Below are positions 1-64,000 of a DNA stretch of 64,000 nt, in pieces. Source of the stretch: Selaginella moellendorffii (taxonomy: Eukaryota > Plantae > Lycopodiophyta). A program made the position numbers and the translations under genes. A model generated the notes under the pieces. The model searched no databases and had not been told where the DNA came from. It saw nothing but the letters and a program-made list of their open reading frames with translations. The number at the start of each line of letters is the position of its first letter. Within the stretch, counting starts at the first letter, position 1. The stretch spans positions 62,001 to 126,000 of the forward strand of contig NW_003314328.1 in NCBI RefSeq assembly GCF_000143415.4, in the 5' to 3' direction.

Positions 1-405
1 GGGAAGTTGTCTTGGAAGGAAATACCATTGGACTTTTTGATGGATTTGTGTCCACAAAAGCTCGCATTGCTCCAGGCCTCAGGACCATGCCAAGCAAAGC
101 TTTCGAAAGTGCAGCACAAGGAGCATGCTCTTCAAAGAGATCGGCCAATTGTAAGAGACAATGGCCTGGATGGAGCCACAGGACCTTGATGAGTATCTCC
201 AAAACATCCTCGCCAATCTTCCAGGACATCCGGTCCTCGTCCTCATCATCCATTTCCTCGTCGTCCATTTCCCCGTCGTCTTGGATCGAGCTTTCCTTGG
301 CAGCACTGGCAAACTGTCCAGGAGGGTTATATTCCTCTTTACTATAAAGGCTCCGACGATCTTGAGAGCAACCTTGCCTTCTTCTTCTTTGCGAGTTGGA
401 AGGAC
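1..405 (-). other. Open frame running off the window edge with an acidic tract; unknown family, possibly a gene or pseudogene fragment
   Basis: Manual translation gives ~135 stop-free codons (…QDDGEMDDEEMDDEDEDRMSWKIGEDVLEILIKVLWLHPG…); no recognisable domain. Confidence 0.25.
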
Positions 406-1046
406 TTCACTACTATATGGACAGTATTTGTGTGTGATCTTTTCTCCAGACGAGTGTTCAAAGGCACTACCCAATTTTGAATCTTACCAAAAATATTCCT
501 TTGGAATGGCCATAGTGAGTGCAAGACGATACAAGCTTGTTGTGCCTATATTCGATATCGGAGCTTGGAACTCTGTGTTGATGTAGTGCGAATGGATGGG
601 AGGAAATCGATGGCTCGGCGGAGTACTGTGTGGTCAAGGTGAATGGTATGGGTTGAAGGCTCTTCGATCAGACGAGGAGCGATTAGCATCACAGTTGCTA
701 AAGGTTAGCGTGCAATTGGAGATATCAAGCTTGTCTCGCCACCATTCGAAGTATTCAAGCTTGAGAAGTGGCAGAATGGTTTCTTAGGTGCCCGGTATAA
801 TACTGGGCCTGTGAAGTGGTGGGGAGCAATGCCAAGGAGATTGCATGCTTGACTGGAACTGATGATCAAGAAGATTGGGGACTGGACTTTGGAATGATGA
901 AAGTTGACAACAAGTTTGTGAGCATCACGTCCTCCTCCCTACATTCCCCATGCACTCTGTGCGGCACCCGCCACGAGATTTAACTTGGTTTTCTCATTTT
1001 CCAGGCCACTGCCAAGAAAAGCTAGATCGTCAAATGAGAAGCATAC

Positions 1047-3059
1047 ATGATCTACGAGAAACTGGGCGATGGCAACGTTGGCCAGTGGGTCGAGCGCATC
1101 AAGTCATGCACAAGCCTTTCTCGAGCGACGCAGCTCCACGCACAGCTCCTCCACTCGCACAAGAGTCTCGAATTCGACACTTACCTCTCCAACTTGCTCG
1201 TCCAGATGTATGGCAAATGCGGCAGCCTCCAAAACGCTCGCGACGTCTTTGACGGCATCCGCCACAAAGATGTCTTCTCGTGGAACTTGCTGCTCTCGGC
1301 GCATGCCCAGAACGGGGAATTGGAGGACGCCAGGCGGTTGTTTGAGGCCATCCCGTGCAAAGACTCGGTGTCATGGAACACGATTTTGACTGCGCTCGTC
1401 CAGGGCGAGAGGGTGGACGAAGCGAGGGCTATCTTTGATGACATGGATTTGGAGGACAGGGATCCGGTGTCGTGGAATGTGATGCTTACTGGATATGCCC
1501 AAGCTGGGCATTTGGAGAAAGCACAGGAGGTTTTTGATGGGATGCCGGTTTGGAACTTGAGCTCCTGGAATGCGCTGTTGTCGGGATACTCGCAAGCGGA
1601 TTGTTTTGAGGAAGCCAAGGATGTGTTTGATCGCATGCCCGCGAAAGATTTAACTTCGTGGAGTGCCATGCTTGCTACAGTTGCTACCTTGGGGCATATG
1701 TCTGAAGCTAAGGAGTTTTTTGGGTTAATCCCCGAGTGGAATACCATTTCATGCACGGCTATGCTGTCGTGCTTTGCGAAACACGGGCATTTAGAACAAG
1801 CTAAAAGTGTTTTTGACAAGATGCCTGTGAGGGATTTTATTTCGTGGAACGCCATGCTATCTGCATATACCCAATGCGAGCATCTTGATTCTGCCTTGGA
1901 GCTCTTTAACGCCATGCCCGAGCGAAACTCCGTGTCGTGCACGACAATCCTCGGCGGCTGCGCTCACAGCAATCGAGCTAGTGAAGCGGAGCGCATCTTT
2001 GCGAGTATCCCGGGTCGCTACAACGACGATGTCGTGTGCTGGAATGCCATGCTGAGCGTCTATGCTCGCGACGGAAACTCCTTGGAGAATTCTAGGATTT
2101 TCTTCGAGGCCATGCCGCGCCGGAACCTCGTCTCGTTTGTCACCATGATGTGCGCCTACGCTCAGAGTGGGAGATGCCAGGACGCCGGAGCTCTGCTGGA
2201 TAGGATGCCACACCACGACGTGGTTTCATCTACGTCGGCGATCCACGCATATGCGCAACGAGGGCTTTTGCGTGAGGCGATGGATGTGTTCTCGGCGATG
2301 CGCGAGTGGAGCGTGGTGGCATGCAACGCGATGGTAAATGGGTTTTCCCAGCTTGGGCGTGTGGAAGAGGCCAAGGCAATTGTGGATTCCATGCCTGCCC
2401 ACGACGTGAGCTCCTGGAACGCTATCCTCGTCGCGTATGCCCGCGAAGGGCATATGGAACAGCTCGAGCGGTTCTTTACCGCGATGCCGGACAAGAACGC
2501 TGCGTCGTGGAGCTTGCTCATCGCCGCCATCGCCGGTGATGGCAGGCCCAGCGCCGCGAGAAAGATCTTCGAGACCATCAGTCGCGACGAGGATTTGCCG
2601 CTGTGGAACACGATGCTGGGAGTTCTCGCACAGAGCTCGCAAGACATCGGCACCGCCGAGGAGATGTTTAGAGAGATGACGATGGCAGGCGCGAGCAGCC
2701 CAGATGAGATCAGCTTTACGTGGATTCTACTCGAGTGTAGCCATTCGGGGGACTTGGAGGCGGGATATGGATGGTTTTGCTCCATGAGAATGGACTATGG
2801 CGTGAGAACGAGCAAGCAGCACTATGGGTGTGTGATCGACTTGCTGGGGCGAGCTGGGCGACTGGACGAAGCTCAGGATCTTCTCGCAAACATGCCGTTC
2901 AAGCCGCAAGCTCCTGAGTGGACTTGCTTTCTCGGAGCTTGCAGGAAGAGTTATAGCCCTGACACCACGATGAACTTGGCGGCAAGTAGAGTGTTTGTCC
3001 TTGAGCCGAAAAATGCTGCTCCTTACCTGTTGCTCACTAGAAGAAACACTAGCAACTAA
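1047..3059 (+). CDS. PLS-class pentatricopeptide repeat protein (670 aa), long 31-aa repeat array, ends in E region, no DYW
   Basis: Intronless ORF with ATG at 1047; NLLVQMYGKCG lead-in, repeated SWN..L..YAQ.G motifs, C-terminal HYGCVIDLLGRAGRLDEA…WTCFLGAC…PYLLL. Confidence 0.93.
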   Translation: MIYEKLGDGNVGQWVERIKSCTSLSRATQLHAQLLHSHKSLEFDTYLSNLLVQMYGKCGSLQNARDVFDGIRHKDVFSWNLLLSAHAQNGELEDARRLFEAIPCKDSVSWNTILTALVQGERVDEARAIFDDMDLEDRDPVSWNVMLTGYAQAGHLEKAQEVFDGMPVWNLSSWNALLSGYSQADCFEEAKDVFDRMPAKDLTSWSAMLATVATLGHMSEAKEFFGLIPEWNTISCTAMLSCFAKHGHLEQAKSVFDKMPVRDFISWNAMLSAYTQCEHLDSALELFNAMPERNSVSCTTILGGCAHSNRASEAERIFASIPGRYNDDVVCWNAMLSVYARDGNSLENSRIFFEAMPRRNLVSFVTMMCAYAQSGRCQDAGALLDRMPHHDVVSSTSAIHAYAQRGLLREAMDVFSAMREWSVVACNAMVNGFSQLGRVEEAKAIVDSMPAHDVSSWNAILVAYAREGHMEQLERFFTAMPDKNAASWSLLIAAIAGDGRPSAARKIFETISRDEDLPLWNTMLGVLAQSSQDIGTAEEMFREMTMAGASSPDEISFTWILLECSHSGDLEAGYGWFCSMRMDYGVRTSKQHYGCVIDLLGRAGRLDEAQDLLANMPFKPQAPEWTCFLGACRKSYSPDTTMNLAASRVFVLEPKNAAPYLLLTRRNTSN

Positions 3060-3119
3060 AATAGATAATATTTCTCTCTCTACTATCATTGAGTTCAGAA
3101 CTTTGGATTGATGGTTTAT

Positions 3120-3350
3120 TCACTCAAACCTGCCGGAGCAGCCTGGCCACTATGCCATCTACTGGGAGCTGATAAACAATCTAGATTACTCCAATCATTT
3201 GCTTTTAAACAGGTTGTAATGTTCTGGATTGGTCATTCACTGCTGTCCCATACATAATGGGGAGAAAAACTGGGACAATCGGACTCCTCCAGCTTGTGAT
3301 TGTGTAAAAATGCAGCTTTGCAGACGCAAAGGAGCCCAAAAGCTGGAGAT
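3120..3350 (+). pseudogene. Isolated 3' fragment of a GH3 acyl-acid amido synthetase
   Basis: ctcaaacctgccggagcagcctggccactatgccatctactgggagctg closely matches 9370-9420 of the GH3 gene; translates SNLPEQPGHYAIYWEL…GRKTGTIGLLQLVIV with stops. Confidence 0.8.
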
Positions 3351-3859
3351 TAATTTATTTTGTACTGAATCCAAAAGAAAAGCATAAAATGTTGAGAACA
3401 ATTAGTAGTAGCAAAGTTAATTAACATGCACAACATCAAGAAAATGAAATTATACATCCAAAAGCCTTTAGACTTGTGATAGTGCTCATAGAAAAATAAT
3501 ATCTTAATATTGTATCATCAACATTAAAAGACTGGAAGGCTTACAAAATCTATAATTCATTTTTGTTAATCCTAAAAGAAATCCTAAATAAACTTTGGAT
3601 CAAAATAAAAAATACTTGCCCACGTTCTCAGGTGGCCAAGGCTTTTTTCTCTCAGATTGTACGCTTTCATCATTGTCTCTAATAGAGGCTCCAAGTTCGT
3701 TGGAAACTTTTAGAAGCCTAGGAACAACGCTCAGTTTCAGCAGTGCTAGTCTGACACTCAAATTGAGTGCACTAATCAAACATTTGAGATGCCACTATAG
3801 GCTTTCTACAAGGCTAAACCAGCTTCATGGCTGTGATGGCTTCTACATGCTGAGTATGC

Positions 3860-4335
3860 TTACAATACAACACACCACTTGGCTATAGGCATGGCACCAT
3901 ATGCGGCACTTTATGGCCAAGATGTCCTAGGTGCAACAATGCTTAGAAGTAGCCCAAACAAGGATGAAGTATTATGTGGACGTTTAGAGAATTTGAAGTT
4001 GGGGAGTGGGTGTATGTATGGTTGAGACCTGAGTGCCACACATTGAGGAGCAAGGCAATGTCTCAATCAAAACTGCACCCACACTTCTTTGGTCCATACA
4101 GAAGAAAAGATCAACAAAGTGGCCTATAAATTGTGTTTCCCACCCTTCACAACGTGTTGCATATACTGAGCTTAAAGCTCAGAAGGGTCTGCTTCCAAGT
4201 CAGCTCGAGATTCCAGCTCTGTCTCTGGCCACATGCTACTCCTCCAAAACAAGGTCATGGACCAAGACAATTGAGTGCTCCAAAACAAGACATCTCCTAT
4301 TTAAGGACCAAAGTGTTCAATGAGGGAAGTTATGT
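3860..4335 (+). mobile_element. Degenerate Ty3/gypsy integrase C-terminal remnant
   Basis: Frameshifted motifs RMKYYVD, EFEVGEWVYVWLRP, FFGPY, KINKVAYKL, LHNVLH typical of the gypsy integrase GPY/F region. Confidence 0.7.
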
Positions 4336-7104
4336 TTACTTCATTCTCTTTGCTCTATCTCTCCTAATTCTCCCTTCCTTTCTATTGCTATGGCCATTTT
4401 TGTTGTACATTCTTCCTTTCAGTTGTACATCAACTCCTGTCCATTTATGGGCAGTGAGTAGTTCTACAAGGATGTTTTGACTTTAACATACATTTTGGTT
4501 TGAATCTTTACACTTTACCCATATTTTGTGAGTGCTCAGGATATAGAAATAAATATATTAAGTGGGGTATAAATCATTAATTAATTACTAAGAGATGGTT
4601 ATTTTGTTGCTCCTCTTGAGCTTTCTTGTCAGCCTTTAATAGACAAAAATGGATGGACTAGATTTAGTCCCAAATGGATAATTTATATGCTATAGTATTA
4701 TATTTAGCTAGGGTTATATATGTATATACATACATATATATATATAAACTTTATACCATTCTCCCCTCAAAAAGATGGAACATCTAGAGCTTCTACTCTA
4801 GAGCTTTTGCTGAGTGATTATAAATTACCATAAGAATTTAAAGCTCTTACAAAACCACCAATAAAGTTGCTGACAACTACGAAATCCTAATGAATCAATT
4901 GTAATTTTATGTGCAACTACCAAATGCTTAAGCCAACTTCAAAACCATAACTCAAAGCAAAGAATTTCAAGAACCATTGTAATCCATGAAATATCATTGC
5001 AACAAATGATATATCCTGCATTTAAGTTTATTTGTTAATAATCCTTTAAAAATATTGTTAATTTGAACTCACAACCATAAGTAGAACTTAGCTTTGCATC
5101 TTCTCTTCAATCAATATCCAAAACTCATGTTAACTCAAATTTATAACTTTTATCCTTGTCTAGCACTACATATGGGAGGTTAAACTCACTCCATTTGACT
5201 TTCATATCCTTTTTATCCCAAAAAAAAAAAAAAATTGAAGCATCAACTCTGTTTAAACTTGTTATGCTCATCCTTATTTTGCTGTCTATATTTGGTTTCA
5301 TTCCATTGTTGCATCCATTTAACCTTATTACATTGAATTTGATATTTTATTCGAACTTGTTATACTCATCCTCACTCCATAATCTATATTGTTTGTTATC
5401 ACTTTACTATTGTATCGATTCATACTCACTCTATTGTTAAGGTCAGACTCCCGCTGTTCCCTTTACTCCCTCCTCCAAAGAAAAAAAAGTTTGAAATGTT
5501 AGGGTAAAAAAGAGAAAGCAAGAAAAAAGGGGGAAAAAACATTATGAAAGAAGAAAAAGTGGACAAAGAAGTATTAAAAGATAAATTTTTAGCAATTGTC
5601 AAAATAAAAATTGAGAGAAAAAAAGGAAATATATTTAAAGCTTAGAGAATAGAGGCTTTGCTATGATAAAATACTTTGTTTAGCATGAGATAAATAAGAG
5701 ATTCACACCGCTCCTTAATACATAATTCAACACTTGAGATAGAAAAATCAATAAAAAAATCCACACTCTCAAAAGAGCATATAAACCCCTTAGCAACAAT
5801 GATAAAACAAAGGCTATTAACATCACTCACAACTAAGGCCATGCACTCAACTTGAAACTCCAGTCAAAGTGATTCAACCTTTATAATAGGGGAATATTGA
5901 ATACTAGAATTGATCAAAGACTCCGCCAAAGAAACAAAAGCAAAATTCTCTTCATGTATATGATCAACATCTAAATTAGTATAAGAATTATAGAAAACAC
6001 TCAACTCAACATTAAATTGAAAATGAGAATCATAAAAGTAAAAAATGATCAATGTGTTAGGAGAAGAAAAGATATTGCAAATGAAGAAGGAACACTAAAA
6101 ACATAAAAAGGTTGCTTAGGCTAAAACATTAAAGAGTTTGAAAAAGGGTAGAAAGTAAAGAGAAATGATCAAATAGCAAATTAAAGGATTGATATCTACC
6201 TTGCGAAATCTTCAACTCATTCCAAAGCTATCTCCAAAGTTATTTCCATAATAATTAAGTTCCTCATCACAATTTAGAATCTATTCAAGCTTGTAGATGT
6301 TGTCTTTCTATAAACTTGATTTTCGAACATTCTTTGAGAACTAAATTGTATCATCTATAGCTCATGAATCAATATCATGATCATGCTTCACATTAACGGG
6401 AAATAGTAGAACACTAAGAACAAAACAAGCTATATAATCACATTGGAGATGACAACACACTAAAGATGGGTGTAACAATAATATGATTACACTCTACAGC
6501 ACCAAAAGTTTAATTCAATGAAGGATACTCTGTGATTGATGACAGTATGACAAGGTAAAAGAAGAGAATACAATGAAGATTAATATAAATCTAGATTTAA
6601 AAGAGAATGAAGAAATAAAAACAAAAAGCACAATCTCAAATATTAGAGCAAAGCATTGCAAAAAACTTTGCCCTTTAAGGATAAATTGTAATGCCTCTTA
6701 TCTCCATGGCTTGGGATATAAGAATAGATATATTAATTAAGGTTTAGACCCTTACTTATATATAAAAATAAATAGACCAAATTCAGTTGGTAATACTATA
6801 ATACTAACTAGGGTAATACATATATGGTGGAATTGTGAGACACAAATCCTTGAGCCCCAAAATGGAGCCAAAAAGGTGGTAGTGGTCAAAGCAGAAGTAC
6901 AAATATTTAATAAAGCAAAAAAAAAAAATTAAAATATTGAATTGTGAGTTTTAACTTAACAAAAGGTAATGAAAATCTGTTGACTTGGATTAATACCTCT
7001 CTCTATAACCAGCTGCAATCTTGTACATTGCATGATTATTCATACCTCCTATGATCATTTCAATAATTAGCTCTATAATTTATAATAATTTATTAGAATT
7101 TCAG

Positions 7105-7510
7105 TCATTCCAGAACTTTGTGGTAAGTGGAAAAGCCTTGAGCTTCTCAGTGGTTGTTCCGGAGCTACATAAAACATATGTTCTATAGAGCTGAACATGC
7201 TAAAAAGTTTTCAATCTTGACAAGAATACAATAACTGGATCTTTGCACAAGATGGAGCTTGGATCTTCATCTGCCATGCACTACATTGTTGCAGCAATGT
7301 CTTCATAACCCACAACACGACATAAGCTTTGAATGAATCTATATCAGTGACATTGTAACTCTGGAGGTAAGCATTGTGCTCAACAATGTTCCCCAAGATC
7401 TTTTCCTGAACAACTGTTGCATCTCTATACATATCCTCAAACTCATCAATCAGCACCTCCATTCTCCTTTCCCTTAGCATCTATCCACACTGCATTTTTG
7501 CCTCCATCAT
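7105..7510 (-). pseudogene. 5' fragment of a GH3 gene, head-to-head with the adjacent GH3 copy
   Basis: MEVLIDEFEDMYRDATVVQEKILGNIVEHN aligns with GH3 exon at 7830-7930; second exon reads SGTTTEKLKAFPLT after a GT-AG intron; frameshifted and truncated. Confidence 0.85.
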
Positions 7511-7808
7511 TCTCATGTATCAAGATGGACACCACAAACTCTCAAAAACAGCAAATAGATAGATAAAGGCAAGATCCACCACAAGGTTCCTCTGACAGGA
7601 ATGTCTGCCACAGTAGAAAACTAATAATGACATATGAGAAGCTTTGGTTTTGGGTGCGACACTCAGCACAACTTTGCAAGTGAGGTGGAGACCACAAAAG
7701 ACGGTCGAATGGCAGAGGCGATCTAAGAATATTCCTTACTCCATTCTCCTGCAATTAAGGTACCCATCATGCCTACATGGTAACTTTCCCTCCCTGATCT
7801 GGTTCCAG

Positions 7809-9620
7809 GAGCAAAACTTAGAAGATCGCTTTGTGAGAACGGAGGCGTTGGTCAATGAGTTTGAGGATATGTGTAGGAATGCAACATTTGTTCAGGAAGA
7901 GATCTTGGGGGCCATTGTGGAGCACAATGCTTCTTGTGAGTACCTCAGGAGCTACAATGTGACTGATGCAGATTCATTCAAAGCCCACATCCCCATTGTG
8001 GACTACGAAAACATTGCTGCAAGGATTCAACGTATGGCAGATGGAGGTCCAGGCTCTGTCCTGTGCAAAGATCCCGTCATTGCATTCATCTTGAGGTCTG
8101 AAAGCCTTTTCAGCATGTTTGATTGCTTAGCTCCATACAACATATGTTTTATGTAGCTCGGCAACAACAACTGATAAGCGCAAGGCTTTTCCACTTACCA
8201 CAAAGTCCCGCAGCCTGAAAAACCATGCAGACAAGATTTCAGCGGGTTATGGAGAAAGGTATATTAAGCTAAGCCAACAAAACCTCATAAACTCTTGTGT
8301 GTTTGAGCAGAGATTTTCCAGTCGGTTCCTTTCCAACAGCCTTGGCTTTCATGTATGCTCAACCTCATGGGACACTCTCCAAATCAGGCCTCCCGATCAT
8401 GCCTGGTTCTAGCTTCTATTTCACAAGCCAGGCTTATAAAGAGAGGCCAAGCAGGAGCATAAGTACAGACGAGGTTATCTTTGGTCCGTGGTGGGAGTCA
8501 ACGTACTGTCACTTGCTCTCTGGACTCATTTTACGCACGGAAGTGGATTATATTACCTCCTTCTTTGCTTATACCCTTGTCCACGCGTTCAACATGCTGG
8601 AGGCTGAATGGAGGAACCTCTGTTACGACATAAGAACTGGAAAACTGGACGAAAGAGTCAAAGACGTTAAATTGAGAGCAGCTGTTGCAGGGGTGCTGCG
8701 CGAAGATCCAGACTCAGCTGGCTCAATAGAGGAGGTCTGCAGCAGCAATGTGTCATGGGATCAAGGGATAGTTCTAAAGCTTTGGCCGAAAGCTAAGTAC
8801 TTATTGACTGTGGTAACAGGTGATCTAGTTTTTTATTTCTCTATATATGTAATGTGGTTTTGCAGGTGATATGAAACCTTACATTCCTGCTCTAAGGAGG
8901 TATGCAGGAGGTGTACATATTATGGGAAGGGAGTACATAGGTTCAGAAGGAGTCTATGGAATAAACATAAATCCCGCTACTGAACCAGAGAATGTTGTCT
9001 TCACACTTGTCCCTACAACATTATACATGGAGTTTCTTCGGCTCAGGGACAACAAGCTGGTGGACTCAAGTGACTTAGAAATCGGTGAGCAGTACGAACT
9101 GGTTATTACCACACATTCAGGTGAGCAGTCCTGCCTTGTTTCATTTCGCACCATGCAATCAACACTTTGCAGGTTTGTATCGGTACAAAGTGGGGGATGT
9201 GGTCAAAGTCGTCGCTTTCTTTCACGAGAGTCCACAAATGGCCTTTGAATATCGTTGCAGTGCGGTGCTAAGTGTAAGCCTGGACATGACCAGTGAAACA
9301 AGAGCTCCAGAACGTGGTAAGAAGAACATGCATCGAGGCGAACCTGGAAATTGTGGATTTCACAAGTCACTCAAACCTGTCGGAGCAGCCTGGCCACTAT
9401 GTCATTTACTGGGAGCTGAAAAACGAGCCAAACATTTACTCCAATCATGCGCTTCTGGATCGGCCATTTACTTCTATTGTATACATCCCGGAGAGAAGTG
9501 AGAAATGGCTCTGCAGCTGGACAGTACAAGACTCCAAGGTGCATTAAGAGCCCAAAAGTGCTAGAGATTTTGGAAGAGGAGATTGTCACCACTTATAGAA
9601 GCTCGGAATACCCTTCCTAA
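7809..9620 (+). pseudogene. GH3: GH3-family acyl-acid amido synthetase, 5 exons, probably non-functional
   Basis: Motifs SSATTTDKRK, YIGSEG, LYRYKVGD, PGHYVIYWEL, QYKTPRC. One extra base near 9297-9299 shifts the last exon; an apparent internal deletion near 9500; start codon unclear. Confidence 0.85.
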
Positions 9621-9697
9621 AGATCAAATCTGAAATAGAAACACAAACTGTTCTTTGCCAATGGGGAGGGTATGTTTGCCAAATCCAAATAACAATT

Positions 9698-10112
9698 CCC
9701 TAAGCTAACTGGCTAAAGAGGTGATCACTTTATTTTATTATCTTGACTTAATGCCTAAATGATCATTTGTGATCATTGTCACTCATTGTCACGTTGATGG
9801 TTGAAATGGAAACCCAGACCAGGGTGGTCACTTCAGAAGTCTTCCAAAACAACCTTTTTTCACGGTCACAAGCTTCAGGGGTCCGATTGTACCAGTTCAG
9901 TTATTATGATCTTTCTTTTAAGGTTTTCCCACTATAGGTCTATTAAACCTTGGTTTTCCCTGTAGATCTAGTATGTTAAATATTCCTTCAAAATATTTTT
10001 GCCCCATTCATCAGCTATTGGGCTCTAATACCAATGTTAAGTTCTATCCTTAAAACCCTAAATTAACTAATTAACTAAAAAAGTAATCACTTGATTGCAA
10101 CACCCTTTCTTT
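9698..10112 (-). mobile_element. Degenerate copy of the TRIM family seen at 58049-58435
   Basis: Two partial LTR matches (ccctaagctaactggctaaa…; tgttaag…aaaaagtaatcacttgattg), shared internal aaatatt…aaaatatttttgcccca, iMet-type PBS (tggtattagagc on minus strand) at ~10021-10033. Confidence 0.7.
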
Positions 10113-10149
10113 GTCCTCGTGCCTGATCCTCCATTAATCCTAATCCTTG

Positions 10150-10297
10150 GTAGAGAAAGATGCCGTTGTAAATTAGGACTTAATCCAGGATGCATTTGAT
10201 ACAATCGATCTTGCAAAGCAAGCTGTGGAAGCCCAGTGCCTAGGAGTCTCAGTGTGCTGATATACTTGTGATGGTCACTTGAGATATGTTGATCCTG
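10150..10297 (+). pseudogene. Class III peroxidase exon fragment
   Basis: Translates EKDAVVN*DLIQDAFDTIDLAKQAVEAQCLGV then (frameshift) CADILVMVT*DMLIL, matching the peroxidase EKDA…FD…AK.AVE..CPG.VSCADILA.A.RD segment. Confidence 0.75.
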
Positions 10298-10334
10298 GAG
10301 AGTATCACCTGGCGGGCCATCCCATGTATCTCAT

Positions 10335-11170
10335 TTGAACACGATATTGACAATGCTGGTGCAGGGTGAGAGGCTGGAAGAAGCGAGGTCTCTCTTTGAT
10401 GACACGGATTTGGTGGCAAGGGATTCAGAATGTGATTCTTATCATCTATGTAGGAGATTGTTGTACTGCTTCTTTACACTCCATGTATATTTTCTACTTA
10501 AATTTCAAAATCTTCGCTCTAGCTCCATGAGCACCTGGTGCAAGCTCTCTGCGTAGTTACTGGGATGGAAATCTCGGTTTGAAGCCAAGAGGCTGCCAAT
10601 CTTCTCTTTGACATAGATGGCAGCTGAGTTGCCACCATGTCCATCATAAACGCCAATAAGTGACGCATATATGCGAGAAAGTGAACTGAGGAACTAGAGG
10701 CCAATCACCATGCCTACAAAGTTTATGCCAAAGCAATGACTCTCAAGCTCCAACTGGAAGCCATGGACGGAAGGGTACAGAAAAACATGGTTTTGCAAAA
10801 AAATAATCTCTTCTCACGTTTATTTCTTGAAGGTCTGTTTACGAGAGTTATAACTGCTTGTTACTGTATGCAAGGAATCTCTTCGAGAACGATGAGTATT
10901 GCCGCTGTGGAACACGCGTGCGGAGCTCTCAAGACCGCAGATATGTTTAGTGAGATGGCGGTGGACATGGATGGTTTTGCTCCATGGGAATGGACTACGG
11001 CGTGAGAAGGAGCAAGCAGCACTATGGGTTTGTGGGGCGAGCGGATGAAGGCCACAAACATGCCGTTCAAGCTACAGCTAGAGAAGACTCCACGATGAAC
11101 TTGGCGGCGAGTAGAGTGTCTGTCATGGAGTCGGAAAATGCTCCTCCTTACCTGTTGCTCACTAGAAGAA
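10335..11170 (+). pseudogene. Heavily deleted relic of the PPR gene at 1047-3059, with intervening foreign sequence
   Basis: 10335-10425 matches ~1376-1465; 10880-11170 matches pieces of ~2565-3045 (atggactacggcgtgagaa…ccttacctgttgctcactagaagaaa). Confidence 0.85.
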
Positions 11171-11409
11171 ATTTACCATTGTTGCGACAGTTCGTCTTCC
11201 AGCCGTCTTGCCGAGTCTCATCGGAAGTGTCATGTAGCATGACATTTGTGCTGTCGCAATTCCACCAGCACCTTGCTGCTCGCATTCGAAAATCTTTCTT
11301 GCTGAATGCACCAAATCCCACGTTTTTCGTGTGAACTCAGAAGTGAGAACTTCGATTTATTCGTTTCCTGTAGATATGTACAAAATTGCGATCTGAGCTC
11401 CCATCTCGA

Positions 11410-12047
11410 TCAACGGTGGCGGGTGTGAATCCTTTGCAAGTGTGCATTCTCGAGCTTGTTGAAAAGCGATCGATTCGAATGAAACGAATGCTCTGGACTG
11501 AACATGCTGAAAAAGGTAGCTCGCAGATCCTCAAAGCTCACGTTTTCCTCCTGCAACTCGATCTTAAAAAAAGAAAAAAAAAGAAAAGGCATCTAGAAAC
11601 GCACCTCGTGAACTTGCTGTTGCATCATCGTCCGCAATTCACCCAAGAAATCCTTCATTCCCTGCAAAGAAAGAAGCGTTAAATAGAGAACCACAAAGAA
11701 AAAAAAATCTATAACTCACATAGGCGGCGCTTTGGTGAAATCCTTGAAACTGGCTTTGTTGATCATACAATAACCTCTTTTTCCAGTCCGATAACACCAC
11801 ATAGGCATTATGGATCTCCTGGAACTTTAACTTTGCCGCCTCTGGATCCCTTCCGAGGTACTTATCCGGGTGCCAAATCTGTCAATCAGTGTCTAGAATC
11901 ACTCCAATCACTCCGAAAACTCAAGAAGGATCAACAAGAACTTACCCTCGCAAGCCTTCGGTACGCACTGCGAATCTCTCTCGGCGACGCTCCCCGGTAG
12001 AGCCCAAGAACAGCGTAGAGATCGCCGCTCGGCCTATCGCCCCCCAT
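11410..12047 (-). CDS. Small type III J-domain (DnaJ) protein, 4 exons
   Basis: Manual splicing: MGGDRPSGDLYAVLGLYRGASPREIRSAYRRLAR|IWHPDKYLGRDPEAAKLKFQEIHNAYVVLSDWKKRLLYD…|GMKDFLGELRTMMQQQVHE|…EENVSFEDLRATFFSMF…; HPD motif, GT-AG introns. Confidence 0.9.
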
Positions 12048-12238
12048 TTGCTCGCGATCGGGCGCCAGCCAGGAAAATCCTCGCGGAGAAGAACAAGACA
12101 ACACACCACCGCCACCATCCCTCCGCTTAGCCTAATATAATTCTATCTCTTCGGGACACGTCACCGGGAAATGGAATCTAGAAGGTTCTGGATCCTGTTT
12201 GAAGAAAGAATATTCTAAAAGTATGAAAAATTGGCGCG

Positions 12239-15200
12239 CTATGAAGATACGCGCCGTTGTCTTAATCTCCACAGCATGAAGACGCACATTCCAGCCCCCG
12301 CTGCCGCTATTACAAGCTGAAAAGATTCGCTTAGTATTCGTGGAGAGGCTGGTTTTCAGGCAAAAATCTTACCTTGCGTGACACTGTAGTAGAGTTGAGT
12401 AAACCGGCGATGGCTTTCATCCGGGAAGGTCTCGGAACCAAAGCCACTGCCGTGTGACGCTGAGCGCATGGAACTGGCAAGATTCTACACAGTGCCCTCT
12501 GCATTGCGACTTCGTCGAGAGAGGACCTTACTGAGTCCCTCCATTGGTCTTGTCCCTGTGAAAGGAAAATGAGGAAACGATGCTCAAAAGCGAATCCCTT
12601 TTTTCGTTCTTCTCAAACCTGGAACGAGGTGTTCAAGTCGCCAACGTAGAGCCTTGATTGATACGCTCGCGACAATCGGTCTAGCCAATATACGTTCTCC
12701 TGTTTATCAAAAAAAAAAAAAAGAGGCATTGCTCGGTCAGCTCCAGAGAAAGATCACTCGTGATGGTTTGCACCTGTTGCCCATTCTCGTGAGCTCTCTG
12801 CTCAATCTCCAAGACCGTCAAAACTTCCTGTTTGGTGGGTCCTTCTAGTTGCAACCTTGCAACCTCTTCAAGAGAGAATTCGACCTGACAACAGAATGTT
12901 TATGTGCCAAAACATTCTGATTGAAGAGAAACTACTTACAAGTTTCCAGGCGCTATCGGGATCACAGGAGAAGCTGATCGCAATGTCACCACATACATCG
13001 CTTGACCTTGATGGCTTACTTCCGCCCAGAAAAGCCGAAACGGATGCAGTATATATCTGCTTACATCCCAACGTAAACAGAAGAGAAGGAAAAACAGAAG
13101 CTACGAACCTGCCCATGCTTGAACCTTAAAACTTGCATCATTTTCGTCTCTAGCAACTTGCTTATGAAACTTGTAAAGTGTACCTCTTCCATCTGGAAGA
13201 AAAGAGTAAGTTCCATCCTCAGAATAGCCTCAGAAATTACTCACCACATTGGAAGCTTTAAGCTCCACTGGAAATGTTATCTGTACGGAGCCTTGTGCTT
13301 CAATCATGCTGCGACGAACTTCCTCCCTGCACCACAGCAAGCTTGTCTTCCCGTTGCAAAATGTAATTTATGAACCTTATGATTCCAGCAGGAAAAGTAA
13401 ATGGCAGGCCTTGCAATTCGTCTCGATTGTACTTCATAACAGGCTCAGAAGGACTCGGGATACCACCCTACAAAAATAAGCATAAAAAATGGTGCTCATA
13501 ATGAACTACGTACCAGATACTGTAGAATCAGCGGCACGACTTTCTCTGGAATAATCTTGCCAACAATCGCAATAGTAAAAGCAGAAGGATCTTTAAAACA
13601 AGAATCAAAGAAAGCGCACGCCCTCAGAGGATCAACTTTGCGAAGATCTTTTACAGTAATGGGCTGCATTGCAAGGAAATGTCCGTATTTGGAAGACGAT
13701 GAGTAAACGCATGCATACCTTGAAGTAATAAGAGTTGCCATAATTAATTTCACGAACTCGGTTAACATACGCAGTAAATGGATCTCTTTCCTGAGCCTCA
13801 ATGCCTTCCTTCGTCATTTGCATAACTAGCTTTACTTCATCGTCCCCAGGATGGACACTGGTAACGAAAAGTTGATAGATCAGCTGCACATATTATAAAA
13901 AAAAACGGTAAAGTGTGGGAAGAAAAAAGAAGTATACAAAATTTATGGACCTGGAGTGCAATTTCTAGATCAGTGGGAGAACAATCCCCCGAGAAGCTAC
14001 GCATGTAGGCCCCAATCTTTGTTCCCACTTCAGCTCTTTTGCCAGCCAAGATATCCATGAGGACTGACGGCTTATGTCCAAAAACTCCAATCTCCCCTGC
14101 AATGGTAGATCCCATCGAACAGGTGAGAAAATCTTTCTCAGGCACTTGAGAGAGTCCACCATATGCAAATCCCGAAAATACTATCTGCATATATTACTGT
14201 CAGCTTCCAAGGCAAACGGACTCAAAACTAACCTGATCATCTAAAAAGTCTGTCGGCTTGTAACAAACACGAAGCCCATTGCTCAGGACGAGTTCTGTGG
14301 CTCCAAATTCTTCATAAACAGTGGTTTCCAGAATGACCCTGTGCAAATCATAGTCAGTATTGGAATGTGTGAAGAGAGATCCAAACAGAAAGAAAACAAT
14401 ACCCCGGCTCAGGTTTATTCTCAACAACCTCCTCGGGAACGTCCTCTTCATTCCACGGAGGAATAGAGCCCTCGTCTTCGAGAGCTTGAACTTTCGCAAT
14501 CACATTCTTTAAATCTTTAACCGTAACACTAACGCGAGGCTCTATCGTCTTGATAATGCAGCTGAGACGAGCCTTGAGAAGGTGAGCAATGTCAGCAACT
14601 TCTGTCGCAGTGATTCCTGCATGAACATGAAAGTACACAAACATCAGGAAAATAGAAGCATCAGTAGCAAACCTGGTAAAACAGCCTTTTGAAGACGAGC
14701 TTCGTACTCAATTCCAACGACAGGTTCATTATGGAGAAAGTGCTGGAGAAAAGGAAAAACAAAGGTCAAATATGCAGACGAGAGAACCACCCACCTCCAT
14801 GTATTCTTCTCGGTAGGATGTTGATTGCATCTGGTCCCTTTCTAAGTATGCTGACTCCATGTCTGTTGTCAAAAACGCACGAACCATTGCAAGTTCACGT
14901 TCTGAAAATCCGTGCAGTCTTATTCTAGCAACCTGCAGACAATATACATCAGCTAGAGAGAACATCCTCATAAGTACAACCTTACTTCAGTAAGAATGGA
15001 CTCGACAGCTTCGAGTGTACCTTTCTCCTTGCAACTTGCAGTGATGGTGTAGGCTTTTACAGGTCGAACCAGATTGTCATCCACTGAGGCACAGGAAAAG
15101 AAGGGAGGCTCCTGCTGCCTTGAAAGTTTAAAGAATCTTTGATTGAGAGCGCTGTGAAACATTCCCTCAGCTACAGTATATCGATAGTCTGCAACTGTAA

Positions 15201-16445
15201 CAATTTGCCTCGATGGGATTTTCCAGCTGGCCACCACAGCTGACTGCGGACAAGTTGTGTTAATGACAATTATCAAAGTAGAGCATGCATACTTACTCCT
15301 CCGGCCTCTGTTTCAGCAAAGCAGGAAAATCGGGGCTCTTCATGACTTGGAACATGATATAGAGGCAATTCATTGTATGCCCGTTTCTCAAACACGGGGT
15401 CCTTCTCTTGAAAGTGAAGCTTTATGAGTTCTACCACACTCTGCATCAACAGTACCATATGAGATCAACAAATAATAAAAAACAAAACATAGCAATTACC
15501 TCCGTATCTTCAAAGTCTCCTACGGCTACAAAAGCCATATGTTTCGGGTGATACCATTTATGATAAAAGTTTCTGACAGTTTCCGCAGAGACATTCCGAA
15601 TGACATTTTCGAGTCCAATCGGTAAACGATCAGCGTACTGGGAAAATCACAAGTCAAAAACTGCAAAAGCATTCATAGTGATAATCGTTACCTTTGATCC
15701 TTGCATGAGGAGCAACCAATGCGCCTGTTGCATCCGTCCTAAGGCATTGCGATCGCCTCTGTACTCCTCCATGACCGCTCCCCTCTCCTTTTCCAAATCT
15801 TCTTGTGATGCACGAATCTAAACAAAACTCAACCATACAGGAAAAAAAAAAAAAGGCGAGAGTAGATACCCCAGCGCTAAACTCCGCGAGGACCGAGATA
15901 GCTTGTGATAGAAGCTCTGGTTTATCAACAGGAACCAGGAGCTCGTAGATAGTCTCGTCTGCCGACGTCATGGCATTTTGACAAGCACCAAATTCAGCAC
16001 CAATGCTCTCCAGGAATTTCACAATGTCGTGGTTCGTATACTTCGTCGTGGCACTGAAAGCCAAGTGCTCGAGAATGTGAGCCACTCCACGCTCCTCCTC
16101 CTCTTCCATTACCGACCTAGACAAGCAAAGAAGCAAATAAGATTTCCCGGAGAAAAACGCAGAGAATGCAGGGAAGAAAGCTCCATACCCGATCCTGACT
16201 CCCAGCGCGAGCGCAGCTCTCGCCCGAGGCTTGGCATTCTGCCGAACGTAATAACACATACCATTGTCGAGCGTGCCATAGACGACCCCGACCGGCGTCG
16301 ACGGCAGCAAATCCTCCTCGCGCAGCTCCAGCGGCTTGAGCGATTTGAAGGAGAGATTGGATGGCATCGCTAGAATGTCCGCGGCGGCTGGAGCAGCAGC
16401 AGCGGCGACCTCTCCTCGCTCCATGGCGATCGCCATTTCATCCAC
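12239..16445 (-). CDS. M16 (insulinase-family) zinc peptidase, PqqL-like, multi-exon
   Basis: GTLDNGMCYYVRQNAKPRARAALAL, inverted zinc motif GVAHILEHLAFSAT, second-half LVLSNGLRVCYKPTDFLDDQ; last exon LVIAAAGAGMCVFMLWRLRQRRVSS* (hydrophobic tail). Confidence 0.92.
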
Positions 16446-16577
16446 CAGAGAGCTCGAAAGCCCTAAAATTGGAAGCTTAGGGTTTTATACAGAGTTAAAA
16501 GCGTTTTCATTAAAGGCGATAACAGACTTTAGCTAACTATACACATTACAGTTAGTTAGCACAGCTTTACGTAATAC

Positions 16578-19500
16578 TTACTTGCACGAAGAGAGGAGAG
16601 AGTTCACGACGTGGATGACGAGCCGGAGAGAGTTTGCGAGCTCGCCGGTAGCGGGTGTGATCATCACTTGGCGATGGAGGTTCTGGTAGAGCTGGTCCAG
16701 GAACGCTCTCATGTGTGGCGCTAGAACTGGATCGCTTGGATTCAATGCCACTGATGCTCCTTGGATCCAAGTTAGCTTGCGAGCGGTGTCTTTGCCGAGA
16801 TCACAGCCCAGTTGCTGGACGAGCGACAGCAGCACCCCTTGGCTCAGTGGAGGTGTCGCGGACGAGAAGACTGTCGCGGGATCCACCTGGAGCGAAAGTG
16901 TGTCATTTTCCATGGAAGAGATTGAATGGAAAAGAATACCTGGTTGCAAAGCCACGACACGACCGAGACGTCGCTGAGTGAGAGAGCCTTGTTGAAAGCT
17001 TCCTCCAGTTTCCCTTGAGATAGTAGCCTGCTGAGCTCTTTCGTGGGATCCAGCGTCTCTTCGACATGCTGCAAAGAGAGCACCTGTAAGATATCGCAAC
17101 TTAGTTACCGAGAAAGCGTCTGTAAACGTAGAGAAACGATCACCTTATCAGGGAGCGTCCCGCTGGCTTGTTTGAGAGGGAACTGATAGCGAGTTTCCGC
17201 AAGAGCAGCAAGTTTTCTCTGGCCATCAGCCAACTCAGACTTGAGTGTTTGAGCCAGGCTATTCACCGAGTCCTGAAAACAGTAACAGGGCAGGGCGTAA
17301 GAACATACAGAAATGAGAGGCTGGTTTTAGACCTGAAGGCTCGATGCTAGAGCATTATGGGATGCGGAAGCTTGCTGCTGCGCATGGCTAGTGTGCTCAG
17401 CCATCCCTTTCTGGAAAGCTCCATCAACTTGTTCAAACATAGCTCTACATGAGCGCTCGAAACTTGGGACAACGGATCCTTCGAAACAGGTCCGCATTGC
17501 ATCCTGCTCGCACAAGTGCTAAATGAAAAAAACATCACATTCAAAAGAATACAGCACCTGTAATGCCTGCTTGGCAGTAGTCTGGAATTGAGATTGCAAG
17601 TGACGGGCCACAGATGCATCCAGCTTCGTTGTGACTGCTTTCTCCACATTTGCTACAGCTTTCTCACTCAAGTTCTACACACAAAGAAAAGGTGAGAAGC
17701 ACGTTGGAACTAAAAGCTTAGGGGGACAAACCTGTGAGGATTCAGCCAAAGCAGTCGCTATTGCCTTCTCAACTGATTGAGAAAGCAGCTTAGCAACGGC
17801 AGGACCGACGGCGGCCAGTTCCTTCTTTAAAATACGCTCCATTGCCGTCGGCACCTCCTTCGTTGAGTTTATGCAGTTTGTCAGCGTGGTTGTCAGCTGC
17901 TGAGACCGCTCACGCTCGGCTTTCTCTCGTTTGACGCTTTCTTCCTGTAGCTTTGCATACATCGCGTCCACATTCGCTTTCAAAATCTTTTCCAGCCGTT
18001 GCCCCAGAGATGTCTCCATGCGCTTCACCTCTTTAGTCATAGGCACAGTTATCATGACCGACAGCTGCTTCTGCAAATCCTTATGCATCGCCAAGAGCTG
18101 AAAATACAAACTTAAGAAGATTGAACGAGAAACAAAAGCCTCAAACCTGGTTAAGAGTGTCTTGCAGACTATCAGAAGGAGAAATCCCGTTCGTTTCCGC
18201 CTCAGGAAGAACAGCACTTGATGACGGAGCTTGTACTGCGGGCGCAACAGCCTTGTTCTTGTTTTTCTTGCCTTTCAAAACCGCTGGAGACTGAGAAGCT
18301 GATGCAGTATTTCCTTCCGAGATTTTGGAGACTTCTTTCAGGTCGCCTAGATCCTCAACAGGCATTCCCACACTTCTTCCGTCGGGGAGTTCGGCCTCAT
18401 CTGTCCGTTCGGAAAAGGATGGCTGCATCGATGGTTGCGAGAACTTCTGAATGAGAGCATCTGCTTCAGCTTCAAGTTCCGGATTGCCGCTCTCCAGCGC
18501 GTCGATGATCTCATCAGTATTCTCAATGAAACCTCGCGCAGTAGAAACCCTTGCCTCATATGTACCTTCGTCATCGCCACCAGCTCTTGCATCAAATTCT
18601 TCATCCCCTGTCGTTCCAGTTTTCAAGGGAACTTCAGTCTTCGAACGAGCAACCATTGACATCAACTCTGATGGCGTAATCAAATGTGGCTGCTTTGACG
18701 GCTTTCCACCTTCCTTTTTGTCTTCCTTCTCATCAATTTCCTCACTCCTCTTCGCAGGCTCTGTCACGTCCAAGACGGCATCCGATAAAACAGCTTTATC
18801 GATTTGATCTGAAATAACAATAGTCAGTCGATCACCACATGTTGAAATAAAAGCTACGTACCAGCGTCGGAAGGCACCGCAGCTGCCACCTGACTATAAC
18901 TATCCTTGGGCTTACTATCGACATGTCCCTTGCCTTTCTCCGTAGTCGTAGCAGCGAAATCCTTGTCGATGCTCGGTTTTGGAGTATGCATTGGTGACGT
19001 TGCCTGAATGCTTGCTGAGAAACCGGAATCAAGTACCGAATCTGGTTTCCCTTCTGCTGGAGGAAGGCACATAAACAAGCTCAGCGAGTATTGCTGAATA
19101 GCCTGCGTCTGGACGCAGTATACTTGCATGGCCCCGTCACCATCCAGTTGACTGTCGCTGGTAGCCGTAAAGCTCAGAATCGGCATTTTGACAGAAAACT
19201 CTGCTAAATAGTCCATCCGGGCCAAAGACGCCGTTGTTCCCATCTCGACGTGTATCGCGTAGATAGCATTCCTCTTTGCGTTTGCTAGCAAAATCAGGTT
19301 GGCGCGAGGAACTATTATCATCTGGTTGAAGAAGGCTTCCTCAACCTTCTTTTCGAGAGAGCTTTTCAGCTCCAAAGTTTGTATGCATTTCCAATTCACC
19401 GCATCAATAGGAGCCCAAAGCTTCAGGTCCTTGTTCAGTGGTCCCTACAAACACAGGATCATTAAAAAAACTTATCTCATTAGTTCGAGACATACCGCAG

Positions 19501-21075
19501 TTAGCAGGACAACTTGGTCTTGACGTCGAGGAGAGCTCAAAAATGCAACCGAATTGACGGTCAGTGTGCCGTGGGGATTGAGTACAATCGGTTGATTATC
19601 GCCCCAAATACGAACCTGAAAATTTGGATGGGAACAAGAATAACAACGTCCTGAACACAAACCGTTCCATCTTTGGACGAAGAAGCAAAACGATGACTTC
19701 CGGGATAGACAGCCAGGCCAGTGACTTCGTCCTCATGGTTGCCGACGACACGAACCCCATCAATGGGGGTTTTCACGTTGCACTGTATCGGCTCTTCAGC
19801 TGAAAACGTTGTATTTCTGAACCTAGAGAGGTCTATAGTCAAAACATACTTTCCAATGCCCACTATCAAAAAGTCCTGCACAATTGGGATCACTTTTAGC
19901 CGCGTTTCTCAAACATGAAAGGATACTAACCTGGCGTGAGTGCCAACACACGCGTGGTTGAGCAGATTCCCAGTCCCCAACAAAATGGATTGCTGCTAGA
20001 ATCTGCTCGGTCGGTAAGTTCTTCCCATCTTCACCAACATCTTCCACTATCCTCCGAGCAAAAACCCGGCCTTCGATGCTTGAACTAAAACAACCACCAA
20101 AAGAAACATTCAGTCACCATCATGCGAATAGAAGATCGCCATAAATACCTTGCTAGAACATGAGTATCACTAGACAAAAAAGTCATATCCAGTACCCTCT
20201 GCAAATCGACGAAAGCGTCAGTCCGGCCTCTAGAAAAACAAGAGAAAACTTACTTGGGTATGGCCTGCGAAGAGGTTACGTGTCCCAGTGTTAATGTTTA
20301 GAATACGAATTTTTCCAGCTCGGAGACCATAGCAGATGTAGCTCTTGTTCACGGCAATCTGACGTCCCACCACCAACGCAGGCTCGGAGCTATAAACAGT
20401 GATCGTAGAAACTTCGAGCTGAGGCTGTTCTTCTGTATCACCCCGATTGTCGATATCATACACCGCTCGCTCTCCAGACAAGAATCGTCCCTTTGCTGCT
20501 TTTCCCGAGATCCTGCTTTGCGGAGCCAAACTACTCACCGGAGGAGCCGACGGCAAGGCTGGAGCTATCGCTGGAGGAGCCTCGGAGGTTTCAATGGCAC
20601 TGGGAGCAGTATTGGAAGACGAGGAAGAAGTAACAGTAGTGGTGGTAGTCACAGCAGCTGGTGGAAGCTCCAAGGACGATGGATGGCTCAAGAGAGGAGC
20701 TTCGCTGCGAAGATCTCCCGTGGACTGTGTGGTGAGGAGAGCCATAAGCCTTGCTCCATCCAAGGGCGGGCTCGACACGGATGGCTGTGAGGAAGATTGT
20801 TGGGGCAGTGGAGAGACAACCGATTGGCTGAAAGGAGCTTGAGGCTGGATGAAAGGAGGAGCTGGGCGAGCGTCCTGGGTGGGATAATGCATGAAAGAGT
20901 ATGGCGCTGGGAATGGGAAAGAAGGCGCTGGCGAGGACGATACTGGAGGAGGATAAGTGCTCTGTGGAGGGAAGGGGTAAGGATGATACGGAGAACCTGT
21001 GCTGGAAGCCGGTGACGGCGATGAGCTCTTGAAGAAATTCTGGATGTCAAAGTTTTGAGGAGCGCCCGTCCCCAT
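16578..21075 (-). CDS. VCS: VARICOSE / enhancer of mRNA decapping 4 (EDC4, Ge-1) homolog, multi-exon
   Basis: Pro-rich N-terminus, [18 protein letters not shown] and WD40 region, [18 protein letters not shown], coiled coil, C-terminal [17 protein letters not shown]…[11 protein letters not shown]. Confidence 0.92.
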
Positions 21076-21459
21076 CTCTTCAGTCGCTAGAATCCTAGAA
21101 TCACAGCCGAGGCGAGTAGAATCAACGCGCGCACTGGAAGAATGCCGCAATGCTTACCGATGATCGAGCGGATCACAGAGCGCCGCGGCCCCGGGCGGCG
21201 TCCAGCTTGGAAGCAGCAAGCGATGAAGCTGGCCCTAACCCTAAAATCTCACTCCTTGGATACCCATTGTCGCCATAGCCGGATCACGCAAGGACTTCCG
21301 TACCCTTCAAAAGTGGAACGCGCCTGGCCGTCGGATCCTGCTAGTACCGCGTACGGCAAATATCATGACTTTGATATTCCCGATTTGTAGGCATCTTTCT
21401 TACGTTTGCGGTATTATTTAGTTCAACTCATAAATGTGGAACATAGGATAGAAATATCC
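21076..21459. promoter_or_regulatory. Putative bidirectional promoter between VCS and a PPR gene
   Basis: 384 bp between divergent ATGs (21075, 21460); telo-box-like ccctaaccctaaa at ~21233-21245. Confidence 0.5.
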
Positions 21460-23631
21460 ATGCTAGATGCGAACTTTACAAATCTCGTCAAGGATTGCAA
21501 GAGCCTCTCTTTGGCAAAATCTCTCCACAAACAAATCCTCGAGAGCGAGCGCCGAGACGAACGGTTCCTTTGCAACCTTGTGGTGGGCATGTACGGAAGG
21601 TGTGCAAGCTTGGACTCTGCGCAGCTCGCCTTTAACAATATCCGCAATCCCAACACTTTCAGCTGGAACATTCTTCTCACAGGATATGCCCAGAATGGGC
21701 ATATTGAGAAAGCCAAAGAGATTCTTGAAACGATGCCGAATCCCAACACTGTCTCATACACAACGGTCTTAGCTGCCATTTTTCACTATGATAAAATCGA
21801 ATCTCTTACGGAGTTCTTTGAAAACATACCATGCAAGGACATCGTTACGTGGAATGTGATGCTTCACGCATATGCCCGGACAGGGCATATGCTACTTGTT
21901 ACCGAGACTCTGGAGAGAATGCCCGTGGCAGACATAGTCTCCTGGGCAATCGTTATTCAAGCTCACGTAGATAACGAAGATCTTGATCAAGCCATTGTTC
22001 TATTTAGCTCGGTTCCAGCAACGGATTTTGTGTGCTACAACATCGTCATGCAAGCTTGTGTGAAGCACGGCCAGATAGAAAAAGCTCGAGACATCTTTGA
22101 ATCCATGCCAGAAAGGAACTTGGCATCGTGGAACATCATGGTGGGAGCTTACGCATCCAGTGATCATGCAAACTGTGCTGAGGCACAGGCGATATTTGAT
22201 CAAATGCCTGCTCGAGAGCTTCTCTCGTATAATTGCCTCCTTGCTTCTTACGTTCACAGCAATCAGAGTGAAGTAGCGAGGACGATCTTCGAAAGACTAA
22301 TGCCCGAGCACGACACGGTCTCGTGGACCATCCTTCTCACGAAATATGCTCAGCTTGGATATACAAACGTGTCCGAAGAGATGTTTACTAGCATGCCGGT
22401 CTACGATGTTTATGCTTGTGATGCAATGCTGGCTGCTTATTGCCAGGATGAGAACCTTGAGAAAGCGGAAATATTGTTTGCGTCCATGCCGAAGCGAGCC
22501 ATAGTCTCATGGAACACACTTCTCGCCGGATATGCCCGTAAAGGGCATGCTGCGAAAGCAAAGAAGCTGTTTGACGAGATGCCCGAGAAAGATATTCTGT
22601 CGTGCAACTCCTTACTTCTGGCTTACGTTGAATCCAAAGAGAAGGTTTTGCTTGATCAAGCCTGGAATTTTTTGCTCAAACAGATGCCACACCACGACGT
22701 TGTTTCGTGGAACACCTTGATATCGGCCTATGCCCAAAACGGATATGTAAAGAACGCCCGAAACTTATTCGACAGTATGCCAAACCGGAACCAAGTGAGC
22801 AACAATGCAATGATCTCCGCGTATGGAAGTTTTGGAACAATCGAGGAAACAAAGTTCTTCTTTGACACAATGCCGGCTTGGGACTCACAGTCATGGAGCG
22901 CGATGATGAATGCCTACTCTAGAAATGGACGAAGCAGCGACGCTATCGATTTCTTCCGAGACTTGTGCTTCTCAGGAATACTTCCGGACGAGCTCAACTT
23001 CGCGAGCGCTCTCGAGGCCTGTGCGAGTGTCACGGATCTAGCCAATGGCCTCGAGATCTATTACAAGTTTGTGAGCTCGGGACTTCCCTGGGATACAAAA
23101 GTTGGCTGTGCTCTCGTCGACATGCTGGGAAAATTCGGCCAGTGCGAGCTCTCGCTGCAGGTTTTCGATCGAGTTTCCCATCGCACTGTGGATTTGTGGG
23201 CTGTTTACATGCGAGCTCTTGCTCACAACAGCAAGAACTTGCTCGCGTTGGAAGCTTTATACGAGATGTACCTCGAAGGTTTGAAGCCGGATCAATCGGT
23301 GTTTGTCACCATTCTCTCCGTTTGCAGCCAAGCGGGATTTGTCTCTCGGGGATTGGAGCTCTTTGCAAGAAAGTTTGATGATCTCTCCAGCAGTGAGATC
23401 TTTAGCTCTTTGCATTACCACTGCGTGATCGATCTTCTGGCAAGAGCTGGGCGGCTGGAAGAAGCCCAAAGATTATTCCAAGCCATGCCTTGCAAGCCTG
23501 GCGTGAATGCGTGGTCGGCACTGCTCAATGGTTGTGGCTTGCATCGCGATCTTGATCGAGCAAGCTTGCGAATTTTGGCGGCAATCCAATGGTCGACATT
23601 TAAAGCTGGTCAATCAACGGTCCACATTTGA
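21460..23631 (+). CDS. PLS-class PPR protein (~723 aa from first ATG), truncated E region, no DYW
   Basis: ORF track start 21406 is TTG; first in-frame ATG 21460. Repeat array, HYHCVIDLLARAGRLEEA…WSALLNGC. Confidence 0.9.
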   Translation: MLDANFTNLVKDCKSLSLAKSLHKQILESERRDERFLCNLVVGMYGRCASLDSAQLAFNNIRNPNTFSWNILLTGYAQNGHIEKAKEILETMPNPNTVSYTTVLAAIFHYDKIESLTEFFENIPCKDIVTWNVMLHAYARTGHMLLVTETLERMPVADIVSWAIVIQAHVDNEDLDQAIVLFSSVPATDFVCYNIVMQACVKHGQIEKARDIFESMPERNLASWNIMVGAYASSDHANCAEAQAIFDQMPARELLSYNCLLASYVHSNQSEVARTIFERLMPEHDTVSWTILLTKYAQLGYTNVSEEMFTSMPVYDVYACDAMLAAYCQDENLEKAEILFASMPKRAIVSWNTLLAGYARKGHAAKAKKLFDEMPEKDILSCNSLLLAYVESKEKVLLDQAWNFLLKQMPHHDVVSWNTLISAYAQNGYVKNARNLFDSMPNRNQVSNNAMISAYGSFGTIEETKFFFDTMPAWDSQSWSAMMNAYSRNGRSSDAIDFFRDLCFSGILPDELNFASALEACASVTDLANGLEIYYKFVSSGLPWDTKVGCALVDMLGKFGQCELSLQVFDRVSHRTVDLWAVYMRALAHNSKNLLALEALYEMYLEGLKPDQSVFVTILSVCSQAGFVSRGLELFARKFDDLSSSEIFSSLHYHCVIDLLARAGRLEEAQRLFQAMPCKPGVNAWSALLNGCGLHRDLDRASLRILAAIQWSTFKAGQSTVHI

Positions 23632-25416
23632 ATGGATTCACAACCGAGAACGCTCGTCGAGTGGAACGTACTCCTTTCTTCTTGCGCTCGCAGAGGATGC
23701 CTCGAGGAGGCAAAGTACGCATTCGACTCTATGCCTGCTTGGAGCCCAGTTTCTTGGAATGCCCTTCTCGCAGCTTACGAGAAGAATGGATCCGTGGACG
23801 ATGCCAGGAAATTCTTCAACCAGATGCCGTTCAAGAACCTCATCTCCTGGAATTGTATCCTTGGCTCGTATTCTCAAAAGGGACACCTCGCAGAGGCCGA
23901 AGAGATCTTTCATTCCATGCCACAAAGAAACCTTGCTACGTGGAACACCCTGCTAGCTGCGTATTCCCTCCGAGGTCTCTTAGAGCAAGCCACGCTTGCG
24001 TTCGAAGAAATCCCGGAAAGAGATCTTTTCACTTGGAACAGCATGTTTAGTACATATGCCCGTGTTGGGGATTTTTCTCAGGCAAAAAGAGCGTATGAGA
24101 CAATGCCGGAGAGGGACTTAATCACCATGAACGTTTACCTAAAATTTTTGGTCAGCCGACACCTCTTAGAGGAGTCTATAGATTTGTTTTGTTTGATGCC
24201 TGAGAGGGATCTTGTGTCGTACACAACATTGCTTACAGCATATGCCTCGAACAGGCAATTTGATAAAGCGGAAACAGTGTTTGGTATCATGCCGCAGCAG
24301 AGTATTGTCTCCTGGACGGCTCTTCTTTCAATGTTCGTTGAGGCTGGGAATTTTCATCAGTCGTTGAAAACGTTTGAATCGATGCCAAAACACGATACAG
24401 TATCAGCAAACGCAATGCTTACTGCGTATGCCGTGTCTGGGCGAGTTTTGGAGATGAAAAACCTGTACGATAGGATGCTTGTGCGTAATATCGTCTCGTG
24501 TAACATTATGCTTGACTCGTATACGCGATATAAAAGCTTAGGGGACGCTCTTTTTTTCCTAGAAACTGTTTCTCGCTTAGACTTAGTGTCATGGAATATC
24601 ATTCTTGCAGCATATGCCTTAGCTGGGCATATTGAGCTTGCAACATGCACATTCGCTCAAATGCCTGTAAAAGACTTAGTGTCGTGGAAAGCTCTTCTTG
24701 GTGGCTACATGAGAATTGGCGATTACGCAAGTACCATCAAAGTTTTTAATGAGATGCCTGAGCGAGATGCTGGATCATGCACCTACATCCTCGCAGCTCA
24801 CATCCAAGCCTGCCGCCAGCCGCTTGCAAAGAAATTCTTCTTTTGTGACATGGTCGAGCGAGATCTCGTGACATGGAACACCATGCTCAATTGCTACGCA
24901 CAAAGAGGCCTCCCAAGATCGACCGAGCTCTTCTTTCACACAATGCCTGAGCGTGACACCATCTCTTGGACGGTTGTGTTACACTCTTACGCAAGCGTCG
25001 GCCACCTCGAACGCGTACAGGATATCTTTTCTAAATTGAAGGTGGCAGCCGACCTTGCGGATGGGATTTGCTTCGTCCTAGTGCTCGCTACGTGCGCGCG
25101 GCGGGGAAAACTCTACAATGCCTGGTCGCATTTTACCTCCATGGTAGCCGACTATGGTGTGGAGCACACCGAGCAGCACTATTCTTGCATGGTTGACGCA
25201 CTTGGCCGGGCTGGTCATTTGCGCGAGGCACAAGAACTCTTGAGTAGCATGCCGTTCGTTCCCAGGATCTTGGAGTGGTCGTGTGTTCTTGGAGCCTCCA
25301 AGCTCCACTGTGATGGCGACCATGGAAGCTGGGCAGCTACGGAGGTCCTTCGTTTGGACCCAGGAAACCAAGCAACATATACGATCCTTGCTAGCAATTC
25401 ATTCCCTTTTGGATGA
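23632..25416 (+). CDS. PLS-class PPR protein (594 aa) with E region, no DYW
   Basis: ATG directly after previous stop; 31-aa repeat array; HYSCMVDALGRAGHLREA…ATYTILASN. Confidence 0.85.
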   Translation: MDSQPRTLVEWNVLLSSCARRGCLEEAKYAFDSMPAWSPVSWNALLAAYEKNGSVDDARKFFNQMPFKNLISWNCILGSYSQKGHLAEAEEIFHSMPQRNLATWNTLLAAYSLRGLLEQATLAFEEIPERDLFTWNSMFSTYARVGDFSQAKRAYETMPERDLITMNVYLKFLVSRHLLEESIDLFCLMPERDLVSYTTLLTAYASNRQFDKAETVFGIMPQQSIVSWTALLSMFVEAGNFHQSLKTFESMPKHDTVSANAMLTAYAVSGRVLEMKNLYDRMLVRNIVSCNIMLDSYTRYKSLGDALFFLETVSRLDLVSWNIILAAYALAGHIELATCTFAQMPVKDLVSWKALLGGYMRIGDYASTIKVFNEMPERDAGSCTYILAAHIQACRQPLAKKFFFCDMVERDLVTWNTMLNCYAQRGLPRSTELFFHTMPERDTISWTVVLHSYASVGHLERVQDIFSKLKVAADLADGICFVLVLATCARRGKLYNAWSHFTSMVADYGVEHTEQHYSCMVDALGRAGHLREAQELLSSMPFVPRILEWSCVLGASKLHCDGDHGSWAATEVLRLDPGNQATYTILASNSFPFG

Positions 25417-26499
25417 GCTTAAAGATTGGCACAAACGGATGTATATGCTGACTAGTGCCGAGCTGTTTGGCAATGTGTTTGTCTCCATGGATTGTACATG
25501 CACCAAGAGGTTCGTTCATAGAACATTGCTGCATTTCTTGGAGCAATCTCTCAAGCTTTACTCGACAGGTACACATTATCTTTGATCACGTCAGTGATAA
25601 ATCCTCATCTCGCAAGTAGGGGCACGGTGGAAGAGGTTTGGCATGATCCTCATGGATCGATATAAAAAGTCAAGTTCTCACTAGCCAGAGGTGCAACGAA
25701 AGTGAATAGATTCTATCCAAGATCATTGGTGATGTTGGGCACTAGCGACCAGCATGGATCTCATTTTGTGATCAAATGCTTTTAAGCAGCTCATACAGTT
25801 TCAACCATCGTGTTTGATTCAAGCTTACTTTCACAACATCTTACATACAAACACAATATTATTTGTGTTTTTGTAAATATCAAAATTTAATTTGGTGCCC
25901 AGCCATAGTATGGCAACAAATATATAATTGTGTGTGAGAGCATTGTGTATTTACACATCTGAGAATTTATTTTTTTGTTTTGAGTTGCATGCAAAAATAT
26001 TATGCACACAATCACTTTCGATTGTTATATAAACAATCAAAATGTGATTATGTGTATAATATTTTGTCATAAAATATGTTATGTTGTATGAGGCATGACA
26101 CTTTAAACTGCCACATAAGACTGATGCCATGTCATCCCAGATAACATGATATCACCACAAATCTAATGAAGGTTTTACCTAAGCAAGTATGCAACATAAG
26201 TTTCATGCAAGCAAGTATGCAATGCTATGTGAAATAAATATTCCAAAACTCTTCTTTTACTTTTATAATGTCATGTAAAGATGAAATCCATGAGTGATCT
26301 GTGGAGTAGTAGGACGAAAAGCACCATCACCATAATTGAGGTATTGAATAAGAGCTTCTCATTTTGTCACAGCATTATATATTACAATGGAATGCCTAAT
26401 TAGTGCTTTCTTGGTCACAATTGCCAACTTTTGTTCCCTTAGCAAGCATCGAAATGTTAGTTTTTATATAAATTAGTTATAAGTGTATATGCAACTTTG

Positions 26500-26810
26500 T
26501 TCCTCTTATTGATCTTCACTAAAGCATTGTATGCAATCTTTCCAACTTACTCATACACCATCATTGTCTCATCCAAGTGATTTACTTATCCCAAGAGATC
26601 AATCATTCCATGGTAGTGCTCATGCATAGGACAGATCTCATACTTCGTCTCTATTGCATATAAGCACTCCTTTCCTCCCACTTGACTGCAAACATTGATG
26701 ATCTGAACACTTGAACAGGAATATAAAGCTATCAAGATGAATGCTAGAATCTTATATGCTATTAAAGTTTTCAAACATGGAGGCAGCATCTCCTTGGTGA
26801 TCAAGTCCAA
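26500..26810 (-). pseudogene. Degenerate PPR C-terminal (L2/S2/E) remnant
   Basis: VCSQVG…YAIETKYEICPMHEHYHGMIDLLG* resembles the conserved Y.I.P..EHY..MIDLLG motif. Confidence 0.6.
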
Positions 26811-27878
26811 CTATAAGTGCCATCTAGGCCACAAAATCTTTAAATGGCATTGAGTTAAAAACTTGTTGAGTTGAGACCACATTTTTAACTTTGCAGTAGA
26901 AGTGAACTGTACATGTCACTGTGACTTGGTTGTTCTTTAGTCCACAATAGCAAATTTCTACATCATCTCTTTGTCCTAGCTACCAGGCCCTAATACTGCT
27001 ACAAGCTTTAAGTTCCCATTACTACTTTTGTTGCCTAGCAGTACAAAAACATGCCTCACTTCAATGCCACCAATTTCACAAGACCTCCATCCATTTTTCT
27101 GCTTTCTTCTCTAGCAACAAGACTTGAGCATGCCGTAAGAGCAATCACATATCTTCAAAAATTTGGCATACAGCCTTTGGATTGTATGCTTTGAAATAGT
27201 TTTAATGCTTTCTTATACTATTTTTCTCAAATGGATTTCTTGCATTTTTAATCATGCATTAAAGATTTTAGCATTATAATGTTTTGTTGCATAAAATGTT
27301 TTTCATTGCCTTCACCAAGGAAACAGCTTTAAACACATAATGATGGCGAGCTTAGCATGTGGTATCCAAAATGCACTAAAAAATCTAGTTTGCCCACTAG
27401 CAAACATCATGCCTATAAACCCTATGCTAATGTGTCAAAAAAGCTGATATGGAGTTGAAATTTATATAATGCAAAAAATTGCATACACAACATTACTTAG
27501 ACTTTGCCATGTATATGTATAGGCATCAATGCATGCTCATGCATTAAAAAACAATTCCTCTAAAATATTAATTTGTGAGTCCACTCTCCTTGAGAGGTGT
27601 ACTAATAGCTGAAGGCATAAAACATAGAAGGGTACAAAAACAGCATATTATAATGTATCAGTTTCATGCTTCTTAGAGGGCAACACAAACCTTATAAACA
27701 ATTAATGAAAGAATGAAAATAAAAATAATTCAGACTCATGCATATCATGTATTTTTGAAACTTTGAAGAGCATTGTTCTTTTATACAAGTAAAATAGCTT
27801 TCCAAACATTCAATACATATATATCTTTATATCATCTACTGTATTGTCACATTATTTTATTTTTGTCATAATACTTCC

Positions 27879-29069
27879 TCATGCTATTCTGACAAACTGG
27901 AGATGCCCCTTACCATTCAGTTCTCCGTTGACGAACGCTTCGAGGAGCTCTGCCATAGAGACTTCCTTGTACAAAGGTGGCATTTCTTCCGAGGTAATTG
28001 GCTTTAACTTCCTGTCGCGGCCAGGACCGTAAATTGTTGCAATGGAGATCCGAGAGCATTCCTTATTGACGACAGCTCTGTGTTCCACGCTCTTGTAAGC
28101 TCCATTTGTTAGTATCTGGGACGCAACAAAAACCATGCTAGCTTTAACTATGAACCAAAGCTGAGAATCCTCATGCACTCACCTCAACCGTGTCTCCAAC
28201 ATTCACCACAAATGCGTCTGGGATGGACCTGACGCTCCTCCACTGCCCGTCTTTCTTAACCTGCAGGCCTTCCACCTCATCTTGGAGCAAAACGGTAAGA
28301 CCCACGACATCAGAGTGAGGGCTGAGTCCAATCACAAGCTCTGGCTGTGGACAAGGCGGATAATAGTTCAGCCTGATCGCATAATGAGGACTAGGACCGA
28401 AAGCTTCAGAGAAAAAACTAGCACGTTGCCCCAATGCCTCTGCCATGCATTGTAGCAGTTTGATTGCCAGAGGCCGTATCTCCTGGCCGTACTCTTCCAC
28501 GACTTTCCTGTAGAGTGGAATTCAGAACGACGCTGAAAGTTCTCAAAAATGTTACCTGTACTCTGGAGGATTGCTTGGCCAATTCCTTATGGGAGGAAGA
28601 AAATGATAAACAGGATCGCCCCAGTCGAGCACAGTCTCCTCCGAAGGAACGAAAAATCTTCCGTATCCTTCCTGGCTGGCTAGAGATGGTGCATCAGACC
28701 GAATAGCATATGCTTCCCTCTGCTCCTGGGGCAACCGGAAAAAATCCCTCACGGTCTTTCTCACCTGTTTAAGCAACTCCGGAGGGATGCCATGTCCAAT
28801 CAGCTGAACCAGAGGTTAGTCATGGATTTTTGCGCAGATCTCACCTGGAAAAATCCCCAATCTCGGCAAGCGCTGTCGAGCTTAGCGATGCCTTCAGCTG
28901 TGTCAAGCTCTGCTGCGTGAATAACTGGAACCTCACCATCTTCCGGCCATGCTGCAGACAATGACCGCTCTTCCGCTGGCTTCACAAATCGCTGAGGCAC
29001 TTCATCAATGCCAGACTCAACCAAATCCTGAACCATGGGAAGCCCCCCATCCTTTGGATCAAGCCCCAT
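27879..29069 (-). CDS. 2-oxoglutarate/Fe(II)-dependent dioxygenase (DOXC class), copy 1, 4 exons
   Basis: ACRDWGFFQ|LIGHGI, RLNYYPPCPQPELVIGLSPHSD (HxD), SVEHRAV (H), RIS (RxS). Confidence 0.93.
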
Positions 29070-29145
29070 TTTACCAATTCCTGCTTATCCTTCATACAAG
29101 CCCTTCCTTGCGTAGAACTACTGTACCAGTTTGGACACTCCTGTT

Positions 29146-29315
29146 TAATATTTCTGGTGCAGGAGTTGCGGATTCTGCAGATCGAGGATGCTTACCCTTG
29201 ATTGTAGCGGCCAGCACGAGCCTCCACCGATGCCACGCTCGTCCGTGGAGTGCTGAATCGGCTCAGGTTCGCCAAGAATCATCCGGCGAGGATCAGGTGG
29301 ATCATGAACAGAAAG
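29146..29315 (+). repeat. ~170-bp segment duplicated at 31586-31755 (part of the dioxygenase duplication unit)
   Basis: Near-identical taatatttctggtgc…gatcatgaacagaaag at both positions. Confidence 0.9.
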
Positions 29316-29606
29316 TCCTGTTCGAATGTAATTCTTCTCCTTGCGAATCACATCGCAGAAGGTTGCTTGGCATTGAGCAGGCCATTGTAGAGAAGGTAGC
29401 CGGACAGTTTGTCATACTCTGACAGCATGCAAAACTGTGTTCAAGCTCTATACGTACGAGCGAGCGACAACAAGAATGAAAAACCTTTGAGGTTCTGTCA
29501 ACAACACGAAATTTCAAAGAACATTGTTCTTTTATATATATATATATTTCTCACTTCTATTTTTTTTGTCATAATACTTGAGAGCACAAATTCGTAGAAC
29601 ATAGCC

Positions 29607-30818
29607 TCATGCCATTCTGACAAACTGAAGATGCCCCTTACCATTCAGTTCCCCGCTGAGGAACGCTTCAAGGAGCTCTGCCATAGAGATCTCCTTGTAC
29701 AAACGTGGCATTTCTTCCGAGGTAATTGGCTTTAACTTCCTGTCGCGGCCAGGACCGTAAAATGTTGCAATGGAGATCCGAGAGTATTCCTTATTAACGA
29801 CAGCTCTGTGCTCCACGCTCTTGTAAGCTCCATCCGTTAGTATCTGGGACGCGACAAACACCAATTTGTCAATTCTTGCACCATAGGTTTAAGTTTTAAC
29901 TATGAACCAAAGCTGAAAATCTTGCACACACCTCAATCGTGTCTCCAACATTCACCACCAACGCGTCTGGGATGAACCTGACGCTCCTCCACTGCCCGTT
30001 TTTCATAACCTGCAGGCCTTCCACCTCATCTTGGAGCAAAACGGTAAGACCCACGACATCAGAGTGAGGGCTGAGTCCAATCACAAGCTCTGGCTGTGGA
30101 CAAGGCGGATAATAGTTCAGCCTGATCGCATAATGAGGACTGGGACCGAAAGCTTCAGAGAAGAAACTAGCACGTTGCCCCAATGCCTCTGCCATGCATT
30201 GTAGCAGTTTGATTGCCAGAGGCCGTATCTCCTGGCCGTACTCTTCCACGACTTTCCTATAGAGTGGAATTCAGAACGACGCTGAAAGTTCTCAAGAATG
30301 TTACCTGTACTCTGGAGGATTGCTTGGCCAATTTCTTATGGGAGGAAGAAAATGATAAACAGAATCGCCCCAGTCGAGCACAGTCTCCTCCGAAGGAACG
30401 AAGAATCTTCCGTATCCTTCCTGGCTGGCTAGAGATGGTGCATCAGAGCGAATAGCATATGCTTCCCTCTGCTCCCGGGGCAACCGGAAAAAGTCCCTCA
30501 CAGTCTTCCTCACCTGTTTAAGCAACTCCGGAGGGATGCCATGTCCAATCAGCTGAACCAGATGTTAGTCATGGATTTTTGAGCAGATCTCACCTGGAAA
30601 AATCCCCAATCTCGGCAAGCGCTGTCGAGCTTAGCGATGCCTTCAGCTGTGTCAAGCTCTGCTACGTGAATAACTGGAACCTCACCATCTTCCGTCCTTG
30701 CTGCAGAGAATGACCGCTCTTCCGCTGGCTTCACAAATCGCTGAGGCACTTCATCAATGCCAGACTCAACCAAATCCTGAACCATGGGAAGCCCCCCATC
30801 CTTTGGATCAAGCCCCAT
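29607..30818 (-). CDS. 2-oxoglutarate/Fe(II)-dependent dioxygenase (DOXC class), copy 2, 4 exons
   Basis: Near-identical tandem paralog of 27879-29069; same motifs and intron positions. Confidence 0.93.
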
Positions 30819-31833
30819 TTTACCAATTCTCCTGCTTCTCCTGCTTATCCTTCATACAAGCCGCCTTTGCCATTGCAAAGAAGCTTCCTTGCGAAGAATT
30901 TTTGTACCAGTTTGGACACATGTTTCCAGAAACAAGACTTAAAGGTGCTGAGCTTGTATAAAGCTAAAAGAGCTTTAATGCAAGTTGATCAAGAGAGTTC
31001 CATGGGAGGACATCTTAAAGGTCAAGGATTCTCCTATTGCTTTTGAGGCATGGCACACATTGCAGCACTACTACTGTGGAAAATGGAGATGAACATCTTT
31101 CACTAAATGGGTAATTGTCCATAAGGAATAGAGGAGAAAGGGATGATGGTGTTGGGAGATAAAGTTGTAGAATATGAAGTCATCCTTTCCAAATGTTACT
31201 GGGGTGCTGATGATTTCCAAGTTGAACGAATGATACTAGAAAGCAAAAGTAGATTTGCATATTTCATGCTTGATAGTGCTGTATATTTGTGATCAATTGA
31301 TCCAAACTGGAACATACACAAATTAATTTGTAATAGAGTGTCTAAATGTTTCAATGATAGTTTTTTTTTTACTATGAGCATTTCCCTTTATGATATTGAC
31401 TTACTATCAAATAAATTTTCACCCTAGTTAATAATCATATTTGATCATATAGTTTATGAGAAAATTCATCTTTTGGGAGAAGAACATTAATGAAAAAGGC
31501 ACCAAAGATTAAAAGGATGAAGAAGCAATTGCAATACAAATGGCAAGATGTTTATTGTACATGTGTCCAAAAATGATTTTGGACATAATATTTCTGGTGC
31601 TGGAGTTGCAAATTCTGCAGATTGAGGATGCTTACCCTTTATTGTAGCGCCCAGCACGAGCCTCCACCAATGCCACGCTCGTCCGTGGAGTGCTGAATCG
31701 GCTCAGGTTCGCCAAGAATCATCCGGCGAGGATCAGGTGGATCATGAACAGAAAGGTCATCAAGGCCAAAAAAACTGTTCATCCTTATTCCACCTTATGG
31801 AGAGACGCAAGATTTAAAGGATTAGAAACTCAT

Positions 31834-33879
31834 TTAAAATGTTTGCTGATCGTACACATTTCCTAGCAACACGTGCAGAGCACTAGAATTGCAAGTGGCA
31901 TAGGACGCTCGTCCCACATCAAAGTGTGAGCTACAGCCGGCAAGGAGTGTCACCCATGCAACTTCATCTGGATGGTAGGGCATTTCATTGAGAAGCTGCT
32001 CTGCACTATCAAGTTGCCCAGCTCGAGTCAGCAATGCAATTAGGCACTTGAAGTGTACTAGTGCTGGAGCAATGGAATAATCGCTCACCATCAACGAAAA
32101 CAGCCTTACACCAAATTCGAGCAAGCCTTGATGGCTGCAGGCAGCAAGAACACCTGTAAATACACTCTCATCTGGCGCAAAACCCTCCCACATCATGAGT
32201 GTAAGCATCTCGACTGCCTCAAAACACTGGCCACTCAGCGCATATGAATCGATCATCACGCTCCACGACCTTGAGCTCCTATATGGCATCGTGTCAAAAA
32301 TCATCCTAGCTCCCCCCAAATGCCCATTCCTGGCATTTGCCGTAACGATTGCGTTCCACGACACAGTGTTGTGCTTGGGCATCTTCTCAAACATGGCCAT
32401 TGCGGCACAGAGCTCAAGGCTATTTCCGTACGTGGACACCATTGTATTCCACGTAAGCACGCTTTGCGATGGCGAGGAGTCAAACAGCATCTTGGACTCG
32501 GATGCACATCCCTTGGCAGCATATGCCCCCAGCATGGCTATCAAAGTCAACTCGTTGGCTTCCGGAAGCCGGTCAAACAGCTCCTTGGCCGCCACCAGGT
32601 GGCCATTCTGGCCGTAAGCATCAATCATAGCCGTCGATGACACCACGTTATGGGCTGGCATTCTGCGAAACACTTCACCCACATCACTTACTTGGGCATA
32701 TCCGGCAAGCAAGCCCGTCCAGGTCACAACATTCCGTTCTGGAATCCAGTCAAACAAGGAAATCGCCTCGTCAACTCTTCCCTTGCAGAAATATCCAACG
32801 ACCATGGAAGTCCAAGTCACTACACTGTGCTGCGGCATTCTATACACAAGCTTGCCGGCGACCCCTATATCTCCATTCGCGGCATGGCAATGGACTACAA
32901 GGTTCCACGATTTATAGTTTCTCGCAGGCATTCCATGGAAGATATCCAATCCTTCCAGGCTTCCAGCGTTCCTAGCAACCAAAGCAAGCATGGTATTCCA
33001 CGAGACCAAGTTGTGCCGAGGCATTCTTCCAAAAACTCTCCTCGCTTCTCCCGCTTGCAAACTCGACCCAAATCCAGCAAGCATGGCGTTCCAACTTACT
33101 ATACCGCGCTCGGGCATATCATCAAACAATTCTCGACACTCTCGCATATGCCCATTCGCGGCATAAGCAGCAACCATGGCAGTCCAAGACACAGCATTGA
33201 GCTCTGGAACCCGATCAAAAAGAGTTTTCGCGTTCTCGAGCTGACCCATCTGACCCAGCGAGTCGATCATAGCAGTCCACGAGACAACGTTCCACGCTGG
33301 CATTCTCTCAAAAATCCCGTAAGCTTCACGGATATACCCGCTCTGGGCATATCCAGTTAGAAACCCAGTCCAAGTTATGATATTCCGCTGGACAATTCTC
33401 TCGAAAGTAGCCTCTGCTTGCTCGGTTTGGCCACTCCTGGAAAAGCCGACGACCATAGCACTGAGCGAAACCACTCCATGCTGTGGCATTTTCTCGAGCA
33501 AAGCCTCAGCCTGTGTGAGATACCCAGTCTGGGCATAGCCCGTGACCATTATGTTCCAGGACACGGAGTTCCTCTCGGGCATGGCGTTGAACTCGCTGTG
33601 CGCTCGCTCCAAAAAACCGTTCTGTGTATACACCGTGACGATGTTGTTCCACGAGAAGACGTTTGGACGCCGGATCCTATCAAACACCGCAGCCGCTTCG
33701 TCCACAGCTCCAAACTTGCCATACATCTCAACCAAGACGTTCCCGAGCAGGGTCTCCTGCCCATCCCAGATCGTTGCATGGAGCTGCTGGAGCTCCGCCA
33801 CACTCTTGCAAGAACGTAGAAGACTGCAAAGCGCTTGCTTGCTCGCATTCCCAAAGGCCAGTCTCACTTTAATGGACAA
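31834..33879 (-). CDS. PLS-class PPR protein (PPR-a, unit 1), open 681-codon frame; start codon uncertain
   Basis: Repeat array ending HFKCLIALLTRAGQLDSA…HVLLGNVY. The ORF-track start is TTG; first in-frame ATG is at MYGKFG (~33726). Confidence 0.8.
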   Translation of the reverse strand: MSIKVRLAFGNASKQALCSLLRSCKSVAELQQLHATIWDGQETLLGNVLVEMYGKFGAVDEAAAVFDRIRRPNVFSWNNIVTVYTQNGFLERAHSEFNAMPERNSVSWNIMVTGYAQTGYLTQAEALLEKMPQHGVVSLSAMVVGFSRSGQTEQAEATFERIVQRNIITWTGFLTGYAQSGYIREAYGIFERMPAWNVVSWTAMIDSLGQMGQLENAKTLFDRVPELNAVSWTAMVAAYAANGHMRECRELFDDMPERGIVSWNAMLAGFGSSLQAGEARRVFGRMPRHNLVSWNTMLALVARNAGSLEGLDIFHGMPARNYKSWNLVVHCHAANGDIGVAGKLVYRMPQHSVVTWTSMVVGYFCKGRVDEAISLFDWIPERNVVTWTGLLAGYAQVSDVGEVFRRMPAHNVVSSTAMIDAYGQNGHLVAAKELFDRLPEANELTLIAMLGAYAAKGCASESKMLFDSSPSQSVLTWNTMVSTYGNSLELCAAMAMFEKMPKHNTVSWNAIVTANARNGHLGGARMIFDTMPYRSSRSWSVMIDSYALSGQCFEAVEMLTLMMWEGFAPDESVFTGVLAACSHQGLLEFGVRLFSLMVSDYSIAPALVHFKCLIALLTRAGQLDSAEQLLNEMPYHPDEVAWVTLLAGCSSHFDVGRASYATCNSSALHVLLGNVYDQQTF

Positions 33880-33892
33880 AGAACTACTGCTA

Positions 33893-36335
33893 CTAAAAGT
33901 TGGTTCTTTGAGGAAGGTCTTGTAATGACCACTCCGAGATACTCGTCCCGGAGATTTGCGGGGAAAATAAGATCAAGTGCGTGTGGAATTCGCGAAGCGT
34001 GCTGCGATGCCCAACGCTCATCACACAAGTTCCCGATTCTAGGAGAAGTCGATACAAGTAAGCCTGCGTAGAGTGACTAGATCTTAGAAGAGAACCAAAG
34101 AGACAAGCTTTTACCTCAGTTGCTTCGTCTATGGCACTGGTTGCTTCATCCAGGAGCGCAAGCTTTGGTTTTGATAGAAGCAATCGAGCAAAAGCCAGGC
34201 GCTGTTGCTCTCCCAGTGACAAGACACTGGACCAGTCGGCATTCGCGTCCAAGTGGAACGAGCGTTCCAGGAGCTGTTCAAGCTTCACTCTACGCAAGAC
34301 TTCCATCAAGTCGGCATCGCTGTGCTTGGATTCTGGATCATGAGAGCACACTTGTGATAGATTCACGCTAAAAAGACCCGCTACCTTGATCGTGTTTTTT
34401 CTCCCCGTCTTTGCTCCAAGTTGGATAGAGAATTTGTTGCCGGAGCGTTCCAAGAGTCATGTACGGCTTTTGAGGCACGAAGAATATATCCATGGTAGAG
34501 TTTCTTGCTATGGTTCCTCCCCCGGAGTTCCAAAGCCCTGCGATAGCTCTCAAGAACGATGTCTTGCCACTTCCACTGGGGCCAGTTATCTGGTCGGTCT
34601 TAAAGCTGTGTTAGTGATCTGATAACAAAGAAGAAAATATGAGAATTCACATACCAGGAAATTTTGTCCAGTGATCATCCTGAAAGAGAGCCCCTCGACT
34701 AGAGTCAGAGTGTGTTGAGGAGACAAGAGAGTCAAGGTCGACACTTCTATAAGAACGTCGCTCTCCGTGGTTTCGATCGATTTGATGGTGCTCAGCTCCA
34801 AAGTATTCACTACGCATTTTTTATCCAATATGTCACTGAATTCACCTGTGCATGTAAATTTAGTTCGAAGAGAATCAAGCAAACGAAGAAAAGAGTATAC
34901 CCAGGCGATCAACAACTGCGGAGAAGGAACTAAGCGATTGGAACGCTTGCACGACCAAGGAAAGGTCGCGGAGAACGGAGCTGAAAGCATAGAAAGACTG
35001 ACTGACGATCCCAAAGTCGACCTTTCCAGAAAAGTAGAACGGAGCCACCACGGCAGCGGGCAGTATTCGGATCAAGTTGCTATAGAAAACTTGGAAAAAA
35101 CTCAAGTTGCGTGAAGCTATGAGTAGTTTCTTCAAAGAAAATGCAGCAACTTACACTTTTGAAAAAATTAAATGAAAAACCAGAAAAATAAACTTACACT
35201 ATAGTTGGAAAAAACTTGTTTAAAACGTTCCAGCAGCAAGTGAAGCTCGTCCATTTCTCCCCCGTAAAACGCGATGGACTCTGCATTTTCTCGAACTCTT
35301 ACCAATCCATATCGAAAATCTGCCTCACTCTTTTCTTGGACGAAATTCAAGTTCATGAGATCCTGCAAGAAAACAGAACGAACTCGCTGAAAACAAAAAG
35401 ATGAAAAATGATACCTTTCCAAGTAGGAAACTAAGTCCAGTGCCACCAATGGAGTAAACAAGCAAGACACCAAACAGTGGAGGATAAATCCTGTATAGAA
35501 TTCCGCTGAAAGACGCCAGATCGGTGATGGAATGGAACAAAGTCATGGTAAATATAAGTGCCGTGCGAGTGAATGAGCCGATATCGTCCACAACTCTCTG
35601 ATCTGGATTGTCTATGAGTGCCAGAGATTGAATGTTATAGTAGGATCTCTCAGACAAATATTGAGCCATGTAACGTTTCGTCATCCAAGCTCGCCATCGA
35701 AGAGCAAGAGTGTCTCGTGCGTATCCGCGGATTACATAAACCTCGAAGATAAGCGAGTTAATTACACGCTGAAAAAGGCACAAACATACAAACGACTTAC
35801 TGGAAGTGCTGCGACCATAAGCCCCAAATAATAGATCAGCTGCTTGACAAACTCCTCTCGATTCTTACCTGGAGAAAAGTTTAAAGAAAGCTGATAGATC
35901 TGGAAACACTTACTTGTCAAGGCGTTGTCAAAATTCCTTCCAAGGTAGCTAAATGCCACGCTCGTCCCCGTGGAAGCAAGCGTAAGAGCAAAAACACTCG
36001 CTAACCGGAGGATTGCCTGGTTTCCCTCTTTGGAGTCGAGCCAGTAAGGTTGAGCAACTTTGCAAAATCTCCGAATGAGTGTTTGAAAGTCTGTAGTTCG
36101 TTTCTGCAAAGACAAGGACAATGAGAGCTCAATGAGAATCCAAGAGACTTACTGGTGTTATCAATGGGGACAACTGCTTCAGATCTTCTTTCACTGCTGC
36201 TTCCAGAGCTATAGCATTCACCCGGCGAAGCTTGAAAAATGATATCCTGGAACGAACTTTGCAGCGAGCAGAATCAAGGCCTTGGTTGTAGTGCCGTCTC
36301 GATGACGCTGTTGGGGCCGACGCTGCAAACGCCAT
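33893..36335 (-). CDS. ABC subfamily D half-transporter, plastid ABCD2-like, copy A
   Basis: Transit-peptide-like MAFAASAPTASSRR…; IDNPDQR, EADFRYGLVRVRENAESIAFYGGE, Walker A GPSGSGKT, PQKPYM, LSLGEQQRLAFAR, LLDEATSA, SVGH. Confidence 0.9.
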
Positions 36336-36394
36336 GGCGTTTCCAGCATAGAATTGTTCTCCAGTCAACTCCTAGCTTGAGTTCTTTTTAAAAG

Positions 36395-36830
36395 GATGGA
36401 TCCCTCCATAAATATTCCAACGCACGAGATTGACCAAAACTGTCATCAGAAACTTACCATAAACGAAACTAATTCCAGTGCATCCAAGCAGACTGGTGGA
36501 TAGATCTTCTACAAATACTGCTGAAAGGGAAAAGATCAGTGATAATGGAGCTGAAAAGAACTCTTTGATCGACATTCTCGAACTGTGGATGTTGTAGTAG
36601 AATGTCTCAGGAAAAACGAACCATGTAGCGTTCAGCCATCCAAACTCGCCATTGATCACATAAACCTGACGTAAAAGATAAACCAAAACTTTTTTGAAGA
36701 GAAATTAACGCACTAGAAATGCAGCCATCAAAAGTCCCATATAGTAGATCACTTGCCTCGTAAAATCCTCCCAATCAGACGTCATATAGACCACGGTTCA
36801 AAGGGCGTTGGTATAAGCCAACTCCGATGC
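36395..36830 (-). pseudogene. Collapsed relic of an older ABCD paralog upstream of copy A (shorter versions at ~44830-45010 and ~57560-57740)
   Basis: Fragments EDFTRQVIYYMGLLMAAF, VYVI, WRVWMAERYM, YYNIHS, GCTGISFVYG align in order with EEFVKQLIYYLGLMVAAL, VYVI, WRAWMTKRYM, YYNIQS, GGTGLSFLLG. Confidence 0.75.
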
Positions 36831-37800
36831 TTATAAACCTGTTCTGTCATCGGTTTCACAGATGACTTAAATATGTTTGCGAGCAGCACATCATGACCTG
36901 GATCAAGCGCAAGAACTTGGAGTGTAGCTTTAGCTCCCCTAGCAAGATCATTAAAGTTCTTGCAAGCTCCCAGCAGGCACGTCCACTCTATCCTATCGGG
37001 ATGGAAAGGCAAGCTCGAGACAAGCTCCACAGCATCTTTCAGATGGCCCGAGCAGCAGAGGACCCTTACGATACAGCAGTAGTGCTGCTTGCTGGGATTG
37101 ATGTGATAATCGAGCGTCATGGACAGGAAGCACGATTTGCTCCTTTCAATCCTTCCTACACGAGATCAAAGCTGAGACGAAACACGTCTCTTCCGGGAAA
37201 TGCATCATCTTCAAGCGATTTAATACATCCAAGCTTGTGGCATGGTTGCCACTGTTGTTGTAACCAGCGAGGAGAACACTCCATGACGCTCCCAGCATCA
37301 CATTCCACGTGAAGGCGTTCCTTTGAGGCATGACGCTGAGCATCAAGAGTGATCGATCATGATGCCCATCTTCCAGATATCATCATTGTTCCCGAGGCAA
37401 CATTTCGAAAAAGGCATGGCATGGAATCAAAACAATGTTTGGCATTCTCCAAATGAAGGCGCTTAACCCACACTGCAAGGATGAGATTCCACAAAAACTG
37501 ATTTTCTCTGGCATCAGATCAAAGATTTCTTCTGACCTGTTTAAATGAACCACCTTGGACGAAGCATCCATGCGTGAGTTCCAACTTAGAACATCCCACT
37601 GCGGCATCTGTACAAACATCCATTCTGTCGTTTCAAAATCTCCACATTGAGAGCACTCAATGGCGAGAGTAGGCACGAAACACACTAAATCCTGTTTCCA
37701 CAACCTATCAAACAGTTTCTTTGCTGATCAACAACAAGATCCCACTCATCCACCTGTCTTAATGTCCTGCATGTGTTCTTGTTGGGCATGGAGTCTCAGA
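36782..37800 (-). pseudogene. Deleted, frameshifted copy of PPR-b (unit 1)
   Basis: Broken ORFs match the C-terminal part of the 815-aa PPR (MTLDYHINPSKQHYCCIV…, MPQRNAFTWNVMLGA); N-terminal half missing. Confidence 0.9.
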
Positions 37801-40502
37801 AGTATTCTGTTATTCAGTACTGCAAAAAAGTTTGTATTGCCCTCCATGTGGCAATATTTTGATTATGTTATTATTATGTACAGGCATCCAATGTGATAAG
37901 ATGGTTTCAATGGTCAGCCACACATGCCTATTATGCACATTCCTGACTAACAATCAAAATAGCTAAATGGTTATTTTCTTTAGGTTTTGGCACTAAAAAA
38001 CATGAATAAGTTTCTTTTATCAATTTCAAATCATTTTATTATAAATGATGGCATCCTTTTGTTTGAGAGGTCTTATGCAAGTGCAGGATGGGATAGGATA
38101 AGTGGATAGTCTATCCCATATGATTTAGACTATACTTCAATATCTGAGAGTGGTAATGAGGAATAATACATAAAAGTATGTAATTTCTTGTTGAGACTAA
38201 GTACTTAAGCATCTAATTGTAAGAATTTTAACACTTTTTAGATTTTAAAGGTTTTGGCAATCCAATTGTTTTTTATTTGTGAATGCACCTAAAGATTTGT
38301 GAAGTCAAAATAATGAATTACTTGGCATTTTTTCTATAGATTTTAAAGCTTGAGGTTCATTGATATAAATTGAAGAAGTATGTACTATTAGATGCCACCA
38401 CTCATCAAGTGAAGCAAGTGTTAATAGTTCTAAACAAAGTCTATAAATAATTATTAGTTGTAAAGCAATCAATAATCACTCATCAACTTTCCTTTATAAG
38501 ACCTAAACACTAAACTCACATCATTGAGTTATATATTTGTCCAACATAAATGTAACACCTAGGTATAAGATATATGAACATAGACAAATACAGACTAAAT
38601 GACCATTCAAATATAATTGAATTGCACTAAAATCACCAACACGTATAACTAATAGCTTTAAGTATAAATGAAGAGGCTAGCTATACATGATCAACACTTA
38701 GCCAAAACTAAAGTGAAGATTATGAGATGAATTTATATTGATACATAATGCATGAATGTGATTATAGGTATCGAAAGCTACTTATCCGCAAGTTCTTTTG
38801 GATATTCTTTCCTTACTGCAACGATAGCAGGAGATTGGTATTATTGAACCTTTATTAGTCCCTTTTGTTCAAGTGTTCATAAATTTGATTTAACATCTAT
38901 ATTTGGCTGGATGAGCATAAAGAAGGAATTTTTAAATATTTATTTAGCAAAGCATATTTGGCCAGGTTTGTTAATTCTCTTTTGCTCTGTCTTACACTGA
39001 CTTGACAATAACTCCTGTGATATTGAGTTTGGTCCCTCAATATTGCTAAATGATAGCTTATTATGTTTACCAAACAACCTTACTATCATGCACCTTTTGT
39101 TAGCTTCATTTAGTCTCAATTGCTATTTATGAGAAGTGTTTAGATTTGTTAATTTGGCATATCTACAGAATGTAGAAATTGTCCTAAACACAATGGTGTT
39201 AGTCTTGTATCCAAATTCACAATCTAGTGCCATTCCATATTTAGTAATATAAACTGAAAAAGTTGATTCACTTTGCATTTTTCCCTTATTTTTTAGAGAT
39301 TTATATGGTTTATATGTTAGAGGAAGTGTAAAAGGAAGTGATGTAGCATGCTAGGGCCCCAAAGGGGAGATATAACTGAAGTTGGTGAAGTTCAAGTGGT
39401 TTTAGTGCTGAGAAGTTCTTGGCAATTATCTCATATACAATGAAAATTTTAGGAACTTGAAGAGCTCAATGAGGGTTTTCCAATGAGCTCAAGATCAAAA
39501 AGATTGGATGTGTGAATTAGAAGATATTCTGAGTTGAAGTTGCAAGAGTGAAGCTTGTGACACGTTTGGGTGTTATGACTTCGTATTCACTCTTTGGGTA
39601 TGGATTTTGGTTACTTTTTTGTACTTTTGTGACTTTAGGCTTGGGTTTATAAGATGAATTGATATGTACCATGGATTGAGGTGTACCATTTGCATGAGTT
39701 TGTGTTTAGGCTGGTGAATGAAGCACATTAGCAACTCAAGGATACACTTTAACTTGACAAAATTAATATTATCCTATCAATGGTTCCATGAGTTGTTTTA
39801 TGTTATTGTAGGTAAAAGTAAACCTCCTTCGGGTTTGTTGAAATGAGGTGGCACTTGATGCTCATATAAATCTTTGTAGTAATGACAAAAGCATTACTTG
39901 TGATATTGCTCAATTGATGATCAAATCATTGTAATACATATCATATCTATGTGATTGTGAGCAATGTGTTTACGAAGTTGCTTGGTTAAACAATGGTCTA
40001 CCCCAAAATGGTTGATAGTGAAAGTAATCTACTTGCATATAGTAATATTGAAGTAGTTTTAACTTAGTTCTCAATGGTGGTCCATTATACTAAGTTTGAG
40101 TTGGTACCTTGGTTCTTGAGAGTTTACCCATTGTAAGAGAATCATAACCACCATGCATTAAGGTAGGGATTTTTGATTGTATGATGTAAATGCAAGTAAT
40201 AAGTTAATATCTTGTTGCAAATCATCTCTCTAAGAAGAAAAAATTATTTACATGTTTGATCCTTTGTCTCTAATGACTCTTTTTTTTGTCTTAATTTGAC
40301 TAAATCTCAAGCTTGTGTTCACATTTCTTTTTAGTCTAATTTAAGAAAATTTTATGAGAGAGCATGGTAATGATTACTTGAACCAATAAAATAATCCACA
40401 CAATCTTGATTGATCCACTTATAATGATGTCGAAAAAAGGTCCACCAATGCCATACTAAATAGCTACAGACTAGCCTATTCACCACTTATAACAAACCTA
40501 AA

Positions 40503-41036
40503 TGTAACGTACGTGGTTTTGACCTTTTATCCTATGGTGATTTACCATAGGATAACACCACGAAGTGGAACCTAAACCCTCTTTATGCCACGTGACATGT
40601 CCAAAGGACAGTGGTACAGAACCCGAGGTTCAAGGCCTTGGGCCACTGAACAAAGGAATGGTGCCAAATTCCCAAGCATGGAGCCTAGGAGCAACGGAAC
40701 CGAACCACGGAGCAACTCACGAGCATATAGCCCAATGAGCAAAGAGACAGGAGCCCGGAGTGACTTGGTACAGTCCTAGAGCAACCAGCATCCCAATGCT
40801 AAGACCAGCATACAAAACAGAGCCAAATGAAGTCTGACACTATTTCGGCATATTGGTGGCTTAATGTAAGGACATGGGTACTCCACCAGTTAGCATAGAA
40901 TGGAACTTGGGCTTATACTCAAGCCGGATGCAAAACAAGGATAGACACGCAAGCAGGAGCTAAATTATGCCTTAGGTTGGTCAGCCATGCTCGACCTACC
41001 CACTATCCCTACTATACATTTGGAACCCCCCACAGC
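40503..41036 (+). repeat. ~530-bp LTR-like dispersed repeat; inverted copy at 48378-48911
   Basis: Begins tgtaac; reverse-complement similarity along its length to 48378-48911; internal hairpin ttatcctatggt-N5-accataggataa. No clear TSD. Confidence 0.7.
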
Positions 41037-41404
41037 CCTAGAATGCTTGCAATGCAAATGTAATATGCATTGTTAGGCAACCCATTCAAGTTTTAGATTA
41101 CTGTCTGAGATGTGGTTTTTAGTTCAGTTTGAAACCAATAGCTATTCCGAGTGATTTGGAACAGCTTCTTCACTAGAACAGAGGTGATGATGATGAAGTG
41201 ATGAATGGATAAAACTCACTATAAATATTTCAAGATGGAATAGAGCCTCCCAATACAGCAGTTAATGACACCATGTTATGCTCACTTCACAAATGTTGGA
41301 ATGTTATAAATTATTATATTTAAAACACAAATAAATTTAAAGCAGCTAAATAATAAGATTGTGATTCAGGAATATCTGACGACTATAAATGTCGAAGTCA
41401 CTAC

Positions 41405-42300
41405 ACAGTGTTGCGGCATTGCTGGCGTCTCAAGCAATCAAGCAAGGAGAATTTTTGCAAGAATGCCTCGACGCAACTGCTTGCTTTGGTTGCTAGGAAC
41501 CATGGAAGCCTGGAAGGATTGGATATCCATGGAATCCCTGCGAGGAACTACCAAATCTCCATTTGCGGCATGACAATGGACTACAAGGTTCCACGATTTA
41601 CGTACGCTTGCAAACTCATCCCAAATCCCGGCCAAACCGAAGCAGAGGCTACTTTTGAGAGAATCGTCCAGCCTCATAACTTGGACTGGGAGTTTTGAGA
41701 GAATGCCAGCGTAGAACGTTGTCTCGTGGACTGCTATGATCGACTCGCTGGGTCAGATGGGTCAGCTCGAGAACGCAAAGACGCTTTTTGATCGGTTTCC
41801 AGAGCTCAATGCTGTGTCTTGGACGGCTATGTTGGCTGCCTATGCCGTGAATGGGCATATGCGAGAGTTCCGAGATTTGTTTGATGATATGCCCGAGCGT
41901 GGTATGGTGAAAAGCCCACGATCCAAGCACTGAGCAAAACCACTCCATGCTGTGGCATTCTCTCGAGCAAAGCCTCAGCCTGTGTGAGATACTCAGTCTG
42001 GGCATAGCCCGTCACCATTATGTTCCAGGACACAGAGTTCCTCTCGGGCATGGCGTTGAACTCGCTGTGCGCTCGCTCCAAAAACCCGTTCTGTGCATAT
42101 GCCGTGACGATGTTGTTCCACGAGAAGACGTTTGGACGCTGGATGCTATCAAACACCGCAGCCGCTTCCTCCACAGCTCCAAACTTGCGACAGATCGTTG
42201 CATGGAGCTGCTGGAGCTTCTCCACACTATAGCAAGGCTGCAAAGCGCTTGCTTGCTTGCATTCCCAAAAGCCAGTCTTCCACTTATCCACTTCAATGGA
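41405..42300. pseudogene. Scrambled remnant of PPR-a (unit 2), segments in both orientations
   Basis: 41930-42300 matches the PPR-a 5' part on minus; 41630-41905 and ~41405-41545 match on plus; ~41553-41600 on minus. Confidence 0.88.
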
Positions 42301-42313
42301 CGAAGAACTACTG

Positions 42314-44760
42314 CTACTCAAAGCTGGTTCTTTGAGGAAGGTCTTGTAATGACCACTCCGAGATACTCGTCCCGGAGATTTGCGGGGAAAAGAAGAGCAA
42401 GTGCGTGTGGAATTTGCGAAGCGTGCTGCGATGCCCAACGCTCATCACACAAGTTCCCGATTCTAGGAGAAGTCGATACAAGTAAGCCTGCGTAGAGTGA
42501 CTAGATCTTAGAAGAGAACCAAAGAGACAAGCTTTTACCTCAGTTGCTTCGTCTATGGCACTGGTTGCTTCATCCAGGAGCGCAAGCTTTGGTTTTGATA
42601 GAAGCAATCGAGCAAAAGCCAGGCGCTGTTGCTCTCCCAGTGACAAGACACTGGACCAGTCGGCATTCGCGTCCAAGTGGAACGAGCGTTCCAGGAGCTG
42701 TTCAAGCTTCACTCTACGCAAGACTTCCATCAAGTCGGCATCGCTGTGCTTGGATTCTGGATCATGAGAGCACACATTTGATAGATTCACGTGTAAAAGA
42801 CCAAAAATTCTCGCTACCTTGATCGTGTTTTTTCTCCCCGTCTGTGCTCCAAGTTGGATATAGCAATTGTTGCCGGAGTGTTCCAAGAGTCATGTATGGC
42901 TTTTGAGGCACGAAGAATACATCCATGGCAGCGTTTCTTGCTATGGTTCCTTGCCCGGATTTCCATAGTCCTGCGATAGCTCTTAAGAACGATGTCTTGC
43001 CACTTCCACTGGGGCCAGTTATCTGGTCTTAAACCCGAGTTATTCATCTGATAGCAACAAAGAAACTTTGAGAAATTCACAGACCAGAAGATTTTGTCCA
43101 GCGATCATCCTGAAAGAGAGCCCCTCGACAAGAGTCAGTGTGTGTTGAGGAGACAACAGTGTCAAGGTCGAAACTTCTATAAGAACCCCGCTTTCCGTGG
43201 TCTCGATCGATTTGATGGTGCTCAGCTCCGAAGCATTCACTACGCCTTGTTGATCCAATATGTCACTGAATTCACCTGTGAATGTAAAGGTAGCTCGAAG
43301 AGAACCAAGCAAACGAAGGAAAGTTTACCCAGGCGATCGACAACCGCGGAGAAGGAACTAAGTGATTGAAACTCGTCCACGACCAAGGAGAGGTCGTAGA
43401 GAACGGAGCTGAAAGCATAGAAAGACTGACTGACGATCCCAAAGTCGACTTTTCCAGCAAAGTAGAACGGAGCCACCACGGCGGCGGGCAGGATTTGGAT
43501 CAAGTTGTTGTAAAAAATTTGGAAAAATCTTAGGTTTCGCGAAGCTATGAGTAGTTTCTGCAAAAACAATGCAGTAGCTTACACTGTCGAAAGAATGACA
43601 ATGGAAAAACCAGCAAAACTTACACTGTAGTTGGAAAAAGCTTGCTTAAAACGTTCCAGCAGCAACTGAAGCTCATCCTTTTCTCCCCCATAAAACGCGA
43701 TGGACTCTGCATTTTCTCGAACTCTTACCATTCCAAATCGGAAATCTGCCTCACTCTTTTCTTGGACGAAATTCAAGTTCATGAGATCCTGCAAGGAAAC
43801 AGAACGAACTCGCTGAAAACAAAAAGATGAAAATCATACCTTTCCAAGTAGGAAACTAATTCCAGTGCCACCAATGGAGTAAACAAGCAAGACACCAAAC
43901 AGTGGTGGATAAATCCTGTATAGAATTCCGCTGAAAGACGCCAGATCGGTGATGGAATGGAACAAAGTCATGGTAAATACAAGTGCCGTGCGAGTGAACG
44001 AGCCGATATCGTCCACAACTCTCTGATCTGGATTGTCTATGAGTGCCAGAGATTGAATGTTATAGTAGGATCTCTGAGAAAAATACTGAGCCATGTAGCG
44101 TTTCGTCATCCAAGCTCGCCATCGAAGAGCAAGAGTGTCTCGTGCGTATCCGCGGATTACATAAACCTCGAAGACAAGCGAGTTAATTACTCGCTGAAAA
44201 AGGCACAAACATCCAAACGACTTACCGGAAGTGTTGCGACCATAAGCCCCAAATAATAGATCAGGTGCTTGACAAACTCCTCTCGATTCTTATCTGGAGA
44301 AAAGTTTAAAGAAATCTGATAGATCTGGACACACTTACTTGTCAAGGCGTTGTCAAAACTCCTTCCAAGGTAGCTAAATGCCACGCTCGTCCCCGTGGAA
44401 GCAAGCGTAAGAGCAAAAACACTCGATAACCGGAGGATTGCCTGGTTTCCCTCTTTGGAGTCGAGCCAGTAAGGTTGAGCAACTTTGCAAAATCTCCGAA
44501 AGAGTGTTTGAAAGTCTGTAGTTCGTTTCTGCAAAGACAAGGACAATGAGAGCTCAATGAGAATCCAAGAGACTTACTGGTGTTATCAATGGGGACAACT
44601 GCTCCGGATCTTCTTTCACTGCTGCTTCCAGAGCTATAGCATTCACTCGGCGAAGCTTGAGAAACGATATCCTGGATCGAACTATGCAGCGAGCAGAATC
44701 AAGGCCTTGGTTGTAGTGCCGTCTCGATGACACTGCTGGAGCCGACGCTACAAAAGCCAT
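42314..44760 (-). CDS. ABC subfamily D half-transporter, ABCD2-like, copy B
   Basis: Same exon set and motifs as copy A; ends QRTSFE*. Confidence 0.9.
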
Positions 44761-45022
44761 GGCGTTTCCAGCATAGAATTGTTCTCCAGTCAACTCCTAG
44801 CTTGATCTCTTTTTAAAAGGATGGTCCTGTGGATCCCTCCATAAAAATCCCAACTCATGAGATTCATATAGTAGATCAGTTGCTTCGTGAAATCCTCCCA
44901 GTTCTCTGGAAGAAAAAAATCAATGGTATCAGTAAAATCGGACGTCACATAGACCACGGTTCAAAGGTCGTTGCTATACCTCCGTCCAACGAAGCTAACT
45001 CCAATGTTTATAAAAACCTCAC

Positions 45023-47470
45023 CTATGGTCGAGCTCTAGCTCGGTCAGTGATCATCGGTTTCAAAGACGACTCAAATATGTTTGCGAGCAGCACATATGA
45101 TGTCTCACGACCTGGATCAAGTGCAAGAACTTGGCTAGTAACTTTAGCTCCCCTAGCAAGATCATTAAAGTTCTTGCAAGCTCCCAGCAAGCACGTCCAC
45201 TCCATCCTATCGGGATGGAAAGGCATGCTCGAGACAAGCTCCACAGCATCATTCAGATGCCCCGAGCGGCAGAGGACGCTTACGATACAGCAGTAGTGCT
45301 GCTTGCTGGGATTGATGTGATAATCGAGCGTCATGGACAGGAAGCACGATTTGCTCTCTTCAATCCTTCCTAGGTAGCTACACGAGATCAAAGCTGAGAC
45401 GAAACACGTCTCTTCCGGGACATGGATCATCTTCAAGCGATTTAATACATCCAAGCTTGTTGCATGGTTGCCACTGTTGGTGTAACCAGCGAGAAGAACA
45501 CCCCATGACACTAAGTTCTCCTCCGGCAGTGTCTCAAACAGTGCTTCTCCAGCCAGCATATTCCCATTCTGAGTATATGCTCCCAGCATCACATTCCACG
45601 TGAAGGCGTTCCTTTGAGGCATGACGCTGAGCATCACGAGTGATTGATCAAGATGCCCATCTTGGGCATATGCAGATATCATCATCGTTCCCGAGGCAAC
45701 ATTTCTAAAAGGCATTGAATCAAATACGTGTTTCGCTTTCTCCAAATCATGGAGCTTAATCCACACGGCGAGGATGAGATTCCACGAAAACTGATCTTTC
45801 TCTGGCATCAGATCAAAGATTTCTTCCGACTTCTTTAAATGACCACCTTGGACGAAAGCATCCATGCGTGAGTTCCAGCTTAGAACATCCCACTGAGGCA
45901 TCTGTCCAAACATTCTCTCGGTTTTTTCAAAATCTCCAGTTTGAGAGTACGCAGCTAGAACCGCATTCCAAGACGTGAGATCCCTTCGTGGCATTTGCTG
46001 GAAGTTCTTTTCCACCTCTAACACCTGGCCATGGCGAGAGTAGGCACGAAGGATGGCGTTCCAACACACTAAATCCCGTTCGCGCAACCTATCAAACAGT
46101 TTCTTTGCCTCGTCTAGCTCGCCGTTCTCGGCTAGAATGATCAACATGCACGTCCATGAAACAAGATCCCACTCCACCACCTTTTCAAACAATGTCTTAA
46201 CGTCGTGCATGCGTCCTTGTTGGGCATAGAGTCCCAGCAGTGTCGTCAAGGACACCACGTCTTGCTGTGGCATCTCATCAAATACGTTTTTCGATTCCTC
46301 CAAATACCCGCTTTGTGCAAAACCAGAAAGCATAATGTTCCAGGTTACCAGGTCCCGCTTTGGAAAATCATCGAATAAGAGCTTTGCTTCTTTGACATAC
46401 CCAAAGTGGGCATATCCCGCAAGCATTGCGTTCCAAGACACCACATTTCTCTTCGGCATCTCTTTGAAGATGCTCTCTGCTTCAAAAGTATACCCGTTTT
46501 GGGCATATGCCGTGAGAAGCGTGTTCCACGAGATCAAGTTTACTGACTGGTTCTCATCAAAAACTTTCCTGGCTTCATCTACATGACCGCTTCGCGCATA
46601 CACACGAGTCATAGCGTTCATGGAAGCAGAATTATACTCTGGCATGAAGGCAAAAGTCTTTTCCACAGATTCTATATCCCCAGCCTCGGCATTTAGCGAA
46701 AGCAGCGTCGTGTAAGACACCACGTCTCGAGAAGGCATCGCAGTAAAAAACTCCCTGGCCTCTTCAACATGCCCATTAGTAGCATAAATATCTAGCATTG
46801 CGTTCCAAGAGATTTGATCATACTCCGGCATTTCATGCAAGAAAACATGAACTCCATCCTTCAGATCTTTGCTCGCAGCCAGCAACGAGTTCCAGGCGAC
46901 TAAATCCCGCAGAGGCATTGCCAAAAAGACCGCCTTAGCGTTTTCCAGATGCCTCGCTCGGGCATATACCGCAAGAAAAGAGTTCCAAGACACCAAGTTC
47001 TTCTCTTTCATTTCATCAAAGATTCCCTTCGCATGGTCCGTAGTTTCCGCTTGCGTAGAGACAGCAATCATTGTGTTCCACGACACAAGATCTCTTCCGG
47101 GCATTTTTTCAAAGATCTCCCGACACACCGACAGTTGCCCCGAGCGGGCATATGCCGAAAAGATCGTGTTCCACGACACCATGTCCTTGGCCGCGCTGGG
47201 CATGCCATCGAAAACATCTCGTGCGCCCTCCAAATCGCGATTCTTGCAATGAGAACCAAGCAAGAGATTCCAAGTGAAGGAATCCCAAACCGGCATGGAT
47301 CGAAAGGCGCTGCTGGCATCGCCGGGACTGCCGCAGCGTCCATACATCTCGACGATCTTGTTGCCGAGGAAGATATCCCCAGATCGCAGCGAGCGGTCGA
47401 CGCTGGCGTGGAGATCTCTTGCGCGATCGAGCGAGGCACAGCCTTGGATCTCCCGCAAGTAGCCATCCAT
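45023..47470 (-). CDS. PLS-class PPR protein (PPR-b, unit 2, 815 aa), long 31-aa repeat array, E region, no DYW
   Basis: Intact ORF with ATG; HYCCIVSVLCRSGHLNDA…WTCLLGAC…SYVLLANIF. Confidence 0.93.
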   Translation of the reverse strand: MDGYLREIQGCASLDRARDLHASVDRSLRSGDIFLGNKIVEMYGRCGSPGDASSAFRSMPVWDSFTWNLLLGSHCKNRDLEGARDVFDGMPSAAKDMVSWNTIFSAYARSGQLSVCREIFEKMPGRDLVSWNTMIAVSTQAETTDHAKGIFDEMKEKNLVSWNSFLAVYARARHLENAKAVFLAMPLRDLVAWNSLLAASKDLKDGVHVFLHEMPEYDQISWNAMLDIYATNGHVEEAREFFTAMPSRDVVSYTTLLSLNAEAGDIESVEKTFAFMPEYNSASMNAMTRVYARSGHVDEARKVFDENQSVNLISWNTLLTAYAQNGYTFEAESIFKEMPKRNVVSWNAMLAGYAHFGYVKEAKLLFDDFPKRDLVTWNIMLSGFAQSGYLEESKNVFDEMPQQDVVSLTTLLGLYAQQGRMHDVKTLFEKVVEWDLVSWTCMLIILAENGELDEAKKLFDRLRERDLVCWNAILRAYSRHGQVLEVEKNFQQMPRRDLTSWNAVLAAYSQTGDFEKTERMFGQMPQWDVLSWNSRMDAFVQGGHLKKSEEIFDLMPEKDQFSWNLILAVWIKLHDLEKAKHVFDSMPFRNVASGTMMISAYAQDGHLDQSLVMLSVMPQRNAFTWNVMLGAYTQNGNMLAGEALFETLPEENLVSWGVLLAGYTNSGNHATSLDVLNRLKMIHVPEETCFVSALISCSYLGRIEESKSCFLSMTLDYHINPSKQHYCCIVSVLCRSGHLNDAVELVSSMPFHPDRMEWTCLLGACKNFNDLARGAKVTSQVLALDPGRETSYVLLANIFESSLKPMITDRARARP

Positions 47471-47608
47471 GGATCACTTGTCATAGTTTGACAATGGAAG
47501 CTATGTTCTTGGCAAATCCAGCCATCGCTCGACGCTGGCATGGAGATCTTCCGTACGATCAAGCATGTCTAGTGCAATCCCTAGCGCTCTCATGGATCAC
47601 TGAGGGCG

Positions 47609-48385
47609 ATGCTCAAGAGCGATGAGCACGTCTTGAGCCGGCGCTGCCTGGATCGAATCGACGAGGACATCCAGCGCCTCGATTCCAGCAGCGACAGGGG
47701 GGTGTGCGCCTGGATCGTCAAGCGCTGCAGCAATGCCAGGGCGATCGAGCAGGGGCGCCGGATTCACGCCCACATCACCTCCTCCTCGTCCATGATCAAC
47801 ACGCATTCCTCCAGCGACACATTCCTTCTCAATCTCCTGGTGGAGATGTATGGCAAGTGCTCCAGCCTCGAGGAAGCGCGCCTGGTCTTCGATGGGATCG
47901 CGCATCGCAACGTCTTTAGCTGGACGATCATGCTCGCAGCATATGCCCGGAACGGGCATCTGGCGCAAGCGATCAGTCTCCTGCGAAGAATGGATCACGA
48001 GGGCGTCAATCTGAATGGATCCACTTTCATCGCCATCGCTGCGGCTGGCACCAGGGATCTCCCCCTCCTCCGCTTGATCCACGCCAGGGCCACCGCCACC
48101 AGCACCCGTGATCTTGTCCTCGACAACGTGATGCTCGATTCCTTCGCGCGATTGGGCGCGCTGGAGCTGGCGCAATCCATCTTCGATGCCATGGAGGAGA
48201 AGACCCTCATCTCCTGGAATGCGATGATCGGCGCTTACGCCTGGCTCAGGCACAAGGATTTGGTGCTGTTCCTCTTTCGCACGATGGATCTGGATGGCGT
48301 CCAGCACAACAGGATCACATTTTTCAACGTGATCGCCGGCATCCAGTCAATCGATCGCAGCAAATTTGTCCAGGAGCAGCTATAG
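47609..48385 (+). pseudogene. Truncated copy of PPR-c (unit 2)
   Basis: Matches first ~255 aa of 60631-62658, then breaks at ~48377 into the LTR-like repeat. Confidence 0.9.
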
Positions 48386-48911
48386 AGGGTTCCAAATGTA
48401 TAGTAGGGATAGTGGATAGGTTGGGCATGGCCGACCAACTTGAGGCATAGTCTAACTCCTATTTGCATGTCTGTCTTTGTTTTGAGTCCGGCTTGTGTCT
48501 AAGCTTAAGTTCCACACCATACTAGTTGGTGAAGTACCTATGTCCTTGCGTTAGCTAGTATACCGAAAAAGCGCCAGATTTTGTTTAACTCCGTTTTGTG
48601 TGTTAGTCCTGGCAGTGGGATATTAATTGCTCTAAGACTGTTCTAAGTTGCTCCGTGCTCCTGTCCTTTCGTTCCTTGGGTTGTATGCTTAAGGGTTGCT
48701 CCATGGTTTGGTTCTGTCACTCCTTAGCTCTCCATGTTTAGGGGTTTGGCTACGTACCTTTGTTCAATGGCCTAAGGCCTTGAAACTCAAGTTCCGCACC
48801 ACCGTCCTTGGACATGTGTCATGTGGCATAAAGAGGGTTTAGGTTCTACTTTGTGCTGTTATCCTATGGTAAATCACCATAGGATAAAAGGTCAAAACCA
48901 TATGTGTTACA
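48378..48911 (-). repeat. LTR-like repeat, inverted copy of 40503-41036
   Basis: Ends gttaca; same hairpin ttatcctatggtaaatcaccataggataa. Confidence 0.7.
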
Positions 48912-49164
48912 GACAAAGAGGATTTTAACACTAACAAAGTAAAGTATGAAAACTCAAAGGCCCCAAATCAGCGTCAATCCCTAAATCACAAAATACAATT
49001 GGATGCATTACAAGTTGCATTTTCTCGGATTTCCTTTGTAGGAAAAGTAAACTTTTGTATTTATGTGAATCAATATTGAATCAATCTAATAAATTGTATC
49101 CTCATCCATTTCTTGTTTAGATAGCTTCTAGGATGTTATTCCAACAAGTATAGACCTCTAAAAA

Positions 49165-52100
49165 TGTTAAGTGCCAGCTTTAACCATTGGTCAAAAGGAG
49201 GCTCAAGGGTATATTAAGGCATGGGCTTAACCTACCCTAGTGCTCACAATGGAGTGGTGGCGCAGTGGAGTTTTTGAGGTAGCTTAGGGGTGGTTGGGTG
49301 GTGAGGAACTTCAAAAGGTGGCATAGCATAGTCTAAGGCAATTAAATCATTGTTTTTTTTGCACTGGATCATAACACTGGTATTAGAGGAGTTGGTTGCA
49401 ATGGCCAACCAAGCTAAATGCTGGAATCTTATTGTTAATGGTGGTGCCAAAAATGGTGTTGACAGAGCTGTAGAGATTTAAATTCAAGATATTGTTCATG
49501 AGTTGCAAGCCCTTAATCAAAATTAGCAAGAGGTGCAAGATGAGATGCATGGCATAATGAATACCATGTGTGAGTGTGTTGAGGCACTCGAGGCTGAATG
49601 TGGTAGCACTCTAAGTAAACCTTCCTTGGTAGATCGACTCAAGATTCTAACTTTTTCCGGTGATGGTGGTGTGGACGAGTGTCTCGCTTGGCTAGCCAAT
49701 GTGAAGAAGTTCTTGGCTGCTAGGGGAACTCCAGATGTAGAGGCTTTAGTGGCTATTTCGATGGTGTTGATGCGGGTCTTCGATGGTGGAATTGGCTTGA
49801 GGAGTCTCGTGTTGTAGATAAGAAACCACTAGTATCTACTATGGATGACTTTGAGTTTGCTTTTCATTTACGTTTTGCCCCTCACTATGACATAGAAAAT
49901 GCTTGCACAAAACTTCAACATTTTTAGCAAGGGAAAATGATGCTTGGGGACTATATTGAGAAGCTTATTCACTTGATTAGCCAGATCAAAACAACTCTTA
50001 CTTCATTGATGGCCTTCATAGTGAGAGCATGCGGCAACACTTGTGTCATTCTCAGTCTCTAAAGAATTTGGAGGAGCTTTTTGACGTGGCTTGTCGACTT
50101 GACAATGACAAGCACAAGTCTTGCAAGCGTTTGCAGAGTCCTTCTGTCGAGAATTGTCATGATGATTGCTGTGGATACAAGGATGGAAACAAGTATCACA
50201 AGCTAAAGTTTGTGGTGACTACTTTAGATGCAAAAGGGTCAAAGAAGCAAAAGTTCTTTGTGAAGAATTACAAATAGGGTTGTCATAATTGCAGCAAGCT
50301 TAAACACTACAAGGCTGATTGTCCACAGTTGAAGAACGAGCAGCAAGGCAAGAAGAATAGTCAATCTTCTACTGACAGTAAGTTAAATACTACAAAGTTG
50401 CAAACTTTGCAGCGTGAGGATGACAGGAACAACCATTCTGGTTGGAGGAAGAGGCTTTCAATCGTTCCTTGTCAACTTAATTGTGTGTGGAACATGATGG
50501 AGCTCGAGGATACTCGTGAATTAGTTTTAATGCTGGAGGGCGTGTTCTGTAGTAGTCTAGTGCGGATTTTACTGGATAGTGGGAGCAATGACAACTTTAT
50601 TTCGGCAAAGTTTGTTGCGGAGTATAGCTTGGTCACACAAGGAGTTCTTCTATACATGATGAAAGGTGCAACTACCTTTGCTTAGCATTTTGATGCTTGT
50701 GTAAAGGGGCTAAAAGTGTTGGTTGGCAAAACCACACTTATAGAGACTTTTTATCTCATGGATATCCATTGTGTGGATCTCATTTTTGGGATGCCGTTGT
50801 TGGTAAAAGTGGATCCAGAGATAAAGTGGAGTATTAAGCATGTGTCACTGGAGTATAGTGGCATTAAAGATGTGTGGTTTTGAGAGGGAGTTCAACATCC
50901 AGTTGTTATGCTCTCTGCTATATTTTTTAAGTAGGCTTGTCATAATGGAAAAACACTTTCAAGTTACTTGCTGTTTGTTCATGACTTGGGGGACCAAGTC
51001 ATGTGTGGGGGAGAAGCAGTAGTATGGGATATACTCAATGAGTTTTCTGATGTCTTTTCATCTAAACCTCCTCATAAGTTACCTCCATTACAAAGTGTGG
51101 AGCATAGGATTATGTTGGAGTCAGGGATGTGGCCAATTTATTGATGTCCATTTCAATTAAGTTATGGAGAGGAGCAAGAGGTTCAACGACAAGTCAAAGA
51201 GTTACCTAAGTTTGGATTTATTCAATCAAGTAAGTCTCCATTTGGTGCTCCGGTCTTGCTTGTAAAGAAGAAGGACGGTTTAATGCGGATGTGTATTGAT
51301 TACCGTGCCTTGAACAAAAAAACAATGAAAGATAAGATGCCGATGCTGCGTGCGGATGATATTTTATACAAACTTAGTGAAGCACGAGTGTTTACCAAGA
51401 TTGATATGAAGAGTGGATATCATCAGATTGCAATGGATGATACATCTATCTCCAAGACAGCATTCAACACAAGCTTCGGGCATTTTGAGTTTATAGTTAT
51501 GCCATTTGGTTTGACAAGTGCACTAGCCACTCGGTTGATAACGAAGGTATTTAGGCATTATCTTCATGAGTTTGTGGAGATTTTTTTGGACGATATTCTT
51601 GTTTTCAGCAAGAATATGGAGGAGCATAAAGTGCATTTGCGCAAGGTTCTTTTGTTACTCCGTGACAACAAACTTTATGTGAAAAAGAGCAAATGCGAGT
51701 TTGCAAAATCGGAGGTGGAATATTTAGGCCATATTGTGGCATCTAAGGGTGTCAAAATGGATCCAATATAAGTTGAATAAATGCAATTTTTTATTAGAGG
51801 AATATAAAGGTTGATATCCTTGAGTATTGTAAATCATGTGACCTCTGTCAATGGGTTAAGGTGCCACAAGAAAAACCAAGGGGACTTTTGCAACGTTTAC
51901 CTATTCCTTAGAGCCATTGGTGTAGTATTTATATGGATTTCATCACTTGTTTGCCACACACATAGAGGCAAAAGGAGCAAGAATGGGTTATAATGGATCG
52001 ATTGACGAAATATGTGCGGTTGTTGGCTTTTCGGAAGACTGTCATTGCCTCAAACTTAGTTGCAGTCTACTTGGAAAAGGTTTTTTCCTGATTTTGGTTT

Positions 52101-53725
52101 ACTGAAGGACATCATTAGTGATCAAAATTCAAAGTTCACAAGTGGATTTTGGAAAAGCTTTGTGAAGGCTATATAAGTGACTTTGAAACTCTTGAGTGAA
52201 AATCACCCTCAGACGGATGGGCAAACTAAGCTTGTGGTCTAGGTGGTGGAGGATTGTTAGGCACCAAGTTATGATAATAGGATAAAGAAAGGGCCCTACA
52301 ATCAAATGATAACCCCTTTAGCCAATTGGCTTAGAGTGTAAGGGATAGGATCCTAATATTGGTATCGAAGCCCAATTCGATTCTTGTGACTAACAAGTGG
52401 GGCAAGAATATTCTATGGGAATATTCAATATAGTGGATCTAGAGGGAGAACCAAGGTTTGGTAGACCCTAAAAGAAGGACCATGGTGACTAAAGGGTAAC
52501 TTAAGTATGATTGCCCCTTTAGCTAGTTGGCTTATGCTTTATTTCGTGTTTGTTATGTGATGCCATTACAAACATAGTTTTGTTATCATTTGAGTAAGGT
52601 GGTTAGTGAGTTTGGGCAATTGGTTAAGCATGCTCAAGTTTAGAATGTTGAGGTGGCTTTTTTGTGTGACCAGATAGAAGCCCCTTTCTTATTGGTAGAT
52701 GGGATTCTCTATTACAATGACTATATATATTTGTCACAGGTGGATGCATTAACTACTCAAGTTTTATTCCACTATCATGATCGTTTGGAAAAATCAAATC
52801 AGGTGGTGGAGGATATATTACGTTGTAGCGTTGGTCAAAGGCAAGGATAGTGGGATTTATATCTTCCATTGGTGCAATTTGCTTATAACAATAGCCAACA
52901 CAGTGGAACAAGTTAAATCTTTATTTTACCATGTTTGGAAGGCATCCCCGAACAATGGTGGAGTTAGGATTGCATTTGAGTAAGGATGTTCAAGATAAAC
53001 TTGACTTTGAGGCGATTGATCTAGCCACAAAACTTGATGAGATTTAAGTGGTGTGTAAATGGAATTTGCAAATAACTTAGGATAAAGCAAAGAAGTTTGC
53101 TAATGAGCATCGTCAATTCCGGGAATATAAGGTGGGTGATCTTGTCTTTGTGTGAATAATCTTTCTGTCAAGTGAGTGGTAGAACACCTTAGTGCCTTTA
53201 TGGACAGGGAAGAGTGACAAACTTTCTCATTAATATGCTAGTCCATATAAAGTGCTAGAGCACATTAGTAAAGCGGCTTATCAAGTGTGGCTACTAGCTA
53301 GGGTGAAAATTCATTTAATATTTTATGTCAGCCAGTTGAAAGGTGTACTATTGTAGAGTGATAGGCCCAATGCTTCCTTGATATATACAGCTGTGGAAGA
53401 TGGATAAGGAGCTTGAGCAAGGTTCCTCAGAAAAGGTGATCACTGTTACAACTCGTCCTTGGGACAAGGACTTTGTTAGGGGGGAAAGAATTGTTAGGCA
53501 CCAGCTTTGACCATGTGGTCAACATTGGTCAAAGGGAGACTCAAAGGTATATTAAGGCATGTTAAGGTAAGGGGCTTAACTTACCCTAAGGCTCATAATG
53601 GAGCAGTAACATAGTGGAGCTTTTGAAGTAGTTTAGGGGTGGTTGGGTGGTAGGAACTTTAAGAAGTGGTATAGCATAGTCTAGGGTGACTAGATTTCTG
53701 TCTTTTTTTGTGCCGGATCATAATA
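49165..53725 (+). mobile_element. Degenerate full-length Ty3/gypsy LTR retrotransposon
   Basis: 5' LTR 49165-49376, iMet-type PBS tggtattagag, zinc knuckle CHNCSKLKHYKADC, protease LLDSGS, RT (CIDYRALNK, FLDDILVFS), integrase HPQTDGQT, PPT ggggggaaagaa, 3' LTR 53492-53725, TSD-like aaaaa/agaaa. Many stops; RNase H region apparently deleted. Confidence 0.93.
52255..52535 (+). mobile_element. TRIM copy nested in the gypsy integrase region
   Basis: 104-bp LTR 52255-52358, PBS tggtatcgaagc, internal region matching the reverse complement of 58153-58331; second LTR only partial. Confidence 0.85.
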
Positions 53726-54202
53726 AGAAATTTGTTTGCAATTATGAAGCTATGGAATTTTGCAAGCCATTTTGAGTTAATCTCTAGAAGAGTCAACAAA
53801 AGGAGGCTGCTTCTTTGCCAAGATTATTTTTAAAAAAAAACTGTAAGAAAAGAAAGATCCAGACAATCTAAAAGTTAAATCTAAACCAAAAACACAAATC
53901 TGAACATTCTACAGGGATAATCAAAATTACCCTTTACTTCCACCAATATGAATGAATGGAAATATAAAAATGTGCATATTTACCTTATAATTTATTATTT
54001 CTTGCAATCACTCCCACATAGTGGGAGAAAACTCTAGATCAAACTCCATGCATGTGATGAGCTTCTCAATAGTAAAGATTGTCCATATTGTGAACACCTA
54101 GACTAAAGCATCACAAGCTAGACCTCTAAGTAAAACTTATCATTTCTAAAATGCCTCCATTGTCATCAAGTGTTGAAAGCCAATGCGTACCAAGTCTGCC
54201 AC

Positions 54203-54797
54203 CAAAGATCTAGTTGCCCTAGACTATGCTACACCACCTCTTGAGGTTCCTCACCACCCAACCACCCCCGAGCTACCTCAAAAGCTCCACTGCACCGCCG
54301 CTCCACTGTGAGCCCTAGGGTAGGTTAAGTCCTTTACCCTAACATGCCTTAATATACCCTTGAGCTTCCCTTTGACCGACGTTGACCACGTAGTCAAAGC
54401 TGGCGCCTAACAATTCTTCCCCCCCAACAAAGTCCTTGTCCCAATGCCTACTTGATGTATACAGCTCTGGAACATGGACTACGAGCTCGAGCAGGATTCC
54501 CCAAAAAGGGTGATCACCGATACAACTCATCCTTGGGACAAGGACTTTGTTGGGGGGGAAGAATTGTTAGGCGCCAGCTTTGACTATGTGGTTAACGTTG
54601 GTCAAAGGGAGGCTCAAGGGTATATTAAGGCATGTTAGGGTAAGGGACTTAGCCTACCCTAGGGCTCACAGGGGAGTGGCGGCGCAGTGAAGCTTTTGAG
54701 GTAGCTCGGGGGTGGTTGGGTGGTGAGGAACCTCAAGAGGTGGTGTAGCATAGTCTAGGGCAACTAGGTCTTTGTCTTTTTGCGCCGGATCATAACA
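54203..54797. repeat. Fold-back inverted repeat of gypsy 3' end (PPT + LTR)
   Basis: Arms 54203-54444 and 54533-54774 are reverse complements; complete LTR 54565-54797 (tgttagg…cataaca). Confidence 0.92.
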
Positions 54798-55041
54798 TTT
54801 GCTACTATGCAAACCTCCATTGCGCGTTGTTGGCAGCATATTCAATGTATGGGTCATCCAAATGCATGTATGACTACATCCATAGGTCATCCATGAAGTG
54901 CATGGTTGGTCCCATAGATGGTCATCATATGGCCTTGTGAGGTGATGTGGAAATTGTTCACAACCAACCATTGGCCTAAAGTATTGGCTAACACCATGGC
55001 CAGTGTTCCACTTATTCACTTCAATGGATGAAGAACTACTG

Positions 55042-57487
55042 CTACTCAAAGCTGGTTCTTTGAGGAAGGTCGTGTAATGACCACTCCGAGATACTCGTCC
55101 CGGAGATTTGCGGGGAAAAGAAGAGCAAGTGCGTGTGGAATTCATGAAGCGTGCTGCGATGGCCAACGCTCATCACACAAGTTCCCGATTCTAGGAGAAG
55201 TCGATACAAGTAAGCCTGCGTAGAGTGACTAGATCTTAGAAGAGAACCAAAGAGACAAGCTTTTACCTCAGTTGCTTCGTCTATGGCACTGGTTGCTTCA
55301 TCCAGGAGCGCAAGCTTTGGTTTTGATAGAAGCAATCGAGCAAAAGCCAGGCGCTGTTGCTCTCCCAGTGACAAGACACTGGACCAGTCGGCATTCGCAT
55401 CCAAGTGAAACGAGCGTTCCAGGAGCTGTTCAAGCTTCACTCTACGCAAGACTTCCATCAAGTCGGTATCGCTGTGCTTGGATTCTGGATCATGAGAGCA
55501 GACTTTGATAGATTCACGTGTAAAAGACCAAAAATTCTCGCTACCTTGATCGTGTTTTTTCTCCCCGTCTGTGCTCCAAGTTGGATATAGCAATTGTTGC
55601 CGGAGTGTTCCAAGAGTCATGTATGGCTTTTGCGGCACGAAGAATACATCCATGGTAGAGTTTCTTGCTATGGTTCCTTGCCCGGATTTCCATAGTCCTG
55701 CGATAGCTCTTAAGAACGATGTCTTGCCACTTCCACTGGGGCCAGTTACCTGGTCTTAAACCCGAGTTATTCATCAGATAGCAACGAAGAAACTTTGAGA
55801 AATTCACAGACCAGAAGATTTTGTCCAGCGATCATCCTGAAAGAGAGCCCCTCGACAAGAGTCAGTGTGTGTTGAGGAGACAACAGTGTCAAGGTCGAAA
55901 CTTCTATAAGAACCTCGCTTTCCGTGGTCTCGATCGATTTGATGGTGATTAGCTCCGAAGCATTCATTACGCCTTGTTCATCCAATATGTCACTGAATTC
56001 ACCTGTGAATGTAAAGGTAGGTCGAAGAGAACCAAGCAAACGAAGGAAATTGTACCAAGGCGATCTACAACCGCGGAGAAGGAACTAAGCGATTGAAACT
56101 CGTCCACAACCAAGGAGAGGTCGTAGAGAACAGAGCTGAAAGCATGGAAAGACTGACTGACGATCCCAAAGTCGACTTTTCCAGCAAAGTAGAACGGAGC
56201 CACCACGGCGGCGGGCAGGATTTGGATCAAGTTGTTGTAAAAAATTTGGAAAAATCTTAGGTTTCGCGAAGCTATGAGTAGTTTCTGCAAAAACAATGCA
56301 GTAGCTTACACTGTCGAAAGAATGACAATGGAAAAACCAGCAAAACTTACACTGTAGTTGGAAAAAGCTTGCTTAAAACGTTCCAGCAGCAACTGAAGCT
56401 CATCCTTTTCTCCCCCATAAAACGCGATGGACTCCGCAGATTCTCGAACTCTTACCAATCCAAATCGAAAATCTGCCTCACTCTTTTCTTGGACGAAATT
56501 CAAGTTCATGAGATCCTGCAAGGAAACAGAACGAACTCGCTGAAAACAAAAAGATGAAAATCATACCTTTCCAAGTAGGAAACTAATTCCAGTGCCACCA
56601 ATGGAGTAAACAAGCAAGACACCAAACAGTGGTGGATAAATCCTGTATAGAATTCCGCTGAAAGACGCCAGATCGGTGATGGAATGGAACAAAGTCATGG
56701 TAAATATAAGTGCCGTGCGAGTGAACGAGCCGATATCGTCCACAACTCTCTGATCTGGATTGTCTATGAGTGCCAGAGATTGAATGTTATAGTAGGATCT
56801 CTGAGAAAAATACTGAGCCATGTAGCGTTTCGTCATCCAAGCTCGCCATCGAAGAGCAAGAGTGTCTCGTGCGTATCCGCGGATTACATAAACCTCGAAG
56901 ACAAGCGAGTTAATTACTCGCTGAAAAAGGCACAAACATCCAAACGACTTACCGGAAGTGCTGCGACCATAAGCCCCAAATAATAGATCAGGTGCTTGAC
57001 AAACTCCTCTCGATTCTTATCTGGAGAAAAGTTTAAAGAAATCCGATAGATCTGGACACACTTACTTGTCAAGGCGTTGTTAAAACTCCTTCCAAGGTAG
57101 CTAAATGCCACGCTCGTCCCCGTGGAAGCAAGCGTAAGAGCAAAAACACTCGCTAACCGGAGGATTGCCTGGTTTCCCTCCTTGGAGTCGAGCCAGTAAG
57201 GTTGAGCAACTTTGCAAAATCTCCGAAAAAGTGTTTGAAAGTCTGTAGTTCGTTTCTGCAAAGACAAGGACAATGAGAGCTCAATGAGAATCCAAGAGAC
57301 TTACTGGTGTTATCAATGGGGACAACTGCTCCGGATCTTCTTTCACTGCTGCTTCCAGAGCAATAGCATTGACTCGGCGAAGCTTGAGAAACGATATCCT
57401 GGATCGAACTATGCAGCGAGCAGAATCAAGGCCTTGGTTGTAGTGCCGTCTCGATGACACTTCTGGAGCCAACGCTGCAAACGCCAT
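55042..57487 (-). CDS. ABC subfamily D half-transporter, ABCD2-like, copy C
   Basis: Same exon set and motifs as copy B, very similar in sequence. Confidence 0.9.
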
Positions 57488-57737
57488 GGCGTTTCTAGCA
57501 TAGAATTGTTCTCCAGTCAACTCCTAGCTTGATCTCTTTTTAAAAGGATGGTCCTGTGGATCCCTCCATAAAAATCCCAACTCATGAGATTCATATAGTA
57601 GATCAGTTGCTTCGTGAAATCCTCCCAGTTCTTACCTGGAAGAAAAAAATCAATGGTATCAGTAAAATCAGACGTCACATAGACCACGGTTCAAAGGTCG
57701 TTGCTATACCTCCGTCCAAGGAAGCTAACTCCAATGT

Positions 57738-60511
57738 TTATAAGAACCTCATCTTTGGTCGAGCTCTAGCTCGGTCAGTGATCATTGGTTTCAAAGATGA
57801 CTCAAATATGTTTGCGAGCAGCACATATGATGTCTCATGACCTGGATCAAGTGCAAAAACTTGGCTAGTAACTTTAGCTCCCCTAGCAAGATCATTAAAG
57901 TTCTTGCAAGCTCCCAGCAAGCACGTCCACTCCATCCTATCAGGATGGAAAGGCATGCTCAAGACAAGCTCTACAGCATCATTCAGATGCCCCAAGCGGT
58001 AGAGGACACTTACGATATAGCAGTAGTGCTACTTGCTGGGATTGATGTTGTTAGGATTTTATCTTTTACACCTTAAGCCAACTAGCTAAAAGGGTGATCA
58101 CTTGATTGTAAGGCCCTTTCTTTATCCTATTATCTTGACCTGGTACTTAACAATCCTCCTTTCGTTAGGGAATAATTGTCCGCGATCATACTTAGGCCAC
58201 CCTTTGGTCACCATGGTCCTTCTTTTAGAGTCTACCATACCTTGGTTCTCCCTCTAAATTCACCATATTAAATATTCTTTTAAAATATTTTTGCCCCACT
58301 CGTTAACCACGAGAATCAAACTGAGCTCCAATGTTAGGATCTTATCCCTTACACCCTAAGCCAACTGGCTAAAAAAGTAATCAATTGATTGTAAGGCCCT
58401 TTCTTTATTTTATTATCTTCACCTAGTGCCTAACAGATGTGATAATCGAGCATCATGGACAAGAAGCACGATTTGCTCTCTTCAATCCTTCCTACATGAG
58501 ATCAAAGCTGAGATGAAACACGTCTCTTCTGGGACATGGATCATCTTGCATGGTTGCCACTGTTGGTGTAACCAGCGAGAACACCCCATGACACTAAGTT
58601 CTCCTCCGGCAGTGTCTCAAACAGTGCTTCTCCTGCGAGCATATTCCCATTCTGAGTATATGCTCCCAGCATCACATTCCACGTGAAGGCATTCCTTTGA
58701 GGCATGACACTGAGCATCACGAGTGATTGATCAAGATGCCCATCTTGGGCATATGCAGATAGCATCATCGTTCCATTTCTAAAAGGCATTGAATCAAATA
58801 CGTGTTTCGCTTTCTCCAAATCATGGAGCTTAATCCAGATGAGATTCCACGAAAACTGATCTTTCTCTGGCATCAGATCAAAGATTTCTTCCGACTTCTT
58901 TAAATGACCACCTTGGACGAAAGCATCCATGCGTGAGTTCCAGCTTAGAACATCCCACTGAGGCATCTCTCCAAACATCCTCTCGGTTTGTTCAAAATCT
59001 CCAGTTTGAGAGTACGCAGCTAGAACCGCATTCGAAGACGTGAGATCCCTTTGTGGCATTTGCTGGACGTTCTTTTCCACCTCTAACACCTGGCCATGGC
59101 GAGAGTAGGCACGAAGGATGGCGTTCCAACACACTAAATCCCGTTCGCGCAACCTATCAAACAGTTTCTTTGCCTCGTCTAGCTCGCCGTTCTCGGCTAG
59201 AATGATCAACATGCACGTCCATGAAACAAGATCCCACTCCACCACCTTTTCAAACAATGTCTTAACGTCGTGCATGCGTCCTGCATAGAGTCCCAGCAGT
59301 GTCGTCAAGGACACCACGTCTTGCTGTGGCATCTCATCAAATACGTTTTTCGATTCCTCCAAATACCCGCTTTGCGCAAAAGCAGAAAGCATAATGTTCC
59401 AGGTTACCAAGTCCCGCTTTGGAAAATCATCGAATAAGAGCTTTGCTTCTTTGACATACCCAAAGTGGGCATATCCCGCAAGCATTGCGTTCCAAGACAC
59501 CACATTTCTCTTCGGCATCTCTTTGAAGATGCTCTCTGCTTCAGAAGTATACCCGTTTTGGGCATATGCCGTGAGAAGCGTGTTCCACGAGATCAAGTTT
59601 ATTGATTGGTTCTCATCAAAAACTTTCCTGGCTTCATCTACATGACCGCTTCGCGCATACACACGAGTCATAGCGTTCATGGAAGCAGAATTATACTCTG
59701 GCATGAAGACAAAAGTCTTTTCCACAGATTCTATATCCCCAGCCTCGGCATTTAGCGAAAGCAGCGTCGTGTAAGACACCACGTCTCGAGAAGGCATCGC
59801 AGTGAAAAACTCCCTGGCCTCTTCAACATTCCCATTACAAGAATAAACATCGAGCATTGCGTTCCAAGAGAATTGATCATGCTCCGGCATTTCATGCAAG
59901 AAAACATGAACTCCATCCTTCAAATCTTTGCTCGCAGCCAGCAACGAGTTCCAGGCGCCACAGCGGCATTGCCAAAAAGACCGCCTTGACGTTTTCCAAA
60001 TGCCTCTCTCGGGCATATACCGCAAGAAGAGAGTTCCAAGACACCAAGTTCTTCTCTTTCATCTCATCAAAAATTACCTTTGCATCGTCCATAGTCTCCG
60101 CTTGCGCAGATACAGCAATCATTGTGTTCCACGACACAAGATCTCGTCCCGGCATTCTGTCGAAGATCTCCCGACACACCGACAGTTCCCCCGATCGGGC
60201 ATATGCGAACAAGATCGTGTTCCACGACACCATGTCCCTGGCGGCGCTGGGCATGCCATCGAAAACCTCTCGCGCGCCCTCCAAATCCCGATTCTTGCAA
60301 TGAGCATCAAGCAGGAGATTCCAGGTGAAGGAATCCCAAACCGGCATCGATCGAAAGACGCGCCGGGACTGCCGCAGCGTCCATACATCTCGATGATCTT
60401 GTTGCCGAGGAAGATATCCCCAGATCGCAGCGAGCGGTCGACGCTGGCGTGGAGATCTCTTGCGCGATCGAGCAAGGCACAGCCTTGGATCTCCCGCAAG
60501 TAGCCATCCAT
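57738..60511 (-). pseudogene. Disrupted copy of PPR-b (unit 3)
   Basis: Frameshifting deletions near 60360 and 59960, small in-frame deletions, TRIM insertion at 58049-58435. Confidence 0.92.
58049..58435 (-). mobile_element. TRIM (terminal-repeat retrotransposon in miniature), 387 bp
   Basis: 104-bp TG…CA direct repeats 58049-58152 and 58332-58435, exact 5-bp TSD gatgt, PPT gaaaggaggat on minus strand, non-coding interior; site is empty in the paralog at ~45315. Confidence 0.95.
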
Positions 60512-60630
60512 TCATATGGAAGCTATGTTCTTGGCAAATCCAGCCATCGCTCGACGCTGGCATGGAGATCTTCCGTGCGATCAAGCTTGTCTAGTGCAAT
60601 CTCTAGCGCTCTCATGGATCATTGAGGGCG

Positions 60631-62658
60631 ATGCTCAAGAGCGATGAGCACGTCTTGAGCCGGCGCTGCCTGGATCGAATCGACGAGGACATCCAGCGCC
60701 TTGATTCCAGCAGCGACAGGGGGGTGTGCGCCTGGATCGTCAAGCGCTGCGGCAACGCCAGGGCGATCGAGCAGGGTCGCCGGATTCACGCCCACATCAC
60801 CTCTTCCTCGTCCCTGACCTCCACGCATTCCTCCAGCGACACATTCCTTCTCAATCTCCTGGTGGAGATGTATGGCAAGTGCTCCAGCCTCGAGGAAGCG
60901 CGCCTGGTCTTCGATGGGATCGCGCATCGCAACGTCTTTAGCTGGACGATCATGCTCGCAGCATATGCCCAGAACGGGCATCTGGCGCAAGCGATCCATC
61001 TCCTGCGAAGAATGGATCACGAGGGCGTCAAGCCGAGTGGATCCACTTTCGTCGCCATCGCCGCGGCTGGCACCGCGGATCTCCCCCTCCTCCGCTCGAT
61101 CCACGCCAGGGCCAGCGCCACCGGCGCCCGCGATCTCGTCCTCGACAACGTGATGCTCGATTCCTTCGCGCGATTGGGCGCGCTGGAGCTGGCGCGATCC
61201 ATCTTCGACGCCATGGAGGAGAAGACCCTCGTCTCCTGGAACGCGATGATCGGCGCTTACGCCCGGCTCGGGCGCGAGGATCTAGTGCTATTCCTCTTTC
61301 GCGCGATGGATCTGGATGGCGTCCCGCACAACAGGATCACATTTCTCAACGCGATCGCCGGCATCCAGTCGATCGATCGCGGCAAATTCGTCCAGGAGCG
61401 CGCCGCCGCGGCTGGATTCGAGGGCGATATTGCCGTACGGAACGCGCTGGTTAGCCTGTACGGGCGGTGCCGGAGCGCGGCCATGGCGCGTCGTGTGTTT
61501 GATGCCATGGAACGAAGAACGAGGGTGACGTGGACGGCTATGATCTCGGCATATGCCCAGAATGGGCATAGCAAGGAGGCATTGGAGCTCTTCTTTGAGG
61601 CTATCGAATCGTCGTCGCCACCTTTGGATCTCGACACGCCGGTCTTCTTGAGCGCCCTCGAGGCTTGCGCGAATGTGGGCGATCTCGATCGAGGAGTTTT
61701 GATTCACGAGAAAATCCTTGAATCGTCTGTAAAGGTTGACGCTCTCGTGAGCAACAGCTTGATAAACATGTATGCCAAGTGTGGCAGCCTTGCAAAAGCT
61801 TTGGAAACTTTCGAAAAGCTCTCGAGTCCGGGTGTGATTGCCTGGAACACAATGATCTCGGCGTATGCCCAGGCTGGAGATAGCAACGCCGCAATCGAGC
61901 TATTCCACCGAATGGATCTCGAGGGCATCAAGCCCGACGGCGTCACCTTTATGGTTTTGCTCGAGGCATTGGGATCGATCGGATCACTGCAAGATGGAAA
62001 GTTCATCCACACGCGTGCTGCATCGCTTGGATTTGACGAACAAGACACTTCTCTCTGCAACGCTCTCTTGAACCTTTACACCAAATGTGGGAGCATGCAA
62101 GACGCTATCGCCCTCTTTCACAAAATGCCCACTCCAAACCAGATCTCCTGGACTTGCACCATTGCAGGGTATGCTCAACAGGGGCATAGCACCGAAGCCC
62201 TCGAGCTCTACCAAAAGATGGACTTGGAAGGCACCAAGCCCAACCAGGTAACACTTTTGGGAGTGCTCACGGCGTGCACACACGCCGGCCTGGTCGAGGA
62301 TGGTATATACTACTACAATTCCATGGTATCCGACCATAACATCCAGCCCAAGGAAGAACACTACGGTAGCCTCATTGACATGCTCGCTAAAGCAGGATGG
62401 CTGCAAGAAGCCGAGGCCCTGATCGAAACCCTGCCCTTTCACCCGTTCGCCGTGGCATGGACATCCCTCCTTGGGGCATCTTGCAACCACAAGGACGTTG
62501 ATCGCGCCGAGCGAGTAGCAGCCAAAGCAATCGATCGAGAACCCGGCAATGCTGGTCCATACATTTGCCTGTCAAACATGTACGCGACGCTGGACCGACG
62601 GGACGACGTCGCCCGCGTGAAGAAACTGATCGCCTCGCTCAAAGGTGGCGGACAATAA
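60631..62658 (+). CDS. PLS-class PPR-E protein (PPR-c, unit 3, ~675 aa), P-L-S triplet type, no DYW
   Basis: Intact ORF; HYGSLIDMLAKAGWLQEA…WTSLLGA…PYICLSNMYA…DDVARVKKLI. Confidence 0.93.
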   Translation: MLKSDEHVLSRRCLDRIDEDIQRLDSSSDRGVCAWIVKRCGNARAIEQGRRIHAHITSSSSLTSTHSSSDTFLLNLLVEMYGKCSSLEEARLVFDGIAHRNVFSWTIMLAAYAQNGHLAQAIHLLRRMDHEGVKPSGSTFVAIAAAGTADLPLLRSIHARASATGARDLVLDNVMLDSFARLGALELARSIFDAMEEKTLVSWNAMIGAYARLGREDLVLFLFRAMDLDGVPHNRITFLNAIAGIQSIDRGKFVQERAAAAGFEGDIAVRNALVSLYGRCRSAAMARRVFDAMERRTRVTWTAMISAYAQNGHSKEALELFFEAIESSSPPLDLDTPVFLSALEACANVGDLDRGVLIHEKILESSVKVDALVSNSLINMYAKCGSLAKALETFEKLSSPGVIAWNTMISAYAQAGDSNAAIELFHRMDLEGIKPDGVTFMVLLEALGSIGSLQDGKFIHTRAASLGFDEQDTSLCNALLNLYTKCGSMQDAIALFHKMPTPNQISWTCTIAGYAQQGHSTEALELYQKMDLEGTKPNQVTLLGVLTACTHAGLVEDGIYYYNSMVSDHNIQPKEEHYGSLIDMLAKAGWLQEAEALIETLPFHPFAVAWTSLLGASCNHKDVDRAERVAAKAIDREPGNAGPYICLSNMYATLDRRDDVARVKKLIASLKGGGQ

Positions 62659-63759
62659 CCATAAGCCCTAATAAACGTCTAGGGATTCGAACCCAACGCA
62701 CGCAATGGCCACGTCACCGGCCCAGTTTCGAATTAACGATGCCAACTGTCTGCCCGCCAGCTGTGCGCCACTTAATAGTGTTTTGGCCGTACACTGCCGA
62801 AAGTTAAAGGCCTGCTGCTCGCCAGCTGGCGGTGATGGCCATTCCCTGCGACCGGCTAGGTGTGCGTCCGGCGGGCACAGTGACCGCACCGCGGGTTGCC
62901 GTACACCGCGCGGCGTCGTGTTCCTCCGTACACGCTGCCAAAGTTGTCGAGCATCTAAAAAAAAAAGAGGCCGGGCCAATTCCTCAAGGAATGGTGGCTG
63001 ACAACCACAAAGGCCATTAAGAAGTAGCTGGAGCGCCTGGTTTTTGTTTTTGTTTAGAAATGTTCTTCGTTTGTTGATGCTATTGCTAGTGCGATTGATC
63101 GGCAAGAGCCAACTGTTGCCCCGGGGGATCCCACGATATAGAAATAGAAACTTGGCCAGGTGGCTTCTAGAAGTTTGCGAAGGGAAATGGTAAACAAGAA
63201 GATCTCCGGAAGCCGCGATCTCGTGAAACAACGTGCACGAGAGTTGGATCAAGTCAAGGCTCTTTTCCCGGCTGATTGAAACAATCAAAACAACGCCACT
63301 CGCGAGAAGTTGCATGGGAAGGGTTCCAAAAGTCACCGCGATCGAACACGCGTGATCCACTCGCTCACGTTTGCTTGGCGCGAAAGAAAAACCAAAAAAA
63401 AAAAACAAACCATTCACATCATAGCATGATCCCTATGATTACAACAATGTTTGGTGACACGAGAAAAGGTGGCGAAACAAGAAAGCCCTCCCTACCCATG
63501 AACGGATCAATCACGCAATCATGCACAGGAAAAACACAAACACACGGGGTCAGAGCAAGCATCCTATGCTCTGAAGAGAATCATGCCAGGCATATTCGCC
63601 TCGGATTCCTCTGGTTTTGCCGCGTCATCCGTACGCCGCGGCTGCCGTGCGACCGGCGCCGCGGTGACCGACACCACGCGACGACGCGTTTAATGGCCAC
63701 AAAAACACACAAAGCGACCACCCTTCCTCGCTGGACTCGCTGCTTTTTCTCCATTCCCC

Positions 63760-64000
63760 TCTGGCTTTAATACCACCATAGCTTTAACCCTCTGAAAGAA
63801 AAGAGCTCGAGAGCTCGAGAGCTCGCGCGCACCAAGCCAAAGTTCTAGCTAGAGCGAAGGATCAAAGCGAGCAAAGCAAATCAGGGAAGCAAGCGAAGAA
63901 GAAGACGATCTCTTTCTCTCTCACTTTCGTTCTTCGAGCGAGCTAGATCTCTCTCACTCTCACAGGTGTTTGGAGCTCAAGAGCTCTCTCTCCCCTCTTT
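63760..64000 (+). promoter_or_regulatory. Possible core promoter / 5' leader of a gene beyond the window
   Basis: tttaaata element followed by GA- and CT-rich tracts typical of plant 5' UTRs; no coding sequence visible. Confidence 0.3.

Follow-up and report, generated by a model that had tools for sequence, protein, structure and literature searches.

Why is an ABC subfamily D (ABCD) transporter gene present three times at a locus of Selaginella moellendorffii where each of the neighbouring PPR genes is intact only once? A sequence-only reading of the region proposed that selection favoured the extra transporters, and that the passenger PPR genes returned to single copy by complementary loss. 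It also cautioned that part of the pattern might be simple geometry. We analyzed a window of 64,000 nucleotides on scaffold GL377632.1, a sequence that contains no N. Our verdict is that the whole array is a tandemly triplicated plastid-type ABCD gene formed by ordinary tandem duplication. The three transporter genes are already annotated in GenBank; a literature search found no description of a Selaginella ABCD array.

Architecture of the array

The three-unit array described in the sequence-only reading is borne out by self-BLAST and a repeat finder, which place the repeats at 33.4–37.7 kb (unit 1), 41.9–48.4 kb (unit 2), and 55.0–61.4 kb (unit 3) with 93–98% identity. By self-BLAST, positions 33440–37653 of unit 1 match 41909–45947 of unit 2 with about 92.8% identity, and unit 1 matches unit 3 with 92.8%. 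Positions 42271–48377 of unit 2 match 54999–61399 of unit 3; identity is 97.6% across the ABCD portion and 93.9% across the PPR portion. The units are not head to tail; spacers of 4.0 and 6.6 kb lie between them.

The neighbouring genes are of the PLS/E type, intronless arrays of PPR motifs (Pfam PPR E from 1e-71 to 1e-127). As their mutual identity is only 26–30%, PPR-a, PPR-b, and PPR-c are different genes. PPR-a (31834–33879, minus strand) is of the PLS type and occupies a stop-to-stop frame of 681 codons (Pfam PPR E = 1.9e-100). The GenBank model, matched by exact look-up, is a 630-aa protein that starts at the first in-frame ATG, at 33726; ten alternative starts gave no exact match in the look-up. 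The ATG at 33848 is out of frame, and the open frame has no in-frame ATG before the conserved N-terminal helix. PPR-b is intact in unit 2 (45023–47470, minus strand), where it encodes 815 aa with a weak E motif in Pfam and is called as a gene by exact look-up. A homologue search with PPR-b returned no relative above 40% identity; the query itself was missing from the listing, so the search is uninformative on the allele. PPR-c is intact in unit 3 (60622–62658, plus strand; 678 codons, 675 aa from the ATG at 60631), and Pfam detects an E motif in it. Its exact protein is found in a public collection, and its allele, XP_024516750.1, lies on GL377644.1, the scaffold of the sister haplotype.

The remaining PPR copies are broken. 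Unit 1 retains a C-terminal piece of PPR-b (36847–37653, minus strand) that is 87–91% identical to 45052–45947 and split into ORFs of 50–127 codons; its allele on the sister haplotype extends further, to the equivalent of 46243. Unit 2 carries a scrambled 5' fragment of PPR-a (41688–42303, mixed orientation), composed of an inverted part (41688–41905) and a direct part (41909–42303). Self-BLAST aligns 33101–33318 with 41905–41688 in inverted orientation (92.7% identity) and 33440–33719 with 41909–42188 (94.7%), and the fragment has a 10-nt deletion near its start. A 5' fragment of PPR-c is also present in unit 2 (47609–48385, plus strand), as a 258-codon ORF that Pfam assigns to PPR. It is 94.4% identical to the unit 3 copy, and its homology to 60600–61399 stops at 48377/61399, which marks the right-hand limit of the younger duplication. 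In unit 3, PPR-b is a pseudogene (57741–60584, minus strand) that has deletions of 10, 8, 6, 9, and 9 nt, among others, relative to unit 2 and is split into ORFs of 96, 505, 130, and 232 codons. Conversion of this pseudogene by the unit 1 fragment was considered and ruled out; the unit 1 fragment is closer to unit 2.

These results uphold most of what had been noted for each unit. Self-BLAST and Pfam confirm that unit 2 keeps PPR-b alongside a scrambled PPR-a and a truncated PPR-c, and alignment with unit 2 confirms that unit 3 keeps PPR-c next to a frameshifted PPR-b that contains a TRIM. For unit 1, the claim of an open PPR-a stands with respect to the 681-codon frame, though with the annotated start at 33726; the claim of a deleted PPR-b fails in that the C-terminal piece persists. 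Unit 1 contains no copy of PPR-c, and unit 3 contains no copy of PPR-a. In self-BLAST, the pieces of PPR-a, of PPR-b in unit 1, and of PPR-c in unit 2 stop exactly at the repeat ends. No trace of the missing halves was found in the spacers, either by self-BLAST or by comparison with the sister haplotype.

Probable origin by two tandem duplications

The array is likely to be a young, species-level tandem set of plastid-type half-size ABCD (ABCD2-like) genes, derived from two duplications that broke inside PPR genes. The layout suggests that the genes originally stood in the order PPR-a, ABCD, PPR-b, PPR-c. In the older tandem duplication, with breakpoints inside PPR-a and inside PPR-b, unit 1 would have received all of PPR-a, an ABCD gene, and the tail of PPR-b, and a second unit would have been left with the head of PPR-a, an ABCD gene, all of PPR-b, and PPR-c. 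This second unit would later have been duplicated in tandem, with one breakpoint a short way 3' of ABCD and the other inside PPR-c, to give units 2 and 3. The partial PPR copies would then be breakpoint products, most simply partial from birth; only the PPR-b of unit 3 would have been copied whole, to decay through frameshifts and the insertion of a TRIM. Because ABCD alone lies wholly inside both duplicated segments, it is the only gene present three times. It counts against this history that the units are set apart by spacers and are not head to tail, so that it also has to invoke insertions at a later stage or a more intricate event.

The return of passenger PPR genes to single copy by complementary loss is not supported for the partial copies, which end at the segment ends. 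It applies to the PPR-b of unit 3 alone, a whole duplicate that was later lost. Geometry, offered as a caveat in the sequence-only reading, is the main explanation, since breakpoints inside PPR-a and PPR-b, followed by breakpoints 3' of ABCD and inside PPR-c, give the layout directly. Ordinary tandem segmental duplications likewise show nested copies, junction-truncated genes, decay of redundant copies, transposons in spacers, and concerted evolution. Nothing essential sets the array apart from them; what is special is that the two haplotypes carry three and two copies and that PPR-b survived in a different unit on each.

Copy number on the sister haplotype

The haplotypes of the sequenced plant differ in ABCD copy number, three versus two. 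The sister haplotype carries two ABCD genes (SA and SB) and an intact PPR-b frame of 816 codons, and no counterpart of ABCD copy 2 was found on GL377644.1. As only two copies are held by the sister haplotype, the third copy is hemizygous. Across the two haplotypes, all five ABCD genes have open frames and canonical splice sites; one could be read only through exon 9. Both flanks of ABCD copy 3 are allelic to SB. Of the two haplotypes, one has its intact PPR-b in unit 2 and the other has it at the unit 3 position.

A different history has an appreciable, if lesser, chance of being correct: the two-copy sister haplotype may be ancestral, with unit 2 added later on the window haplotype in a more complex event, either a duplication or an insertion. 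Conversely, unit 2 may have been deleted from the sister haplotype. In favour of late addition, the ABCD genes of unit 2, unit 3, and SB lie at equal distances from one another. In the PPR-b region, unit 2 is closest to SB, although the flanks pair unit 3 with SB; unit 2 has 17 private substitutions compared with 66 in unit 3, as if copied from an SB-like unit. Under the preferred explanation, this closeness needs extra conversion or recombination and so counts against it. Because each spacer, on the sister haplotype and in the window, holds unique AT-rich DNA, the copy-number difference is not one clean deletion. Against late addition, an old PPR-a fragment (about 93–95% identical to unit 1) borders unit 2 and is missing at the sister copy, and the truncated PPR-c of unit 2 is what a simple tandem duplication would leave in its left-hand member.

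ABCD gene models and family placement

ABCD copy 1 (33893–36335, minus strand) comprises 10 exons, at 36335–36153, 36103–35914, 35868–35801, 35741–35415, 35362–35198, 35129–34901, 34845–34655, 34589–34385, 34332–34115, and 34063–33893, and encodes 648 aa. Copies 2 (42314–44760) and 3 (55042–57487), both on the minus strand, also have 10 exons and encode 649 aa each in our models; the GenBank calls at the three spans are 651, 649, and 625 aa. All introns are GT-AG, and there are no internal stops. The sequence-only reading had described the copies as open with intact Walker and signature motifs, and had named hidden frameshifts as evidence that would count against it. The 10-exon models agree with the description, and the three window frames are open throughout. 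A motif search located Walker A, Q-loop, signature, Walker B, and H-loop in units 1, 2, 3, and SB.

Database searches were made with single exons; joined exons were used for frame checks, substitution counts, and one tree. Pfam analysis of exon ORFs identified an N-terminal membrane domain of the ABC_membrane_2 type (PF06472; E = 2.4e-18 and 3.8e-14) and a single C-terminal nucleotide-binding domain (PF00005). PF06472 is also listed in the precomputed Pfam of the GenBank products of all copies. Matches to TIGR00954 run collinear, exon by exon, along the copies. Every copy has an EAA-like cytosolic loop (...ESIAFYGGE motif) between TM4 and TM5, altered by Y274F in all copies but unit 1, by L276M in unit 2, and by N282S in unit 3; these sites are invariant in 19 orthologues. 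With this membrane domain, nucleotide-binding domain, and EAA-like loop, the copies can be assigned to the half-size transporters of ABC subfamily D. Directly upstream of copy 1 lies a degenerate relic of ABCD exons 3–4 (36494–36775, minus strand), which is 72–76% identical to the unit 1 gene in three collinear pieces (sensitive blastn); its translation contains recognisable exon 3–4 peptides with deletions and stops. Shorter remnants are located at 44856–44998 and 57583–57728.

In protein searches, the closest relatives bear the name 'ABC transporter D family member 2, chloroplastic'. In the tree, the Selaginella copies group together at 100/100 on a stem of 1.54 subs/site inside a streptophyte polytomy; the family sits on a long branch among streptophyte ABCD2-like proteins. 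A representative search with one ABCD exon ORF returned relatives at ≤65% identity and no Selaginella entry. The best 120 matches to a gymnosperm-like ABCD2 were all seed-plant ABCD2 proteins with no Selaginella paralogue among them, and a search with a 190-aa ORF (exons 9–10) gave no Selaginella fragment and a best match of 54% identity. A staggered exon-by-exon alignment on scaffold protein A1 misplaced five of the 10 exons and was not used as a query.

Like Arabidopsis ABCD2 of the At1g54350 type, the array genes are half-size, with a PF06472 membrane domain ahead of the ATPase domain. They share with plant ABCD2 all ATPase motifs, including the LSLGEQQR signature, and a Ser/Arg-rich N-terminal extension. 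Overall identity is about 45–55%, rising to 60–75% in the membrane-domain exons. In contrast to plant ABCD2 (700–770 aa), the array proteins are 648–649 aa long, lack an insert of about 43 residues after Walker A, differ at several sites invariant in 18–19 of 19 orthologues, and are encoded by tandem genes on a very long branch; they are candidate orthologues of ABCD2. Peroxisomal ABCD proteins, represented by Arabidopsis ABCD1/COMATOSE, have the same membrane-domain family, the EAA-like loop, and the collinear TIGR00954 match, but ABCD1 is peroxisomal and full size (1337 aa) where the array genes are half-size. The nearest solved structures by sequence are of this protein (9wfg and related), with a weak match of E = 4e-5 for the membrane exon.

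Each ABCD protein probably forms dimers and acts in the chloroplast envelope as an ATP-driven transporter. We know of no substrate of a plastid ABCD2 protein. Plastid targeting is predicted from two cues only, the names of the relatives and the Ser/Arg-rich N-terminus (one acidic and many Ser, Ala, and Arg among the first 40 residues). The Arabidopsis ABCD2 transit peptide sends cargo to the chloroplast inner envelope (bioRxiv 10.1101/2024.02.14.580295).

Selection and gene conversion

The ABCD coding sequences have evolved under purifying selection. Whole-gene pN/pS is 0.31–0.37 (p from 3e-3 to 5e-9), well below 1. In the least homogenised core, CDS nt 901–1500, the ratio is 0.25–0.27 (pS 0.21–0.23, p about 1e-6). 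Positive selection was considered and rejected, as none of the informative comparisons gave a pN/pS above 0.5; the 3' segment differs too little for such a judgement. The changes private to unit 2 (seven nonsynonymous, three synonymous) are indistinguishable from neutral.

Gene conversion has partly homogenised the copies. On the sister haplotype, no differences separate SA from SB across about 600 aligned bases, in which unit 1, the allele of SA, differs from SB at 19 positions. The three window copies are identical over CDS nt 1651–1800, a stretch that includes intron 9. It is doubtful, but conceivable, that the array represents a fast-evolving lycophyte-specific plastid ABCD branch in which conversion homogenises the gene ends, the TM5–TM6/linker core (about residues 289–500) is kept distinct between unit 1 and units 2/3, and the third copy is a segregating dosage variant. 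The two protein types differ at about 50 residues, half of them within 289–500. If this reading is true, the two types could have separate specificities or could pair as an obligate heterodimer.

It is unlikely that the whole four-gene block was triplicated, with ABCD kept for dosage or new function and the PPR genes reduced by complementary loss. All three ABCD genes are intact and constrained, the unit 3 PPR-b was truly lost after duplication, and the residue differences just described would suit new function. However, the PPR fragments stop at repeat boundaries with no remnants of missing halves, and the block copies of PPR-c in unit 1 and PPR-a in unit 3 are absent. Selection for extra ABCD copies lacks positive evidence: pN/pS does not hint at positive selection in any comparison, the sister haplotype lacks the third copy, units 2, 3, and SB are equidistant, the unit 2 changes are neutral-like, and units 2 and 3 are each altered at a residue invariant in the 19 orthologues.

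Misassembly, with units 2 and 3 being alleles of one of two ABCD loci placed in tandem, is highly improbable. In its favour, their ABCD genes are as similar to each other as the two alleles of the unique flank (98.1% in both cases), the sister scaffold has two copies and ends 3.5 kb past PPR-c, and the assembly is known to contain both haplotypes. Against it, the window is free of N, unit 2 is flanked by a PPR-a fragment and unit 3 by a spacer common to the sister, and the two units differ in structure (PPR-b intact or frameshifted, TRIM, PPR-c truncated or whole). Furthermore, units 2, 3, and SB are three distinct sequences with 20–26 private changes each, and therefore not all alleles of one locus in a diploid with two alleles per locus.

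With two tandem duplications as the preferred origin, the locus neatly illustrates that tandem duplications can look like complementary loss when their breakpoints fall inside neighbouring genes. A single diploid genome shows copy number that differs between haplotypes, conversion between gene copies, and a duplicated PPR-b whose copies met opposite fates. The divergent, amplified version in this lycophyte provides extra natural variants for plant transport biology; current understanding is unchanged by the locus.

Mobile elements

The element inside the unit 3 PPR-b pseudogene (58049–58435, minus strand; 387 bp) is a TRIM, with short LTRs (104 nt, TG..CA), a small core (179 nt), and a 5-bp target duplication, GATGT, at 58044–58048 and 58436–58440, as seen in alignment with unit 2 and the sister copy. 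The site is empty in both. On the minus strand, a PBS-like TGG comes after the 5' LTR, and a run of purines lies ahead of the 3' LTR. A related copy was found by self-BLAST at 52255–52514. The spacer between units 2 and 3 contains an LTR retrotransposon remnant (49165–53727, plus strand) with RVT_1 at 51256–51771 (E = 7.6e-31), RVP_2 at 50329–50685, and terminal repeats at 49185–49374 and 53523–53723. The sister haplotype is contiguous across its insertion site, and has neither the LTR element nor the TRIM. Despite their absence from the sister haplotype, the LTRs of both elements are diverged (86% identity within the TRIM, 78% within the remnant), an observation that counts against the preferred explanation.

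A tandem array of three annotated ABCD genes

Self-BLAST and a repeat finder were used to define the repeat units. They recovered three, confirming the triplicated block described in the sequence-only reading. Each unit (U1, U2, U3) carries one half-size, ABCD2-like transporter gene. In the self-BLAST alignments, U1 (33440-37653) matches U2 (41909-45947) with ~93% identity and the ABCD part of U3 with 92.8%; U2 (42271-48377) matches U3 (54999-61399) with 97.6% identity over the ABCD portion and 93.9% over the pentatricopeptide repeat (PPR) portion. The first spacer, of 4.0 kb, is AT-rich and without coding signal. The second, of 6.6 kb, contains an LTR retrotransposon remnant (49165-53727) with reverse transcriptase and protease matches. 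The window is free of N, and record coordinates on GL377632.1 (assembly GCA_000143415.2) are obtained by adding 62000 to the window coordinates.

PF06472 (ABC_membrane_2) and PF00005 were found on minus-strand ORFs. Exon boundaries were read from a three-way alignment, in which indels are confined to introns, and then verified by script. All three ABCD copies have 10 exons, GT-AG introns of 45-68 nt, and frames of 648 or 649 codons without internal stops. A motif search located Walker A, Q-loop, signature, Walker B, H-loop and EAA-like loop in every copy, so the earlier description of three open genes with intact ATPase motifs holds. The ABCD family model TIGR00954 was matched exon by exon at collinear profile positions; searches were made with individual exons, which were concatenated solely in local scripts. 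GenBank places genes of 651, 649 and 625 aa over the same spans (U1, U2 and U3, respectively), and the ABCD genes are thus already annotated. The locus is an ordinary tandem array of known genes, with some instructive detail.

Directly upstream of the ABCD start, each unit contains a degenerate remnant of ABCD exons 3-4 (36494-36775, 44856-44998 and 57583-57728 for copies 1, 2 and 3). As it accompanies every copy, an older partial duplication predates the array. The ABCD promoter region is short and was duplicated along with each unit; in unit 2 it comprises the 263 bp between the PPR-b stop and the ABCD start.

Comparison with the sister haplotype

The first 18 kb of the sister haplotype scaffold, GL377644.1, are 98.1% identical to the window in unique flank, and the PPR-c protein clusters with XP_024516750.1 of that scaffold. 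Only two ABCD genes are present there, occupying 8386-10829 and 15884-18121 within GL377644.1:1-18121. In these two copies, called SA and SB, the readable exons are all open with canonical splice sites, SA being readable through exon 9 only. SA is the U1 allele (97.6% identity). The flanks of SB match those of U3, and within the gene SB shares 98.5% identity with U3 and 98.2% with U2. An assembly artefact, in which two alleles of one locus had been placed in series, is contradicted by the 20-26 private changes that U2, U3 and SB each carry in the ABCD gene: these are three distinct sequences, more than one locus can have as its two alleles, so the window haplotype truly carries the duplication.

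Unit 2 is absent from the sister haplotype, reflecting either a gain on the window haplotype or a loss from its sister. Loss from the sister haplotype is favoured by the PPR-a fragment beside unit 2, but the similarity of U2 to SB in PPR-b and the spacer DNA that the haplotypes do not share speak for a more complex history than simple loss. The sister PPR-b has an intact frame of 816 codons, of which GenBank annotates only 571 aa. The surviving PPR-b thus lies at the unit-3 position on the sister haplotype, and in unit 2 on the window haplotype.

Origin of the PPR layout

The original order was probably PPR-a, ABCD, PPR-b, PPR-c, and the three PPR genes are different PLS-type genes with mutual identity of 26-30%. 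Their distribution had been attributed to complementary loss of passengers after triplication, with the caveat that geometry might account for part of it. Breakpoint geometry accounts for most of the pattern: the ends of partial PPR copies coincide with repeat ends. Unit 2 contains a partly inverted 5' piece of PPR-a (41688-42303, first ~260 codons) and a 5' piece of PPR-c ending at 48377 (first ~255 codons). PPR-b was said to be deleted from unit 1; no whole copy exists there, but a broken tail persists at 36847-37653, and its sister-haplotype allele reaches slightly further. No trace of the missing PPR halves was found in the spacers. This layout is expected from two duplication events. The first would have been a tandem duplication with breakpoints within PPR-a and PPR-b; the second would have copied the segment from 43 bp beyond the ABCD stop codon into PPR-c.

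Loss after duplication retains one real case. PPR-b is the sole PPR gene ever duplicated whole, and its unit-3 copy is a pseudogene with several frameshifting deletions and, as first reported, a terminal-repeat retrotransposon in miniature (TRIM; 58049-58435). The TRIM measures 387 bp, with 104-nt TG..CA LTRs and the target duplication GATGT, and its site is empty in unit 2 and in the sister PPR-b. Both the TRIM and the LTR element of the second spacer are missing from the sister haplotype. Their LTR identities are only 86% (TRIM, where 13 of 15 differences are transitions) and ~78% (LTR element); youth by presence/absence and age by LTR divergence are in conflict.

The PPR-a frame opens 14 bp past the ABCD stop codon. 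It is long, yet no in-frame ATG precedes its conserved first helix (region 33726-33879); the ATG at 33848 misses the frame by one base, and the annotation begins the protein only after 51 codons.

Constraint and gene conversion among the ABCD copies

Pairwise Nei-Gojobori counts between the window copies gave pN/pS ratios of 0.35 for U1-U2 (p = 1.5e-6), 0.31 for U1-U3 (p = 4.6e-9) and 0.37 for U2-U3 (p = 3.4e-3), all significantly below neutral. Selection for extra transporter copies had been proposed; the substitution counts put the ratio well below 1 and show no sign of positive selection. Private changes (7 nonsynonymous and 3 synonymous in U2; 6 and 7 in U3) are too few to judge either copy alone.

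Divergence varies strongly from one part of the gene to another. The three copies show no differences across CDS nt 1651-1800 and the adjacent intron 9, whereas they diverge by 2-3% in the 5' half; across CDS nt 901-1500 the U1 type differs from the U2/U3 type with pS of 0.21-0.23 and pN/pS of 0.25-0.27. Such a mosaic suggests gene conversion, and whole-gene pS consequently underestimates the age of the older duplication. Direct evidence of conversion comes from the sister haplotype, where SA and SB are identical over ~600 bases of the 5' half; the same stretch has 19 differences between U1 and SB, which indicates a recent conversion tract.

The best database matches are proteins from streptophytes, and 'ABC transporter D family member 2, chloroplastic' is the name of many of them. 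Identity to these matches is only 45-55% overall and 60-75% in membrane exons. The tree unites the Selaginella copies in a single clade, on a very long stem (1.54 changes per site) inside a streptophyte polytomy, and several positions that are otherwise fixed set them apart from 18-19 of 19 orthologues. L276M in U2 and N282S in U3 alter residues invariant in the 19 orthologues; Y274F is common to all copies except U1. The family here is constrained and divergent; gene conversion and the hemizygosity of its third copy also make it dynamic. Exon-wise searches identified Arabidopsis ABCD1 and the mycobacterial transporter 6tqe as the nearest solved structures by sequence. Neither the window's own ABCD proteins nor a Selaginella transcript fragment was among the matches of three large protein searches, and literature searches turned up no published account of the array. 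One survey reports that early land plants have more ABCD copies than flowering plants do (PMC9164057).

Other genes in the window

A tandem pair of 344-aa 2OG-Fe(II) oxygenase genes (DIOX_N and 2OG-FeII_Oxy; 27879-29069 and 29607-30818, minus strand) sits in a 1.7-kb direct repeat of ~94% identity. Two plus-strand PPR frames (21406-23631 and 23632-25416) share a reading frame with one stop codon between them; the annotation treats them as two genes, of 723 and 561 aa, but a nonsense change may have divided a single long PPR gene. Upstream of the array, an exon at 15654-16445 (minus strand) matches Peptidase_M16 (insulinase) and belongs to a gene with several exons.
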